The notes: a model not told the origin generated them from the letters alone. DNA of 64,000 bases from Dehalococcoidia bacterium (GCA_022820645.1 JAJEFD010000002.1:227514-291513), one strand, 5' to 3'. Shown: positions 1 through 64,000, counted from the stretch's first letter. Numbers and translations are program-made.

Positions 1-307
1 CGGCGATGCTCACCTGGTTGAGGCGCTCCAGCCGCCGGAACGTTGGAGAGATGACGGCCGAGGTGCGCGCCAGGGAGAGGTCGTCCAGGTTCTCGGTGCG
101 CTCTTTGATGTCGGCGCCGGCACAGAACGCGCGCCCTGAGCCGGTCACGATGAGCACGCGGACCTCGTCGTCAGTCTCCAGGCGTGTCACCAGGTCCTGC
201 AACTCCTGGGTAACCTCGCGGCTGATGGCGTTCAGACGTTCCTGGCGGTTGAGCGTCAACACGCCGAGTGGCCCTTCGGTCTCGAACTTGATCGTCTGGT
301 ACGTCAT
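1..307 (-). CDS. Enoyl-CoA hydratase/isomerase (crotonase) family protein, 5' part; runs off the window edge
   Basis: Manual translation from ATG at 307: MTYQTIKFETEGPLGVLTLNRQERLNAIS...VRVLIVTGSGRAFCAGADIKE, with crotonase motifs LNRP/Q..LNA and AFCAGAD. Confidence 0.9.
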   Translation of the reverse strand, partial: MTYQTIKFETEGPLGVLTLNRQERLNAISREVTQELQDLVTRLETDDEVRVLIVTGSGRAFCAGADIKERTENLDDLSLARTSAVISPTFRRLERLNQVSIA

Positions 308-365
308 GGGATCGCATCGCCTCCGCATGGTGTTTCAAGCGCAACCGGGGCGCACGGAGGGTTGA

Positions 366-394
366 TTGACCCCCATGCGCCCCGGCACTATAGT
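366..394 (+). promoter_or_regulatory. sigma70-type promoter of tRNA-Arg
   Basis: TTGACC (366-371), 17-bp spacer, TATAGT (389-394), 9 nt upstream of the tRNA. Confidence 0.7.
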
Positions 395-403
395 CGAAGA
401 GAG

Positions 404-480
404 GCCCCAGTAGCTCAGTAGGATAGAGCGGCTGCCTTCTAAGCAGCGGGTCACGGGTTCGAATCCTGTCTGGGGCGCCA
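404..480 (+). tRNA. tRNA-Arg (anticodon TCT)
   Basis: Acceptor stem GCCCCAG/CTGGGGC, D arm TAGCTCAGTAGGATAGAGC, anticodon arm GCTGC-CTTCTAA-GCAGC, T loop GGTTCGAATCC, encoded CCA. Confidence 0.97.
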
Positions 481-489
481 GTCCCCGCC

Positions 490-1239
490 TCACGTGTCCA
501 GCTGCTCTCCCAGGTCGAACTCCACGCCTTCGAAGAGCGGCATCACGGGCTCACCCGAAGGTTCCCGGCGCATCTCCACCTGCATCGCGCGGAGGAGGCT
601 GATGGCCACCTCGATGTACTCGGCCGTCAGCGGGACTGAGAGCCTGCGCCCTGCAGCCGTGATGTGCAGCCCGTCGGCAGCCGGCTCTTCAGCGGGTGCC
701 TCAGGAGCGACGTACGGAGATTCGGCAGCAATCCTCTGGCGCTTGCCAGAATGTTCTGCGATTCTCTCTGCCTTGGCCGGCCTGCCCAGCACTCGTATAG
801 CATCGGTCAGGTGCTTCTGGATGAGCGGAGCGCGCTTGACGATCTCATCCCGGGGAGCGCGGGAGATCTCCTCCAGCCCGACCAGGAGGCTCATGTCGTC
901 CGGCACTTCTCCCTCGAACCGCGTGTAGAGCTGGCTCAGCAGTTCGACGCGCTGGAACGCCTCGGCTGTCGCTTCCAGGCACTCCTCTGAACTGGCCGGG
1001 TGCAGGACCCGCTGCGCCAGCTGAGAGATGCGAAGCTCGCCACGGCCTTCCACGAGGCCGAAATCGCGGAGCGCCGCAACCTTCGCGAACAGGGTGCCGC
1101 TCCCCTCGGCCATCCCCAGTTCCCACGCAAGGCCTTTCACGCTCACCGTCCCCTTGAACTTGTTCAGGATGCGGTTCGCTATCTCAACCGCGTCGCCGAA
1201 CCTGATGTCCGGGTAGCTGTACTGCCCCAGTCTCGCCAT
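490..1239 (-). CDS. Hypothetical protein with probable N-terminal winged-helix domain
   Basis: 249-aa ORF with RBS (GGAGAGG) upstream; pattern YP....DA...LAWELGM...SG....KVAALRDFGLVE resembles a wHTH. Confidence 0.7.
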   Translation of the reverse strand: MARLGQYSYPDIRFGDAVEIANRILNKFKGTVSVKGLAWELGMAEGSGTLFAKVAALRDFGLVEGRGELRISQLAQRVLHPASSEECLEATAEAFQRVELLSQLYTRFEGEVPDDMSLLVGLEEISRAPRDEIVKRAPLIQKHLTDAIRVLGRPAKAERIAEHSGKRQRIAAESPYVAPEAPAEEPAADGLHITAAGRRLSVPLTAEYIEVAISLLRAMQVEMRREPSGEPVMPLFEGVEFDLGEQLDT

Positions 1240-1572
1240 TTCCTCTCCCTCCGCTGCTGTTCATTCTGCCGCGGCACAGAGTTTTTCTGTGCGCCTGAAG
1301 GATTCTGCAGGAGTGAGGCAGATAAAACAATAGAGGAATGCTGCAGGTTTCTCTGGGTTTCTCTGCTGGTTTATCTGGAAACTGCTGACGCTACTCCTAT
1401 GAACTGCTGCCTGAGTCTCTGTTTATTCCTGCGCCGAGGCGTGCGCCGTGTGCCATCGAGGGCTTGCGCGTTCCATCGGGCCTGTGGCGGGGCTCCGGCG
1501 GAAGAGCGCATGGAGGCCGCTTTACCGGCGCCGGATGACCTGTGCATCGGCTTCACCCCGTAGAATCGCTCT

Positions 1573-2436
1573 ATGAAGCTCTGCCGCCGTAAGGGCTGTC
1601 CCGCGATACCTCGGGATTTACGACGTACTCCCCGCTCCCCTACCCTCCGGAGCATGTTGGCGACCGCCCTGCTCCTTGCGCTGCTCTCCACCGCATGCGC
1701 ACCTGGCGAAGCTGAAAGCCAACCTGCCTTGCTGGTGGGTGTCGCCGCGAGTATCCAGCCGGTAGCCGAAGATCTCGCACTGCGGTTCGAGTCCGAGCAC
1801 GGGACCTCCGTTACGCTCGTTGCCGGCGCGTCCGGTACGCTCGCTGAACAGCTGCGCCAGGGCGCGCCGCTCGACCTCATCGTCTCAGCGGACAGCCGGT
1901 ACACCTCTGCCCTCGCCGATGATGGGTTGCTGGTTCCCGCGAGCGCCACCGTGCTCGCGACAGGCGAACTGGTCGCGATTACGAACCTTGACCACGAGGC
2001 GAACGATGTTTCGTCGCTTCTCCGAAGCAGCGCGGTGCGACAGGTAGCCCTTGCAAACCCCGCTATCGCACCGTACGGGGAAGCGGCGGAGCGCTATCTC
2101 CGAGACACGGGTCTCTGGGAGGAGTCAGCCGAACGGATCGCCTACGGCGAGAACGTCGCGCACGCGTTCCAGTTCGTGGTGAGCGGCAACGCGGAGGTCG
2201 GTTTCGTTCCCCGTTCACTGCTTATCGCCTCGGACGCTCGAGGCATCCGCGCTCTGGCCCCGCTGCCGCCGGAAGCGAGCGCCGGTCTTCAGGTCACCGC
2301 AGGCGTAAGCAGTGGATCGAGTGCGCCGGAAACAGCGAAGCGCTTCATCGCGTCGATGGTCGACGCGCAGGCCATCGAAACGTGGGAGAGGTTCGGCCAC
2401 GTGCCAGAGATTGGTAAGGTTGACGGCGCGGAGTGA
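1573..2436 (+). CDS. modA: Molybdate ABC transporter substrate-binding lipoprotein (start may be ATG 1654)
   Basis: VAAS, GASGTLAEQLRQGAPLDL..SAD, ANP.IAPYG.AA, GENV motifs; lipobox-like LSTAC. Confidence 0.9.
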   Translation: MKLCRRKGCPAIPRDLRRTPRSPTLRSMLATALLLALLSTACAPGEAESQPALLVGVAASIQPVAEDLALRFESEHGTSVTLVAGASGTLAEQLRQGAPLDLIVSADSRYTSALADDGLLVPASATVLATGELVAITNLDHEANDVSSLLRSSAVRQVALANPAIAPYGEAAERYLRDTGLWEESAERIAYGENVAHAFQFVVSGNAEVGFVPRSLLIASDARGIRALAPLPPEASAGLQVTAGVSSGSSAPETAKRFIASMVDAQAIETWERFGHVPEIGKVDGAE

Positions 2437-2439
2437 TCG

Positions 2440-3108
2440 ATGGACTGGGACGCCCTTAGACTGAGCCTGCAGACCGGTGTAGCAAGTACGGCGCTTGCAT
2501 TCGTGGTCGGCATCCCTGTCGCATGGGGACTCTCACGTCTGCGCGGATGGATCCACGACCTTCTCTCCACGGCAGTGCTCATACCCATGGTGCTGCCTCC
2601 TACCGTGCTCGGCTACTACCTGCTGCTCGCCGTGGGGCGCAACTCCCCTCTGGGCGAAGCGCTCGACGCGGTGTTCGGGTTCACGTTCGTTTTCCAGTGG
2701 AGCGGAGCCGCGCTCGCGGCCTTCTTCGTTTCCGCTCCCTTCCTCATCCGCACCGCACAGGCCGGGTTCGAGTCGGTAGACCATACGCTGGAAGACGCGG
2801 CTCGGACCCTGGGGCAGACAGAGCGGACCATATTCACGCGCATAACGCTTCCCCTCGCCTGGCGCTCAGTGATGACCGGCGTCAGCCTCGCGCTCGCGCG
2901 GGCGATGGGTGAGTTCGGTGCAACGCTCATGGTGGCCGGAAGCATCCCGGGGCGCACACGCACGATGCCCATAGCCATCTACGAGGCCGTCCTGACAGGG
3001 CGAACGAACGAGGCGCAGGTGCTCGCACTCACGCTGACACTCGTTGCAAGCGGTCTGCTGATCGCCGTTGCGTTCGGCATGCGCAGGAGAAGTGTGCGCT
3101 GGCGCTAG
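2440..3108 (+). CDS. modB: Molybdate ABC transporter permease
   Basis: PMVLPPTVLGYYLL, EDAARTLG, ARAMGEFGAT, TRTMPIAIY. Confidence 0.93.
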   Translation: MDWDALRLSLQTGVASTALAFVVGIPVAWGLSRLRGWIHDLLSTAVLIPMVLPPTVLGYYLLLAVGRNSPLGEALDAVFGFTFVFQWSGAALAAFFVSAPFLIRTAQAGFESVDHTLEDAARTLGQTERTIFTRITLPLAWRSVMTGVSLALARAMGEFGATLMVAGSIPGRTRTMPIAIYEAVLTGRTNEAQVLALTLTLVASGLLIAVAFGMRRRSVRWR

Positions 3109-3199
3109 CACGCCCGCGCAGGGATAACAGAGCCTCTGTGCTCCGCCGGACGTATCATATAGAGAGCCGGGTAGAACCACCGGAACTGGGAGCAGAACG

Positions 3200-4099
3200 A
3201 TGCGTGCCGCGGTACAGAACATCAGTTGGGGAACGGCGGGTCCCATCCTTGCGCTCGTGGGGTCGCTCGCGGTCGCGATCGTCGGTGCATTCATCACCGG
3301 GAGCGAGTTCGGCACGGTGACACAGGGCGTGGAGTCCGTGTCCGCTCAATCCGGCAACTTCCTTGGCGATCTCGGCGATCTGTTCCCCTTCGGGTTCGCG
3401 TTCAGCGCAGGGATGGTCTCTTCTGTTAACCCATGCGGTTTTGCCATGCTCCCCGCCTACCTCGGCCTCTACCTGAGCGAGAGCGAAGGTGGAGAGGCCG
3501 AGGTAGGCGGTGTTGTCTCGAGGCTGCGCCGGGCCCTGCTCGTGGGCGCGACGGTGTCAGTGGGATTCGTCGTGCTCTTTGCCGCCGTCGGGACCCCCAT
3601 CGGACTTGGAGCGCGTGGGATAGCGGACGCCTTCCCCTGGATCGGCCTCATCATCGGCGTGTTGCTCGTCGTAGCGGGAGCGTACCTGCTCTCGGGCGGG
3701 AAGCTCTACAATAATTTTGCAGCCAGCATCTCTGCGCGGTTCGGCGATGCGAACAGCAAGAGCGTGCGAAGCTACTTTACCTTCGGCCTCGCCTACGGGA
3801 CCGCCTCGCTCAGCTGCACGCTGCCCATCTTCCTCGCCGTCATCGGCGGGACATTCACCGCGGAGACCTTCCTGGACTCCGTGCTGCAATTCGTCCTGTA
3901 CGGGCTGGGTATGGGGTCCGTGATACTGGCCCTGACCATCGGCATGGCCCTCTTCAAAGGCGCGATCGCTACCGGCCTCCGCAGGGCGCTCCCGCACGTC
4001 GGCACGATAAGCGCCGTGATGCTGCTCATCGCCGGGACGTTCATCGTCTACTACTGGCTGACCATCGGTGAGTTGCTGGAACGTATCCGGGGCGCGTAG
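3200..4099 (+). CDS. ccdA: Cytochrome c biogenesis CcdA/DsbD-beta family membrane protein
   Basis: NPCGFAMLPAY and SCTLP cysteine motifs, multiple TM helices. Confidence 0.82.
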   Translation: MRAAVQNISWGTAGPILALVGSLAVAIVGAFITGSEFGTVTQGVESVSAQSGNFLGDLGDLFPFGFAFSAGMVSSVNPCGFAMLPAYLGLYLSESEGGEAEVGGVVSRLRRALLVGATVSVGFVVLFAAVGTPIGLGARGIADAFPWIGLIIGVLLVVAGAYLLSGGKLYNNFAASISARFGDANSKSVRSYFTFGLAYGTASLSCTLPIFLAVIGGTFTAETFLDSVLQFVLYGLGMGSVILALTIGMALFKGAIATGLRRALPHVGTISAVMLLIAGTFIVYYWLTIGELLERIRGA

Positions 4100-4164
4100 C
4101 CCGGCTCTGCTGCATCAACGTCCGTCAGCGGCTTTGTTAAACTTGCCACGTGCGTACGCAGCCC

Positions 4165-4208
4165 CTTAACGCCCCGTTAAGCGTTCGCTTGCACGATGGC
4201 CATACACT
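4165..4208 (+). promoter_or_regulatory. Putative Pho box and -10 element of phoP-phoR
   Basis: CTTAAC (4165) and GTTAAG (4176) at 11-bp spacing; TACACT at 4203. Confidence 0.5.
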
Positions 4209-4256
4209 TTTCGTTAGACCTGCGAGGCCTGCGGGCCCTGAACGGAGCCTACTCGC

Positions 4257-4946
4257 ATGACGAACCGCTCTGTGTTGGTGGTGGAAGACGAGGAGAACCT
4301 CGTAGAGGCGCTCCGCTACAACCTCGAGCACGAGGGCTATGACGTGCTCACCGCGCCCGACGGAGGAAGCGGACTCGAGACCGCCCGCGCCGCCCTCCCC
4401 GACCTCGTCATCCTCGACGTGATGCTCCCCAACCTCGACGGCATCGAAGTCTGCCGCATCCTTCGCCGGGAGACCGACGTGCCCATCCTGATGCTGACCG
4501 CGAAGGGCGAGGAGATCGACCGCGTCGTCGGGTTGGAGATCGGGGCGGACGACTACGTCACCAAGCCGTTCAGCATGCGCGAGTTGATGGCCCGTGTGCG
4601 CGCGATGCTCCGGCGTCCGCGCAAGACCGCATCCGCCCGGATGGCTGAACCCCTGCGTTCAGGCTCGCTTGCCGTGGACGTGGACGCGCACCAGGCTTCG
4701 CTCAACGGTGAGGAGTTACGGCTCAAGCCCCGGGAGTTCGACCTGCTCGCGCTCTTCATGCGGAACCCCGGCCGCGCTTTCACTCGGGACCAGATACTCG
4801 AACAGCTGTGGGGGCACGACTACATCGGCGATGTCCGTACGGTAGACGTGCACGTGCGATGGCTCCGTGAAAAGATAGAGGCTGACCCTTCGACTCCTGC
4901 ACGCATCATCACGATCCGGGGGGTCGGCTACCGCTTCGAAGGTTGA
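4257..4946 (+). CDS. phoP: OmpR/PhoB-family phosphate-regulon response regulator
   Basis: Receiver domain (VVEDE, LDVMLP, GADDYVTKPF) plus wHTH (RTVDVHVRWLREK, TIRGVGY); adjacent to the pst operon. Confidence 0.9.
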   Translation: MTNRSVLVVEDEENLVEALRYNLEHEGYDVLTAPDGGSGLETARAALPDLVILDVMLPNLDGIEVCRILRRETDVPILMLTAKGEEIDRVVGLEIGADDYVTKPFSMRELMARVRAMLRRPRKTASARMAEPLRSGSLAVDVDAHQASLNGEELRLKPREFDLLALFMRNPGRAFTRDQILEQLWGHDYIGDVRTVDVHVRWLREKIEADPSTPARIITIRGVGYRFEG

Positions 4947-4957
4947 GGTGAGCCTGC

Positions 4958-6328
4958 ATGGCCGCACTGAGAGGCGCCGTGATCGTCCTGGGAGCGCTGG
5001 CGCTGCTCTCGCTGCTCGCCGGACTGTTGGCTGTCGCCGCCTCGGAGCCGCTGATCGCTCTCCTCTCCTTCTTCGTGGCTGCCACTTTGCTCCTGGTCAC
5101 GGTGCGGGAACTCCGTACCGGTGCTGCAGCTGCCCGCGAGACCCGTGCGGCAGTGGCCGCGATGCGGCGCATCGCCACGGGAAACTTCGACGTACGCCCG
5201 GAACGGCTCACCTCCAGCACCCTGAGCGGGCTGCAGGCGCCGTTCGCCGCGATGACGGAGGCGCTGGCTGCCCTCTTCTCGCAGCTCGCCGACCACCGCG
5301 AGCAACTGACCGCGGTGCTCGACACCATGGCAGACGGCGTCGTCCTCGTCGACGGCGAGAACCGCATCGCGCTCTCAAACCCGGCTGCCCATGAACTGCT
5401 TGGCGTCGAAGCGCCTGTCGGAACGCCGCTGAGCTCGGTGCTGCGCGATCACGAACTGCGGGCGCTCGTAACGCTCTGCAGAGAGTCAGACCAACGCACC
5501 TATACGGAGCTTGCGCTCGCCAACCCGCGACGCAGCATGAGCGCAACAGCGACTCCCATCACCACAACGCCCGCCGAAACCGAGTCTGACGAGCAGGGAA
5601 CCTCCGTCCTCTTGACACTGCACGACCTGACGCCCGTACGACAGCTGGAAACGACGCGGCGCGAGTTCGTCGCCAACGTCTCGCACGAACTGCGCAACCC
5701 CCTGGCCTCGGTCAAGGCGATGGTCGAAACGCTCGAAGGTGGCGCGCTCAGCGACCCGGCAACTGCCGCTGACTTCCTCGGGCGCATCAACCGCGAGGTC
5801 GACCGCATGAACGCCATGGTCAACGACCTGCTGGAACTCTCGCGGATCGAGAGGGGACAGTCGGAGCTGCACACGGAGCCGGTTGATGCCGCCGCCACTA
5901 TCACGGCCGTTTGCACCGACCTCGAGCACCGTATCGCGGAATCAGGTGTCGCCGTGACCGTCAATGCCACCGGGAACGTGGTCACGCTCGGAGACGCAGA
6001 GAAACTGCGGCAGGTCATATCCAACCTGCTGGACAACGCGCTGAAGTTCACCCCGCGCGACGGGACCATAGAGCTTCGCGCGGACAACTCGGAACGCGAT
6101 AGCGTCTTGATACAGGTGCGGGACAGCGGTCCCGGTATCGCGCCGGAGCACCTGCCCCACCTCTTCGAACGCTTCTACAAGGTGGACCGCTCCCGCCGCG
6201 ACCAGGGAACGGGGCTTGGGTTGGCGATAGCCAAGCACATCGTTGAGCTGCACGGCGGTGAGGTCGGCGTCGAGAGCACGCAGGGTGAGGGTTCCACGTT
6301 CTGGTTCACGCTCCCTCGCCCAGCCTGA
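4958..6328 (+). CDS. phoR: PhoR-like sensor histidine kinase (TM-HAMP-PAS-HisKA-HATPase)
   Basis: [45 protein letters not shown]. Confidence 0.92.
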
Positions 6329-6350
6329 CATCCATCCTTACTGCAAACTC

Positions 6351-6415
6351 GTTGACGCCGTTAACGTTCCGCTAAAGGCGACCCGCGCTCGCCGTTAACC
6401 TCGCCTCCCTACGCT
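6351..6415 (+). promoter_or_regulatory. Putative Pho boxes upstream of pstS
   Basis: GTTAAC (6360), GCTAAA (6371), GTTAAC (6394); candidate -10 elements TAACCT/TACGCT. Confidence 0.5.
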
Positions 6416-6447
6416 GACGATGTAACCCAACCCACAAGGGAGGCAGG

Positions 6448-7392
6448 ATGATACCGACCAGGCACCTCAGACTGAGTGGACTGATGCTCTTCGTGGCGGC
6501 GTTCGCCGCCTTCGCAGGTGGATGTGGCGACTCGGCCCCCCCAACGGGTTCGAATGCCCTCAGCGGCACGATCCAGATCGACGGCTCCTCTACCGTCTTC
6601 CCCGTCACCCAGGCCGTCGCTGAGGAGTTCCGCAAGGAACAGCCCGGCGTGCAGGTGAACGTCGCTGTCTCGGGCACCGGCGGAGGCTTCAAGCGCTTCA
6701 CCGTCGGCGAGACCGACATCTCCAACGCCTCTCGACCCATAAAGGGCTCCGAGGCCGAAGCCGCCGCTGCCAACGGCGTCGAGTTCATCGAGATGCGCGT
6801 CGGTACCGACGGGCTCTCCGTCATGGTCAACAACGACAACGACTTCGTGGACTGCCTCACCGTCGAGGAACTCAACGAGATATGGAAGCCCGGCTCCACC
6901 ATCAACAACTGGCAGGATGTCCGTGCGGGCTTCCCCGACCAGCGCCTCCGTCTCTATGGCCCGGACACCGACTCCGGTACATTCGACTACTTCACCGAAG
7001 AGGTCAACGGCGAGGTCCAGGTCTCACGCGCCGACTACACCGCTTCTGGTGACGACAACGTCCTCGTCCAGGGCATCGCGGGCGATCGCGGCGCTCTCGG
7101 CTACTTCGGATACGCCTACTACCAGGAGAACAAGGACAACCTCAAGGTCGTCGCCATCGACGATGGCGACGGCTGTGTCCTACCTGAGCCCTCCACCATC
7201 GAGGACGGCTCCTACAAGCCGCTCTCCCGTCCACTCTTCATCTACGTCAACAGGAAGAGCCTCGAGAGGCCCGAGGTGAAGGCGTTCCTGACGTTCTACA
7301 TGGACCACGGCTACCAGCTGACCGGCGAGGAGGGCTACGTCCCCGTAGACCCCAGCGTCTACGCTGCCAACAAGGCTGAAGCAGGGCTCTAG
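6448..7392 (+). CDS. pstS: Phosphate ABC transporter substrate-binding lipoprotein
   Basis: [38 protein letters not shown]; RBS GGAGG. Confidence 0.96.
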
Positions 7393-7408
7393 ACGGCACG
7401 TCCCCCGT

Positions 7409-7458
7409 GGGGCGGTGGCTTCCTCCCACGAGCGAACGCTCGATGTGCCACCGCCCCG
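7409..7458 (+). promoter_or_regulatory. Intercistronic stem-loop after pstS (mRNA stabiliser or attenuator)
   Basis: GGGGCGGTGGC ... GCCACCGCCCC inverted repeat. Confidence 0.45.
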
Positions 7459-7498
7459 CCTTCCCTTCTTCTTCCGGGGCTGGACGCAGCGAGGAGAT

Positions 7499-8485
7499 GT
7501 GATAGACACTACCGCACAAGATGGCTTCGCAGCACCGATCGGACAACGCCGGGCAACTATGCAGTTGAGCCGCAACCGCAAGCGGGGCGCGCTGCAGGGG
7601 CGCATCGTTCACTGGCTCTTCTTCGCTTGCGCGGCCATGTCCGTCATCACCACCTTCGGCATCGTCGCAAGCCTGCTGAGAGAGTCCCTCGGTTTCTTCG
7701 GAGAGATTCCTGTATGGGAATTCCTCTTCGGCACAACCTGGTCCCCCATCCTGAAAGACGCGGAGGGAAACCGGCACTACGGTGTACTCCCCCTCGTCAG
7801 CGGCACGCTCCTCGTGGCCTCAATCGCCGCTGCGGTCGCCGTGCCTGCTGGGCTGGCCATAGCCATCTACCTGTCGGAATACGCGCCGGACAAGGTCAGG
7901 CGCCTCATCAAACCCATCCTGGAGGTCCTCGCGGGCATACCCACCGTCGTCTACGGCTATTTCGCCCTCACGTTTGTCACCCCGCTCCTGCGGAGCATCC
8001 CCATCCAGGTCTTTCGCGAGGACCTCATCGTGTACAACGCGCTGAGCGCCGGTCTGGTTATGGGCCTGATGATCATCCCCATGGTCTCGTCGCTCAGCGA
8101 GGATGCCATGGTCGCGGTGCCCCGGTCGCTCCGCCACGCTGCGTACGCTCTCGGCGGAACGAGGCTGGAGGTCTCCCTACGCATCGTCGTGCCCGCCGCG
8201 TTCTCCGGCATCGTCGCCTCGTTCATCCTTGCGTTCTCGCGCGCCATCGGCGAGACGATGCTGGTAACCATCGCTGCGGGGGCGACGCCGCGCCTCACCT
8301 TCAACCCCATCGAGAGCATCCAGACGATGACGGCCTTCATCGTCCAGCTGGCGCATGGGGAGACCCCGCACGGGTCGCTGGAGTACAACACCATCTTCGC
8401 GGTGGGACTGCTGCTGTTCGCGTTCACGCTCGGCATGAACGTGCTCGGACACTTCCTCGTCCGCCGCTTCCGTGAGGAGTATTAG
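7499..8485 (+). CDS. pstC: Phosphate ABC transporter permease PstC
   Basis: [18 protein letters not shown]; GTG start after GAGGAG. Confidence 0.95.
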
Positions 8486-8486
8486 C

Positions 8487-9374
8487 ATGGCGAGGGCAGA
8501 GATCACTGCGCTGCTCAACCCGCGCCTCGCCGTACGCAAGCGCATCGGCACAGTGGCCTACGTCATCTTCATCGCGGCCATCCTGATCGGACTCGCCGGG
8601 CTCGCTTCACTGCTCCTGCGTGTGCTCTGGCAAGGGGCGCCCTGGCTCAGCCTGCACTTCCTGACGGACTACCCGTCCCGCTTCGCTGAGCAGGCCGGCA
8701 TGAAGTCCGCCATCTTCGGAACGGTATGGATCATGGGGCTCACAGGCCTCTTCACGGTCCCCGTGGGCGTCGGCGCGGCCGTCTACCTGGAGGAGTACGC
8801 GCCCAAGAACTGGTTCACGCGCATCGTAGAGGTCAACATATCCAACCTTGCCGGCGTGCCCTCGATCGTCTACGGGCTGCTCGGCCTCGCCGTCTTCGTG
8901 CAGATACTCGCACTGGGAAGGACGGTCGTCGCCGGAGCGCTGACGATGTCGCTCCTCGTGATGCCCATCGTCATCATCGCCTCCCGCGAGGCGATACGCG
9001 CCGTTCCTTCGACCTACCGCGAGGCGTCCTACGGCCTCGGTGCAACGAAGTTCCAGACCGTGAAGGACGTCGTCCTGCCCCACGCGCTCCCCGGCATCAT
9101 GACCGGCACGATCCTCGCCATGTCACGGGCCATCGGCGAAGCCGCGCCCATGATCGCCATCAGCGCGCTCGTCTTCCTCACCTTCATCCCTACCGACCCG
9201 CTTGATGAGTTCACGGTGATGCCCGTGCAGATATACAACTGGGTGAGGGATCCCCGGCCTGAGTTCCATGGCCTCGCGGCTGCAGGCATCATCGTCCTGC
9301 TGGCTGTCCTGCTCTCCATGAACGCCGTGGCCATCTACATACGCAACCGCACGCAGAAGAGGTCTGAGGAATGA
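8487..9374 (+). CDS. pstA: Phosphate ABC transporter permease PstA
   Basis: [23 protein letters not shown]. Confidence 0.95.
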
Positions 9375-10159
9375 CAACGACGGAAGCCACCGCCACCGAC
9401 ACGACCCTGAGCGTTACGGGCCTGGACATGTACTACGGTTCGTTCAGGGCGCTGCGGGACATCAACCTGGAGGTGACCCGGAACAGCGTCACCGCTCTCA
9501 TCGGCCCATCCGGCTCCGGCAAGAGCACGCTGCTGCGCTGCTTCAACCGCATGAACGATCTCATCCCCGGCGCGCGGGTGGAGGGCCAGGTGCTCTTCAA
9601 TGGCGAGGACATCTACCACCCAAGCATCGACCCCACCGAGATCAGACTCCGCGTCGGGATGGTCTTCCAGAAACCCAACCCGTTCCCCAAATCCATCTAC
9701 GACAACGTCGCCTTCGGGCTGCGCATCAACGGATTCAGGGGCAACATGGACGAAGCGGTGGAGCGCTCCCTTCGCAGGGCCGCGCTCTGGGACGAAGTGA
9801 AGGACAGGCTCAAGGCGAGCGGCCTCACGCTCTCTGGCGGACAGCAGCAGCGCCTCTGCATCGCGCGCGCCGTCGCGGTGCAGCCGGACGTCATCCTCAT
9901 GGACGAACCGGCCTCCGCTCTCGACCCCATCTCGACGCTCGCGATAGAAGACCTTATGCGCGAGCTGAGCCGGGACTACACCATCGTCGTCGTCACGCAT
10001 AATATGCAGCAGGCTGCGCGGGTATCGGACTGGACGGCATTCATGACGATGGGAGAGGACCGGGCGGGCTACCTCGTGGAGGTCGGCGACACGCACCAGA
10101 TATTCACTAACCCCCGGGACGAACGCACTGAGGGGTACATCACCGGCAGGTTCGGTTAA
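9371..10159 (+). CDS. pstB: Phosphate ABC transporter ATPase
   Basis: [44 protein letters not shown]. Confidence 0.97.
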
Positions 10160-10186
10160 CCTAGTGTTGGGGCGTGCCAGGAGGAC

Positions 10187-10882
10187 GTGATGATGAACAG
10201 ACCGATGGGCAGACACCAGCGTGCAGAGTTCGACCGGGACCTCCAGGACCTCCAGGACGACCTCCTTGCGCTGGGCAGCATGGTGGAGAAAGCGACCTTC
10301 CTGGCCGTCGAGGCGCTCAAGACCCGTGATCTCGCGTTGTCCCAGCAGGTCATCAAGGACGACGACATCATCGACCGGAAACGCGCCGAGCTCGAGGAGC
10401 GCGCGGTCGACCTCATCGCCATCCAGCAACCCGTCGCGTCAGACCTGCGCATGCTCATCGCCGCCCTGCACGTCTCGATGGAGCTCGAACGCATAGGCGA
10501 CTACGCGGAGGGCATCGGCAAGATCAGCGTCATGATGGGAGACCAGCCGCCGATCAAGCCGCTGGTCGACATCCCGCGCATGGCCGAGAAGGCCAACGCG
10601 ATGCTTCGCGCTTCCCTCGACGCGCTGGTCAAGCACGACGTCGACAAGGCATACCAGGTGTTGGCCGACGACGACGAGGTGGATGCGCTCTACGACCAGG
10701 TCTACCGCGAACTGCTCCTCCTGATGGTGCAGGACCCGAAGGTCATCGAACGCGCTACCCACCTGCTCTGGACGGCGCACGACCTGGAGCGCATCGCCGA
10801 CCGGGCGACGAACATCGCCGAGCAGGTTGTCTACCTCGTCACCGGCAAGCAGGTAGACCCCGGCCGCGCCTCCCGGTACTAG
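10187..10882 (+). CDS. phoU: Phosphate signalling complex protein PhoU
   Basis: QQPVASDLR, LERIGDYA, LERIADRATNIAE. Confidence 0.96.
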   Translation: MMMNRPMGRHQRAEFDRDLQDLQDDLLALGSMVEKATFLAVEALKTRDLALSQQVIKDDDIIDRKRAELEERAVDLIAIQQPVASDLRMLIAALHVSMELERIGDYAEGIGKISVMMGDQPPIKPLVDIPRMAEKANAMLRASLDALVKHDVDKAYQVLADDDEVDALYDQVYRELLLLMVQDPKVIERATHLLWTAHDLERIADRATNIAEQVVYLVTGKQVDPGRASRY

Positions 10883-11400
10883 CCGCTGGGCCGCTTCCTG
10901 CGGGGCACGAACGCCAGCCAGAGGATAGGCAACACGATGCCGAGCCCGGCAGCGAGTGCCGGCCACGGGAAACCGCGGCCTTGTCCCACCGTGACTGGCA
11001 GCACGAGCGTCGTGGTCCCTCGCTCCCCGTCGATGCTGACCGTTATCTCCCACTGCCCTGCTTCGCCAGGCTCCAGTATCGCGGTGTATTCATTGGCGCG
11101 CAGGCCGGGCGGACGGGTAGCAGTGGCCGGGCCGATCCGCTGCCCCTTGCGCTCGGCCAGAACGACGACTTGCGGCATGTACGGCAGCAAGACGTCCGGC
11201 GTATCCGGCGCGAGGACAACGGTAACTTCCAGGAAACCGACGCGCGGCACCACGGCCACGAGCACCTCGTAAGGCCCGCTGCCTCCCCTGTACAGCTCAA
11301 CGCTGCCCTCGTGCCTGCTATGCGCCTGAACCTGTGAGGTCCCCGCGACGAGAACGCACGCCGTGAGAACAGCCATTGCAAGCGCCATCGCGGCGGCCAT
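10879..11400 (-). CDS. Hypothetical exported protein with C-terminal membrane anchor (YtkA/FixH-like beta domain possible)
   Basis: Signal peptide ending QAH, G.W.I.V.I motif, C-terminal TM helix followed by RRKR. Confidence 0.6.
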   Translation of the reverse strand: MAAAMALAMAVLTACVLVAGTSQVQAHSRHEGSVELYRGGSGPYEVLVAVVPRVGFLEVTVVLAPDTPDVLLPYMPQVVVLAERKGQRIGPATATRPPGLRANEYTAILEPGEAGQWEITVSIDGERGTTTLVLPVTVGQGRGFPWPALAAGLGIVLPILWLAFVPRRKRPSG

Positions 11401-11404
11401 CGCG

Positions 11405-11869
11405 CTACTTGGCTTCCCCCATCTGGAGCACCGTGTTGAACTCTTCCTCGGTGACCGGGGTGATGGAGAAGCGATTGCCGCGCTTGAGCACCATCATCTC
11501 GGCCAGCGCGGGCTCCGCCCGCAACTCTTCCATCGTGACGATGTCCGCGAACTTCTGGTCCGCCTTGATGTCCACCATGTACCAGAGCGGCTTGTCCGGG
11601 GTGCTCTTCGGGTCCGGATGGTCGGAGTCCGGGTCCCACGCCGTATCGTCGGGGTACCCTTCCCGCACGACGGTAGCGATGCCCACGACGCCTATCGGTT
11701 TCGCGCTCGAATGCCAGAACAGCAGGCGGTCGCCCAGTTTGATGTCGTCGCGCAGCCAGTTCCGTACCTGGAAGTTGCGGACGCCGTCCCACTCGGCGAC
11801 GCCGTCGCGTACGAGGTCGTCGTATGAATAGGTCGTCGGTTCGGACTTGAACAGCCAGTAGCGGGGCAT
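11405..11869 (-). CDS. EVE domain-containing protein
   Basis: YWLFKSEP, WDGVRNFQ, FWHS, RFSITPVT; RBS AGAGGAG. Confidence 0.93.
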   Translation of the reverse strand: MPRYWLFKSEPTTYSYDDLVRDGVAEWDGVRNFQVRNWLRDDIKLGDRLLFWHSSAKPIGVVGIATVVREGYPDDTAWDPDSDHPDPKSTPDKPLWYMVDIKADQKFADIVTMEELRAEPALAEMMVLKRGNRFSITPVTEEEFNTVLQMGEAK

Positions 11870-11940
11870 CTGCTTCTCTCCTCTATGGCCTTTGCACAAG
11901 GTCAGCGAAGGCATATTGGGGGGCGGGATGGGCGTCTGAT

Positions 11941-11978
11941 CCCCTCTCCCTACAAGGGGAGAGGGATAGGGAGAGGGT
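11941..11978 (+). repeat. Palindromic repeat module B (CCCCTCTCCC..GGGAGAGGG..GAGGG)
   Basis: CCCCTCTCCCTACAAGGGGAGAGGGATAGGGAGAGGG. Confidence 0.75.
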
Positions 11979-12027
11979 ACTCCGGGGGGTTGTGGACGGG
12001 TTACGCAAGGTTCCTCCGGTCGACCGC

Positions 12028-12984
12028 TCACGCGAACTGCGGAGCGACCTCCTGCGCGAAACGCTCCATGACGTGCGCGTCGAACGGGCGGGGCGTCATC
12101 AGGATGAAGTGGTCGATGCCGACGTCCACCCACCTGCCCAACTGCTCCGTGATCTGCGCTGGCGAACCGAGCAACATGCTGTCACGGAACTGGTCTTCCG
12201 GCGTCGCGTAGTAGGAGGTCTCCTGCGTTGCCAGCGTGGCGCCTCTCGCAACGGTCGCCTCGACCTCTGACGCATCGTCGGTCAGTTTGATCTGTATCTG
12301 TATGGAGTGGCGCATGCCGGAGAAGTCACGGCCTGCCTCGTCGCAGACCGCCTGCATCCGGCTCAGGTTCACCTTCGCCTCCTCCAGCGGCGCGATCTGG
12401 TTGTAGTCGGTGGCGTGTTTCGCAGCGATCTGCATCGTGCGTTGGCCGCGTCCCCCGACGATGATGGGCGGGTGCGGCTGCTGCACCGGCTTGGGCATCT
12501 GGGGCGCCTCATCCAGCGAGTAGTACGTGCCCTGAAACGAGGCAGGCTCCTCGGTCCAGATCGCCTTGATGACGGAGAGCGCTTCGTCCAGCCGGTCGGC
12601 GCGCTCCTTGAACGGAGGGAACGGGATGCCGTGAACGTCGAACTCGTGCTTGACGTTGCCGCTGCCGATGCCCAGCTCCGCCCGTCCACCGGACACGTGG
12701 TCGATGGTATTGACCATCTTTGCCGTTATGACAGGGTGGCGGAAGTTGTTGTTTATCACCAGCATGCCCAGCCGGAGGTTTTTGGTGTGGCCGGCCATCG
12801 CCGCCATGACGGTAAGACCGTCGAGCCGCGCCGGAGTCGTTCCCCGGCCTGGATTGATCTGCATCAGGTGGTCCGACGGATAGAACCCGTGGAACCCGAG
12901 ATCATCGCAGGTCTGGCATATGTGCAGGAAATCGCTCCATTCGAGTCCGGAGCTCCCGCCGACGCTGAAGAGAACCTTGGCCAT
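12028..12984 (-). CDS. LLM-class (luciferase-like, probably F420-dependent) oxidoreductase
   Basis: SDH, FRHP..TAKM..T.DHVSGGR.ELG.G.G, PKPVQQPHPPII.GG. Confidence 0.9.
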   Translation of the reverse strand: MAKVLFSVGGSSGLEWSDFLHICQTCDDLGFHGFYPSDHLMQINPGRGTTPARLDGLTVMAAMAGHTKNLRLGMLVINNNFRHPVITAKMVNTIDHVSGGRAELGIGSGNVKHEFDVHGIPFPPFKERADRLDEALSVIKAIWTEEPASFQGTYYSLDEAPQMPKPVQQPHPPIIVGGRGQRTMQIAAKHATDYNQIAPLEEAKVNLSRMQAVCDEAGRDFSGMRHSIQIQIKLTDDASEVEATVARGATLATQETSYYATPEDQFRDSMLLGSPAQITEQLGRWVDVGIDHFILMTPRPFDAHVMERFAQEVAPQFA

Positions 12985-13070
12985 GTGCGCCCCCTCTGGT
13001 GGTGTCGAGGGCATTGTACCCGCTCATGCAGTTGGTCGGAGGTGGAGGACACGATGAAGGACACGAACAG

Positions 13071-13100
13071 CAGGGGGCCGGACTTGCGTCCGGCCCCCTG
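13071..13100 (-). terminator. Hairpin downstream of the EamA gene
   Basis: Perfect stem CAGGGGGCCGGAC-TTGC-GTCCGGCCCCCTG. Confidence 0.55.
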
Positions 13101-13130
13101 CTCTTGCTTGAGTCTGCCCGCCGAGGGTTC

Positions 13131-14024
13131 CTAGAACGCCATGACCGCGACGCCCCCCGTTACCAGCCCGGCCGACGCCCAACGTGAGCGCCCCGTACCG
13201 AACGAGGTCCGCTTCCCAAACACAGCCCGAACGCTCATGCCGCTTGCGACAACCCAGAAGAGGAGCAGCACCGGCCTCGTGGACATGATTGCCGTGCTCA
13301 ACGACACCGGCCCCAGCTCGAATGCCAGGAACGACCCGAAGAACGCGAGAAGGATGATCACCTGCGAGGCCCCTACGGTGATGAGCGCCGGGCGCGATGC
13401 AAGCGCCTTTCGCACGTTGGTACGGTTTCCAAGCCAGGCCGTGCTCATCAACAAGGGGGCCGAGAACGCCCAGGAGACCGCGTACATCTGCCAGATGGAC
13501 ATCTCTCCTACCGCAGCCTTGGCAAGCACCGCGTAGATCGCGATGGCAAACGCCGACCCAAGGGCGGCGAGCAGGGTGCGGTTCAGCCTGATCCGTGCTC
13601 CCGGAAGCGCATGGTGCCGCGATGCGACCATCACTCCGACCGTGACGAGGACCGCCGCCCCTGCCTTCAGTGGAGTCAGCGCCTCGCCGAGGAGCACGAC
13701 CGCCATCACGAGCACGAACAGCGGGAAGGCGTCCATCACGGGAACGATGCGCGAGATGTCCGCTTCCCTCCGGAACGCGTAGCCATTGAGCAATTGGACG
13801 ACCGCGTGCAGCATCCCCGCAAAAGCCATCGCGAGGACGGGCCACGAGAACCAGTCTGGAGGAGAAACGATCAGGATAACGGCCGCGAGCAGCGCATGCG
13901 GGATGCTGGCGAGCGCCGCGAAAGTGGACGCTCCATCCACGTGCCGGTCGAGTATGTACTTATGGACCAACGAGTATGCGGTGAAGGCCACCGCAACGAG
14001 CAACGATAACACTACCCAATCCAT
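13131..14024 (-). CDS. EamA/DMT family transporter
   Basis: About 10 hydrophobic helices, LLGE motif, two-repeat architecture. Confidence 0.85.
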   Translation of the reverse strand: MDWVVLSLLVAVAFTAYSLVHKYILDRHVDGASTFAALASIPHALLAAVILIVSPPDWFSWPVLAMAFAGMLHAVVQLLNGYAFRREADISRIVPVMDAFPLFVLVMAVVLLGEALTPLKAGAAVLVTVGVMVASRHHALPGARIRLNRTLLAALGSAFAIAIYAVLAKAAVGEMSIWQMYAVSWAFSAPLLMSTAWLGNRTNVRKALASRPALITVGASQVIILLAFFGSFLAFELGPVSLSTAIMSTRPVLLLFWVVASGMSVRAVFGKRTSFGTGRSRWASAGLVTGGVAVMAF

Positions 14025-14178
14025 CTCTCTCCCCTTCTCTCGCTTGGGCTGTGCTATGCGCTGAGCCAATGACGGGCACGTCTGTTCGGGAAGAACGCGT
14101 ACCCGGTTGGGGCGTCCGCCCAGGACTGGAGCGGACCGGCGGGGTGATCTCCCCCACCGGAGCCGAGGCGCCAAAGCG

Positions 14179-14484
14179 TTATTCTGTTCCCTCTTCGTTC
14201 TCCTCGCTGTCCGGGTTCTCTTCCAAAGCCTCGGATTGCACCAGGGCTTCCAGGTCAAGTACCTCTCGGATACCTGCGTAGTTGACGCCCTTATCGGACA
14301 ACTCAGCTATACGTACGACCAGACCCACGTCAGTGTCCGAGTACAGCCGCGTACCTCCCTCCGTACGCTCGGGCTCGATGAGCCCCGCTGACTCGAACGC
14401 CCGGAGACGGTGCTCCGGTACGCCGGTGAGCCTTGCGACCACGCTGATCGGGTACTTACCCGTGTTCTCGTCCGCGTCGACCAC
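14179..14484 (-). CDS. MerR-family regulator (HspR/GlnR-like)
   Basis: YPISVVARLTGV...LRAFE..GLI.P.RTEGGTRLYS, GVNYAGI. Confidence 0.88.
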   Translation of the reverse strand: MVDADENTGKYPISVVARLTGVPEHRLRAFESAGLIEPERTEGGTRLYSDTDVGLVVRIAELSDKGVNYAGIREVLDLEALVQSEALEENPDSEENEEGTE

Positions 14485-14673
14485 TAAGGTAATCTAACAG
14501 CGCCAGGCAGATTATGCAATAGCCTGAAACAGGATTTCAGCCGGTTAGTCTTACGTTAATCTAACGGTTACAGCCAGGTTACATCCCCGCCGCCGTCAGA
14601 ACACCTCCTTCTCAGAGGAGGCCGCCGCATAACCTCGCTGAAGGTGAAGCGCGCACGCGGTACACTTGGAGCC

Positions 14674-16665
14674 ATGACCACCCGCGTCCGAACAGAGCCG
14701 CGCGCGCCGGAGTTCGCGAACCGCCTCGGCGCCCTGCCCGCACAGCCTGGCGTCTACCTGATGAAGTCCGCTGGCGGAGGGATCCTGTACGTCGGCAAGG
14801 CTGCGAGCCTCCGCAACCGCGTACGCTCCTACTTCCAGACGCCGTACGGCAAGGAGTTGCGCATCCAGGCGTTGGTCCGGCACATCGCGGACTTCGAGTT
14901 CATCGTCACCGAGTCCGTACAGGAAGCGCTGCTGCTGGAGAACCTGCTCATCAAGCAGCACAAACCCTTCTACAACGCCCGGCTCAAGGACGACAAGACC
15001 TATCCCTACATCAAGATCGACCTCGCCGAGGAGTTCCCGCAGGTCTATTTCACCCGGCGGGTGCTGGCTGACGGTGCACGCTACTTCGGACCGTTCGCCA
15101 GCGCCAGTTCCGTTCGCAAGACGATGGACCTGCTCAAGAAACTCTTCCCCTACCGCTCCTGCACCAAGACGATCACAGGCAACGACGAGCGCCCATGCCT
15201 CGAGTACTACATCCATCGCTGTGTCGCTCCGTGTATCGGAGTGGTGGACGCCGGCGGCTACGGCGAGGTGATACGCCAGGTGCTGCGCTTCCTCGAGGGC
15301 GACTCCGAGAGCGTGGAGATGGAGCTGCGCGTCAACATGGAGCGCGCGTCCGAGTCCCTCGAGTTCGAGCGCGCCGCGGTCCTGCGCGATCAACTCCGCG
15401 CTATCGAGTCTGTCTCGCAGAACCAGAAGGTCGTCTCGAACCGGAACGAGGACTCTGACGTCATCGCGCTCGCCTACGACAAGGGCGAAGCGTGGGTCGA
15501 ACTCTTCCGCGTGCGGCGCGGCAAGCTGATCGGGCGCGACCACTTCGTGATGGAGGGCGGCGAGGCGGAGGATGAGCCGGCCCTGCTGGAGCACTTCGTC
15601 CAGCAGTTCTACGAAGCGTCCACGGACGTGCCGGGCGTGCTGTTGATGCAGCACGACATCGAGAACGCCGAGGCCATCGCCGACTGGCTCAGCGGCAAGC
15701 GGGGGCGGCGCGTCTCGGTCTACCGCCCCCAGCGTGGGGAGAAGCGCCAGCTCGTGCAGATGGCGGCCGCCAACGCCGCCGAAGCGCTGACGCAGCGGCG
15801 CATCCAATGGCTGCACGAGTCGGACAAGGTGCTGCAGGCGCTGGCCGAACTGCAGGAGGCGCTGAGCCTGCCGGAGCTGCCGCGACGCATCGAGTGCTAC
15901 GACATCTCGAACATCCAGGGCACGAACTCGGTCGGCAGCATGGTCGTCTTCGAGAACGGACGCCCGAAGAGCGGACACTACCGCCGGTTCCAGATCAAGG
16001 GCGTTGGCGGGATAGACGACTACGCCTCGATGCAGGAGATGCTGCGCAGGCGCTTCCGGAGGCTGGGCGAACAACGGCGTGCCGAAGCGGAAGCGGGGGC
16101 AAGCGCCCCCCTGCCCTCCGATACCGCGGCAACCGGTGAAACCGAGGGCCCGCCGGACGACGCGCGCGGCACGCAGAACTCGTTCGGGTTCGTGCCCGGC
16201 CTCGTCATCATCGACGGGGGCAAGGGACACCTGAACGCTGCGCAGCAGGTCTTCCTGGAATTGGGGCTGACGGACATCCCGCTTTGTTCGCTGGCGAAGC
16301 GAGAGGAGGAGGTGTTCCTGCCGCACGTCCCTGAGCCGGTGCTGCTGCCCCGGCGCTCGCAGGGGTTGTACCTCGTGCAGCGCGTGCGGGACGAGGCGCA
16401 CCGCTTCGCCATCACGTACCATCGACAGCGGCGCTCGCGGGCCGCGACGCGCTCGCGGCTCGACGACGCGCCGGGCATCGGTCCGAAGCGCCGCCGCGAG
16501 CTGATACGCCGCTTCGGGAGCGCGGCGGGCGTCCGTGCAGCGAGTGTCGAGGAGTTAGCAGACATCAAGGGCATGAGCCGTGCTTCGGCGGAGCAGTTGA
16601 AGGCGTTCCTCGGGGGAGACGACTCTCCTCCCCCGCAGGCGCAACTGGAGGAGATGGAGCGATGA
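14674..16665 (+). CDS. uvrC: Excinuclease ABC subunit C
   Basis: GIY-YIG (PGVYLM..LYVGKA..LRNRV.SYF), UVR domain, RIECYDIS, IDGGKG, RDEAHRFA, HhH. Confidence 0.97.
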   Translation: MTTRVRTEPRAPEFANRLGALPAQPGVYLMKSAGGGILYVGKAASLRNRVRSYFQTPYGKELRIQALVRHIADFEFIVTESVQEALLLENLLIKQHKPFYNARLKDDKTYPYIKIDLAEEFPQVYFTRRVLADGARYFGPFASASSVRKTMDLLKKLFPYRSCTKTITGNDERPCLEYYIHRCVAPCIGVVDAGGYGEVIRQVLRFLEGDSESVEMELRVNMERASESLEFERAAVLRDQLRAIESVSQNQKVVSNRNEDSDVIALAYDKGEAWVELFRVRRGKLIGRDHFVMEGGEAEDEPALLEHFVQQFYEASTDVPGVLLMQHDIENAEAIADWLSGKRGRRVSVYRPQRGEKRQLVQMAAANAAEALTQRRIQWLHESDKVLQALAELQEALSLPELPRRIECYDISNIQGTNSVGSMVVFENGRPKSGHYRRFQIKGVGGIDDYASMQEMLRRRFRRLGEQRRAEAEAGASAPLPSDTAATGETEGPPDDARGTQNSFGFVPGLVIIDGGKGHLNAAQQVFLELGLTDIPLCSLAKREEEVFLPHVPEPVLLPRRSQGLYLVQRVRDEAHRFAITYHRQRRSRAATRSRLDDAPGIGPKRRRELIRRFGSAAGVRAASVEELADIKGMSRASAEQLKAFLGGDDSPPPQAQLEEMER

Positions 16666-17042
16666 GCACTGACCAGAACGACAGCAGGCCGCCGGTCTGG
16701 GTGGGGCACGTCAGCATGGCGACTTCGGACCTCGCGGAGTCGCAGACGTTCATGGAACAGCTCGGCATGAGGCCCATGTTCCATAACGAGTCCGTCGCCA
16801 TCTTCGAACTGCGCGGCGGGACGCACCTCGTGCTGGTCGCGGACGAGAACGCCCGGGCGGGCGACGCGCCGTTCGACCTCATGGTCGAGGACCTCGACGC
16901 TACGCACGCCGAGTATGCCGAACGCGGGCTCGCGCCGTCGCCCATAGAGCGCGGGCGCATCCACGCCTCCTTCACCGTCACCGAGCCCGGCGGAGGGCGC
17001 ATCACGGTCAACTCCACCCACGTCTCCAGCCAGCCGGTCTGA
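16662..17042 (+). CDS. VOC/glyoxalase family protein
   Basis: GHVSM...DL..S..F, ELRGGTHL, VEDLDA.H; overlaps the uvrC stop (ATGA). Confidence 0.8.
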   Translation: MSTDQNDSRPPVWVGHVSMATSDLAESQTFMEQLGMRPMFHNESVAIFELRGGTHLVLVADENARAGDAPFDLMVEDLDATHAEYAERGLAPSPIERGRIHASFTVTEPGGGRITVNSTHVSSQPV

Positions 17043-17046
17043 ACGA

Positions 17047-17285
17047 GGCGCTGCCTTGTCATGTTGAGCGGAGCCGGAGTCGAAACATCTCTCGGGTTGC
17101 CTAGCCCCCTCTCCTGAGGGAGAGGTCGCCGCAGAGCGGCGGGCGAGGGCCCCCGGCAGTGGGGCGCGGAGCGCTGCCTTGTCATGTTGAGCGGAGCCGG
17201 AGGCGGAGTCGAAATATCTCTCGGGTTGCCTGATCCCCTCTCCCTTGAAGGGAGAGGGTGAACCGGACGCGGGGCGCAGCCCACC
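17047..17285 (+). repeat. Mosaic repeat array (modules C-B-C-B)
   Basis: Two copies of GCGCTGCCTTGTCATGTTGAGCGGAGCCGGA..GTCGAAA(C/T)ATCTCTCGGGTTGCCT, each followed by CCCCTCTCC..GGGAGAGG. Confidence 0.85.
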
Positions 17286-18560
17286 TCACGCCGCGCTGCG
17301 CTTGACGAGCGTCTCCCGTGTGGCGAACGCCAACAGCAGACCGGCGATCAGGAGGACCGGCGCGTACGCGATGAACGGCGCTGTCGGCCCGACGGTGTTG
17401 AGCAGCAACCCGCCGAGCAACGGCGCGCCCACGCCTCCGACCTCCGCGACCGTCCGTCTGAACGCCTGCAGGCGGCCTCGCACGTGGTTCGGCAGGACGT
17501 CGTACGTGCTCGCTGCCAGCGAGCCGAGCGAGAGCCCGTTGCAGACCGCCATGACCCCGACGAGCGCTACCACGTGCGCGTACGTATCCACGAACGGCAT
17601 GAGCAGGAACGCCACGCCCGGCAGGAACGTGCTCGGCACCGTCGCCCACTTCCGTCCCAACTTGTCGAGAACGAACCCCGCCGGGAGGATCATTGCGAAC
17701 ACCACCCCTCCCGAGACCGAGAAGAGCGCGCCGATCTGGGTGGGCGTGAGTCCCAGCTCCGCGTCCGCGTACAGCGGCAGCACGCTCTGCAGCGTGATGC
17801 GGAACGTGAACCCCGCGAACGTCGCAAGGACGAACACCCAGTAGCTCAGGCGCAGGCCGGGTTCGATCTGCCTGAACAGGTCGATGAAGTCCCGCACGCG
17901 TTGACCGGGTCCACTCCGGACAGCCCCTTCTGTGGACTGCGACGCCGCCTGCGGCGCTCCCTGCGGGGCGTAGGCGTCGTGCGCGAACAGGCCAAGGGCG
18001 ACTGCGATGCCGGTCAGCGCGGCAAAGCCCACGAACGTCGCACGGAAGTCGATGGCCTCTGCCAGGAAGCCGCCGAGCAGCGGGCCGATCGCCAGTGCGC
18101 CAGAGTGCATCCCGTGAAAGCCGCTGAGCACCCTGCCCCGCTGGTCGAGGCGCACGAGGTCGATGCCGGCAACCTCGCGCCCGAGCGCCCAGAGGCTGTC
18201 CCCGATGCCCACGACGAACGTCGCCAGGAGGATGGGCCAGAACCACGGCGTGACTGCGCCGACGAGCGCGCCGAGCAGCACGAGCCCCGGCCCGCCTATG
18301 AGCATCTTCCGGGTGCCGAAGCGGTCGACCAGCACTCCCGCGCCCGGGATGCCGAAGAAACGCCCCAGGGCGTAGGTGGTGACGACCTGCGCCGCGGCGC
18401 CGGGGCTCACGCCGAAGTGGTCGACGAGCACCGGCGTGACCGGCAGCACCATCGCCCAGCCGGAGCCGGAGATGAGCGTTCCGGCGTACAGGTTGCCGAG
18501 GCCGCGGGCCGTGGGGCTGCGGAGCAATGCCACCGGTGAGCGGTTCACCACACTTCCCAC
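17286..18560 (-). CDS. MFS transporter
   Basis: G.LVDRFG.R and GFVLDKLGRK motif A copies; about 12 TM. Confidence 0.9.
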   Translation of the reverse strand: MGSVVNRSPVALLRSPTARGLGNLYAGTLISGSGWAMVLPVTPVLVDHFGVSPGAAAQVVTTYALGRFFGIPGAGVLVDRFGTRKMLIGGPGLVLLGALVGAVTPWFWPILLATFVVGIGDSLWALGREVAGIDLVRLDQRGRVLSGFHGMHSGALAIGPLLGGFLAEAIDFRATFVGFAALTGIAVALGLFAHDAYAPQGAPQAASQSTEGAVRSGPGQRVRDFIDLFRQIEPGLRLSYWVFVLATFAGFTFRITLQSVLPLYADAELGLTPTQIGALFSVSGGVVFAMILPAGFVLDKLGRKWATVPSTFLPGVAFLLMPFVDTYAHVVALVGVMAVCNGLSLGSLAASTYDVLPNHVRGRLQAFRRTVAEVGGVGAPLLGGLLLNTVGPTAPFIAYAPVLLIAGLLLAFATRETLVKRSAA

Positions 18561-18597
18561 CCGTCCCTGGGGGAGAGGTCGCCGCGCAGCAAGCCTC

Positions 18598-19899
18598 TCA
18601 GGAGACGGCCGCTTCCTGCCAGGGCGGCGCGTCCGCCCACGGACGCAGGAAGTCCTGTATCTCCTTCAGGTGCTCCGGGCTCTGACCAGCCTGCGACGGC
18701 GTGAAGTTCGCCAGCCGCGCGGGGTTGTTCATGGACGGCCAGTGCTCCAGTGGCAGCTTGATGCACTCGTTCTCCCCCTCGTCCCGCACGACGGCCATCG
18801 GCTCCCCCCCGTCGGCCACGACGGCCATCTGCTCCGTGAGCAGCTTGCGGTAGAGGATGATGCCGCGGTCGGACTCGCCGAGGTGCTCGCGGTGGCGCGG
18901 CGCGATCCCGCCCTGCGTGATCCACGCAACGAAGTCCTGGTGGTTCACGAGGTCCTCGATGAGGCGGCCGTCTTCCTCGTAGAGGTTCACGTTGAAGTAC
19001 GGGATGCGCTCCTGCGGCTGCACGGCCTGGCCGGGCGCGGCGCGGTAGAAGAACCACGTCACGTGGAGCGTGTTCTCGTCGTCGACGGGGGTGCGGAACT
19101 GCATCGAACAGCGCACCGAGCTCCCAACGAACAGTATCTGCGGGAACATGATGGGGTGACCGATCGCCCAGTCGCCGTGAGTCTCGTCGATGCCCTCGGT
19201 GATGCGGCGTTTCACGATGCCGTAGTCGAAGACGTCGAAGCCGATCTTCTGGTGCCGCTTCGGCAGGATGCCGAACTCATCGGGCTTGGCGAGGCCGAGA
19301 CGCACCGCCTTGTCGTGCTGCTGCCGGACGCCCCAGTAGCCGTGCAGCCACTCCAGGTGTACCGGGTCGAGTGAGTTCTCCATGCACTGCAACCAGTTGC
19401 ACGGGAGCGGCGCGAGCGCAACCTCGCTCCAGCCGTCGTCCCAGGTGAACGGCTCCCAGTTCGGCAGCAGCGGCGTCGGCTGCGGGCCCATGTACGCGAA
19501 CACCATGCCCGCGAGCACCTGCACCGGGTAGCCCGCGACCTTCACCTTCTCCTTGAAGCGTCCGTCCGGATGCACCGTCTCCTCGAAGGGCTGCTCGATG
19601 CACTGGCCGGTCTCGTCCATCATCCAGCCGTGGTACATGCAGCGGAGACCGTGCTCCTCCGGTATGCCGTAGGAGAGGTCGACCCGACGGTGGGGGCAGA
19701 AGCGGTCGATGAGTCCAAGTGTGCCGGACTTGTCCTTGTAGAGGACGAGGTCCTCGCCGAGCAGCCGCACCGCCTTGGTGGGACGCTCGTCGAGCTCCGC
19801 GGCGGCTGCGATGGGGTGCCAGTAGCGGCGCATGAGTTCGCCCATCGGCGAGCCCGGGCCGACTCTCGACAGTCGTTCGTTCTCCTGGATGCTGAGCAT
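18598..19899 (-). CDS. Rieske non-heme iron oxygenase alpha subunit (phthalate 4,5-dioxygenase/LigXa-like), copy 1
   Basis: CPHR..CMYHGW Rieske ligands; ENSLDPVHLEWLH and QD mononuclear Fe ligands; EHLGESDRG. Confidence 0.93.
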   Translation of the reverse strand: MLSIQENERLSRVGPGSPMGELMRRYWHPIAAAAELDERPTKAVRLLGEDLVLYKDKSGTLGLIDRFCPHRRVDLSYGIPEEHGLRCMYHGWMMDETGQCIEQPFEETVHPDGRFKEKVKVAGYPVQVLAGMVFAYMGPQPTPLLPNWEPFTWDDGWSEVALAPLPCNWLQCMENSLDPVHLEWLHGYWGVRQQHDKAVRLGLAKPDEFGILPKRHQKIGFDVFDYGIVKRRITEGIDETHGDWAIGHPIMFPQILFVGSSVRCSMQFRTPVDDENTLHVTWFFYRAAPGQAVQPQERIPYFNVNLYEEDGRLIEDLVNHQDFVAWITQGGIAPRHREHLGESDRGIILYRKLLTEQMAVVADGGEPMAVVRDEGENECIKLPLEHWPSMNNPARLANFTPSQAGQSPEHLKEIQDFLRPWADAPPWQEAAVS

Positions 19900-20012
19900 G
19901 GTCTACCTCCCTGTGCTCCATACACTTCCGGGCCGGTTGGCCGGATTGTACCGCACATGGCGATCTCTCGCCCCACGTATAATCCGGCCATCCGGTCTGC
20001 AGGAGGCGCGTC

Positions 20013-20948
20013 ATGCCGCTCGACCCTGAAGCGAAAGCCTCGTTGGAGAAACGCATCGAGATGGGCGTGCTCGAGCCGCATGAGTCGAGCCCGGAGGAGG
20101 CGCGCGCGCTGCAGGCGGCCCGGCCGAACCTGCCGGGGCCTGAAGTAGCGTCGGTGAGCGACCATCGCGCGCCCGGCCCCCACGGCGACGTGCCTGTGCG
20201 GGTCTACGTCCCGGTGACCGACGACGCGGGACCCCTGCCCGTCTCCATGTGGTTCCACGGCGGCGGATGGGTCATCGGTAGCGTCGCGACGAACGATGCG
20301 ACGTGCCGGGCGCTCGCGAACGCGGCAGGGGCCATCGTCGTGTCGGTCGACTACCGGCTTGCGCCGGAGCACAAGTTCCCCATACCGTTCGACGACTCCT
20401 ACGCCGCGACGGTGTGGGCGGCGGAGAACGCGGCGTCGCTTGGCGGCGACTCGTCGCGGTTGGCGGTCGCGGGCGCGAGCGCCGGCGGGAACCTCTCGGC
20501 GACGATAGCGCTCCGGGCGCGGGATGAGAACGGGCCAGCGCTCGCCCACCAGTCGCTCATCTACCCGGTCACCGACCGGGACTACAGTCGTCCGTCCTAC
20601 GCCGAGAACGGCGAGGGGTACGGACTCTCCTACGCCTCGATGCTCTGGTTCTGGGACTGCTATCTCTCCAGCGAGGCCGACGCCTCGAACCCGTACGTTG
20701 TGCCGATGCTCGCGGAGGACCTGTCCGGCCTGCCCCCGGCGTTCGTCCTGACGTGCGAGTACGACCCGCTCCGCGACGAGGGCGAAGCGTACGCGGAGCG
20801 CCTGCGCGCGGCGGGCGTGCCAACGAAGCATTCGCGCTACGACGGGATGATTCACGCGTTCTTCAACGCGGGCATCCCATTCACACGGACGTGGGACGCT
20901 ATCGACGAGACGGCAGGCGAGCTGCGGAAGGCGTTCGGTACAGCGTAG
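20013..20948 (+). CDS. Alpha/beta hydrolase, HSL (family IV) esterase, copy 1
   Basis: HGGGW, GASAGG nucleophile, DPLRDEG, HAF. Confidence 0.93.
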   Translation: MPLDPEAKASLEKRIEMGVLEPHESSPEEARALQAARPNLPGPEVASVSDHRAPGPHGDVPVRVYVPVTDDAGPLPVSMWFHGGGWVIGSVATNDATCRALANAAGAIVVSVDYRLAPEHKFPIPFDDSYAATVWAAENAASLGGDSSRLAVAGASAGGNLSATIALRARDENGPALAHQSLIYPVTDRDYSRPSYAENGEGYGLSYASMLWFWDCYLSSEADASNPYVVPMLAEDLSGLPPAFVLTCEYDPLRDEGEAYAERLRAAGVPTKHSRYDGMIHAFFNAGIPFTRTWDAIDETAGELRKAFGTA

Positions 20949-21009
20949 ACAGCCCAGCCCCTTTACCCTCGCGTATACTCCGGCGCATCCGGTCCGAAGG
21001 AGAGCCAGC

Positions 21010-21945
21010 GTGCCGCTCGACCCTGAAGCGAAGGCCTCGTTGGAGAAGCAGGCCGCCATGGGCCTGCCCGCCCAGCACGAGGTGAGCCCCGAAGAGGCGC
21101 GCGCGATGTCGGAGTCGCAGCCGCGCATCCCCGGGCCGGAGGTCGCGTCGGTGAGCGATGTCGCCGCGCCGGGGCCGCACGGCGACGTTCCCGTGCGAGT
21201 GTACGTGCCCGTGACGGACGACGCGGCTCCCCTGCCCGTGTGCGTTTGGTTCCACGGCGGCGGCTGGGTGGTCGGCAGCATCGCAACGAACGACCCGACG
21301 TGCCGGGCGCTGGCGGATGCGTCCGGGGCCATCGTCGCATCGGTGGACTACCGGCTTGCGCCGGAGCACCGGTTCCCCATCCCGCTCGACGACTGCTACG
21401 CAGCGACGGAGTGGGCAGTAGCGAACGCGGCATCGTTCGGCGGCGACCCGTCGCGGCTGGCGGTTGCGGGATCGAGCGCGGGCGGGAATCTCGCCGCGGC
21501 GGTCGCGCTGCGAGCGCGGGACGAAGGCAAGCTCCGGCTCGCACACCAGTCGCTCATCTGTCCGGTGGTCGACAACGACTTCACCCGTCCGTCCTACATC
21601 GCGAACGGCGAGGGCTACGGGCTCAACTACGACACGATGGTCTACTTCTGGCAATGCTACGTGCGCGACGAGGCGGACGCCTCCAACCCGTACGTCGCGC
21701 CGATGGCGGCAGCCGACCTGTCCGGCCTGGCGTCCGCCTTCGTCCTGACGTGCGAGTACGACCCGCTCCGCGACGAGGGTGAGGCATACGCGGAGCGGCT
21801 GCGCGAGGCGGGCGTGCCAACGAAGCTGAGCCGCTACGACGGGCAGATCCACGCGCTGTTCAACGCGGGCGTGCCGTTCACGCGGACGTGGGACGCCATC
21901 AGCGAGGCGGCAGGCGAGCTGCGGAAAGCGTTCGGCACTGCGTAA
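21010..21945 (+). CDS. Alpha/beta hydrolase, HSL (family IV) esterase, copy 2
   Basis: HGGGW, GSSAGG, DPLRDEG, HAL; same length as and colinear with copy 1. Confidence 0.93.
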   Translation: MPLDPEAKASLEKQAAMGLPAQHEVSPEEARAMSESQPRIPGPEVASVSDVAAPGPHGDVPVRVYVPVTDDAAPLPVCVWFHGGGWVVGSIATNDPTCRALADASGAIVASVDYRLAPEHRFPIPLDDCYAATEWAVANAASFGGDPSRLAVAGSSAGGNLAAAVALRARDEGKLRLAHQSLICPVVDNDFTRPSYIANGEGYGLNYDTMVYFWQCYVRDEADASNPYVAPMAAADLSGLASAFVLTCEYDPLRDEGEAYAERLREAGVPTKLSRYDGQIHALFNAGVPFTRTWDAISEAAGELRKAFGTA

Positions 21946-23260
21946 TCCCTCCAGCACCAGCCCCCGCCCGCCGGGGATACCGCGCTTCTGGCCGGCGCAC
22001 CGCGTCTTCTACGGGTGGGCCATCGTCGGCGCGGCGTTCGTCGCGACGTTCGCTGAGGTGCCCGGCTTCGGGCCGGTACTCACCGTCTTCGTCAAGCCGA
22101 TACAGGACGAGTTGGGCTGGTCGTACACGACGATCGCGACGGGGTTCCTCATCGGGAGCGCATCGGGAGCGGTTGCGTCGAGCCTCACGGGTTGGCTGGT
22201 CGACAGGTACGGGCCGCGCGTTGTGGTGGCGCTGGGAGGCGTGGGGCTCGCGGGAGCGCTCGTGGGGCTGTCGACGATACAGGAACCGTGGCACTTCTGG
22301 ACGTTCTTCGGGCTGGCGCGCGGCTCGGTGATAGCGGGCGTGGAGATCGGGTCGTCGGTCGCGATAGCGAAGTGGTTCGTGCGGCAGCGCGGGCGGACGC
22401 TGGCGGTCAAGTCGATGGGCCAGCGCTCGGGGCAGGTGGTGCTCCCCATCGTGAGCTTCCTCATCATGGACGCGTCCGACTGGCGGACGGCGTACGTGGC
22501 GCTGTCCGGGTTCGCGTGCCTCGCCATCATCGGGCCCGCGCTGGTGCTGATGCGCAGCCAGCCGGAGGACCACGGGATGCTGCCGGACGGGACGACCGAT
22601 CTGCGCAACGCCCAGGGAGACCGCAGACCACAGGCGCGCGTCGTCGAGGAGGAGTCGTGGACGCTGCGGGAGGCACGGAGCACTCGGGCGTTCTGGCTCA
22701 TCACCGTGTTCTTGATCTGCACGCCGTTCGTGCAGGGAGCGACGAACCTGCACATGGCCCCTATCTTCCACGACCGGGGGCTGAGCGAGGGGCAGGCGGT
22801 GGCGATCGTGTCCATCTTCGGGATGTCGTCGGTGTCGTCCATCCTCCCTACGGGATTCATCATGGAACGCGTGCACGTCCGTTTGGGGGCGATGGTGCAG
22901 GCGGTGCTCGTGCTCACGACGATGGTGCTGCTCTTGGTTCCGACGGGCGGCTTCCCGCTCGCGGTCCTCTGGGCAATCATCTTCGGCGTGGCGGCGGGGA
23001 TGCGGAACGTCATCGAGGTGCTGCTGCTCGCGAACTACTTCGGGAGGGCGTCGCTGGGAGCGATCAAGGGTTTCACCGCCCCGTTCCGCATGATCAGCCC
23101 GTTCGGGCCGGTGCTGGCGGGGTTCATCCGCGACGAGTCGGGCAGCTACACCGGGGCCTTCATCCTGTTCGCGAGCGTGGCGGTACTGATGCTGGTGTTG
23201 ATGGTGTTCGCGACGCAGCCGGCGAAGACCCCGACGGAGCCGCAGCCCGCGGGCGCGTAG
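21938..23260 (+). CDS. MFS transporter (start uncertain; frame is open upstream of GTG 22058)
   Basis: In-frame FYGWAIV motif upstream of 22058; GWLVDRYGPR; about 12 TM. Confidence 0.85.
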   Translation: MRNPSSTSPRPPGIPRFWPAHRVFYGWAIVGAAFVATFAEVPGFGPVLTVFVKPIQDELGWSYTTIATGFLIGSASGAVASSLTGWLVDRYGPRVVVALGGVGLAGALVGLSTIQEPWHFWTFFGLARGSVIAGVEIGSSVAIAKWFVRQRGRTLAVKSMGQRSGQVVLPIVSFLIMDASDWRTAYVALSGFACLAIIGPALVLMRSQPEDHGMLPDGTTDLRNAQGDRRPQARVVEEESWTLREARSTRAFWLITVFLICTPFVQGATNLHMAPIFHDRGLSEGQAVAIVSIFGMSSVSSILPTGFIMERVHVRLGAMVQAVLVLTTMVLLLVPTGGFPLAVLWAIIFGVAAGMRNVIEVLLLANYFGRASLGAIKGFTAPFRMISPFGPVLAGFIRDESGSYTGAFILFASVAVLMLVLMVFATQPAKTPTEPQPAGA

Positions 23261-23341
23261 TATAGTTGCCAGGAGAGGCCGGAAGGCCCGCTCGAGCAGG
23301 GCCAGCCAACGGCGGATTTTGCGTAAAGGAAGGTCAGAGAT

Positions 23342-24442
23342 ATGGCGACGTTTGGTGTGATCGACGCTGATACGCACGTGGACGAGAACGAGGCCACGTG
23401 GGAGAGTCTGGAGGCTGCGGGGTCCAAGTACGTGCCGGTCTCCATATCGCCGGACGCGAAGGTAACGTCCGCCGTTGCGGACCGCCCTGAGGCGCCGGGC
23501 GTCCGCATCGCGGGGGCGCTCGGCAACCGCTGGTGGCTGGTCGAGAACCGGCTGCAGCCGCGCATCATCCGCGACGAGGTACACCATCCGCTGCGCGAGC
23601 ACCGGGAGTTGGACGACGCGGCGGGCGTCGCTGGGCGTCTGAAGGACATGGACAAGATGGGAGTGGACGCCCAGGTCATCTTCCCGACGTTCTTCATCCG
23701 CTACGGCGCGCAGGACGCGGACGCGGAGGCGGAGCTCACCGGCGCGTACAACCGCTGGCTCGCCGACCGCTGCGCGATGAGCAACGGACGCCTGCGCTGG
23801 GCTGCGGTGCTGCCCCTGCTCGACCCCAACAAGGCAGTCGCGGAGCTGCGCTGGGCGAAGGAGAACGGCGCGTGCGCCATCTTCAAGCGCGGGTTCGACC
23901 TCGACAAGCCGGTGAACGACAAGCACTTCTTCCCCGTGTACGAGGAGGCGGACTCGCTGAACATGCCCCTCTGCATCCATACCGGCCACCCCCTGCCCGG
24001 CCGCGAGTGGGACCGTGGCTTTCCGGTGATGGCGGCCTTCCTCGCGGTCGTCTCCAGCAGGCTTCCGAGCAAGTTCCCGAACCTCAAGTTCGGGTTCATC
24101 GAGGCGGGCGCGGCGTGGATCTCCTACGCGCTCTCCAACCTGGGGATGGTGCAGCGGTCGCTCGCGCTCCACGACCGCTCGGCGACGTTCGACCTGCAGC
24201 GCGACCTCTTCAAGGAGGACCGGCTGTACGTGACGATAGACCCCATGGACCACATCGAGCACCTGCTGGACTTCGGCACCGAGGACAACCTCATCATCGG
24301 CACCGACTACTGCCACTCCGATCCGTCGGCGAACCTCGCGGCGCTCGACGAGGTCAAGAAGTGGGCAAGCGAGGGGCGCATCAGCGATGCCGTCGCCCGG
24401 AAGATCCTGGAGACGAACGCCAAGGAGTTCTACAACCTGTAG
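23342..24442 (+). CDS. Amidohydrolase_2 family protein
   Basis: IDADTH, YNRWLAD, IHTG, FIEAG, GTDYCH. Confidence 0.9.
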   Translation: MATFGVIDADTHVDENEATWESLEAAGSKYVPVSISPDAKVTSAVADRPEAPGVRIAGALGNRWWLVENRLQPRIIRDEVHHPLREHRELDDAAGVAGRLKDMDKMGVDAQVIFPTFFIRYGAQDADAEAELTGAYNRWLADRCAMSNGRLRWAAVLPLLDPNKAVAELRWAKENGACAIFKRGFDLDKPVNDKHFFPVYEEADSLNMPLCIHTGHPLPGREWDRGFPVMAAFLAVVSSRLPSKFPNLKFGFIEAGAAWISYALSNLGMVQRSLALHDRSATFDLQRDLFKEDRLYVTIDPMDHIEHLLDFGTEDNLIIGTDYCHSDPSANLAALDEVKKWASEGRISDAVARKILETNAKEFYNL

Positions 24443-24448
24443 GAACCC

Positions 24449-24483
24449 TGTCATTTCGAGCGAAGCCGAGAAATCTCTCGGGG
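24449..24483 (+). repeat. Palindromic repeat module C
   Basis: TGTCATTTCGAGCGAAGCCGAGAAATCTCTCGGG. Confidence 0.75.
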
Positions 24484-24493
24484 CAACGTAAGC

Positions 24494-24519
24494 AAGGGGC
24501 GCCCATGAGGGCGCCCCTT
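24494..24519. terminator. Hairpin between convergent genes
   Basis: AAGGGGCGCCC-ATGA-GGGCGCCCCTT. Confidence 0.55.
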
Positions 24520-24544
24520 CTCATACGTCTCGTGATTACGCCGC

Positions 24545-25855
24545 CTACTGGTTGAGCGTGGCCTGCGCCTCTGTCCAGGGCTTCTCCCCTGCCCACGTGC
24601 TGAGCACCTGCTCGATCGTCGAGACGAGTTCGGCTGGCTCGCCCTGCTGCAGCGGCATGTAGCGCGTCATCCACGTCACGTCGGAGAGCGCCTGCCAGCG
24701 TTCGAGAGGCAGGTCGATGCGCTTGTTCACTTCGGGGTCGCGCACGACGCCCATCGGCTCCCCGCCGTCCTGAACGATGCCGGCCTGCTCCTTCAGCACC
24801 TTGCGGTAGAGGATGATGCCGCGGTCGGACTCGCCCAGCTTCTCCTTCTCGCGCTCGGCATTCGGCCCCTGCGTGATCCACGCGACGAAGTCCTGATGGT
24901 TCACGAGGTCAGGGATCAACGTGCCGTCGGGCTCGTAGAGGTTGACGTACCAGTACGGCACCTTCTCCTGCTTCGGGGGCTCAGCTCCCTCGGCGGCGCG
25001 GTAGAAGAACCACGTGATGTGCATCGTGTGGGTGTCGTCAACCGGCACGCGGTACTGGAGCGTGCAGTTCACGACGCTGCCGACGAACAGCACGTTCGGG
25101 AAGAGCACCGGGTGGCCGATGGCCCAGTCGTGGTCTTCCTCGGTGGTGCCCTCGACGACGCGCCGCTTGATGAGGCCGTAGTCGAAGACGTCGAACCCGA
25201 TCTTCTGGTGCCTGCGCGGCACCGTGGGGAACGAGTCGGCCTCGGCGAGGCCGAGCTTGACCGCTTTGTCCTGCTGTTGGCGGACGCCCCAGTAGCCGTG
25301 CAGCCACTCCAGGTGAACCGGGTCCATGGAGTTCTCCATGCACTGGAGCCAGTTGCACGGGAGTTCCACGATGCCGATGTCACTCCAGCCGCCCTCCCAC
25401 TCGAACGTCTCCCAGTGCGGGAGCAGCGGCGCGGGCTGCGGCCCGAGATACGCGAACACCAGTCCGCCGTACGATTCGACCGGGTACCCCGCGACCTTCA
25501 CCTTCTCCTTGAAGCGACCGTCCGGGTGAACGGTCTCCTCGAACGGCTGCTCGATGCACTGGCCCGTCTCATCCATCATCCAGCCGTGGTACATGCAGCG
25601 AAGTCCGTGCTCTTCGGGGATGCCGTAGGAGAGGTCGACCCTGCGATGGGGGCAGAAGCGGTCGATGAGGCCCAGCGTGCCGGACTTGTCCTTGTAGAGG
25701 ACGAGGTCCTCGCCGAGGACGCGCACCGCCTTGGTGGGGCGGTCGTCCAACTCGGCGGCAGCGGCGATGGGGTGCCAGTAGCGCCTGAACAACTCGCCCA
25801 TCGGCGTGCCGGGCATGACGCTGGTGAGGTCTTTGTTCTCCTGTGCGGTCAGCAT
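24545..25855 (-). CDS. Rieske oxygenase alpha subunit, copy 2 (close paralog of copy 1)
   Basis: CPHR..CMYHGW, ENSMDPVHLEWLH, NHQD; RBS AGGAGG. Confidence 0.93.
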   Translation of the reverse strand: MLTAQENKDLTSVMPGTPMGELFRRYWHPIAAAAELDDRPTKAVRVLGEDLVLYKDKSGTLGLIDRFCPHRRVDLSYGIPEEHGLRCMYHGWMMDETGQCIEQPFEETVHPDGRFKEKVKVAGYPVESYGGLVFAYLGPQPAPLLPHWETFEWEGGWSDIGIVELPCNWLQCMENSMDPVHLEWLHGYWGVRQQQDKAVKLGLAEADSFPTVPRRHQKIGFDVFDYGLIKRRVVEGTTEEDHDWAIGHPVLFPNVLFVGSVVNCTLQYRVPVDDTHTMHITWFFYRAAEGAEPPKQEKVPYWYVNLYEPDGTLIPDLVNHQDFVAWITQGPNAEREKEKLGESDRGIILYRKVLKEQAGIVQDGGEPMGVVRDPEVNKRIDLPLERWQALSDVTWMTRYMPLQQGEPAELVSTIEQVLSTWAGEKPWTEAQATLNQ

Positions 25856-25980
25856 GGGGCGGAACCTCCTTTGACCTTGCGGCGTTCGGTTGCTCTGCGG
25901 CGATTGTAGCGCACGCGTGCACCGATTGCGTACCGGCAATGATGGACGCAAGCGGGTTACGTTCTGCGGCCTCCCCCGTC

Positions 25981-26679
25981 TCAGGCGAGCAGGTTGAGCA
26001 ACTGCGCCGGGGTCCCGGCTATGAAGTCAGGGGCGGCGCGGGAGAGCTGCTCGGTGGGGTCGTCGAGGCCCCATGTTGCGAGGCAACTCCGGCAGCCGCC
26101 GTTCTTCGCGACCTCGACGTCCGACCAGCTGTCTCCTACCACGAGGGTCCGATTTGGGGTTGCGCCCATGCGGGCCATCAGGCGCTCCAGCCCCTCCGGG
26201 TGGGGTTTATGGTGGGTAACGTCCTCGAAGCCGACGATATGCGGGAAGTGGTCGCCGATACCGAGTTCCTCCGCTTCGACCACCGTGCCGGCGCGCCGGC
26301 CCTCGACCAGGATGTCGTGTGATTTCGAGGTGAGTATGCCCATGGTCATGCCACGCTGCTTCAGGGCATCCAGCATCTCCCGCACACCATCGAAGAGGTA
26401 GACAAAGCCCGGGCCCTTGCTCCAATAGTGACGGAGGTAGACGCCCATGAGGTCGAGCTCCCAACCCCGGGCGACGCTCATCTCATCGAAGGACGGCCGG
26501 AACGGGGAGCCGCGCATCGTCTCGACGAACTCCGTCGGGTCGGTGGGCAACCCCACCTCCGCGAACGTCAAGCGAGCGGCCTCGACGCGGGCGGGAAAGG
26601 TGTCCACGAGCGTATCGTCGTAATCGAAGACGACGGCGTCGATGGGCCCTTGGAGGGCTGAGGAGGCGGAATCTCGCAT
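25981..26679 (-). CDS. HAD-superfamily hydrolase (phosphoglycolate phosphatase/PpaX-like)
   Basis: FDYDDTLVD, TSK, KPHPE, VGDS..D. Confidence 0.9.
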   Translation of the reverse strand: MRDSASSALQGPIDAVVFDYDDTLVDTFPARVEAARLTFAEVGLPTDPTEFVETMRGSPFRPSFDEMSVARGWELDLMGVYLRHYWSKGPGFVYLFDGVREMLDALKQRGMTMGILTSKSHDILVEGRRAGTVVEAEELGIGDHFPHIVGFEDVTHHKPHPEGLERLMARMGATPNRTLVVGDSWSDVEVAKNGGCRSCLATWGLDDPTEQLSRAAPDFIAGTPAQLLNLLA

Positions 26680-26829
26680 ACGGCTCGTTCCGGGTTCCTG
26701 GGAAGCGTGGTTCGGGGAAGCAGGCTATGAGGGGCGCGGTTGCTGCGTCAACGGGGCAACGACAGTCCCCACCCTCTCTGCCCCTGTCCTGTCCATCCTG
26801 TCCATCGATGTTGATATACTCCACCGGCC

Positions 26830-27342
26830 ATGCACTGGTCTGACGTTGTTATCGAGAGTCTGCGCGAGCACGAAGTGTGGCACGCAACCTACGTGCCGGA
26901 CGCCATCAACTGGCAGGTGCTCTCCAAGCTGGAAGCCGATCCCGCGTTCACCGTCGTGCCCGCGTCGCGCGAGGAGGAGGCCATAGGCATCGCCGCGGGC
27001 ATCTATGCCGGGGGCGGACGCGCCGCGATGTTTATGCAGAGCAGCGGCTTCGGCAACACGATTAATGGCCTCGCGCAGCTGCTTACCGCGTACCGCATCC
27101 CCGTTCCCCTCTTCATCGGCATGCGCGGCGGGCTGAGCGAGTTCAACGAGGTGCAGGTGCCGTCCGCGCGCCCGATACCCGCGATCCTGGACGAACTGCA
27201 CATCCAGCACTACGCCCCGGAGCGCGAGGACGAGGTGCAGAAGTACGTCGACGGCGCGATCGAGCTCTCCTACGCGAGCCGGATGCCCGTCGCCGTCCTC
27301 TGGTATGCGCAACTGGTGGGAGCGAAACGTGCTACGTCGTGA
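26830..27342 (+). CDS. TPP-dependent sulfopyruvate/phosphonopyruvate decarboxylase, alpha subunit (ComD-like)
   Basis: VPD, REEEAIGIAAG, MQSSGFGN.IN.L, RG. Confidence 0.85.
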   Translation: MHWSDVVIESLREHEVWHATYVPDAINWQVLSKLEADPAFTVVPASREEEAIGIAAGIYAGGGRAAMFMQSSGFGNTINGLAQLLTAYRIPVPLFIGMRGGLSEFNEVQVPSARPIPAILDELHIQHYAPEREDEVQKYVDGAIELSYASRMPVAVLWYAQLVGAKRATS

Positions 27343-27889
27343 GGGCATCGCTGCGCTCGTGCGCAGGCTCGACAACGAACCCGTCATCGCCAACCTCGGT
27401 CCGGCGACGTTCGACCTGTACGCGGCGGGAGACCGCGACGCGAACCTCTACACCTGGGGAGCGATGGGGCTGGTGTCGTCCATCGCGCTCGGCGTGGCGC
27501 TCGCCGCGCCGGACCGCAAGGTGTTCGTCACCGACGGCGACGGCTCCCTGTTGATGAACCTCGGTTCGCTTGCGACGATAGCGCGGCAGGCGCCGCCGAA
27601 CCTCGTGCACATCGTCTGGGACAACCAGATGTGGTTCGAGACGGGCGGACAGCCGACGCACACCTCCACCGGCACCGACCTCGGGGGCATCGCGCGCGCC
27701 GCGGGCATACCGAACGTCGCGCGGGCGGCTACCGTTGAGGCCTTCGAGGAGGCGCTCGACCAGGCGATCCGCGAGCCGGGGCCGTGGTTCATCCACGTCG
27801 ATATCGAGGAGACCGGCGAGCCCCGGCAGCGTCCGAAGGTAGTCGTGGAAGAGAACCTCGTGAAGTTCCGCCGCACCTTCACCGGCTAG
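27329..27889 (+). CDS. TPP-dependent sulfopyruvate/phosphonopyruvate decarboxylase, beta subunit (ComE-like)
   Basis: GAMGL.SSIALG.ALA, DGDGSLLMNLG, DN....TGGQPT. Confidence 0.87.
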   Translation: MLRREGIAALVRRLDNEPVIANLGPATFDLYAAGDRDANLYTWGAMGLVSSIALGVALAAPDRKVFVTDGDGSLLMNLGSLATIARQAPPNLVHIVWDNQMWFETGGQPTHTSTGTDLGGIARAAGIPNVARAATVEAFEEALDQAIREPGPWFIHVDIEETGEPRQRPKVVVEENLVKFRRTFTG

Positions 27890-28776
27890 GCAACCCGCCC
27901 CTGCACGCTGATGTTCGACCGGTGCTCCGGAACGCCTGCCACGCCCGGGCGGAACGCGAAGAGCGCACCGCCTTCCGGACCGATCTCCTCGCCCGGCGTG
28001 GACTCCCTGCTCGACGAGGTGACGTATGCGGTGGAGAGGTCGTCGTCCCCGAAGCCGATGCTGGTTATCTTGCGCGCGGGGAACTCCACCCGCGTCATCT
28101 CCGAGCCTGAGGGATCGTACCGCACGACGGACCAGCCGCCCGACAGGGCGACCCATAGACAGCCCTCCGCGTCGAGCGTGATGCCGTCGGGTGAGCCGCC
28201 TTCCCCGCCGGAGAGGTCGATGAAGACACGCCGGTTGGAGACCGTCCCTGAGTCGAGGTCGTAGTCGAACAGCGCTACGCGCCTGCCTCGGGTCTCCGCA
28301 ACGTAGAGGAGCCTATCGTCGGACGAGAAAGCCATGCCGTTCGGCATCTCCAACCCGCCCGCAAGCAGGGCTGCTGACCCGTCCTGCCCGACCGAGTAGA
28401 GCGAGCCGGTCCCGCCTTCAGGCGGTATGACGCCCGCCACGACGCGCCCGAGCCGGTCGGCAACGACGTCGTTGAAACGGGCCTCGCCCTCCCCCGGCAA
28501 CCCGCCGATGACGGGCCGGACGGGGCCGCCGGCCTGCGCCGCCCCTACCCGCGTGTGGTCCATGAACAGCAGCAGCGACCCGTCCGCCTGGAGCGTGAAC
28601 GCGTAGAACGATTGGCCCTCGACCACCCTCTCCACCGTCCCGGACGCCGGGTCCAGACGGTGTACGCGCTGCGAGCGGTTGTCCGTCCAGTAGAGGCGCC
28701 GGTCGTCGGGGTTCCACAGCGGGTTCTCCCCAACGATGTCCGGGTTCCTGGCAACGGTCTCTGCTTCGATGGCCAT
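27886..28776 (-). CDS. SMP-30/gluconolactonase/LRE family protein
   Basis: GENPLW, RFND...D..GR, PNGMAFS.D, PDGITLDAEG.LWVA. Confidence 0.92.
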   Translation of the reverse strand: MAIEAETVARNPDIVGENPLWNPDDRRLYWTDNRSQRVHRLDPASGTVERVVEGQSFYAFTLQADGSLLLFMDHTRVGAAQAGGPVRPVIGGLPGEGEARFNDVVADRLGRVVAGVIPPEGGTGSLYSVGQDGSAALLAGGLEMPNGMAFSSDDRLLYVAETRGRRVALFDYDLDSGTVSNRRVFIDLSGGEGGSPDGITLDAEGCLWVALSGGWSVVRYDPSGSEMTRVEFPARKITSIGFGDDDLSTAYVTSSSRESTPGEEIGPEGGALFAFRPGVAGVPEHRSNISVQGRVA

Positions 28777-28862
28777 CGCGTCACTCCAGGCAGGAGGATA
28801 TACGAGAAGGAGCCGCCCGGTTGGGCGGCTCCTTCTGCTCTCGATTGGTCCCGCGATAGCGG

Positions 28863-29870
28863 TTACTTCATCGCCGCTTCGCCAACCGTCTCCATGATGA
28901 GGCGGGTGACGGTGTACGGGTCCATGTTGGCGTTCGGGCGGCGGTCTTCGATGTAGCCCTTGCCCTCGACCTCGACCTGCCAGGGGATGCGGATGGAAGC
29001 GCCGCGGTCGGAGACGCCGTACTTGAACTCCTTGTAGGAGGCGGTCTCGTGGAGACCGGTCAGCCGCTCCTCGATGCGGTAGCCGTAGTTGGCGATGTGG
29101 AGATCGTGGCGCTTCCCCAGTGCCTCGGCGGCGTCGATGTTGGGCTGGTAGCTGGAGCGCATGGCGTTCGTGGAGAAGTTGGTGTGCGCCCCTGCCCCGT
29201 TCCAGTCCCCGCGCGCGGGCTTGGGGTCCAGCGTCGCGTTGATGTCGAAGTCCTCGCCGGTGCGGTAGAGCAACCAGCGGGCGACCCAGAGCTGGTCGGA
29301 TACGTCCAGCGCGCCGAGCGGGCCGACCTGGAACTCCCACTGCCCCGGCATGACTTCACCGTTGATGCCGGAGATGCCCAGCCCGGCCTGGAGGCAGTTC
29401 TCCAGGTGCTCCTCAACCACGGGGCGTCCGAACACCTCGTCGGCGCCGACGCCGCAGTAGTACCCTCCTTGGGGGGGCGGGTAGCCGCCTTCCGGGAAGC
29501 CGAGCGGGCGGGTGCCCTTGAAGAACGTGTACTCCTGCTCGATGCCGAACCAGAACTCGAGGCTCGCGTACTTCTCGGCGGCAACAGCGCATGCCGCGCG
29601 CGTGTTCGTGGGATGGGGAGACATGTCGGGCAGCAGCACCTCGGCCAGGACGAGGATGTTGTCGCCGCCGCGTATGGGGTCGGGGCAGCAGAAGACGGGC
29701 CGCAGCACGCAGTCGGATGCGTCGCCGGGGGCCTGGTTCGTGGACGAGCCGTCGAATCCCCAGATGGGAAGGTCCTCCAGCTTGTTCGTCTTCTCGATGA
29801 CCTTCGCCTTGGAGCGGAGCTTCGCCGTGGGCTGAGTGCCGTCTACCCAGATATATTCCGCGCGGATCAT
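28863..29870 (-). CDS. glnII: Glutamine synthetase type II
   Basis: AEYIWVDG, WGFDGSST.QA, FGIEQEY, PQG.YYCGVG, GDWNGAGAHTNFST, RLTGLHET, YIEDRRP; 335 aa. Confidence 0.95.
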   Translation of the reverse strand: MIRAEYIWVDGTQPTAKLRSKAKVIEKTNKLEDLPIWGFDGSSTNQAPGDASDCVLRPVFCCPDPIRGGDNILVLAEVLLPDMSPHPTNTRAACAVAAEKYASLEFWFGIEQEYTFFKGTRPLGFPEGGYPPPQGGYYCGVGADEVFGRPVVEEHLENCLQAGLGISGINGEVMPGQWEFQVGPLGALDVSDQLWVARWLLYRTGEDFDINATLDPKPARGDWNGAGAHTNFSTNAMRSSYQPNIDAAEALGKRHDLHIANYGYRIEERLTGLHETASYKEFKYGVSDRGASIRIPWQVEVEGKGYIEDRRPNANMDPYTVTRLIMETVGEAAMK

Positions 29871-29944
29871 TGCAGTAACCCTCCTTCTTCTCTGCTTTTT
29901 CAGTGTTGTCGTTCGGTACGCCGGGCGCGCTTGGGCCGCGCCCG

Positions 29945-30586
29945 TTACTCTTCCGTTATCTCGATCGTGTGGATGGCGTCGCCGGGTGTCCGTGCAGCCT
30001 GGGGGTCGCGGACGCTGATCGACATCAGCACGTCCAACCCATCCGTCACCTGCCCGAATACGGCATGACGGTTGTCCAGGTGTGGCGTTGGGCCGTGGGT
30101 GATGAAGAACTGGCTGCCGTTGGTGTTCGGTCCGGCGTTGGCCATGGAGAGGATGCCGGGTTTGTCGTGCCGCAGGCTGGGGTGGAACTCGTCCGCGAAG
30201 CGGTACCCTGGGCCGCCCCTGCCCGTTCCGGTGGGGTCGCCGCCCTGCGCCATGAAGTCCGGGATGACGCGGTGGAAGGTCGTGTCGTCGTAGAAGCCCT
30301 CGCGGGCGAGGAAGACGAAGTTGTTGACGGTGTTGGGGACCTTATCGGCGAAGAGCTCGATGACGATGTCGCCCTTCTCGGTCTTGAACGTCGCGGTGTA
30401 GCTCTTTTCGGGGTCTATCGTCAGGGCTGGTGGGGCGTCGTACTGTTGCGGCATCTGTGCTCCGTTTCTCGTATCGGACACGTCCGGGGTGGGCGTGGGA
30501 GGCAGTGTGTCCTCCGCGCTGCATCCGAGCAGGAGGCCTGTCAGCGCAGCCAGCGCAAGAAGTGTCGTTAGGAAGTGTCTTCTCAT
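29945..30586 (-). CDS. Cyclophilin-type peptidyl-prolyl isomerase, lipoprotein
   Basis: Lipobox LLGC; [41 protein letters not shown]. Confidence 0.93.
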
Positions 30587-30729
30587 CGTCCGGCGGCAGC
30601 GTCCCCGAGGGATCCGAACGTGCTGCATTAGCGGAGAGGATATGCGCTGGCAGGTGGCGGGGCAAGCGAGAAATGGGGGTGCGGCGCAAGCCGTAACGAA
30701 ATCGTAACGAATAGGCCCGTGCTGCCGCG

Positions 30730-31515
30730 TCAATCGAGGCGGTAGAACGCTACGGCGGTACCGCTCAGCACGTCGGCGACCTGCTCGTCCGTCATCGGGC
30801 CCGCCGCATCGATCGTTGCCTGCACCACCTGCTCGTACGATGCAACGGACAGATGGTTCGGCCAATCGCTGCCGAACATCATGCGGCGGTAGCCGAACAG
30901 CCGCACCATCGGCTCCACGAACAGTTTGAGGTGGGCCGTGCTCCACGGCTCCGTATCGAGCGTCACGAGTCCGCTCAACTTGACCGATACGTTCGTGCAC
31001 GGTGCGAGGTTGAGCATGTGGACGCCCCACGGCTCCCGCTCGCTCCGCGCGATGAACGGCGAGCCGATGTGCGCGAGGGCGATGCGCAGGTCAGGGACGG
31101 CCTCGGCCAGATCGCGCACGGAGGGGACCTGGCGCGGCTCCACGATGACGTCCAGGCTCAGGCCGCGCTTCCCCGCCTCGCGGAGACCCGCCAGCACGGC
31201 GGGCTGCGTCAGCCAGTGGTTGTCTTCCTCGCGATGCGCCGGGAGACAGAGCCCGCGCACCTTCTTGTTGCGTTCCAGCTGTTTGAGTGTCTTGCCAAGG
31301 TCCCGCGAGGTAACGTCCACCCAGACCGTGACCGCGGCCACGAGTTCGTCCTTCGCTGCGGCAGCCAGCGCGGCGTTCGTGGCCTCGTCCGAAGGCTCGG
31401 GTTGGACGAGCACGGTCCGCTGCACGCCGTTGGAGGCCAGGAGCGCAGCGAACTCCCCGGCGGTATCCGGCGCTGCGGGCTGGCGATGGGCGTCTACGAT
31501 GGGTGGGAGGTTCAT
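30730..31515 (-). CDS. Amidohydrolase family protein (sugar-lactonase-like)
   Basis: [23 protein letters not shown]. Confidence 0.85.
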
Positions 31516-31857
31516 GGTTCCGTTGTGGGCAGACCCGCTGCTGTGGGCGTGCGGGCCTGTCCAATCCTAGCATGGACGAGCCGCAGGCGGAGCCTGCGCA
31601 CGATCCTGCACCTCAGCCCTCGATAGCCAGGCAGTGCGTTCTGCCCTCTTGTGCGGAACTTACGACGCATAAGCCGTCTCAACACCTGTCGTTCCGCTCT
31701 CCAACAAACCTCTCTCAACGCACTTTATGGCAGGCTTCTAAACGTGTTCAGACCTTGCTATCGGAATCTGCACTGGACTTGTCGGATTCAGCGCGTTATC
31801 CTGCGCACGCAAAAGGCAGCGGTTCGACGCAGCTGCCGCATACAGGAGGTAAGTGGG

Positions 31858-32151
31858 ATGCCCACTTTCAGCATCGTTTCGATAGGTGAAGCCCGCGCGA
31901 ACAGCGCCACGGGCAAGCGAGCGCAACTGTTGCAGGAATACATCGGCTACATCCAGCGCGTGGCTCCCGGTGAGGCTGGCAAGCTGGAGGCCGGAGAGGG
32001 CGAAACGACCCAGGCGATCAAGCGCCGGCTCGGGGCGGCAGCCCAGGCGCTGGGCAAGAACCTCGACTCGAAAAGCGCGGGCAGCACCGTCTATTTCTGG
32101 AGTTCGGACGGGCGGCGCCGCGGCAGGCCTCGCAAGAACCCCGTCGCCTAG
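31858..32151 (+). CDS. Small hypothetical protein with C-terminal AT-hook
   Basis: RBS AGGAGG, ATG 31858, 97 aa ending RRRGRPRKNPVA; followed by a terminator. Confidence 0.75.
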   Translation: MPTFSIVSIGEARANSATGKRAQLLQEYIGYIQRVAPGEAGKLEAGEGETTQAIKRRLGAAAQALGKNLDSKSAGSTVYFWSSDGRRRGRPRKNPVA

Positions 32152-32171
32152 CAACCTTCCCTCGCCCATTT

Positions 32172-32222
32172 CACACGGTATCCCGGCCCGCTCTCGTGAG
32201 CGGTTGGGATGCTGTGTTTGTT
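32172..32222 (+). terminator. Probable intrinsic terminator
   Basis: ACACGGTATCCC..CCGCTC-TCGT-GAGCGG..GGGATGCTGTGT followed by TTGTT. Confidence 0.6.
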
Positions 32223-32421
32223 AACGTGCATTTATCTCCGGCGGCGGCACGGCTTGCCGCGGCATGACGGGCGCTTTATGCATCGCGTAAGCGTTCGCCT
32301 GTGGCAGGGGCAACCCGGTCATCGGGACGAACGTTTACCCCTTGCGGCCCGAACTGCTGCTACGATATAGGCGGGAGCGCTGCTCCCGCCTGCACAGCAT
32401 TACGAAGCCTCAGGAGCCGGA

Positions 32422-32883
32422 GTGCGCATAGCCATAGCAGCCGATCACGCAGGGTTCACGCTGAAGACCGACGTTGCCGCGATGCTCGGCGCATGGGGCC
32501 ACGACGTGCTCGACCTCGGCGCGCACGAATTCGACCCGGACGACGACTACCCCGACTTCGCCGCGCTCGCCGCGCGGGCCGTCGCCGGCGGCGAGGCGGA
32601 GCGCGGCGTCATCGTCTGCGGCAGCGGCGTCGGAGCGAGCATCGCGGCGAACAAGGTCACGGGCGTCCGCGCCGCGATGTGCCACGACACCTACTCGGCG
32701 CACCAGGGAGTGGAGCACGACGACATGAACGTGCTCTGCATCGGCGGGCGCGTCATCGGACCCGAGACGGCCCGGGAGGTCATCGCGGCCTTCCTCGGAG
32801 CGTCGTTCACCGGCGAGGAGCGCCACGTCCGCAGGCTGGAGAAGGTGAAGGCGCTGGAGCGCAAGGCTGCAGCGGAAGCGTAG
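32422..32883 (+). CDS. rpiB: Ribose-5-phosphate isomerase B
   Basis: DHAG..LK, DDYPD, CGSGVG..IAANK, HDDMNVLC.G.R, RH.RR. Confidence 0.95.
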   Translation: MRIAIAADHAGFTLKTDVAAMLGAWGHDVLDLGAHEFDPDDDYPDFAALAARAVAGGEAERGVIVCGSGVGASIAANKVTGVRAAMCHDTYSAHQGVEHDDMNVLCIGGRVIGPETAREVIAAFLGASFTGEERHVRRLEKVKALERKAAAEA

Positions 32884-32912
32884 ATTCACGAGTGACATCA
32901 GGAGGCAGCATC

Positions 32913-34019
32913 ATGGAGAACACCATCCGCCGGAACCTTGCGCTCGGACAGTCCACCTGGGTGGACTACATCAGCCGCAACATGCTGGTGAACGGCGAGT
33001 TGGACCGGCTCGTGGAGGATGGCGTCACTGGGCTGACGTCCAACCCCACCATCTTCGAGAAGGCCATCTCCGGCAGCGCCGACTACGACGAGGCGCTCGC
33101 AGGGCTGTCGAACGAAGGGAAGACCCCCACGCAGATATTCGAGGCGCTCGCGGTCGAGGACATCCGCGCCGCCGCGCAGGCGCTCCGCCCCGTCTACGAC
33201 GCCTGCGGCGGACGTGACGGCTTCGTCTCGCTCGAGGTCGCCCCTACCCTCGCCTACGACACCGAAGGCACCGTACGCGACGCGCGTCGCCTCTGGGCCG
33301 CGGTCGGTGAGCCGAACGTGATGATTAAGGTGCCCGGAACGCCAGAGGGCTTGCCCGCCATCACCCAGCTCATCGGCGAGGGCATCAACGTGAACGTCAC
33401 GCTCATCTTCGCGCTGGACGCCTACCGGCGCGTGATGGATGCCTACGTCGCTGGGCTCCAGGCGCTCGCGCAGCGAGGCGGCCCGCTCGGGCGCGTCGCG
33501 TCGGTGGCGTCGTTCTTCGTCAGCCGCGTGGACACCGCGGTCGACAACGCACTCGAAAAGTGTGGCGCTGAGCCGTCGCTGCAGGGCAAGGCGGCGGTAG
33601 CGAACGCCCGCGCCGCGTACGCCCTCTTCGAGGAGCGGTTCGCACGGGACGACTTCGCCGCACTGCGGGCGCAGGGCGCACAGGTGCAGCGCCCGCTCTG
33701 GGCGAGCACGAGCACCAAGAATCCCGCCTACCCCGACACGCTCTACGTCGACAACCTGATCGGCCCCGACTCCGTGAACACGATGCCGCCAGACACGCTC
33801 CAGGCCGCGCTGGACCACGGCGTCTCCGCACTGACGCTGGAGGGCACCGAGCAGGAAGCGAACGCCACCCTCGCGGCTCTGGCAGAGGCGGGCGTGGACA
33901 TGGGCGCCGTCACGGACAAGCTGCTCAGCGACGGCGTGGACGCGTTCGCCGGCTCGTACCGGCAACTGCTGGAGAGCATCGAGGCGAAGTGCGGCCTGCT
34001 GGCCCAGGCGCGCAGCTGA
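32913..34019 (+). CDS. tal: Transaldolase
   Basis: GLTSNPTIF, VSLEV.P, MIKVPGT.EG, NVTLIF, SVASFFVSRVD, QRPLWAST. Confidence 0.96.
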   Translation: MENTIRRNLALGQSTWVDYISRNMLVNGELDRLVEDGVTGLTSNPTIFEKAISGSADYDEALAGLSNEGKTPTQIFEALAVEDIRAAAQALRPVYDACGGRDGFVSLEVAPTLAYDTEGTVRDARRLWAAVGEPNVMIKVPGTPEGLPAITQLIGEGINVNVTLIFALDAYRRVMDAYVAGLQALAQRGGPLGRVASVASFFVSRVDTAVDNALEKCGAEPSLQGKAAVANARAAYALFEERFARDDFAALRAQGAQVQRPLWASTSTKNPAYPDTLYVDNLIGPDSVNTMPPDTLQAALDHGVSALTLEGTEQEANATLAALAEAGVDMGAVTDKLLSDGVDAFAGSYRQLLESIEAKCGLLAQARS

Positions 34020-34044
34020 TCCGGCGCAACCCGCGCAACTCCCT

Positions 34045-34074
34045 CCGTCATTCCCGCGCAGGCGGGGATCCAGC
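34045..34074 (+). repeat. Palindromic repeat module A
   Basis: CCGTCATTCCCGCGCAGGCGGGGATCCAG. Confidence 0.75.
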
Positions 34075-34110
34075 ATGACCGGGAGTGTTAGTCAACAAGG
34101 AGGAAACGCT

Positions 34111-35019
34111 ATGGACATCGGCATGGTGGGGCTGGGACGGATGGGGGGCAATATGTCCGAACGCCTGCGCCGGGGCGGGCATCGCGTCGTCTCCTACGAC
34201 CGCGACCCGGACACGCGCCAGGCAGCGGCGGCGTCCGGCTGCGAGGTCGTGGACTCGCTCGAGGGGTTCGTGGAGGCGCTGGAGGCGCCCCGCGTCGTCT
34301 GGGTGATGGTGCCGTCCGGCAACCCGACGGAGGCGACCGTCGCCGCACTTGGCGACGTGCTGGAGTCGGGTGACCTCGTGGTGGACGGCGGCAACTCGAA
34401 CTACAACGACTCGATGCGGCGCGGCGAGTCCCTGCGGCGCAAGGGCATCGAGATGGTGGACGCCGGTGTCAGCGGCGGCATATGGGGGCTCGCGGAGGGC
34501 TACTGCCTCATGGTTGGCGGCAGCGAGCAGGCCGTCGCATTGGTGGAACCCGTGTTCCGCACGCTCGCCCCAACGCCGGAGAAGGGTTACGCCCACGTCG
34601 GGCCGCTCGGCGCCGGGCACTTCGTGAAGATGGTGCACAACGGCATCGAGTACGGGCTCATGCAGGCGTACGCCGAGGGCTTCGAGCTGATGCGTGCGAA
34701 GCAGAGCCTCGACCTCGACGTCGCGCAGATAGCCGAGATATGGCGGCACGGGAGCGTCGTGCGCTCGTGGTTGCTCGACCTCACCGCGGCGGCGCTCGAA
34801 GAGGACGACTCCCTCTCGGGCATCGTGCCGTGGGTGGACGACTCCGGAGAAGGACGCTGGACGGTGGAGGAGTCCATCGAGCTTGCGGTCCCGCTGCCGG
34901 TGATCTCGATGGCGCTCCAGGCGCGCTTCCGCTCCCGCGACGAGACCCAGTTCGGCTTCAGGCTGCTCGCGGCGATGCGCAACCAGTTCGGCGGCCACGC
35001 CGTGAGGCGCCAGTCCTAG
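34111..35019 (+). CDS. gnd: 6-phosphogluconate dehydrogenase, short NAD-dependent type
   Basis: GLGRMG.N, DGGNS, SGG..G, GHFVKMVHNGIEY, DSGEGRW, MRNQFGGH. Confidence 0.95.
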   Translation: MDIGMVGLGRMGGNMSERLRRGGHRVVSYDRDPDTRQAAAASGCEVVDSLEGFVEALEAPRVVWVMVPSGNPTEATVAALGDVLESGDLVVDGGNSNYNDSMRRGESLRRKGIEMVDAGVSGGIWGLAEGYCLMVGGSEQAVALVEPVFRTLAPTPEKGYAHVGPLGAGHFVKMVHNGIEYGLMQAYAEGFELMRAKQSLDLDVAQIAEIWRHGSVVRSWLLDLTAAALEEDDSLSGIVPWVDDSGEGRWTVEESIELAVPLPVISMALQARFRSRDETQFGFRLLAAMRNQFGGHAVRRQS

Positions 35020-35034
35020 CGCGATGAGCGAGTT

Positions 35035-35090
35035 CCGTCATTCCCGCACCGGCGGGAATCCAGAGCGCGCGGGCAGCGCGCACGGGGCGG
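35035..35090 (+). repeat. Palindromic repeat module A with linker
   Basis: CCGTCATTCCCGCACCGGCGGGAATCCAG-AGCGCGCG..GCGCACGGGG. Confidence 0.75.
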
Positions 35091-35162
35091 TGGAGTTGGG
35101 TTGGGCTGCTCCCCTGTTTTCATCGTTTGTGGTGCCCCCGGGCACGTGGCAAAGGTTGCGCC

Positions 35163-35903
35163 ATGACTGACGTGCGCGTCTTCCCCACTCCCGCTGCGCT
35201 CACACAGGCCGCGGCGAACCTCGTGCTGGCGTCGGCTGAGGAAGCCGTCCGGGAACGCGGGCGTTTCGTGTGGGGACTATCCGGGGGCAGCACGCCGGAA
35301 GCGCTGTACCGGAAACTCACGGAACCGCCCTACTCGACCGCGATGCCGTGGCGCGCCACGTTCGTGTTCTGGGGCGACGAGCGCTGGGTGCCGCACAACC
35401 ATCCCGATAGCAACCAGCGGATGGCAACCGAGGCGCTGCTCGCCCACGGCCCCGCCGCCAGGGCGAATGTCATCCCCGTGCCGACGGGGAACACCTCCCC
35501 CAACGAGTCAGCAGCCGCCGTCGAGGATGCGCTGCGCCGCATCTCCGGCGGTGCGCCGGTGCGACCGGACCTGCTGCTGCTCGGCATCGGCCCCGACGGG
35601 CACACGGCGTCGCTCTTCCCCGGCACGAGCGGGCTCGACGAGCGCGAACGGCTCTTCGTTGCCAACCGCGTGCCGCAACTCGACACGTGGCGCATCACGG
35701 CCACCCTGCCGCTCATCAACGCTTCGCGGCACGTCGTCTTCCTCGCGCAGGGACGAGATAAGGCAGAGGCACTGCGGCTCGCGCTGCACCCGGTTGACGG
35801 CGGACCTCTCCTGCCCGCCGCACTCGTCGCGCCGGACGACGGCACGCTGACGTGGATGCTCGACCGGCAGGCCGCGTCCGGGTTGGGCCAGCACTCTGGG
35901 TGA
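35163..35903 (+). CDS. pgl: 6-phosphogluconolactonase
   Basis: LSGGSTP, WGDERWVP, DSN, LLGIGPDGHTASLFP, RITAT. Confidence 0.95.
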   Translation: MTDVRVFPTPAALTQAAANLVLASAEEAVRERGRFVWGLSGGSTPEALYRKLTEPPYSTAMPWRATFVFWGDERWVPHNHPDSNQRMATEALLAHGPAARANVIPVPTGNTSPNESAAAVEDALRRISGGAPVRPDLLLLGIGPDGHTASLFPGTSGLDERERLFVANRVPQLDTWRITATLPLINASRHVVFLAQGRDKAEALRLALHPVDGGPLLPAALVAPDDGTLTWMLDRQAASGLGQHSG

Positions 35904-35906
35904 TTG

Positions 35907-36854
35907 TCAGGACGGCGATTCCGTGTCCGTTTCGGATCCCTGCGTGCGGCGGCGTGCCCGCCGCTCTGCCGACCGCGACCGGGCTGCGGGCTGCTCCACC
36001 GGCCTCGTGTCGGCCCGCCGGGCGTCTTCCCTGCCCGAAGCAAGGTACGGCGGCCTGCGCCAGAGGAAGAGCGCCAGCAGCGCAACGACGATCATCACGG
36101 CGGAGACGAGGTGTGCGACCGGCACGTCGCCCACCTTCCAGTTGTCGGTGCGCATGAACTCCAGTGCAGAGCGCTCCAACGCGTACCAGATGAAGTAGAG
36201 GAAGAGCAGGTCACCCTGCCGGAGGCTGTTGCCGAAGCGGCGCCCGACCCACAACAGCACGATGACGCCGAGGAAGCTCAGCAGTGATTCGTAGAGGAAG
36301 AGCGGGTGGAAGTACGCCGCCGCGCCTGAGTCCCACGGGAAGTGGTGCTCCGGCCCCACGGGGATGCCCCAGGGGAGACTCGTCTCCGGCCCGTAAAGCT
36401 CCTTGTTGAAGAAGTTGCCCCACCTTCCGACCGCCTGCCCTAACAGAAAAGCAGGCGCTCCGATGTCGAACCAGCGCAGCGCGCGGATGCGCTGTCCCCG
36501 TCCGGCGCGCGCCCGGCGGTTCACCCACCAGACGTAGAGCACGAGCGCGAACGCCGCGCCCGCTATCGCGCCGAAGATGCCGATGCCCCCGGCGCGCAGC
36601 ACGAATATCTGTCCGGGGTTCTCGGAGTAGAAGCTCCACAGGTCTATGACGTGGTAGAGCCGCGCGCCGATGAGGCCGAACACGACGCCGAGCACCGCGA
36701 TGTTCAGCACGTGGTCAGGGTTCTCGCCGAGGCGTTTCGCCTCGAACTGCGCCAGCACGATGCCCGCGAGCAGCCCCGCGAGGATCATCAGGGAGTAGAA
36801 GCGTATCTCCAGTCCGAAGAGGATGAGGCCGCGAAACGTGATGTCGAAATCCAC
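35907..36854 (-). CDS. lgt: Prolipoprotein diacylglyceryl transferase
   Basis: IRFYSL, GARLYHV, GQAVGRWGNFFN.ELYG, HPLFLYES; GTG start after AGGAG. Confidence 0.94.
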   Translation of the reverse strand: MDFDITFRGLILFGLEIRFYSLMILAGLLAGIVLAQFEAKRLGENPDHVLNIAVLGVVFGLIGARLYHVIDLWSFYSENPGQIFVLRAGGIGIFGAIAGAAFALVLYVWWVNRRARAGRGQRIRALRWFDIGAPAFLLGQAVGRWGNFFNKELYGPETSLPWGIPVGPEHHFPWDSGAAAYFHPLFLYESLLSFLGVIVLLWVGRRFGNSLRQGDLLFLYFIWYALERSALEFMRTDNWKVGDVPVAHLVSAVMIVVALLALFLWRRPPYLASGREDARRADTRPVEQPAARSRSAERRARRRTQGSETDTESPS

Positions 36855-36955
36855 ACTGGCTCCTGGGAGTCCGGCCCATGGTGCGAACGCAGGCCGGACG
36901 CGGGCTCGCGTCATTATAGTCTGCTGGACACGACGCGCGGTCGCTCCAGGACGAT

Positions 36956-36984
36956 ATGACTATGGTCAATGACTATGGTACGCT
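36956..36984 (+). promoter_or_regulatory. Operator/promoter of the phd-vapC module
   Basis: Tandem ATGACTATGGT x2 (near-palindrome TGACTATGGTCA) overlapping -10 TACGCT. Confidence 0.55.
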
Positions 36985-37007
36985 GAGGCAGACGTACGGG
37001 AGGAACC

Positions 37008-37292
37008 ATGGCTGCAAACGAAGCAACCGGGATCGGCGGCGTCCGCACCATCAAAGCGTCGGAGTTCAAGGCGAAGTGCCTCCAACTCATGGACGAGGTC
37101 GCCGAGAGCGGCCAGGAGATCGTCATCACCAAGAAGGGCAAACCCGTCTCCCGTCTGATGCCCTACCGTGAGAAGGGGAAACTTGTCTTCGGCGAGGACC
37201 GGGGTCTATTCGAGATTCATGCCGACATCGTGGAGCCTATGCCCGCCGAGTGGTTCGAGAAAGACGACGGCGACGAGGACGACCTCTTTTGA
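37008..37292 (+). CDS. Phd/YefM family antitoxin
   Basis: IKASEFKAKCLQLMDEV...EIVITKKGKPV.RL. Confidence 0.9.
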   Translation: MAANEATGIGGVRTIKASEFKAKCLQLMDEVAESGQEIVITKKGKPVSRLMPYREKGKLVFGEDRGLFEIHADIVEPMPAEWFEKDDGDEDDLF

Positions 37293-37687
37293 TACTGCTC
37301 GATACCCATGCCTTGATATGGGTGAGAGAAGGTAACCCGAAGCTGGGACCCCACGCCCGCACGGTGATTGAACGCGCATTCGAAGAGAACACCGTGGCAG
37401 TGTCCCCCATCTCCTTCTGGGAGATCGCCATGCGTGTTCAGAAGGGACACATCATCTTCTTCTCCGATGTTGCCGCCTGGCGCGATAGCCTGCTCAGCCG
37501 AGGGTTGCACGAGATCCCGGTGGACGGCCGCATCGCGGTACGCGCCGGTCTGCTGCCGGACCTGCACGGCGACCCCGCAGACCGCCTCATCGTCGCAACG
37601 GCGCTCGAAGGCCATCGACTCGTGACCGCTGACCATCGTCTCCTCGAATGGAGCGGCCCGCTGAACCGCCTCGACGCCACCGAGTAG
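37289..37687 (+). CDS. vapC: PIN-domain VapC toxin
   Basis: LLDTHALIW, SFWEIA, HGDPADRLIVATA, LVTAD; TTGA overlap with the antitoxin. Confidence 0.92.
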   Translation: MILLDTHALIWVREGNPKLGPHARTVIERAFEENTVAVSPISFWEIAMRVQKGHIIFFSDVAAWRDSLLSRGLHEIPVDGRIAVRAGLLPDLHGDPADRLIVATALEGHRLVTADHRLLEWSGPLNRLDATE

Positions 37688-37763
37688 CCGCCTTTGGCGC
37701 GCCCCTGCCCCGCGCTGCTATAGTCTGGGGTGCCATCCCGTCCACCGAGGTCGATACGCGCCC

Positions 37764-38285
37764 ATGGGCGTCCTCTCGTCGCAACAGATTCGCGCCATGC
37801 TCTCCGACACCCCGCCGCTCGTCGCCGGGTTCCTCGACCTCGACGAGCAGTTGCAGGCCAACGGCTTCGACATGACGCTGGAGTCCATCGCCGCGTTCAC
37901 CGGCGCAGGCCGTATCGGCGTCAGCAACGACGACCGCATCCTTGCCGAGACCGAGGAACTCGCGTTCGACGCGGACGGCTACGTGCGCCTGGAGCCCGGC
38001 GTCTACGCGGTGCGCCTCAACGAGACCGTCGCCCTGCCCCGCACCGTCATGGCGCTCGCCAAGCCGCGCTCCACGCTCCTGCGGAACGGCGCCGCAGCGC
38101 ACAACGCTGTGTGGGACGCGGGCTACACCGGCAGGTCGCAGATACAGGTCGCCGTCTACAACCCCCACGGGCTCACGCTCGCCCGCAACGCCCGCATCGT
38201 GCAGATGGTCTTCTTCACACTCGACAACGCCACCGAGACGCCGTACGCCGGCATCTACCAGGGCGAAGCGGTGACTTCGCCATGA
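37764..38285 (+). CDS. dUTPase/dCTP deaminase family protein
   Basis: QLQANGFD, PRSTLLRNG, VWDAGYTG, RIVQMVF, YAGIYQ. Confidence 0.87.
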   Translation: MGVLSSQQIRAMLSDTPPLVAGFLDLDEQLQANGFDMTLESIAAFTGAGRIGVSNDDRILAETEELAFDADGYVRLEPGVYAVRLNETVALPRTVMALAKPRSTLLRNGAAAHNAVWDAGYTGRSQIQVAVYNPHGLTLARNARIVQMVFFTLDNATETPYAGIYQGEAVTSP

Positions 38286-39415
38286 CCACGAACGGGACCG
38301 CCGAGGTCGTCGTCGTGGGTGGTGGAGTCATGGGCTGCTCCACCGCCTGGTTCCTCGCAGCCGACCACGGCATACGCTCCGTCATCGTCGAGCGCGACGC
38401 GGTCGCCAGCGGCGCATCGGGCGGCGCGGCGGGCGAGTTGGGCGCGGTCGGCAGGCACCGCTACTCCATCGAGTACACCCGGTTCCTGCTGGAAGGCATC
38501 CGCATGCACACGGAGGTCGCCGAGACGCTCGTGGCCGAGTCCGGCGTCGACTACCTCTTCTCCGACATCCCCATCCTCCGTCCGGCGCTGGACGAAGAGG
38601 AAGCCCGCGACCTGCAGGGGCAGATGGGCTGGCAGCGCGAGATCGGCATCGACGTCGAGTGGCTCGACGAGACGCAGGTGCGCTCACTCGGCACGTGGCT
38701 GACCGAGGATGCGCTCGGCGCGGCGTACACCATTGAGAAGCAGCTGGAGGCGTACCCGTTCGCCATAGCGCTCGCGCAGGCGTGCGAACGCCGCGGCGTG
38801 TCCATCCGCACCGCCGAAGTGAACGGCGTGCTGCGCGACGGCGAACGTGCGTGCGGCGTCACGCTCGCGTCAGGCGAGCGCATCGAGGCGGGCGCCGTGC
38901 TCGTGGCGAACGGCCCATGGTCGCAGCACACGGCAGAGTGGCTGGGCATGGAAGTGCCGGTCGTTCCGCTGCGCGGCCAGATCGTGCACCTCTCGCCTCC
39001 CGACGGCGTGCCCATGCCGGCGCACTCCATCTTCCACGAGACCGGCTACGTGCTCCCGAAGGCGGGCGGAGATCTGCTCGTGGGCACCACCGAAGAATTG
39101 GCCGGGTTCGACCCCTACCCGACGATGGAGGCGCAGAACGGCATCCTCGAAGCGGTGATACGTATCGCGCCGAACGTGCTCGACGCGCCGATACGCGACC
39201 TCACCGCGTGCCTGCGTCCCTACTCCCCGGACCAGATGCCCATCCTCGGCGCCGTGCCCGGGACCGAGTCGCTCTACCTGTCGACCGGCCACGGCTACAA
39301 GGGCATCACGCTCGCGATCATCTCGGGCAAGGCGATGGCGCAGCAGATAGCGAACGGCAAGAGCGACATCGACATCTCGCCGTTCTCCCCCGCCCGTTTC
39401 GCGGAGGCGTCGTAG
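38282..39415 (+). CDS. FAD-dependent oxidoreductase (DAO/glycine oxidase family)
   Basis: VVGGGVMG, ASGASG.AAG, PLRGQI, LRP.SPD..PILG, GHGYKGITLA. Confidence 0.9.
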   Translation: MTTNGTAEVVVVGGGVMGCSTAWFLAADHGIRSVIVERDAVASGASGGAAGELGAVGRHRYSIEYTRFLLEGIRMHTEVAETLVAESGVDYLFSDIPILRPALDEEEARDLQGQMGWQREIGIDVEWLDETQVRSLGTWLTEDALGAAYTIEKQLEAYPFAIALAQACERRGVSIRTAEVNGVLRDGERACGVTLASGERIEAGAVLVANGPWSQHTAEWLGMEVPVVPLRGQIVHLSPPDGVPMPAHSIFHETGYVLPKAGGDLLVGTTEELAGFDPYPTMEAQNGILEAVIRIAPNVLDAPIRDLTACLRPYSPDQMPILGAVPGTESLYLSTGHGYKGITLAIISGKAMAQQIANGKSDIDISPFSPARFAEAS

Positions 39416-39419
39416 CCGC

Positions 39420-40850
39420 ATGGCAGGCGCCGACCTTACCGAGTTCACTGCCTCCGAACTGGCGGGCCTCATCCGCGAGCGGCAGGTCTCGCCCGTCGAG
39501 GTGACGGCGCACTTCCTGGAGCGCATCGCGAAGTACGACGGCGAACTGCGCGCGTTCATCACCACCGTGCCGGAGCAGGCGATGGCGGAGGCACACCGCG
39601 CTGAAGCCGCGGTTATCGCGGGTGAAGAGCTGGGGCCGCTGCACGGCGTCCCCTTCGGCGTCAAGGACCTCAACGCCACGAAAGGCATCCGCACCACCTT
39701 CGGCTCGCTCCTGTTCGGCGACAACGTCCCGAAGAACGACGACATCGTCACCGAGCGCATCCGCGCGAGCGGCGCCATCATCGTCGGCAAGACGAACACG
39801 CCCGACTTCGGCTGGAAGGGCACGACCGAGAGCACGATCGCCGGGCCGTGCTTCAATCCGTGGGACACGACGCGCACGTCCGGCGGGTCGAGCGGTGGCT
39901 CCGGCGCGGCGCTCGCTGCGCGGCTCGTGCCGCTCTGCAACGGCGGCGATGCGGGCGGCTCCATCCGCATACCCGCGAGCTTCTGCGGCGTCTACGGCAT
40001 CAAGCCGGGCGCGGGACGCGTACCCGGCGACTACACCGCGAACGCCACCTGGGGAGGACTGTCGCAGAACGGCCCCATGTCCACGAACGTCCGCGACTCC
40101 GCCCTGCTCCTGGACATCCTCGCCGGGCCGGACAGCCGCGACCCTCGCTCGCTGGGACAGCCCTCCGGCGACTACCTCGCGGCGTTCGAAGCGCCGTCCG
40201 TCGATGGTCTGCGCATCGCCTGGGGCGGCGCGATGGACGATCAGCCGACCGACCCCCAGGTGCTGGCGCTCGCGCAGGCGGGTGCGGAAGCGTTCGCGGA
40301 ACTGGGCGCGAGCGTCGAGGAAGACATGCCCGCCGTCACGACGGACGACGCCATCTGGGCGTTCGTGACGTTCATGCTCACGGACCTCTGCATAACCCTC
40401 GGCCCGGCCATCGAGGGCGGCCAGGGCGACTTCCTGCCGTCGATGCTGCTCAAGTGGCTCACCGACGCGAAGACGTGGCCGGCGTCGCGCTACGCCGAGG
40501 CGCTGCACATGCGCGAGTGGCACCGCCACTGGTTCGACGAACTGTTCGAGCGGTACGACGTGCTCGCGCTCCCGACGATGGCCGTCCCCGCGTTCCCGGT
40601 CGAGCGCAATCCGAAGACGATCGCGGGGCGGGACGTGCATCCCTCGTGGGGCTTCACGCCGTTCTGCCTGCATGCAAACCTTACGGGAAGGCCCGCAGCC
40701 AGCATCCCGTGCGGTTTCACCGCCGAGGGCCTGCCCGTCGGGCTGATGCTCGTGGGACGCATGGGCGAGGAATCGACGCTGCTGCGTGCGTCCGCCGCGT
40801 TCGAGGCCGCCCACCCCTGGGCTGAGAAACGCCCGCCCGAGTTCCTTTAG
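39420..40850 (+). CDS. Amidase signature family protein
   Basis: GPLHGVPFGVKD, GKTNTP, SGGSSGGS, DAGGSIRIPASFCG. Confidence 0.93.
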   Translation: MAGADLTEFTASELAGLIRERQVSPVEVTAHFLERIAKYDGELRAFITTVPEQAMAEAHRAEAAVIAGEELGPLHGVPFGVKDLNATKGIRTTFGSLLFGDNVPKNDDIVTERIRASGAIIVGKTNTPDFGWKGTTESTIAGPCFNPWDTTRTSGGSSGGSGAALAARLVPLCNGGDAGGSIRIPASFCGVYGIKPGAGRVPGDYTANATWGGLSQNGPMSTNVRDSALLLDILAGPDSRDPRSLGQPSGDYLAAFEAPSVDGLRIAWGGAMDDQPTDPQVLALAQAGAEAFAELGASVEEDMPAVTTDDAIWAFVTFMLTDLCITLGPAIEGGQGDFLPSMLLKWLTDAKTWPASRYAEALHMREWHRHWFDELFERYDVLALPTMAVPAFPVERNPKTIAGRDVHPSWGFTPFCLHANLTGRPAASIPCGFTAEGLPVGLMLVGRMGEESTLLRASAAFEAAHPWAEKRPPEFL

Positions 40851-40852
40851 CC

Positions 40853-41120
40853 CAGCCCCCGTCGTTCCAGCGAAAGCTGGAATCCAGAAGTTTGGTGTAG
40901 GGGCATCCCTTGTGGGTGCCCTTGTATGCCCACCTCTCCCCGGGGGAGAGGTCGCCGCGCAGCGGCGGGTGAGGGTGAACCGGACGTGGGGCGCAGCCCC
41001 CGTCATTCCAGCGAAAGCTGGGATCCAGAAGTTTGGTGTAGGGGCATCCCTTGTGGGTGCCCTCGTAGCCCACCTCTCCCTCGGGGAGAGGTCGACGCGC
41101 AGCGGCGGGTGAGGGCCTCC
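40853..41120 (+). repeat. Tandem duplication (141-bp period) of an A-D-B mosaic unit
   Basis: GTC(G/A)TTCCAGCGAAAGCTGG.ATCCAG-AAGTTTGG-TGTAGGGGCATCCCTTGTGGGTGCCC-..-CACCTCTCCC..GGGAGAGG..GGGTGAGGG, twice. Confidence 0.9.
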
Positions 41121-41122
41121 CC

Positions 41123-42013
41123 CTACTGCCCACCCCCCACCACGCGGACGTGGCCGTGCAGCACGATCTGCGGGCCGGGTTCGACCGCGCCCATCTCCGA
41201 TTCGACGCTGACGCCAAGCCTGCTCATGCCGCCGGGGTGTCCGAGCAGGTGGACCCACGCGTAGCCGCCCTCTCCCACGGTGAACACCGCCGCGCTCTTG
41301 GTCTGGTGCTCCTGGTCCCACCACCACGCCCGGTAGATGAAACCGGGCTCCAGCGCGCTGAGGCCCCTCACGACGAGCATGCTCTGGCCGTCCGGCCTCG
41401 TGATGAGGATGCCTCGGGCGTGCCTGGCGCCATAGCGGGCCTCCTGCTCCTTCGGCGCCTCCTCGGTCTCCGATACGGGCTGCGCGGGCGTGAGGGCGGT
41501 CATCGCAACGCTGTCCGCGACCATGTCGCTGAGCCCGACGAGGTCGCTGCGGACGTCTTCCGCCTCTGCGGTCACCACGTCCACCTCGCCCTGCAGCTGC
41601 ACCACGCGCTGCTGCTGCATGGTCGAGAACGCGCCCAGCCCCATGACCGCCACGGCGAGCGCGGCGGCAACGCCGAGCAGTGCGAACGGCACGCGCGGCG
41701 CGGGACGCACAACCGGCTCCGCGGCGGAACCGCGCACCCGTCCCATGATGCGCTCGCGCACCTCGGCGCTCGGAACCGCGAACGTATGGGAGGCCGCGAG
41801 CGCGCCAACGCTCTCCAGCTGCTGCTCCAGCATCTCCCGGTAGCGTGGCTCGCGATCGAGGGCGCGTTCGACGACCAGCGCGTCCGCTGCGTCCAGCGCC
41901 CCGAGGGCGTAGGCCGGCAGCAGCCCGGCTATCTCGTCCCCCGCCTCATTCCCCTCTCCTTCTGGGAGAGGGTCAGGGTGAGGGTACTGCGGCTCTAACG
42001 GCTCGTCGGCCAT
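41123..42013 (-). CDS. Anti-sigma factor (RskA-like)
   Basis: LLPAYALGALD, P...R.RIM, single TM helix, Y.AWW, VSVE...G..P; coupled to the ECF sigma gene. Confidence 0.85.
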   Translation of the reverse strand: MADEPLEPQYPHPDPLPEGEGNEAGDEIAGLLPAYALGALDAADALVVERALDREPRYREMLEQQLESVGALAASHTFAVPSAEVRERIMGRVRGSAAEPVVRPAPRVPFALLGVAAALAVAVMGLGAFSTMQQQRVVQLQGEVDVVTAEAEDVRSDLVGLSDMVADSVAMTALTPAQPVSETEEAPKEQEARYGARHARGILITRPDGQSMLVVRGLSALEPGFIYRAWWWDQEHQTKSAAVFTVGEGGYAWVHLLGHPGGMSRLGVSVESEMGAVEPGPQIVLHGHVRVVGGGQ

Positions 42014-42615
42014 CACGCCCCCTCCGGTGCGGGTGCATTCATCGTCTGCCTCAACTTGCTCAGTCCTAGGCGCAGGCGGGTCTTGACCGTGCCGAGCGGT
42101 GTCCCCGTGCGCTGCGCTATCTCCTGTTGTGTCGCGCCTTCCAGGTATGCCATCACGATGACGACGCGCTGCTCCTCCGGCAGTGCGCGCAGGGCCTCGC
42201 GCGCCTCGCCGACCAGCACGGACGTTATCGCCTCGTCCGCGGTGTCGCCGGAAGAGACGAGCCCGAGTGTCGCGTCCTCCGGCGCCCTGTCGGCGTCCAT
42301 CAGTGCGGCCCGGCGCCTGCGGCGCACCTCGTCGATCACGCGGTTGTGCGCCAGGTGCAGGAACCAGTGCCGGAAGACGCCCTTCGCTGCGTCGAACCGC
42401 CCTGCCCGCGTCCAGAGCGCCACGAAGACCTCCTGGGCGAGGTCCTCGGCGAGTGCGTAGTCCCTGAGTATCCCGTACGCCATGCTGAACACCTGCACGC
42501 CGTAGCGGTTGTAGAGCTCCTCGAGCGAGCCCGCGTCACCGGCCGCAACACGGGAAGCCAGAACGGCGTCCGGTTGGGCAGTCAGAGTGAGGGACACGTT
42601 CTCACCGCTCGCCAT
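42013..42615 (-). CDS. ECF sigma factor (SigK-like)
   Basis: GD..SLEELYNRY, AEDLAQEVF..LW..A.RFD...G, AY.EG.TQ.EIA.....PLGTVKTRLR. Confidence 0.92.
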   Translation of the reverse strand: MASGENVSLTLTAQPDAVLASRVAAGDAGSLEELYNRYGVQVFSMAYGILRDYALAEDLAQEVFVALWTRAGRFDAAKGVFRHWFLHLAHNRVIDEVRRRRRAALMDADRAPEDATLGLVSSGDTADEAITSVLVGEAREALRALPEEQRVVIVMAYLEGATQQEIAQRTGTPLGTVKTRLRLGLSKLRQTMNAPAPEGA

Positions 42616-42829
42616 AGCGCGGCACTCTTTCTCTACGTGAGGTACTACGATGCACCCGGTATTTCGGATTCATGGCTCTTCCCTGCTCTTCCAATTGTAA
42701 CGTCAGGTCGGTAACTCGTCGTTCCTGCGAAACCAACCCGGTGCAGGTGGTCGAGGGAGAGGGTGCGGCTGCTCCAATACGGGTAGAATCTCCCCACCAC
42801 CCCACACAAGAACGGAGGCAGGCGCGCGC

Positions 42830-43900
<1,071 letters not shown>

Positions 43901-44262
43901 GCAGCCCCCGTCATTCCCGCGAAGGCGGGAATCCAGCGCGCGAAGCGCCTTTATCACCTCGCCCCTTGGGAGAGGAAGCTGCCGCATGGCAGCCGGTGAG
44001 GGTGAACCAGACGCGGGGCGTAGCCCCCGTCATTCCCGCGAAGGCGGGAATCCAGCGCGCGAAGCGCCTTTATCCACCTCGCCCCCTGGGAGAGGTCAAC
44101 GCGCGACAGCGCGGCGGGTGAGGGTGAACCGGTGGGGCGGCGGTGGGGCCTGTCATGCTGAGCAAAGCGCAGCGGAGTCGAGGCATCTCTCGGGTAGCGC
44201 CCGCTCATGGTGAGCCTGTCGAATCACCGTCGTTCCCGCGAAGGCAGGAACCTCGCAGCCAC
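43901..44262 (+). repeat. Mosaic repeat array (A-B)x2, C, E, A
   Basis: Two units about 119 bp apart beginning AGCCCCCGTCATTCCCGCGAAGGCGGGAATCCAG, then TGTCATGCTGAGC..GCATCTCTCGGG, CGCTCATGGTGAGCCTGTCGAA, CCGTCGTTCCCGCGAAGGCAGGAACCTCGC. Confidence 0.9.
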
Positions 44263-44300
44263 TTGAGCGCGAGGCTCGCGTCAACCACCACCGAAACCGC

Positions 44301-44453
44301 TCACGCCCACCCTTCGGTTTCGGCATCCCTGATCTCGCGGGCCTCCCTAATCAAGTCGGCGGAACTCCCAAGGAGAGGCTTGCCTCCGAATATCTCTCGG
44401 CGGAGCTCTGCTAACAGTTCATCGTCAGGTTTATCAGGCAACGGCTTTTCCAT
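44301..44453 (-). CDS. Small (50 aa) VapB-like acidic protein, below the ORF-track cutoff
   Basis: MEKPLPDKPDDELLAELRREIFGGKPLLGSSADLIREAREIRDAETEGWA. Confidence 0.5.
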   Translation of the reverse strand: MEKPLPDKPDDELLAELRREIFGGKPLLGSSADLIREAREIRDAETEGWA

Positions 44454-44471
44454 ATCGTACGTCCTGCCCCC

Positions 44472-45212
44472 CTACTCCCGGTACGACGTGTCCTTCCGGT
44501 CGAGCACCCGCAGCAGCCACTCCCACTCCATCGAGCCGTGCATCTGGCCGAGGAGCCCGGCGGTCTTCTCGATGGCGGGCAGCGGGGCCTGGTGAAGCGC
44601 CTGCCCCGTCGACTGCGCGAGCACCTGCACCTGGCAGGCGCGCTCGAGCTGCCACATCAGCGTCCATGCCTCCGCGACGGTCCGGCCCGCCGTGAGCAGG
44701 CCGTGGTTCCGCATGATCATCGCGTCCTTGTCGCCGAGGTCGGTCACGAGCCGCTCGCACTCGTCCGTGTCGACCGCAAGCCCCTCGAACTCGTGGTAGG
44801 CGACGCGCTCGTGGAAGCGGTACGTGTCCTGTTGCAGCGGGACCAGGCCCTCTTCCAGCGCGGAGACGGCCATGCCGTAAGGCGTGTGCGTGTGCATCAC
44901 GCAGTTGACGTCGTGCCGCGCCCCGTGGACGGCGGAGTGGATGACGTAGCCGGCGAAGTTGATCCGGTGATCGCCCTCCTCCCGCACCTTGCCGTCCAGG
45001 TCTATCTTGACGAGGTTGGAGGCCTTCACCTCGTCGTAGCCGAGGCCGTATTCATTGATGAGGAACTGGTCGTCCGTGCCCGGCACCCGCGCCGTGATGT
45101 GGTTGTAGACCAGCGTCGTCATGCCGAAGTGATCGGTGAGACGGTACGCCGCGGCGAGGTCCACCCGCGCCTGCCATTCCGCTTCCGAGTAGCCATTCCT
45201 GGTTCCGGCCAT
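44472..45212 (-). CDS. Class II aldolase/adducin family protein
   Basis: RVDLAAAYR, NHITAR, IHSAVH, HTHT, MRNHGLL. Confidence 0.93.
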   Translation of the reverse strand: MAGTRNGYSEAEWQARVDLAAAYRLTDHFGMTTLVYNHITARVPGTDDQFLINEYGLGYDEVKASNLVKIDLDGKVREEGDHRINFAGYVIHSAVHGARHDVNCVMHTHTPYGMAVSALEEGLVPLQQDTYRFHERVAYHEFEGLAVDTDECERLVTDLGDKDAMIMRNHGLLTAGRTVAEAWTLMWQLERACQVQVLAQSTGQALHQAPLPAIEKTAGLLGQMHGSMEWEWLLRVLDRKDTSYRE

Positions 45213-45235
45213 GTCCGTTCCTCCTTCTCTCCTGT

Positions 45236-45318
45236 CCGTCGTTCCTGCCCTGCCCCGTCATTCTCGCGAAGGCGGGAATCCAGGGTGGGCTGCCGCATGG
45301 CAGCCGGTGAGGGTGCCC
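45236..45318 (+). repeat. Mosaic repeat (A plus partial B)
   Basis: CCGTCGTTCCTGC..CCGTCATTCTCGCGAAGGCGGGAATCCAG..GCTGCCGCATGGCAGCCGGTGAGGG. Confidence 0.8.
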
Positions 45319-46101
45319 CTACCTCCGCCAGTTGGTCACCGGCTTCTCCAGTTCCTCGCCGTCCACGCGGATGGCCTCCACCCGCTCGTTGAAGAAGCAG
45401 ACCAGCCCTGCGACCCCTGCAGTCTCCGTGGTGGGATACTTGTAGCACCACGCCGCGTCTTCCAGCAAGCCGCTCTCCGTCCCCACGGAGTAGTAGTTCG
45501 CCTTCCCCTTGTACGGGCAGCGGCTCACCGTCTCGCTGGGGAGCAGCAGGTCCATCCGCACGTCCATCTTCGGCAGGTAGTAGCGCAGCGGGTGGCCCGG
45601 CTCCAGCAGCACCACCGGCGACGTACTGTCGGCGACCTTCTCCCCGCCCGCGTGCACCTCGACGTGGCGCCCCGACCTGAACGTCTCGATGCGCTTGAAC
45701 GGGTCCTTCGCGTGGACGAACACCTCCTCCTCTTCCTCGTACCAGGCGTCCATCTCGCCCCAGCGGAACGCCACCGTCCCCGCGAGGAACGCCACGTCGT
45801 CCGCCGTCTCGGTGTACTCCCATGCCGCGCCTTCCGCCGAACGCTCCCCCACCCGCACGTCGAACAGCGACATCGTCCCGCGTGCGTTCGTCTCGGTACG
45901 CCCGGTGGCCGCCAGCGCGTCCTGCTGCACGTCGTCCTTTGGGAAGTAGTACACCGGCGGCCCTCCGCCCCGGAACAGGTTCGCGCGCGTGGTGTCCACG
46001 ATGGCCTCGCCGCCGAAGAACACCCGCAGGCGCTTGGGGCTCGTTATCCAGCGCGGCTCCGGCGCCGTGATCAGCCGGTTGTTCTCGTCCAGGTAGTCCA
46101 T
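45319..46101 (-). CDS. DUF427 domain-containing protein (tandem domains)
   Basis: PVYYFP..DV, W.EEEE.V..HAKDPF.R, RYYLP..DV, CPYKGKA.Y. Confidence 0.9.
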   Translation of the reverse strand: MDYLDENNRLITAPEPRWITSPKRLRVFFGGEAIVDTTRANLFRGGGPPVYYFPKDDVQQDALAATGRTETNARGTMSLFDVRVGERSAEGAAWEYTETADDVAFLAGTVAFRWGEMDAWYEEEEEVFVHAKDPFKRIETFRSGRHVEVHAGGEKVADSTSPVVLLEPGHPLRYYLPKMDVRMDLLLPSETVSRCPYKGKANYYSVGTESGLLEDAAWCYKYPTTETAGVAGLVCFFNERVEAIRVDGEELEKPVTNWRR

Positions 46102-46142
46102 GACGCTCTCCTCCTTGCTTGCCCCTGTCTCGGGTGCCTGGT

Positions 46143-46180
46143 CCCCTCTCCTGAGGGAGAGGGTTAGGGTGAGGGCCCTC
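46143..46180 (+). repeat. Palindromic repeat module B supplying the MFS stop codon
   Basis: CCCCTCTCCTGAGGGAGAGGGTTAGGGTGAGGGCCC. Confidence 0.8.
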
Positions 46181-47462
46181 CGGGGGCGGTGTGGGTTGTG
46201 GTTGACTGTGCTGCGGGGGCAAGCTCTCCCCGCCGCAGCGTCTCCGGTATCAGGAAAATGACGATGAGCGCGCCCACGAACGCCGTCGCGCTCAGGAATC
46301 CGAACCCCACCGTGGCGCCGGACAGCGCATACAGCCAGCTCCAACTCGCTGGGCTGAGCGTGGCCCCCGCCTGCGCGACGGTGCGCGATACGCCGAAGAA
46401 CTTGCCCCGCGCCTCCGCAGGCGCGACGTCCGTGCCGAGCGTCTGCATGTTGCCCGATATGACGTTCACCGACATGTGCACGGCGACGAACGCGGCGATG
46501 AACCACGCGAGGGAGGCTCCCGTGTACGCCGTCACGGCCAGGAAGACCATGGACAGCCCCGAAAGGAGCAGCCCCGGGATGATGGTGTACTTCCGTCCGA
46601 ACCGGTCCATCACGTAACCGCCGGTGAAGACGATGGGGATCGCGACCGCTGCCATCGCTCCGCGCAGCACGCCGATCTCGTCCGGCTCCATGCTGTACGG
46701 CTCGTATGCGGCGTAGGTGACGATGACGCCTCCGCCGAACACGCCTCCCCGCGTGACGTTCGCGAGGAATTGCACGACGAACACCGCCGGTATCGGCGCG
46801 GCCGTCATGTGCCGCCAGACACCGCGCGGAGCCTCGCCCGAAGCGGATGCCTGGCGCGGACGCGCGGGCGGCGCGGACTCCCGCAGGATGAAGAAGCTGG
46901 GGATGACCGCGATGAGAACGATGGCCGCGTGCATCACGAATGGCGTCCACAGCCCCAGCAGCACCGCCGCGAACCCACCGACCACCGGGCCCGACAGGTT
47001 GCCGATCTGCTGCACGCCAAACATCTGCGTGACCTGCTTGCCGCGCTGGTTCGACGCTCCCGTGTCGGCGATGACGGTGATGCGGCTCATCATCCACATC
47101 TGCTCGCCCCACCCTGCGAGGAAGCGGTAGATCAGCAGCTCCAGAAACGAACCGTCCGCCCCCTCGAGCGCAACCTTGGCGACGAGCAGCGATGCCGCCG
47201 CCGTGATGAACGGCCCCGCGAGCAGCACCCGGCGCCGTCCCAGCTTGTCGATGAGGAACCCGGTCGGCAGCGGCGCAGCGAGCGTTCCGAGCAGTTGGAA
47301 AACGAACACGAGCGCCGCGCCCTCCAGCGCAACGCCCATCTGCTGGGCCAGCTCCGGGATGACGGGAACGGTGAGGCCGAGCCCGAGTCCCATGGAGATG
47401 GAGGGCAGGTGCAGTGTCAGCAGCAGGTATTTGAAGTCGTTTCTCGGGGCCTGCACAGCCAT
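46164..47462 (-). CDS. MFS transporter
   Basis: GFLIDKLGRR and GYVMDRFGRK; about 12 TM. Confidence 0.9.
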   Translation of the reverse strand: MAVQAPRNDFKYLLLTLHLPSISMGLGLGLTVPVIPELAQQMGVALEGAALVFVFQLLGTLAAPLPTGFLIDKLGRRRVLLAGPFITAAASLLVAKVALEGADGSFLELLIYRFLAGWGEQMWMMSRITVIADTGASNQRGKQVTQMFGVQQIGNLSGPVVGGFAAVLLGLWTPFVMHAAIVLIAVIPSFFILRESAPPARPRQASASGEAPRGVWRHMTAAPIPAVFVVQFLANVTRGGVFGGGVIVTYAAYEPYSMEPDEIGVLRGAMAAVAIPIVFTGGYVMDRFGRKYTIIPGLLLSGLSMVFLAVTAYTGASLAWFIAAFVAVHMSVNVISGNMQTLGTDVAPAEARGKFFGVSRTVAQAGATLSPASWSWLYALSGATVGFGFLSATAFVGALIVIFLIPETLRRGELAPAAQSTTTHTAPGGPSP

Positions 47463-47531
47463 CGAATCTCCCGGAGGGGCGTGCTGCAGGCAACCTACCC
47501 CGTCAGCGCAGGCAGGTCAAACCGAGTAGCT

Positions 47532-47575
47532 TGTCATTCCGAGCGAAGCGCAGCGGAGCCGAGGAATCTCTCGGA
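47532..47575 (+). repeat. Palindromic repeat module C
   Basis: TGTCATTCCGAGCGAAGCGCAGCGGAGCCGAGGAATCTCTCGG. Confidence 0.8.
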
Positions 47576-47584
47576 TGCCCCGCC

Positions 47585-47643
47585 GTTAGCAGACCGTTAG
47601 TTAGCAGACCGTTAACCGAATCCCGACGCCCCGCGTCTATCAT
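47585..47643 (+). promoter_or_regulatory. Pho-box-like direct repeats and -10 element upstream of aquaporin-arsC
   Basis: GTTAGCAGACC-GTTAG-TTAGCAGACC-GTTAAC; TATCAT at 47638, ATG 6 nt later. Confidence 0.5.
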
Positions 47644-47649
47644 CGGCCC

Positions 47650-48324
47650 ATGTTCGATGCACCGACGCTGCGCCGCCTTGCCTCCGAGGCCGTGGGAACG
47701 TTCGTCCTCGTCTTCGCCGGGACCGGCGCGATTATCATCGACGACCTGAACGGCGGCGGCATCGGCACGCTCGGCATCGGCATCGTGTTCGGTCTGACCG
47801 TCGCCGCGATGATCTACGCGACAGGCCACATATCCGGCGCGCACATCAACCCTGCGGTCACGTTCGCGTTCGCACTGGCGCGTCATTTTCCAGTTCGGAT
47901 GGCCCCGCTCTACTGGGCGGCGCAGTTGACCGGCGCAACCGTCGCGAGCCTCTCCCTCCTCGCCATGTTCGGCAGCGTCGGCTCGATGGGCGCGACGCTT
48001 CCGTCCGGCAGCGACCTGCAATCGCTCGCGCTGGAGGCGGTGCTCTCGTTCATCCTGATGTTCGTCATCATGGCCGTCGCAACGGACGTCCGCGCCGTCG
48101 GCCAGACCGCCGCGATCGCCATCGGCGCGACCGTGGGGCTGGAGGCGATATTCGCCGGTCCGATATCCGGCGCGTCGATGAACCCGGCGCGTTCGTTCGC
48201 CCCTGCCCTCGTCGCGGGTGAACTCGGCAGCTTCTGGATATACGTCGTGGGCCCGGTGGCGGGCGCCTCCCTCGCCGCCCTCTGCTACCGCCTGCTGCGC
48301 GGGGAGAACGGAGGGCGATCGTGA
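47650..48324 (+). CDS. MIP/aquaporin family channel (NIP/AqpS-like, probable arsenite efflux)
   Basis: SGAHINPAVT and SGASMNPARS; coupled to arsC. Confidence 0.92.
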   Translation: MFDAPTLRRLASEAVGTFVLVFAGTGAIIIDDLNGGGIGTLGIGIVFGLTVAAMIYATGHISGAHINPAVTFAFALARHFPVRMAPLYWAAQLTGATVASLSLLAMFGSVGSMGATLPSGSDLQSLALEAVLSFILMFVIMAVATDVRAVGQTAAIAIGATVGLEAIFAGPISGASMNPARSFAPALVAGELGSFWIYVVGPVAGASLAALCYRLLRGENGGRS

Positions 48325-48734
48325 GGGTGCTGTTCGTGTGCGTCCACAATTCGGGACGCAGCCAGATGGCCGAAGCGTTCACGCGGGCGCTTTCCTGTGA
48401 AACTGTGGAGGCTCGTTCAGCGGGCACGATGCCCGGCAGCGAGCTCAACCCGCTCGTCGCGCAGGCGATGGCGGAGCGGGGCATCCCCCTGACGGGGCAG
48501 TACCCGAAACTGATCGACCAGCAGATAGTGGACGAGGCCGATTACGCGTTCACGATGGGGTGCGCGATCGACGAGGCCTGCCCTGCCGTGTTCGTCCCCA
48601 GCGAGGACTGGGGGCTGGACGATCCTGCGGGCGAACCCATCGAAACCGTGCGCCGCATCCGCGACGAGATCGAGGCGAAGGTGCGAGCGATGCTCGACGG
48701 CATGGGCATCGCGCCTGCCAGCGACACGACGTAA
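48321..48734 (+). CDS. arsC: Arsenate reductase, LMW-PTP (thioredoxin) type
   Basis: CVHNSGRSQMAE, TMGC...ACP, DW.LDDP. Confidence 0.9.
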   Translation: MRVLFVCVHNSGRSQMAEAFTRALSCETVEARSAGTMPGSELNPLVAQAMAERGIPLTGQYPKLIDQQIVDEADYAFTMGCAIDEACPAVFVPSEDWGLDDPAGEPIETVRRIRDEIEAKVRAMLDGMGIAPASDTT

Positions 48735-48744
48735 GACGCAGGGG

Positions 48745-49071
48745 TCAGAAACGCCGGTCGCGGCTCCGCTCGTTGCGGCGTTTCACCTCTGCGTCTATCT
48801 GCGCGGCGGCGCGATCGAACAGCTCTTCCCTGGACAGATGGTCCGCTGCCCGCAACGCCGTACCGCGCGCGTCGAAGTCCTGGATGACCTCGCGCAGCAG
48901 CCTGTCGCGCCGTTGACCCGCAGTTTCGGAGCGCGCTTCCTCCATCTGTCTTACAGAAAGTAATCGGAGGTACTCGCGGACCATCGCGGACACCGACGTG
49001 TCCAATTCCGCCGCTCTGATGCGTGCCGAACGATATGTTTCGTCGTCCACAGTCACGGTGATGTTCTTCAT
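48745..49071 (-). CDS. Ribbon-helix-helix antitoxin-like protein
   Basis: MKNITVTVDDETYRSARIRAAE..TSVSAMVREYL, LSREELFDR. Confidence 0.75.
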   Translation of the reverse strand: MKNITVTVDDETYRSARIRAAELDTSVSAMVREYLRLLSVRQMEEARSETAGQRRDRLLREVIQDFDARGTALRAADHLSREELFDRAAAQIDAEVKRRNERSRDRRF

Positions 49072-49080
49072 CCGCGCAAC

Positions 49081-49097
49081 TCCACAGGAACTGTGGA
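49081..49097. promoter_or_regulatory. Palindromic operator of the RHH gene
   Basis: TCCACAG-GAA-CTGTGGA between minus-strand TAGAAT and the start codon. Confidence 0.55.
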
Positions 49098-49184
49098 CTA
49101 CATTCTAACGGCCTTGCATGGCTTGTCAAACGACAGGTCCGGCGATGCCACAGCTTCTGTGCAGGTCAGCGGAAGAAGGACACT

Positions 49185-50417
49185 TCAGGCGGGCAGTTCG
49201 CCCCCGTATTCCGCCCACAGCGCGTGGTACTCCGCGGCGACCTCCTCGGGTTGGTCCACGAGGAACGGGAAACGTGGTGGGTACCTCGTCTGCTCGTACT
49301 GTCCGGTCCGGACATTGGCGCGCGGCAGCGGCAACTTGTCGTTCCGCGACGCGTCGCGCAGCACCCCCTTCGGGTCGCCCCCGTCCTCGATCACCGCCAG
49401 GTCGTCCATGAACTGCTTCCGCAGCATGATCACCCCACGGTCGCTCTCCCCCAGGTGCTCGTTCCACCGGTCCGACACGTTCCCCTGCCCAACCCACGCG
49501 ATGAAGTCCTGGTTCATGATGTGGCTCGATATCCAGCGGCCCGTCTGCTTGTCAACGATGGGCGAGTGCCAGTATGGGATGCGCTCCTGCTCGAACGGCT
49601 GCTCTCCCGGTATCGGGTCGATGAACCACCCCACGCTCAGCGTGTGCTCGTCGTCTATCGGCACCCGCCACTCGAAGTGGCCCGTGTAGAGCGCGTTCGG
49701 CCACAGGCACACCCGCCCCACCTTCCACAGCTCGTTCTCCTTGTCCGTGTCCGCGCGGATGCGCAGATACCGGATGCCGAACTCGAATTCGTCGAACCCG
49801 ACCCGCGTGTGCGTCGGGGAGTAGTCGGGATCGCCCTTGAGACGGAGCGACCAGTTGGAGTGCAGCCACTCGAAGTGCACCGGGTCTATCGAGTTCTCCT
49901 GGCATTGCAGCCAGTTGCACGGGATCTCCGAGAACACCACCTGCTTGAAGCCCCGGTCGTGGTACCGGTCCCAGTCCCACAGCTCCGGTACAGGGCCTTC
50001 GCCGATGTACGCCCACAGCAGCCCCGCCTTCGCCTGCACCCGGTACGCCGTCGCGCGCACCTTCTCCTTGAAGTTCGCCTCGGGGTGCGCGATCTGCTCG
50101 AATGGCTGACCGATGCACCGCCCCTCCGTGTCGAACAGCCACCCGTGGTAGCTGCACCGCAGACCGCCGTCCTCCTCAACCCAGCCATACGAGAGGTCGG
50201 CGCGGCGGTGTGGACAGTGACGCTCCAGCAGCCCGTACTCCCCGGACATGTCCTTGAACAGCACCAGGTCCTCGCCCATCAGGCGTATCGGCTTCACCGG
50301 GTTGTCGTCCAGCTCCCCGACCGCGGCCACCGGATGCCAGTAGCGGCGCATCAGCCGCCCCATCGGCGTCCCCGGCCCCACCTTGGCGAGCAGATCGTTC
50401 TGGTCAGGCGTCAGCAT
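49185..50417 (-). CDS. Rieske oxygenase alpha subunit, copy 3
   Basis: CPHR..CSYHGW, ENSIDPVHFEWLH, NQD. Confidence 0.93.
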   Translation of the reverse strand: MLTPDQNDLLAKVGPGTPMGRLMRRYWHPVAAVGELDDNPVKPIRLMGEDLVLFKDMSGEYGLLERHCPHRRADLSYGWVEEDGGLRCSYHGWLFDTEGRCIGQPFEQIAHPEANFKEKVRATAYRVQAKAGLLWAYIGEGPVPELWDWDRYHDRGFKQVVFSEIPCNWLQCQENSIDPVHFEWLHSNWSLRLKGDPDYSPTHTRVGFDEFEFGIRYLRIRADTDKENELWKVGRVCLWPNALYTGHFEWRVPIDDEHTLSVGWFIDPIPGEQPFEQERIPYWHSPIVDKQTGRWISSHIMNQDFIAWVGQGNVSDRWNEHLGESDRGVIMLRKQFMDDLAVIEDGGDPKGVLRDASRNDKLPLPRANVRTGQYEQTRYPPRFPFLVDQPEEVAAEYHALWAEYGGELPA

Positions 50418-51666
50418 CGCGTTCGTATCCCTGGGGCGCCAGCGCGCCCCCGTACTCCGCCCACAGCGCGTGGTACTCCGCCTCGATCTCTTTCGGCTGG
50501 TCCACGAGGAACGGGAAGACCGGCGGGTGCGTCGTCGGCGCGAACTGCCCGATCTCCGTGCGGATGCGCGGCAGTGGCATCTTGTGGTTCCGGCTCGCGT
50601 CCCGAAGCACCCCCTTCGGGTCGCCCCCGTCCTCGATCACCGCCAGGTCGTCCATGAACTGCTTCCGCAGCATGATGACTCCCCGGTCGCTCTCCCCCAG
50701 GTGCTCGTTCCACCGGTCCGACACGTTCCCCTGCCCAACCCACGCGATGAAGTCCTGGTTCATGATGTGGCTCGATATCCAGCGGCCCGTCTCCCTGTCC
50801 ACGATGGGCGAGTGCCAGTATGGGATGCGCTCCTGCTCGAACGGCTGCTCTCCCGGCATCGGGTCGATGAACCACCCCACGCTCAGCGTGTGCTCGTCGT
50901 CCACCGGCACGCGCCACTCGAAGTGGCCCGCCGCGTACAGTGCGTTCGGCCACAGGCACACCCGCCCCACCTTCCACAGCTCGTTCTCCTCGTCCGTGTC
51001 CGTCCTGATGCGCAGGTACCGGATGCCGAACTCGAACTCCTCGAATGCGATGCGCGTGTGCGTCGGCGCGTACTCCTTGCTCCCCCCGAGGCGCAGCGAC
51101 TGGTTCGAGTGCAGCCACTCGAAATGGACCGGGTCTATCGAGTTCTCCTGGCATTGCAGCCAGTTGCACGGGATCTCCGAGAACACCACCTGCTTGAAGC
51201 CCCGGTCGTGGTACCGGTCCCAGTCCCACAGCTCCGGCACAGGGCCTTCGCCGATGTACGCCCACAGCAGCCCCGCCTTGGCCTGCACCCGGTACGCCGT
51301 CGCGCGCACCTTCTCCTTGAAGTTCGCCTCGGGGTGCGCGATCTGCTCGAACGGCTGACCGATGCACCGTCCCTCCGTGTCGAATAGCCACCCGTGGTAG
51401 CTGCACCGCAGACCGCCGTCCTCCTCCACCCAGCCGTACGACAGGTCGGCCCGGCGATGCGGACAGTGACGCTCCAGCAGCCCGTACTCGCCCGACACGT
51501 CCTTGAACAGCACCAGGTCCTCGCCCATCAGGCGTATCGGCTTCACCGGGTTGTCGTCCAGCTCCCCCACGGCGGCCACCGGATGCCAGTAGCGGCGCAT
51601 CAGCCGCCCCATCGGCGTCCCCGGCCCCACCTTGGCGAGCAGATCGTTCTGGTCAGGCGTCAGCAT
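50404..51666 (-). CDS. Rieske oxygenase alpha subunit, copy 4 (near-identical tandem duplicate of copy 3)
   Basis: Same motifs; long identical stretches with copy 3. Confidence 0.93.
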   Translation of the reverse strand: MLTPDQNDLLAKVGPGTPMGRLMRRYWHPVAAVGELDDNPVKPIRLMGEDLVLFKDVSGEYGLLERHCPHRRADLSYGWVEEDGGLRCSYHGWLFDTEGRCIGQPFEQIAHPEANFKEKVRATAYRVQAKAGLLWAYIGEGPVPELWDWDRYHDRGFKQVVFSEIPCNWLQCQENSIDPVHFEWLHSNQSLRLGGSKEYAPTHTRIAFEEFEFGIRYLRIRTDTDEENELWKVGRVCLWPNALYAAGHFEWRVPVDDEHTLSVGWFIDPMPGEQPFEQERIPYWHSPIVDRETGRWISSHIMNQDFIAWVGQGNVSDRWNEHLGESDRGVIMLRKQFMDDLAVIEDGGDPKGVLRDASRNHKMPLPRIRTEIGQFAPTTHPPVFPFLVDQPKEIEAEYHALWAEYGGALAPQGYERDADA

Positions 51667-51715
51667 GGTGCGAGTAAAGGTAAGCCGCCCCCTGCGGAGT
51701 GTCAACGCAGCCGGC

Positions 51716-51820
51716 TCCCTCTCCTGAGGGAGAGGGTTGGGGTGAGGGCCCTTGGAGGGGGTGTGGGGTGAGCCTTGTCATGCTGAGCGGAGCGCAGTGG
51801 AGTCGAAGCATCTCTCGGGG
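51716..51820 (+). repeat. Mosaic repeat (B plus C)
   Basis: CCCTCTCCTGAGGGAGAGGGTTGGGGTGAGGG; TGTCATGCTGAGCGGAGCGCAGTGGAGTCGAAGCATCTCTCGGG. Confidence 0.85.
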
Positions 51821-51851
51821 ATGCCCCCCCTACCCAACCTCACCCAAAAAC

Positions 51852-53162
51852 TTACGCCCCGTTGTGTCCGTTCGTGCCCATCCGTGCCGCAAGCGCCTCC
51901 GCGTTGCGCTTCCACACCGACGACCAATCCTCCGACTTCGGGATGACCTCTTGCCACGCGCCGATGTGGTTGAAGACGTTGGCCGACGCCTCGCGGACCA
52001 CGTGCGGCGCCTCCGCCCCGTCCTGCACCTGCTGCGTTGCCCTCAGCAGCAGACGCCGCGACAGCGCGACCGCCTTGTCCGTGTAGCCCAGATGCTCCGT
52101 CGTCCGGTCCTGTATCGCACCCTCCCCCTCCGTCGCCCACATGTCGTGGACGGGGAAGCTCGGGCCCATGCCGAGGAAGCTGCGCGTCCGCATCTCCTCG
52201 CGGTCCTGCAGGTAGCGGTTGCGCAGGTTGCGCTCGTTCGTGTAGTCGTCCTTCAGCCCCTCGAACATCGTGAGCCCGAGCGCGTCCTTCGGCAGCGGCC
52301 CCTCCGAGCGCACCATGAACATGAACTTCCAGTGGTGCGTGTCGTCTATCGGCACGTGCCAGTTGACCCCGAACACGCCCGGGAACGCAGGGAACGACGC
52401 CAGGTTCGGGTAGATGAAGTTCGTGATGCGCACGTAATCGTCGCCCGCGTCCGTGTCCCGCACCGCGTAGATGCGGATGCCGTAGTCCGTCTCCTCGACC
52501 TCGATCGTCGGCGACGGGTCGTCGCCCATCATGCGGTTCGACGTCGCCGCCCCGCCCTGCACGTTGCCGGTCGCGACCCTGCTGCCGCTGGCGTCCTCGC
52601 GGATGAAGAAGTGCAGGAACGAGAGGTGTTGCGGGTCGATGTTCCCCTCGTTCCCCTGCTGGTAGTTGCACTCGTGATAGATCTTCGTGACGACGCGGTG
52701 CTCCGGCGCGATGTCCAGGAACTCGTACGCCGGTAGCAGCGGCGGCTCGCCCGGCCCCAGGTACGCGAACACGACGCCCGCGCGCTCCATCACCGGGTAC
52801 GAGCGCAGCTGGATCTTGTCCTTGAACGTGCTGCCCTCAGGCTCCCCCGGCTGCTCGAGGCAGTTGCCGTGGACGTCGTACAGCCAGCCGTGGTACAGGC
52901 AGCGCAGCCCGCCGTCCTCGATGCGCGCGTAGCTCAGGTCCGCCGCGCGGTGGGCGCAGTGCCGGTCCACGAGCCCGAGGCGGTCGTACTGGTCGCGGAA
53001 GAGCGTCAGGTCCTCGCTCAGGACGCGCACCGGGATCGGAGCGCTGCCCGGCTCGATCTCCTCCGCCAGCGCGACCGGCTGCCAGTAGCGCCGGAGCAGC
53101 TCCCCTGCGGGATCGCTGGGCCCCGTTCGGCAGAGCAGTTCGTTCTCTTCCCTCGTCAGCAT
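51852..53162 (-). CDS. Rieske oxygenase alpha subunit, copy 5
   Basis: CAHR..CLYHGW, EGNIDPQHLSFLH, HD..ATEGEG.IQDRT.EHLG. Confidence 0.93.
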   Translation of the reverse strand: MLTREENELLCRTGPSDPAGELLRRYWQPVALAEEIEPGSAPIPVRVLSEDLTLFRDQYDRLGLVDRHCAHRAADLSYARIEDGGLRCLYHGWLYDVHGNCLEQPGEPEGSTFKDKIQLRSYPVMERAGVVFAYLGPGEPPLLPAYEFLDIAPEHRVVTKIYHECNYQQGNEGNIDPQHLSFLHFFIREDASGSRVATGNVQGGAATSNRMMGDDPSPTIEVEETDYGIRIYAVRDTDAGDDYVRITNFIYPNLASFPAFPGVFGVNWHVPIDDTHHWKFMFMVRSEGPLPKDALGLTMFEGLKDDYTNERNLRNRYLQDREEMRTRSFLGMGPSFPVHDMWATEGEGAIQDRTTEHLGYTDKAVALSRRLLLRATQQVQDGAEAPHVVREASANVFNHIGAWQEVIPKSEDWSSVWKRNAEALAARMGTNGHNGA

Positions 53163-53184
53163 GGCGTACCTCCCTTGCTTGTCA

Positions 53185-53542
53185 CCCTCTCCCGCTGGGA
53201 GAGGGTAACGCGCTTCAGCGCGGGGTGAGGGTGTTCCCTATCCTCTTGCGGACAATGGGAGTCTAGGAGCGTGGCGTCCGCCGGTCAACGCCGCCCCATT
53301 CCGTCATTCCAGCACCGGCTGGAATCCAGTGTGCGCGACAACGGAGCGCACGTGGGGCGGAGCGGGGTATGGGGACCTTGTCATTTCGAGCGAAGCGAAG
53401 CGCAGTCGAGAAATCTCTCGGGCTGTCCGTCGTTCCCGCGCTTAGCGCGCAACCTCGCCTGATGTAGGGGCGTCCCTTGTGGGCGCCCGTTTCCCACCTC
53501 TCCCTCGGGGAGAGGTCGCCGCCTCTGGCGGCGGGTGAGGGT
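53185..53542 (+). repeat. Mosaic repeat array (B, A, C, partial A, D, B)
   Basis: CCCTCTCCCGCTGGGAGAGGG..GGGGTGAGGG; CCGTCATTCCAGCACCGGCTGGAATCCAG; TGTCATTTCGAGCGAAGC..GAGAAATCTCTCGGG; TGTAGGGGCGTCCCTTGTGGGCGCCC; CACCTCTCCCTCGGGGAGAGG..GGGTGAGGG. Confidence 0.9.
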
Positions 53543-53549
53543 TGCCGCC

Positions 53550-54521
53550 CTAGTACAGGTGGCACGCCACGAAGTGCCCCGGCGTCTCCTCTTTCCACTC
53601 CGGCGCGACCTCCGCGCAGACGTCCTTCGCGAACGGGCACCTCGGGTGGAACCGGCAGCCGGACGGCGGATTGAGCGGGCTCGGCACCTCGCCTTGCAGG
53701 ATCATCTCGTCGCGCTGCAGCGCCGGGTGCGCCGGGAGCGCCGCCGAGAACAGCGCCTGCGTGTACGGGTGCAGCGGATGCTCGTACAGGTCATCTGTCT
53801 CCGCCCGCTCGACGATCTCCCCGAGGTACATGACCGCCACCTCGTGCGCGAGGTAGCGGACCGTCGCGAGGTTGTGCGACACCATCAGGTAGCTCACGTT
53901 GTGCTGCACCTGCAGGTCGCGCAGCAGGTTCATGATCTGCGCCTGCACCGACACGTCGAGCGCCGACACCGGCTCGTCGAGCACGATCAACGACGGTTCG
54001 ACGCTGAGGGCGCTCGCCATCGCGATGCGCTGCCGCTGCCCCCCGCTGAACTCGTGCGGGAAGAGGTCGGCCTGCTCGGGACGGAGTCCCACGTTGTTCA
54101 GCAACTCCAGCACGCGCTCGCGCGCCTCGCGCGCGCTCACGTGCTTATTCACCACGAGCGGCTCCGCGATGATGTCCCGCACCCGCATCCGGGGGCTGAG
54201 CGAGCTCCACGGGTCCTGGAAGACCGCCTGCACCTGCATGCGGAACTGCCGCAGCTCCTGCCCGCCGAGCGCGTGGATGTCCTGCCCGTCCATCGAGATC
54301 GTGCCGCCCGTCGGCCGTTCGAGGCGTAGCACGAGCTTCGCCGTCGTCGTCTTGCCGCAGCCCGACTCGCCCACGAGCCCGAGCGTCTGGCCGCGCCGCA
54401 CCTCGAAACTGATGCCGTCCACGGCGCGCACCCAGCCCACCGTCTTCATCAGCACCAGCCCCTCGGTCACGGGGAAGTGCTTCTGCAGGTTCTCGGCCTT
54501 TACGAGGACGTCGGCTTCCAC
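53550..54521 (-). CDS. Peptide/nickel ABC transporter ATPase (DppF/OppF-like)
   Basis: GESGCGKT, FSGGQRQR, LDEP, HPYTQAL, GCRFHPRCP, ACH. Confidence 0.95.
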   Translation of the reverse strand: MEADVLVKAENLQKHFPVTEGLVLMKTVGWVRAVDGISFEVRRGQTLGLVGESGCGKTTTAKLVLRLERPTGGTISMDGQDIHALGGQELRQFRMQVQAVFQDPWSSLSPRMRVRDIIAEPLVVNKHVSAREARERVLELLNNVGLRPEQADLFPHEFSGGQRQRIAMASALSVEPSLIVLDEPVSALDVSVQAQIMNLLRDLQVQHNVSYLMVSHNLATVRYLAHEVAVMYLGEIVERAETDDLYEHPLHPYTQALFSAALPAHPALQRDEMILQGEVPSPLNPPSGCRFHPRCPFAKDVCAEVAPEWKEETPGHFVACHLY

Positions 54522-55567
54522 TGCTCCTCCATCAGCCAGCAGGCGGCGGTGTGTCCCCCAGGGCCGGTGAACTCCACCGGGTACGTCTCCTCACACCGAT
54601 CGTGGACGTGGGGACAGCGCACCGCGAACCGGCAGCCCTGCGGCAGCGCGAAGAGCGCGGGCGGCTGCCCCTCTATCGCGGTGAGCCGCTCGACCCGTTC
54701 CTCCATCTTCGGGATGGAGCCGAGCAACGCCTGCGTGTACGGGTGCGACGGGTTGTCGAATATCTCGTGGATGCCCCCCTGCTCCACGATGCGCCCCGCG
54801 TACATCACCGCGACCCTGTCGCACATCCGCGCGACGACGCCCAGGTCGTGCGTGATGAACAGGATGGCCACGCCCGTCTCGCGCTGTATCTCCTTGAGCA
54901 GGTTGAGGTACTGCGCCTGTATCGTCACGTCCAGCGCCGTCGTCGGCTCGTCCGCGATCAGCAGCCGGGGCTGGCTCTCGATGGCGATGCCGCCGACCAC
55001 GCGCTGCTTCATGCCGCCGCTCATCTGGTGCGGGAAGTCGGAGAGACGCCGCTCCGGCGCCGCAACCCGCATCATCCGCAGCACCTCCACCGCCCGCTCC
55101 CTGACCGACTGCTGCCCCTTACCCGTCGTTCCTGCGCCCACTCCTGTCGTTCCTGCGCCCTTCTCCGTCATTCCTGCGGAGGCAGGAACCTCGCCCCTGC
55201 CCCTGTTCGCCGCGATCGACTCCGTCAACTGGTTGCCGATGGTGAACACCGGGTTCAGCGCCGTCTGCGGGTCCTGCAGGATCATCGATATCTTGCGCCC
55301 TCGCATCTGGCGCACGTCCGCCATCCGCATCCGCACGATGTCGTCGCCGTCGAGCAGGATGCGCCCCCCGACGATGCGCGCGGCCTCCGGCAGCAGGCGC
55401 AGCAGCGAGAGCGCGGTCATGCTCTTGCCGGAGCCGGACTCCCCCACGAGCCCCAGCGTCTCGCCCTCGCGTATCTGGAAACTCACGCCGTCGACAGCGC
55501 GCGTCACCCCCCACTTGGTGAAAAGGTGCGTCTGGAGTTCCTGCACGTCCAGGACGACGTTGCTCAC
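54500..55567 (-). CDS. Peptide/nickel ABC transporter ATPase (DppD/OppD-like) with an in-frame repeat insertion
   Basis: GESGSGKS, MSGGMKQR, ADEPTTALD, GCRF..RC; GTG start overlaps the Rieske stop. Confidence 0.93.
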   Translation of the reverse strand: MSNVVLDVQELQTHLFTKWGVTRAVDGVSFQIREGETLGLVGESGSGKSMTALSLLRLLPEAARIVGGRILLDGDDIVRMRMADVRQMRGRKISMILQDPQTALNPVFTIGNQLTESIAANRGRGEVPASAGMTEKGAGTTGVGAGTTGKGQQSVRERAVEVLRMMRVAAPERRLSDFPHQMSGGMKQRVVGGIAIESQPRLLIADEPTTALDVTIQAQYLNLLKEIQRETGVAILFITHDLGVVARMCDRVAVMYAGRIVEQGGIHEIFDNPSHPYTQALLGSIPKMEERVERLTAIEGQPPALFALPQGCRFAVRCPHVHDRCEETYPVEFTGPGGHTAACWLMEEQWKPTSS

Positions 55568-56838
55568 GACACCCCGACCGCGAACCGCTCTTCCAGCGGA
55601 CGCTCGACCCGCCATGGACTGTCCACCGGCTGCACGTACGCGTCCGACTTGATCAACTCGTAGTCGCCCTGCTCCCACACGCCCGGCGGCTCGACGCCCT
55701 CTTCCGCGAGCGCGATGGCGGCCTTGATGTACAGCTTGCGCGCCCTGATGATCGCCGCGTCCGTCGTGCCGAGGTGCTCGATGGTGCGGTCGACGATGGG
55801 CCCCATGCTCTCCTGCACCGCGTTGTCCTGCACGAACAGCCCCCGGATGCCGGACCAGCTCTCCTTCTTCATCAGTTCGCGGTCCTGCAGCCACATGTTC
55901 TGCGGCCCCGCGTACTTCACGAACGTCTTCGGGTCGAACGCGTAGTAGCCCCGGTACTCCTTCAACTGCTCCTTCAGCTCGTCGGACATCGGCTTCGTCT
56001 CGTTGAAGCACACGTCCCACGCCCAGCAGGTGCCGTCGTCGCGAGGCACCCACATGTTCCAGATGCGGTTGTCCTCCCGGGAGAACGGCGGGTACGACGA
56101 CGCCGGCATGATGTGGGGCGTTATCCGCACGTAGCGCTTGGCCTCATCCGGCCCCTTGCGTATCGAGGCGTACCGGAAGCCGTAGGTGGTCTCCTCTATC
56201 TCCAGTTTCGGCCTCGTGTCGTTGAACATCAGGTTGTTCCCGCTCTGCGCGCCGGGAGCGACCATCGGCCCTTCCGCGCTGTTGTGCAGGAACGACGCGT
56301 GCACGGTGTCGATGCCGCCCTCCAGGCTCTGCAGCCAGTTCGCGTCCTGTATCCACTTCGCCATGATGCGGTTCGAGTCCGGCACCGTCGTCCAGTAGTA
56401 GACCGGGAACGGCGGCTCGCTCTCCGGAGCGCCCATGTACACCCACACCGCGCCTCCGTGCTCCCGCACCGCGTACGCCCCTGCCCGCACCTTGTTGCGG
56501 AAGCCGCTCTCCACGGGTTCGGTCGGCATGTCGACGCACTGGCCGCTGACGTCGAACTTCCAGCCGTGGTAGAGGCAGCGCAGGCCGTCGTACTCGTTGC
56601 GGGCGAGCGCGAGCGATACCCCGCGGTGCGGGCAGTACTCCGAGAGGATGCCCACCTCGCCGCTCGTGTCTCGGAAGGCGACGAGGTCCTCGTTCAGCAG
56701 GCGGAAGCGCACCGGAGCGCCGTCGGCCTCCAACTCGTCGGAGATCAGCGCGGGCAGCCAGTAGCGGCGGAAGAGCGCGCCCATCAGCGTGCCCCTGCCC
56801 GTGCGGGTGATGAGCTCGTTGTCAGCGTGGCTCAACAT
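55564..56838 (-). CDS. Rieske oxygenase alpha subunit, copy 6 (phthalate 4,5-dioxygenase/PobA-like)
   Basis: CPHR..CLYHGW, EGGIDTVHASFLH, QD.AVQESMGPI.DRT.EHLG..D. Confidence 0.93.
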   Translation of the reverse strand: MLSHADNELITRTGRGTLMGALFRRYWLPALISDELEADGAPVRFRLLNEDLVAFRDTSGEVGILSEYCPHRGVSLALARNEYDGLRCLYHGWKFDVSGQCVDMPTEPVESGFRNKVRAGAYAVREHGGAVWVYMGAPESEPPFPVYYWTTVPDSNRIMAKWIQDANWLQSLEGGIDTVHASFLHNSAEGPMVAPGAQSGNNLMFNDTRPKLEIEETTYGFRYASIRKGPDEAKRYVRITPHIMPASSYPPFSREDNRIWNMWVPRDDGTCWAWDVCFNETKPMSDELKEQLKEYRGYYAFDPKTFVKYAGPQNMWLQDRELMKKESWSGIRGLFVQDNAVQESMGPIVDRTIEHLGTTDAAIIRARKLYIKAAIALAEEGVEPPGVWEQGDYELIKSDAYVQPVDSPWRVERPLEERFAVGVS

Positions 56839-56990
56839 GCGGCCCCTCCTTACCATTCATGGCGCTCGCGCCTTTGGCGTGCCTGCGTCTCCGTGCGTAT
56901 AATGCGCCCCTGCTCGGGTCGTTCGCCTAATCTTAACGTCGGCGAACGGTTCTGCAAGAGCATACGCTCATACGCGGCAAGGGGGGAGTC

Positions 56991-58871
56991 GTGCGTAACA
57001 TCAGGAAGCAGGCCCGTTTGGTTACGGTTGTGGGGGTCATGGCTCTCTTCGCCTTGTTCGGCGCGGCGTGCGACGGCGAAGACCCCACCGCAACGCCCAC
57101 GCCGACAAGCCCGCCGGCCCCGTCCGGAACGACGCCGGACGCTCCCGCGCCCGACCCGACGGCTACCCCTGTGCCTGAACCCATGGGCCCCGCCGTCGAC
57201 CGCGTTATCATGGCCGTTGCGTCCCCGACCGACTTCAGCAACATCCGGCGCATCCCCGGTCAGGCCAGCAACTGGTACATCCGCCCGCACTACGAGTACC
57301 TCGTCGGCTTCGACAAGACGAACGGCGCTTATGTGCCCCAGCTCGCGGTCGAATATGGCCTCGAGCCGGACGGCCACTCCTGGCGGTTCAAGCTGCGCGA
57401 GGGCGTCCAGTTCCACAACGGCCACGGCGAGTTCACCGCCGAGGACGTCCGCTTCTCCTGGCTCATGAACATCCTGCCGGACGACGTCGGCAGCGAGGCT
57501 CGGACGATGCGCGACATCGTCAAGGACGTCGAGATCGTCGGCCCTTACGAGGTCGTCTTCCGGACCGAGGCCCCGAACGCCGATGTCTTCGAAGTCATCT
57601 CGGAGATCCAGGGCGGCATGGAGATCGCCAGCAAGGCGGACTTCCTCTCGCGCGGTCCCGGACTGCTCGCAAGCAAGCAGTCCTCCGAGTGGGGCGCCTA
57701 CGAGGACGACCCGCGCCTCGCTGAACTCGTTGACGGACGCGACCCGCTCGGGAACGAGGTACCGCTCGCAGGCACCGGCCCCTACACTATCGTCTCCATG
57801 GACGAGCAGACCGGCGTCGTCTACGAGCGCGTGGAAGACCACTGGCGCGACACGCCGGACTTCCCCGAGTTCGAGTTCCAGTTCATCAACGAGGCATCCA
57901 CCCGGCACGCGAAACTGGTAGCGGGCGAGGTCCACCTTGCCAAGCTGCCGGAAGAGCTGCTCGTGGACGCGGAGTCGCGCGGTTTCGTCACCTTCACCGC
58001 TCAGGTCCCCGCGGCGCGCTACTTCCTCGCCTGGCAGGGCGTCTACGTCCCCGCGGGGCCCAACCTCGCCAACGACCGCCACGGCGAGTGGAGCGGCGAA
58101 CTCGCTCAGAAGGAGTTCCCCGCCTACCCCAACACGCCGCTCGCCAACCTGAACGTCCGCAAGGCGCTCAACAAGGCCATCGACCGCGATGAACTCAACG
58201 ATGCCTTCTTCGCGGGCAAGGGTCTCACCATGTACAAGAACCACTATCTGCCGGACAACGCGCAGCGCGTGGGCTGGAACCCCGAGTGGGTGACCCGCTT
58301 CCCGGACGAGTACGGCTACGACCCTGAGGCCGCAAGGGCGCTCCTGGAGCAGGGTCTGCAGGAACTCGGCATCGACCAGCTGCAGACGACGATCCAGCTC
58401 ACCGTCCAGCCCGCCGTCCCCGCCGGCGTGGACGTCATGCAGGCCATCGCCAACTACTGGCGCGACATCGGTGTCGACGTCATCGAACAGAGCGTCGACG
58501 CTGCGGAGTACCGCACCAAGCAGCGTGAGATGCGCTGGGACAACCACGTCGTGCCCATCGCAACGAGCGGCGCACAGTTGGTGACCGTGCACGTCTATGG
58601 CAGCTCCCTCATCCCGGTCCTCTACATCGGGCTGCAGGACCCGGCCGCCGAGGCCATCATGCGCGAAGCCCTCGACACCAACACGCCGCAGGACCGCGAT
58701 GACCTCCTCCGGGAGCTCGGCGACATGTACTACAACCTCCACCAGGACATCCCGCTCTTCTACCTGCCGAACGAGGTCGTCGCCGACCCCGACGTAGTCG
58801 CCGACTTCATCTACTCCGGCATGGTCTCCGGCGCCCCGATCGACCACCTCGAAGGCGCCGTCGCTAAGTAA
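56991..58871 (+). CDS. Peptide/nickel ABC transporter substrate-binding lipoprotein (SBP family 5)
   Basis: Lipobox FGAAC, Pro/Thr linker, FKLREGVQFHNG.GEFTAEDV.FS, GTGPY, VRKALNKAIDR, YDPEAA. Confidence 0.93.
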   Translation: MRNIRKQARLVTVVGVMALFALFGAACDGEDPTATPTPTSPPAPSGTTPDAPAPDPTATPVPEPMGPAVDRVIMAVASPTDFSNIRRIPGQASNWYIRPHYEYLVGFDKTNGAYVPQLAVEYGLEPDGHSWRFKLREGVQFHNGHGEFTAEDVRFSWLMNILPDDVGSEARTMRDIVKDVEIVGPYEVVFRTEAPNADVFEVISEIQGGMEIASKADFLSRGPGLLASKQSSEWGAYEDDPRLAELVDGRDPLGNEVPLAGTGPYTIVSMDEQTGVVYERVEDHWRDTPDFPEFEFQFINEASTRHAKLVAGEVHLAKLPEELLVDAESRGFVTFTAQVPAARYFLAWQGVYVPAGPNLANDRHGEWSGELAQKEFPAYPNTPLANLNVRKALNKAIDRDELNDAFFAGKGLTMYKNHYLPDNAQRVGWNPEWVTRFPDEYGYDPEAARALLEQGLQELGIDQLQTTIQLTVQPAVPAGVDVMQAIANYWRDIGVDVIEQSVDAAEYRTKQREMRWDNHVVPIATSGAQLVTVHVYGSSLIPVLYIGLQDPAAEAIMREALDTNTPQDRDDLLRELGDMYYNLHQDIPLFYLPNEVVADPDVVADFIYSGMVSGAPIDHLEGAVAK

Positions 58872-58880
58872 CGACCGCTC

Positions 58881-58914
58881 ACGGGGCGGGCTCCGCTTTT
58901 GGAGCCCGCCCCGT
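58881..58914 (+). terminator. Stem-loop after the SBP gene
   Basis: ACGGGGCGGGCTCC-GCTTTT-GGAGCCCGCCCCGT. Confidence 0.55.
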
Positions 58915-59107
58915 CGTTCCTGCCATCTTCGTCATTCCCGCGAAGGCGGGAATCCAGCGTGCGCGACAGCGGAGCGCACATGGGGAGGAGTGGAGGGAAA
59001 AACTGTCACGCTGAGCATCCCTCGTCGTTCCTGCGAAGGCAGGAACTCGCAGCCCACCTCTCCCTCGAGGGCGAGGTCGTCGCGCAGCAGCGCGGCGGGT
59101 GAGGGTG
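58911..59107 (+). repeat. Mosaic repeat array (partial A, A, partial C, A, B)
   Basis: CGTCATTCCCGCGAAGGCGGGAATCCAG; CGTCGTTCCTGCGAAGGCAGGAACTCGC; CACCTCTCCCTCGAGGGCGAGG..GGGTGAGGG. Confidence 0.85.
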
Positions 59108-59125
59108 AGAGACAGGAGGCGCACC

Positions 59126-60073
59126 ATGACCGAAAGGGACGCAGCAGGCGAAGCAGCCTACGAGAAGACCATCAAGGACCCCACGCCCCTTGATCCCGAT
59201 GTCGCCGCAGCACGGCTCAAGGAAGTGAAGCGCATCTTCGACGAGGAGGGCGTTCACTTCTGGATCGGCTCCGGCACGCTCCTCGGCGCCGTGCGCGAGG
59301 GACGCTTCATCCCCTGGGACGACGAGATGGACACCGCGGGCGTCATCGGGATGCACGGCCTCGACATGGACACGATCTACCGCGTCGGCGAGGCATTCCG
59401 GTCGCACGGCTTCTACCCGCGCATAAGGCCCAACGTCCGCCACGTCAGCGTCGCCCTCATCAAGGACGGCATCCGCACGGACTGGACGTGCCACAAGATC
59501 ATCAACGGCAGGGCGTACGAGTTTCCGGGCGTCGAGCTGCCGCTGCACCTGTTTGAGACCCTTGGAGAGATCGAGTTCATCGGCGAGCGCTTCCGCACCC
59601 CCAACCCGCCCGAGGAGTACCTGCGACGGAAGTACGGCCCCGATTGGCGGACGCCCAAGGGACCGGGGTTCGAGTCCGACGTCGTCGGAGAGGTCGCGGA
59701 GGACGCCCTGCTCGACCGCGGACCCCGGCTCCTGCGCAGGCTCTCCATGGGCCTGCTGCCGCGCCCCAACGTGAGCGTGCAGATATTCGACCGCGAAGGC
59801 GATTCCGTGGCAGGCGCGGAACTGGCCGTCGCCGGCTTGGGCCGCTCAAAGACCGACGCGCGGGGCATCGCCCAGCTCTACGTACCAGGCTTCGCCTGCT
59901 ACGCCATGACCGTCACCTGGCCCGGCCACCGGGAGCTCCTGTACGAGGAGTTCCTGACCCCCGGCAACGACTACACCTACCACCCCGGCCCCATCGTCAC
60001 GCCCGAGGAGCACTACAAGGCCGGCGTCCGCGCCATGGCCCTCGTGCAGAAGGAAACGGGGGCGATGCGCTAA
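59126..60073 (+). CDS. LicD-family nucleotidyltransferase-fold protein with an extra C-terminal beta-sandwich domain
   Basis: GTLLGAVREGRFIPWDDEMD, P.PPEEYL..KYG.DW.TP; RBS AGGAGG. Confidence 0.85.
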   Translation: MTERDAAGEAAYEKTIKDPTPLDPDVAAARLKEVKRIFDEEGVHFWIGSGTLLGAVREGRFIPWDDEMDTAGVIGMHGLDMDTIYRVGEAFRSHGFYPRIRPNVRHVSVALIKDGIRTDWTCHKIINGRAYEFPGVELPLHLFETLGEIEFIGERFRTPNPPEEYLRRKYGPDWRTPKGPGFESDVVGEVAEDALLDRGPRLLRRLSMGLLPRPNVSVQIFDREGDSVAGAELAVAGLGRSKTDARGIAQLYVPGFACYAMTVTWPGHRELLYEEFLTPGNDYTYHPGPIVTPEEHYKAGVRAMALVQKETGAMR

Positions 60074-60083
60074 CATAGCCCGC

Positions 60084-61016
60084 GTGCAACGCTACATCGT
60101 CATCCGGCTCTTCCAGGCCGTGCTCGCGCTCATAGGCGTGAGCATCATCGTCTTCACGCTCGTCCGCATCACCGGCAGCCCGCTGGACGTGCTCGCGCCC
60201 GCCGACGCGACCGAGGAGGACCTCAGGCGCGTGGCCGCTCTCTGGGGCTTCGACAAACCGCTCATCGAGCAGTACTTCCTCTTCGTCGGCAACGCGCTCC
60301 GGCTGGACTTCGGCCCGTCCATCAAGTTCCAGGGCCAGAGCGCGATGGACCTCATTGGCAACGCCATCCCCGCGAGCCTGCAACTGGCCGGTTTCGCCAT
60401 GTTCGTCAGCGTGCTCATGGCGGTGCCCATAGGCGTCATATCGGCGGTCAAGAAGGGCACGCCCATCGACATGATCGGCAAGGTCATCGCCCTCCTGGGT
60501 CAGTCGCTCCCGCCCTTCTGGCTCGGCATCGTCCTCATCTGGATCTTTTCAGTAAACCTGGGATGGCTCCCGGTCTCCGGTCGGGGCGGCTTCACCCACA
60601 TCATCCTGCCCGGCATCGCGCTCGGCTGGTTCTCCGTCGCCGCGTTCATGCGCCTCACCCGCTCCGCGATGCTGAACGTGCTGGACAGCGAGTACGTGAA
60701 GTTCGCTCGCATCAAGGGCGCGCCGGAGTGGAAGGTCATCTGGAAGCACGCGCTCAAGAACGCCGCGATCCCGCCGCTCACCCTGTTCGGCATCATCGCC
60801 GGCATCATGGTCACCGGCGTCGTGACGCTGGAGACCGTCTTCGCGTGGCCCGGCATCGGCCAGCTCGCCCTGACCTCGGTACGGGCGCGCGACTACTCCG
60901 TCGTGCAGGGACTCGTCATCCTCATCTCCGCGATGTTCATCACCATCAACCTCATCGTGGACATCCTCTACGCCTACATAGACCCGCGCGTCCGCTACGG
61001 CGGAGGGAGGGGCTGA
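60084..61016 (+). CDS. Peptide ABC transporter permease (DppB-like)
   Basis: GFDKPL..QY, SLPPFWLG, RLTRS.ML.VL..EYVKFARIKG, ETVFAWPGIG, IDPRVR. Confidence 0.95.
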   Translation: MQRYIVIRLFQAVLALIGVSIIVFTLVRITGSPLDVLAPADATEEDLRRVAALWGFDKPLIEQYFLFVGNALRLDFGPSIKFQGQSAMDLIGNAIPASLQLAGFAMFVSVLMAVPIGVISAVKKGTPIDMIGKVIALLGQSLPPFWLGIVLIWIFSVNLGWLPVSGRGGFTHIILPGIALGWFSVAAFMRLTRSAMLNVLDSEYVKFARIKGAPEWKVIWKHALKNAAIPPLTLFGIIAGIMVTGVVTLETVFAWPGIGQLALTSVRARDYSVVQGLVILISAMFITINLIVDILYAYIDPRVRYGGGRG

Positions 61017-61017
61017 G

Positions 61018-61920
61018 ATGGCCGTCGCAACCTCCCCCGCCCCTGTCGCGCGTGTGCCGGGCGCCCGGGCCGCCGGCCGCGTGTGGTCCTTCCTGCGCCG
61101 CTACCCCGTCATCCCCGTTGCCGTGCTCCTCATCGTCCTCGTCATCCCCGCCCTCTTCGCCGAGCTCATCGCGCCCCACGACCCCATAGACGGCAACCTG
61201 CGCGCACGCCTGCTGCCCCCCGCGTGGACCGACGGCGGCGACTGGAGCTACCCGCTCGGCAGCGACCGCCAGGGACGCGACATCCTCAGCCGCATGATCT
61301 ACGGCGCGCGCACGGCGGCCCTCGTCTCCCTCGCCGCCCTCGCCGTCGGCGGGACGATAGGCTCGCTGCTCGGCCTCGTCGCGGGCTACTTCGGGAGCTG
61401 GTGGGACCACGTCATCATGCGGCTGGTCGACATCAACCTCTCGCTGCCGCTCATCCTGCTCGCGCTCGTGCTCGTCGTCCTGTTCGAGCCCGGCACCGCC
61501 ACGACCGTCGCCGTCGTCGCGCTGCTGCTCTGGTCGCGCTACGCCCGTCAGGTGCGCGCGGAGGTGCTGACGCTCAAGGAGATGGACTTCGTCGCGCGCG
61601 CCCGCGTCGCGGGGGCCTCGAACCTGCGCATCGTCTTCCGCCACATCCTCCCGAACGTCTTCAACACCATCATCGTCCTCGCGACGCTCCAGGTGGGGAA
61701 CGTCATCCTGCTGGAGGCGTCGCTCAGCTTCCTCGGCGCGGGCATCCCGCCGCCGAACCCCGCGTGGGGCGTCATGGTCGCCGAGGGCCGCGACTTCATC
61801 GTCACGTCCTGGTGGCTCTCCGTCATCCCCGGCCTCGCCATCATGTTCACGGTGCTCTCCATGAACCTCCTCGGCGACTGGCTCCGCGACTACCTCGACC
61901 CCAAGCTCCGCCAACTGTGA
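61018..61920 (+). CDS. Peptide ABC transporter permease (DppC-like)
   Basis: LGSDRQGRDILSRMIYGAR, HILPN, EASLSFLG.G.PPP.P.WG, LGDWLRD.LDPK. Confidence 0.95.
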   Translation: MAVATSPAPVARVPGARAAGRVWSFLRRYPVIPVAVLLIVLVIPALFAELIAPHDPIDGNLRARLLPPAWTDGGDWSYPLGSDRQGRDILSRMIYGARTAALVSLAALAVGGTIGSLLGLVAGYFGSWWDHVIMRLVDINLSLPLILLALVLVVLFEPGTATTVAVVALLLWSRYARQVRAEVLTLKEMDFVARARVAGASNLRIVFRHILPNVFNTIIVLATLQVGNVILLEASLSFLGAGIPPPNPAWGVMVAEGRDFIVTSWWLSVIPGLAIMFTVLSMNLLGDWLRDYLDPKLRQL

Positions 61921-61954
61921 GGCTTACGGCCACGCTGATCGAAGGTGGCTGCGC

Positions 61955-62272
61955 TCAGATGGAGACTTCCCTCAGTTCTCCCGGCTGCGCCTCGGCAACG
62001 GCGGCACGGATGTCTTCTATCCGAAGCCGCACGTAGGGCCATGCTGTTCTGAGCAGAACGATGATGGCCAGCCTTCTGCCCGCGAGGTTCTGCTGATGTC
62101 TCATGCTCTGGTCGGTCGTGATCAGGACTTCGTAGCCCTCCTGCTCGGCCCTGTCCAGCAGCTCTCCGTTGAGAAGGCTGTCCCACCCTTTCTCTGCTGC
62201 AGTATCGACCGTATGTCCGTGGAGGTCCCGCCTGAGGGGAGCGGGCGTTCCATGATCAAACAGTATCTTCAA
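61955..62272 (-). CDS. DUF5615/VapC45-like PIN-like protein (putative toxin)
   Basis: MKILFDHGTP..LRR.L, GW....NGELL..AE, LITTDQ...HQQNL. Confidence 0.82.
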   Translation of the reverse strand: MKILFDHGTPAPLRRDLHGHTVDTAAEKGWDSLLNGELLDRAEQEGYEVLITTDQSMRHQQNLAGRRLAIIVLLRTAWPYVRLRIEDIRAAVAEAQPGELREVSI

Positions 62273-62504
62273 AACTGCTCACGAGCACCGGGGCTCTCAG
62301 GGAGTTGGCCGCGTGTTTGAGGACGGCTCTGACCTTCCATTCATCCACTGGCTGGAACCATTCCATGAACTCCTCTACGGTAGCGCCGCTCTCCAGGTTC
62401 TCGAACAGGGCGGATACAGGCAACCTCGTGCCGGCGAAGACCCACGCTCCGCTGAGCTTGCCGGGCACGCTTTCCACTGCCGGGCATTTCTCCCAGTCCG
62501 TCAT
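62256..62504 (-). CDS. DUF433 domain protein (putative antitoxin)
   Basis: PGKLSGAWVFAGTRLPV..LFENL..GAT..EF..WF. Confidence 0.88.
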   Translation of the reverse strand: MTDWEKCPAVESVPGKLSGAWVFAGTRLPVSALFENLESGATVEEFMEWFQPVDEWKVRAVLKHAANSLRAPVLVSSFEDTV

Positions 62505-62594
62505 GCGTTTCACCTCGCTTCCTGCCGCGCTTCTGTTCGCTCGTCAGCGCCACAGGACCCTGCAACCATTCTCCTCCGGCAGGCTGTCTTCCGT

Positions 62595-63707
62595 CTATCG
62601 GGCGCTGGCGGCAGGCGTGCGCAGGCCGTACATCCGCGCGGCGTTCTTCCAGAGGATCGCTTCGAGGTCGGCGTCCGGGACTTCCTCGTTCTCGACGAGC
62701 TCCCGGATCTCCAGCGCGCACGTCTCCACCGTCACCTCGTGCGGGAAGTCGCTCGACCAGATGAACGGGTCGCTGCCGATCGTCCGCACGGCGTGGGCGA
62801 GGTCCGGCTCGTCGCCCTCAACGCCCACGAAGATGCGGCCGTCGTGGACCAGGCGCAGGATGTAGTCGCGCACGCTGTCGCCGTCCCGCAACTGCAGGAA
62901 GCGCCGGTTCGGGTCGAGGGGCGTGAACGCGTTGTAGGAGCCTTCGCTCCGCTCCAGTGCCATCAGGAACCACGAGACGCCGCCCTCCATGAAGCCGTAG
63001 CGCACGTTCGGGAACCTGTCGAAGACGCCGTTGAACAGCATGCCCATGAACGAGATCATGATGCCGAACGGATGCCCCATCGCGTGTATCGCCGCGAAGA
63101 TGTTCAGGTCGTGGAAGCCCAGGTCCGGGTACGAGCCGCCGTGTACGGAGAGGCAGCACCCGAGGCGGTCCGCCTCCTCGTGGACGGGCCAGAAGTGCTT
63201 CGCGCCCAGGTGGCCCTGCAGCCCGGTGGCCGGCAGCATCCCGCCGCACATCCCTAACTCCTCCACCGCGCGCCGCAACTCTGCAGCCGCAAGCTCAGGC
63301 TCCTGCATCGGCAGCAGCGCCACCGCCTGCAGGCGGTCGTCCTTCTGCAGGTACTCCTGGTGTACCCAGTCGTTGTAGGCCCTGGTCACCATCTCGATCT
63401 GGTCGAGGTCGACCATGCGCCCCACCGCGAGCCCGTCGGTCGGATAGATCACGGCCCCGCCGATCTTCAGCTCGTCCATGAACCGCGTCCACCCGCGCAC
63501 CTCCTCCGGGTTGGAGAACGAGCCTTCGGGCGAGATGCTGAGCAGGTTGTGGTAGTTGTCCAGCTCCGGGAAGATGCCGCGCCTGCGCATCCGCGTCACC
63601 GCGCGGCTGGCCTGGAGGTCGTCCGGCATCCGGTCGATGATCGCCTCCTTGTTCTCCAGCACGTGCCCGTCGCCGTCGTAGATCGGGCCGTTGTACGTTC
63701 GCACCAT
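62595..63707 (-). CDS. Amidohydrolase_2 family protein
   Basis: DGDGHVLE, RAYNDW, SVHGG, GVFDRFP, FMEGG, SSDFPH. Confidence 0.9.
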   Translation of the reverse strand: MVRTYNGPIYDGDGHVLENKEAIIDRMPDDLQASRAVTRMRRRGIFPELDNYHNLLSISPEGSFSNPEEVRGWTRFMDELKIGGAVIYPTDGLAVGRMVDLDQIEMVTRAYNDWVHQEYLQKDDRLQAVALLPMQEPELAAAELRRAVEELGMCGGMLPATGLQGHLGAKHFWPVHEEADRLGCCLSVHGGSYPDLGFHDLNIFAAIHAMGHPFGIMISFMGMLFNGVFDRFPNVRYGFMEGGVSWFLMALERSEGSYNAFTPLDPNRRFLQLRDGDSVRDYILRLVHDGRIFVGVEGDEPDLAHAVRTIGSDPFIWSSDFPHEVTVETCALEIRELVENEEVPDADLEAILWKNAARMYGLRTPAASAR

Positions 63708-63765
63708 CGGATGCCTCCTTTACTGTCCCGAGCCTGCCGCTCGCCCTGCCCTTACGCAAAACCCG

Positions 63766-64000
63766 CTAGTCGTACCACTGGCCGGTGACCGTCTTGCCGT
63801 CCGCGACGCCGGGGTCGACGATGGTTGTCTTGAACGGCGGGAAGAGCACGTCCACGATGACGCGCGGCGCAGGCGCGGGACGTGTCCGCTCCGCGACGAT
63901 CTCGTCGACCCGCTTCACGTGCGCCTCGAGCACACTCGCGACGAACCGGGCGAACTCCGGGTTGCCGGACGCCTTGATCGCCTCCTCGTCTATCAGCCCC
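63766..64000 (-). CDS. 3' end of a hypothetical protein (truncated by the window edge)
   Basis: Open frame ...EEAIKASGNPEFARFVASVLEAHVKRVDEIVAER...TVTGQWYD, stop at 63766-63768. Confidence 0.55.
   Translation of the reverse strand, partial: GLIDEEAIKASGNPEFARFVASVLEAHVKRVDEIVAERTRPAPAPRVIVDVLFPPFKTTIVDPGVADGKTVTGQWYD

Follow-up and report, generated by a model that had tools for sequence, protein, structure and literature searches.

Co-oriented mosaics of REP-type hairpin repeats in a Dehalococcoidia genome: orientation is coupled to local GC skew and not to the present replichore

Introduction

The window analysed here, a stretch of 64,000 nucleotides from a Dehalococcoidia bacterium (GCA_022820645.1, JAJEFD010000002.1:227514-291513), raises the question of why short hairpin repeats of several families, interleaved in mosaics, should all lie on one strand irrespective of the genes around them. 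The original prediction, made from the nucleotide sequence alone, attributed this polarity to the replication fork, implying either a dispersal mechanism shared by several families or a polar chromosome signal. The question is of wider interest, as the SRM/NTS repeats and their Ssn nucleases were first described in 2025 (PMC11893778) and the CGTC REPs have had no known mobiliser. A strand rule common to four families and tied to replication-type skew would suggest that these elements pass through a single-stranded stage associated with the fork. A literature search on REP orientation relative to replication and on SAR202 repeats returned no paper describing such a polarity.

Materials and methods

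The source genome of the window (G000) is 94.9% complete and consists of contigs (e.g., C9, C13 and C15). It was compared with the closed chromosome of a sister genome (G005), to which it has a median protein identity of 95%; the two are not independent. Profiles for modules A to D were trained with nhmmer on genome-wide copies and applied with cut-offs of E ≤ 1 and E ≤ 0.01, and genes in both genomes were called with a simple caller of our own. Comparisons across the genus covered 22 genomes for gene homologs and 5 to 21 genomes for locus presence, the latter from the coordinates of BLAST pieces. GC3 skew was taken in plus-strand coordinates, separately for genes on the plus and on the minus strand.

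Results and discussion

Repeat loci in the window

The prediction of at least 14 loci built from a small set of hairpin modules was borne out, as the profiles for modules A to D place 16 loci in the window, with all 36 matches at E ≤ 1 on the plus strand and in every gene context (five loci between -/- genes, four +/-, three +/+, two -/+ and two intragenic). At E ≤ 0.01 the same holds for 32 of 32 matches (A 12, B 10, C 7, D 3), and a regular-expression scan of both strands yielded 12+/0- for A, 7+/0- for C and 3+/1- for D, the single minus match of D (57778) being a bare 9-mer within a gene. The features, with the state of the corresponding site in G005 or the genus where compared, are as follows.

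11941..11978, plus: B-like short hairpin, CCCCTCTCCC..GGGGAGAGGG plus a GGGAGAGGG tail, flanked by two minus-strand genes; direct reading, under the nhmmer threshold
17055..17262, plus: C-B-C-B array flanked by convergent genes, its tandem measuring about 123 bp; profile; site empty in G005, missing from most of 21 genus genomes and present in G001 (BLAST pieces)
18557..18587, plus: single B between -/- genes; profile; orthologous G005 site without B
24448..24482, plus: single C, a TGTC-tagged hairpin, between convergent genes; profile; G005 has A-D-B at this intergenic site instead, in opposite relative orientation
26786..26812, plus: F, short direct units of CCTGTCCATC type, in a divergent promoter region
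34043..34075, plus: single A, an SRM/NTS-type hairpin, between +/+ genes; regular expression and profile; kept in G005 with a 1-nt deletion, where the profile missed it
35033..35065, plus: single A with a second, GC-rich hairpin after it, flanked by +/+ genes; regular expression and profile; site empty in G005, absent from G018, G013, G014 and G003, present in G001
40856..41116, plus: array A-D-B-A-D-B (two units of 141 bp), placed precisely between the stop codons of a convergent gene pair; repeat finding (D13, D17) and profile; in G005 the two genes are 3 nt apart
41950..41986, plus: B inside the 5' part of the minus-strand gene 41123-42016; profile; the G005 ortholog is about 44 nt shorter at this position
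43905..44257, plus: array A-B-A-B-C-A including module E at about 44202; profile; two 53-nt copies are 100% identical
45253..45285, plus: single A with a 5' half-copy before it, flanked by -/- genes; profile; site empty in G005, presence mosaic across the genus
46143..46176, plus: short B between -/- genes; profile E = 0.16 and match to the short-B regular expression
47530..47574, plus: single C between divergent genes; profile E = 4.9e-14
51717..51819, plus: array B-C between -/- genes; profile; empty in G005
53183..53543, plus: array B-A-C-D-B between -/- genes; profile; the G005 counterpart is 82 nt with F-like CTGTCCATC units
55162..55193, plus: A of the GTCATTCCTGC subtype with two 5' half-copies before it, inside a gene called on the minus strand; profile; missing from the G005 ortholog
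58926..59107, plus: array A-A-B between +/+ genes; profile; G005 has one A in the same relative orientation

Modules E and F, which had been noted as single copies, are present in the window but have few further copies in the genome (E 13-mer 3+/3-; F double unit 2+/0-, single unit 12+/12-), F being a low-copy element and not a hairpin family.

Identity of the modules

The repeat families were also recovered by repeat finding (D10 and D12 corresponding to A, D13 and D18 to B, and D20 to C). They occur far more often than expected by chance, the pattern of module A having 151 matches in the genome as compared to none for a reversed-pattern control. Its profile consensus TCCCCCGTCATTCCCGCGAAGGCGGGAATCCAGCGT agrees with the NTS definition CGTCATTCCCGCGMAVGCGGGAATCYRG, in which orientation is given by the non-palindromic flanks (PMC11893778), also in the GTC upstream of the palindrome and the C that follows it, and it likewise fits the published description of CGTC-1 with its CGTC tag, 8-bp stem beginning with AT, 4-nt loop and CCA tail (PMC3733652). 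The predicted fold has a stem ATTCCCGC/GCGGGAAT with a GAAG loop and -8.9 kcal/mol (z only -1.85, the sequence being short). Judged by its consensus, module A is a known element, namely the SRM/NTS hairpin or CGTC-1 REP of dRS3 type, in line with the dRS3 likeness claimed before, and it is a candidate single-stranded recognition site of Ssn GIY-YIG nucleases. Module C is a TGTC-tagged relative. Module D, also recognised correctly as GTAG-type, has GTAG 5' of an imperfect palindrome (TGTAGGGGC..GCCC, hairpin of -7.8 kcal/mol, z = -2.9) and is a GTAG-tagged REP without RAYT, and module B is a hairpin of CT/GA blocks that ends in a GGGTGAGGG tail. The loci are BIME/NIME-like mosaics in which four REP-type hairpin families are combined, and the genome is of the Dehalococcoidia/SAR202 type, a marine-type member of the Chloroflexota.

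Mixed-family architectures include AB, AC, AD, ADB, ABC, ACDB and BACDB, the preferred order being A, then C, then D, then B, and the arrays of G000 and G005 together comprise 192 single A, 34 AB, 11 AA and 8 ADB. Apart from two loci in G005 with head-to-head A, head-to-head pairs are formed by C only. REPs in BIMEs alternate in orientation; the present arrays are co-oriented.

Orientation across the genome

The all-plus state is a property of the region and not of the genome. The window is part of an unbroken run of 25 plus loci (C9:134-286 kb) that flips to minus at about 293 kb, and the reverse-oriented copies that are lacking in the window by profile are found elsewhere, with 351+/283- genome-wide in G000, arranged in co-oriented domains. 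Neighbouring loci agree in 181 of 227 cases (permutation mean 113.5, z = 9) and in 152 of 171 when less than 10 kb apart, and co-orientation falls with distance from 27/27 under 1 kb to 20/38 at 10-30 kb. As to domain geometry, tagged strands point towards each other over short distances and away from each other across long gaps that are poor in repeats.

As had been proposed, orientation does not depend on transcription. The strand of flanking genes is a weak predictor (47+/24- between ++ genes, 24+/35- between -- genes), and the gene-strand bias of a region shows no correlation with orientation (r = 0.06); by these two measures and the gene contexts in the window, transcription was ruled out as the organiser. 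That the repeats act as RNA elements such as terminators or stabilisers of mRNA, with an orientation set by the genes that they serve, is accordingly very unlikely. It would agree with the mild excess of co-orientation in ++/-- contexts (82 vs 48) and with the location of REPs in other bacteria, mostly downstream of genes (PMC3733652), but plus copies in the window follow plus or minus genes alike, lie between convergent and divergent genes and occur inside minus genes, and an Rfam search matched one tRNA only.

In turn, orientation is coupled to a strand skew of the replication type. It correlates with GC3 skew with r = -0.634 in plus genes and r = -0.623 in minus genes, and the skew gap between the neighbourhoods of plus and minus repeats is about 0.17-0.18 in both gene classes alike; AT3 skew gave no useful signal. 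On the closed G005 chromosome, whose skew shows a well-defined minimum close to dnaA and a well-defined maximum (no DnaA-box cluster was found in a scan of this chromosome), 267 of 325 loci follow the local GC3 skew but only 177 the present replichore, and of the runs of at least three loci 33 of 37 carry the sign predicted from skew. In G000, 181 of 243 loci follow local skew. As anticipated, the rule is common to several families, being obeyed by A (87:29 in G005, 53:23 in G000), B (37:2 and 23:10), C (21:8 and 28:8) and D (3:1 and 8:2). The claim that orientation follows the fork therefore stands as far as replication-type skew is concerned but not for the present replichore, and a simple switch at ori and ter, the absence of which had been named beforehand as refuting, is ruled out on G005; 'orientation switches at ori/ter' is too simple a rule where the skew of a genome is patchy. 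The majority orientation puts the tagged strand on the C-rich strand, i.e., the leading-strand template. The uniformity of the window is due to its position inside a single replichore-consistent domain; its plus strand is the counterpart of the lagging strand in the right replichore of the sister chromosome.

These counts also bear on a selected polar chromosome signal of the KOPS, Chi or primosome type, read by a machine moving with or against the fork. A polarity common to several families would suit it, as would the fact that B, with its G-rich GGGAGAGG/GGGTGAGGG blocks, is the most polar family in G005. However, such a signal should follow the present replichore, whereas module A occurs as 85+/84- on the right and 65+/55- on the left replichore of G005, neither of which has the strong present-leading-strand bias typical of KOPS and Chi; the G-rich blocks are found on the C-rich strand, the reverse of what is usual for KOPS and Chi; and 94 of 227 assessable loci (about 40%) are absent from G005 in spite of the median protein identity of 95%. 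A polar signal, the second alternative of the original prediction, thus finds no support and is highly improbable.

A reading in which replication plays no part assumes regional copying by tandem duplication, template switching or gene conversion between arrays, with orientation inherited from neighbours. The decay of co-orientation with distance, the tandem units of the window (141-bp ADB and 123-bp CB, each twice) and a cluster of 26 copies among duplicated paralogs in G005 argue for it. However, it leaves unexplained why independent runs share the same sign relative to skew and why each family holds to the rule as single-module loci, so that we regard it as improbable.

Rearrangement and turnover of loci

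Why local skew and present replichore disagree in places is indicated by recent substitutions. Per-site synonymous differences of C/T as against A/G, taken over 2081 ortholog pairs, are biased towards the replichore-leading strand in all bin classes alike, the asymmetry D being +0.134 (se 0.012) in concordant bins, +0.179 (se 0.023) in discordant bins and +0.191 (se 0.018) in bins with oppositely pointing repeats. Since recent substitutions track the replichore even there, the discordant patches are relics of rearrangement. In addition, lineage-specific inversions flip repeats and skew together: C13:117-171 kb, an inverted segment in G000 as compared to G005, has reversed skew and minus repeats inside a plus contig, and block f (G005 1.310-1.328 Mb) shows the converse pattern.

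The same data dispose of the idea that local skew is produced by the repeats, or by Ssn acting on them in transformation or repair, through exposure of one strand. An additive fit (0.0385 x replichore + 0.0306 x signed repeat index) explains more than replichore alone (R2 0.46 vs 0.215), and skew is strongest beside repeats. Yet substitution asymmetry tracks the replichore with the same sign and size where repeats oppose it (D = +0.191 vs +0.140), and patch skew is therefore maintained by no ongoing local process; this explanation was rejected by the synonymous test and hardly merits consideration.

Presence of the window loci across 5 to 21 genus genomes, in which gains are unpolarised, is mosaic and not tree-like, which suggests old polymorphism and loss. 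Alignments of filled and empty sites against G005 showed no clear target-site duplication or target motif. Among loci present in G005 but empty in G000 within discordant patches older than the split, 30 follow the patch and 4 the present replichore, as regional copying would have it; were many of these loci new insertions, the fork would not set orientation, which counts against the reading preferred below and against which only the mosaic presence of the window loci can be set. Moreover, discordance is seldom seen in repeat-free 20-kb bins (of 38 such bins, 5 are below zero and 2 below -0.05), and in bins whose repeats agree with the replichore the skew is double the baseline (0.087 vs 0.045), so that one must further assume flexible regions to combine repeats, rearrangements and weak codon constraint.

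Candidate mobilisers

The ssn gene encodes a single-domain GIY-YIG protein of about 94 aa and is flanked by the motif (PMC11893778). No ssn gene was found in G000 (94.9% complete); a second GIY-YIG match there (C15:155241) was rejected as a larger, different protein with no flanking repeats, which adjoins a methyltransferase-like frame. Small GIY-YIG genes flanked by module A, for which a search had been suggested, occur in sister genomes: G005 has three single-domain genes of 103-104 aa (Pfam E 5e-13 to 4e-16), two of them flanked on both sides as A(+)...A(-). Of 22 genus genomes, 17 have a homolog, the other five having 89-184 copies of A as compared to up to 1288 in genomes with a homolog. 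NCBIfam holds no model for these small proteins, and their nearest solved structures are UPF0213 proteins (E = 1.5e-4). RAYT or Y1 transposases (PF01797), also suggested as mobilisers, are found neither in G000 nor in the closed G005, with weak matches (27-33 bits) in three of 22 genus genomes. TnpB and IS110 were rejected likewise, being absent from both, with IS110 in G003 only (4 copies). With no ssn in G000 and no RAYT in G005, no mobiliser is demonstrated.

Ssn might also shape polarity by purging. The nuclease, which cleaves the NTS strand only and only as ssDNA (PMC11893778), would cut the tagged strand where it is exposed on the lagging-strand template, such copies being lost or lethal, and copies on the leading-strand template would survive. 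The majority orientation agrees with this, and polarity is somewhat stronger in G005, which has ssn, than in G000, which lacks it (267/325 vs 181/243). However, strongly discordant bins of G005 are not depleted of repeats (6.9 vs 4.9 copies per 20 kb in concordant bins), discordant zones hold 98 loci in the supposedly hazardous orientation as opposed to 8, and B, C and D, which are not known Ssn substrates, obey the same rule. Purging is therefore unlikely, though less so than the other alternatives considered.

A possible mechanism

Taken as a whole, the observations are best explained by ssDNA hairpin elements fixed with one fork polarity and then moved by inversions, to which we assign a probability of about 0.5. 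Most likely, the elements would be gained, or kept, through a single-stranded step at replication forks, by which the strand with the 5' CGTC, TGTC or GTAG tag would become the C-rich, lagging-strand sequence. Once fixed they would be long-lived; deletion would remove them, recombination would shuffle them between lineages, and inversions and translocations would flip them along with the surrounding GC3 skew. As elements and skew would be flipped together, orientation would be a fossil of past replication direction, matching local skew and not necessarily the present replichore. We infer that polarity was set at the fork with participation of Ssn. Counting against this, the tagged strand, which is the one open to cleavage by Ssn, is found on the leading-strand template, the reverse of what the IS608 rule is commonly taken to say.

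A more far-reaching version, which we put forward tentatively and regard as rather doubtful, holds that four unrelated hairpin families share one strand rule because of the same single-stranded entry at the fork, that Ssn-type GIY-YIG nucleases play for CGTC/SRM elements the part of RAYT for GTAG REPs, that orientation is a durable fossil surviving rearrangement, and that the geometry of the domains reflects directional local spread. In practice, repeat orientation together with gene-strand-corrected GC3 skew marks inverted segments in these heavily rearranged genomes.

Relation to known repeat systems

The present system resembles NTS/SRM with Ssn (Chenal et al. 2025, PMC11893778) not only in the consensus of module A but also in its hundreds of clustered, mostly intergenic copies and in the SRM-ssn-SRM arrangement with single-domain GIY-YIG genes of about 100 aa in sister genomes. 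It differs in its host, the term Chloroflexota being absent from the main text of that paper, in the presence of repeats without ssn in G000, in the head-to-tail interleaving of A with three other families, and in the coupling to GC skew, which that text does not mention ('lagging' and 'leading strand' occur 0 times each).

With IS200/IS605 and RAYT/REPIN elements it would share recognition of ssDNA hairpins and a replication-linked orientation bias, IS200 families being orientation-biased in many chromosomes and REP tandem arrays of P. fluorescens SBW25 having opposite orientation on the two chromosome halves (PMC3333891, PMC3116915, PMC3971601). Unlike in those systems, neither Y1 transposase nor TnpB accompanies the repeats in G000 or G005, a fossil skew is followed instead of the present replichore, and the tagged strand is on the lagging-strand sequence.

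The tags (CGTC in A, the TGTC variant in C, 5' GTAG in D) and the occurrence of intragenic copies are those of the CGTC-1 and GTAG REPs described by Di Nocera et al. (2013, PMC3733652), who report no CGTC family in Chloroflexi. Unlike the CGTC REPs, which form mainly head-to-head dimers (PMC3733652), module A is here mostly single or part of a head-to-tail mosaic. The interleaving of short families in a preferred order is shared with the Neisseria intergenic mosaic elements (PMC3733652) and with the BIMEs of E. coli.

Hairpin modules in the window

Repeat searching of the window recovered the modules of the original prediction, which are plainly visible in the intergenic sequences. Four nhmmer profiles (modules A to D), seeded from genome-wide regular-expression matches and run against both strands, gave 36 matches in the window at E ≤ 1 and 32 at E ≤ 0.01, and all of them lie on the + strand, as had been claimed. 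With gene coordinates from a simple codon-usage caller, not a standard program, the 16 loci are found between -/- (5), +/- (4), +/+ (3) and -/+ (2) genes and inside - strand genes (2); at the latter (41950-41986 and 55140-55193) the modules form an inserted stretch missing from the orthologs in the sister genome G005. The sole match in an Rfam search of the window was a tRNA gene, and repeat searching also revealed six paralogous genes with 60-96% identical stretches in common, several of which are separated by repeat arrays:

404-477, tRNA gene (Rfam RF00005, 69.4 bits)
18598-19899, - strand, paralogous gene of about 1.3 kb
24545-25855, - strand, paralogous gene of about 1.3 kb
49185-50417, - strand, paralogous gene of about 1.3 kb
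50404-51666, - strand, paralogous gene of about 1.3 kb
51852-53162, - strand, paralogous gene of about 1.3 kb
55564-56838, - strand, paralogous gene of about 1.3 kb

The profile consensus of module A, which comes in two stem subtypes, is TCCCCCGTCATTCCCGCGAAGGCGGGAATCCAGCGT; on folding it gives a hairpin with a stem of 8 bp and a loop of 4 nt. Judged by its sequence, module A can be equated with the NTS/SRM motif CGTCATTCCCGCGMAVGCGGGAATCYRG as given in the main text of Chenal et al. 2025 (PMC11893778) and with the CGTC-1 REP family, which according to the main text of PMC3733652 includes dRS3 of Neisseria, so that the likeness to dRS3 noted at the outset was correct. Half-copies of its 5' part (GTCGTTCCTGC, return arm missing) lie directly upstream of full A hairpins, at most two in tandem, at 45236-45250, 53428-53440, 55142-55165 and 58905-58920; a regular expression for half-copies matched the window twice on the + and never on the - strand. 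Module C carries a TGTC variant of the tag and module D a GTAG tag, while module B, for which no established name was found, consists of a CCTCTCCC/GGGAGAGG hairpin followed by a second GC hairpin and a GGGTGAGGG tail. Most arrays in the window's own genome (G000; assembly of 2.75 Mb in 19 contigs, GC 66%, completeness 94.9%) and G005 taken together contain a single module (A 192, B 76, C 69, D 15), and where modules are combined, they tend to come in the order A, C, D, B (AB 34, AC 15, ADB 8, ACDB 4). Module C frequently forms head-to-head pairs ('Cc'), present in 29 of the 32 mixed loci of G000, and the reverse arrangement ('cC') was not seen. These pairs measure about 100-125 bp, have their TGTC tags outermost (e.g., contig C9:293242-293388 and C13:25253-25360) and resemble MITEs or REPINs.

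Orientation domains and local GC3 skew

Throughout G000, 634 non-overlapping module matches were obtained, 351 on the + and 283 on the - strand, and since both strands are used genome-wide, the uniform orientation in the window is a regional property. The 508 confident matches form 275 loci (130 +, 113 -, 32 mixed), and 181 of 227 neighbouring pairs of pure loci are co-oriented (label permutation: mean 113.5, sd 7.5), with the proportion declining as spacing grows (<1 kb, 27/27; 1-3 kb, 70/77; 3-10 kb, 55/67; 10-30 kb, 20/38; >30 kb, 9/18). The window is part of a run of 25 consecutive + loci. The strand of the flanking genes has little effect (+/- loci: ++ 47/24, -- 24/35, +- 26/25, -+ 18/16), and regional gene-strand bias and repeat orientation are hardly correlated (r = 0.064).

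Orientation is coupled to GC skew at third codon positions (GC3 skew), computed in + strand coordinates for + and - genes separately. Near + as compared to - repeats of G000, the skew is -0.208 versus -0.027 in + genes and +0.030 versus +0.201 in - genes (r = -0.634 and -0.623, respectively), i.e., the C-rich strand carries the tagged strand with the 5' CGTC, TGTC or GTAG. The same rule is found in 106 repeat-bearing 20-kb bins of G005 (Spearman rho -0.64), runs of three or more loci have the predicted sign in 33 of 37 cases in G005 and 21 of 28 in G000, and each of the four modules obeys the rule where it is alone at a locus. The skew is patchy along the G005 chromosome and on contigs C9, C13 and C19 of G000.

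Convergent switches, at which the tagged strands face each other (+ then -), are close (median gap 6.1 kb in G005, 7.3 kb in G000) and divergent ones wide (21-23 kb), a difference that holds without gaps below 2 kb (p = 1e-4 and 7e-4). Accordingly, the skew near a repeat reaches further 5' of the tagged strand than 3'.

Replichores of the closed sister chromosome

G005 is a single contig of 2,869,799 bp with 2181 reciprocal best matches to G000 (median identity 95%). Its cumulative GC skew reaches a single minimum at 1.10 Mb, close to dnaA (1.15 Mb), and a single maximum at 2.56 Mb; as leading strands are G-rich, the + strand is leading from 1.1 to 2.56 Mb. The chromosome contains 289 copies of A, 241 of B, 142 of C and 61 of D, and within each replichore orientations are almost evenly split (A: 85+/84- right, 65+/55- left). 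Orientation was expected to switch at origin and terminus, and this fails in G005: only 177 of 325 pure loci are oriented as the replichore predicts. The sign of the local GC3 skew, corrected for gene strand and taken within 10 kb, is matched by 267, and in cases of conflict between the two predictions 98 loci side with the local skew and 8 with the replichore. The proposal that orientation follows the fork and not transcription is therefore borne out as to the minor role of gene strand and the close agreement with local skew, but not as to the present replichore. Genes show no leading-strand bias in G005 (617 of 1272 co-oriented with the fork in the right replichore, 663 of 1252 in the left).

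The window corresponds to 2.365-2.433 Mb of G005, inverted, in the right replichore, which makes its + strand lagging-strand sequence and its + copies replichore-consistent. Skew is positive at about 20-24.4 kb of the window, and the G005 counterpart of this stretch carries 26 copies in the opposite direction. Of the 20-kb bins of G005, 23 of 143 in the substitution analysis and 21 of 144 by a gene-based measure are strongly opposed to their replichore.

Discordant patches and turnover of loci

A linear fit of bin skew with replichore (0.0385) and a signed repeat index (0.0306) as terms has an R2 of 0.46, compared to 0.215 for replichore alone, and repeat-free bins are seldom discordant (5 of 38 below zero), which suggested that the repeats themselves might generate skew. 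Synonymous third-position differences between 2081 G000-G005 ortholog pairs (unpolarised, normalised by site and gene strand) argue against this. The excess of C/T over A/G differences on the replichore-leading strand is +0.134 (se 0.012) in concordant and +0.179 (se 0.023) in discordant bins, and +0.139, +0.140 and +0.191 in bins with no, replichore-consistent and replichore-opposite repeats, respectively. Current mutation bias thus follows the replichore everywhere, even where repeats oppose it, and discordant skew is a decaying relic.

Lineage-specific rearrangements show how such patches originate. C13:117-171 kb of G000 is inverted relative to G005, with skew and repeats both reversed; G005 1.310-1.328 Mb is the converse case, and a large origin-spanning inversion separates the two genomes. 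The latter was noted at about 0.861 and 1.462 Mb of G005 (versus contigs C8 and C10 of G000) and spans the skew minimum; what is a single 46-kb co-oriented negative-skew patch on C8 is divided by it into two discordant patches in G005.

Among 227 G000 loci with assessable orthologous sites in G005, 101 have the same orientation there, 6 the opposite, 26 are mixed and 94 have no repeat detected, at least one of these 'empty' sites (window 34043) being a profile miss; the architecture is identical at only 19. Alignments of filled and empty sites between both genomes gave no clear target duplication. Window loci are present in a mosaic fashion over 5-21 genomes of the genus (by BLAST piece coordinates), e.g., the A copy at window 35033 occurs in G000 and G001 and is absent from G018, G013, G014, G003 and G005, a pattern that suggests old polymorphism together with loss and recombination, and not recent gain.

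Taken together, the data fit hairpin elements that became fixed in a single polarity with respect to the fork, were long kept, and flipped along with their surroundings. The main threat to such a fork-coupled origin is that loci found only in G005 and lying in old discordant patches side with the patch by 30 to 4. Precedents are the orientation bias of IS200-family elements and the REP tandem arrays of SBW25, opposite on the two chromosome halves (passages in PMC3333891, PMC3116915 and PMC3971601); no discussion of strand polarity of SRM or CGTC repeats with respect to replication was found in the main texts of PMC11893778 and PMC3733652.

Partner genes and candidate mobilisers

According to the main text of PMC11893778, Ssn, a GIY-YIG nuclease of about 94 aa, binds the NTS hairpin and cuts the NTS strand alone, as ssDNA only, and the motif typically flanks ssnA genes; the unrelated bacteria that the paper names as rich in SRM include Rhizorhabdus wittichii and Wolbachia. 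No ssn-type gene was found in G000; of its two GIY-YIG matches, the 664-aa gene at window 14674-16665 is probably UvrC and the other is an unrelated protein. G005 has three single-domain GIY-YIG genes of 103-104 aa, and two of them have A(+) upstream and A(-) downstream, in line with the suggestion to look for small GIY-YIG genes flanked by the modules. The A copies at these genes and solo A copies of the window have in common a second hairpin, GTGCGCG..CGCGCAC, 3' of A. Discordant bins of the ssn-positive G005 are no poorer in repeats than concordant ones (6.9 vs 4.9 copies per bin), which weakens the view that polarity results from purging by Ssn instead of being set at insertion.

Homologs of the small GIY-YIG genes are present in 17 of 22 genomes of the genus; the five without have 89-184 A matches, those with up to 1288. 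Over eight further closed chromosomes of the genus (G001-G004, G007, G009, G031 and G032), some carrying ssn and others lacking it, A counts range from 58 to 1288. The family is very widespread (E ≤ 1e-10 for 7983 of 8000 scored candidates), and some relatives of about 95 aa, labelled Beta- or Gammaproteobacteria, are 72-76% identical.

Y1 transposase (RAYT), IS110 and TnpB genes were not found in G000 or G005. REPs are known targets of IS110 elements, and G003, another genome of the genus, contains an IS110-family transposase with four matches of identical score (C1 1731404, 1800282, 2228626 and 2241582). The A pattern occurs in 22 of 201 sampled Chloroflexota genomes, with high counts limited to few families.
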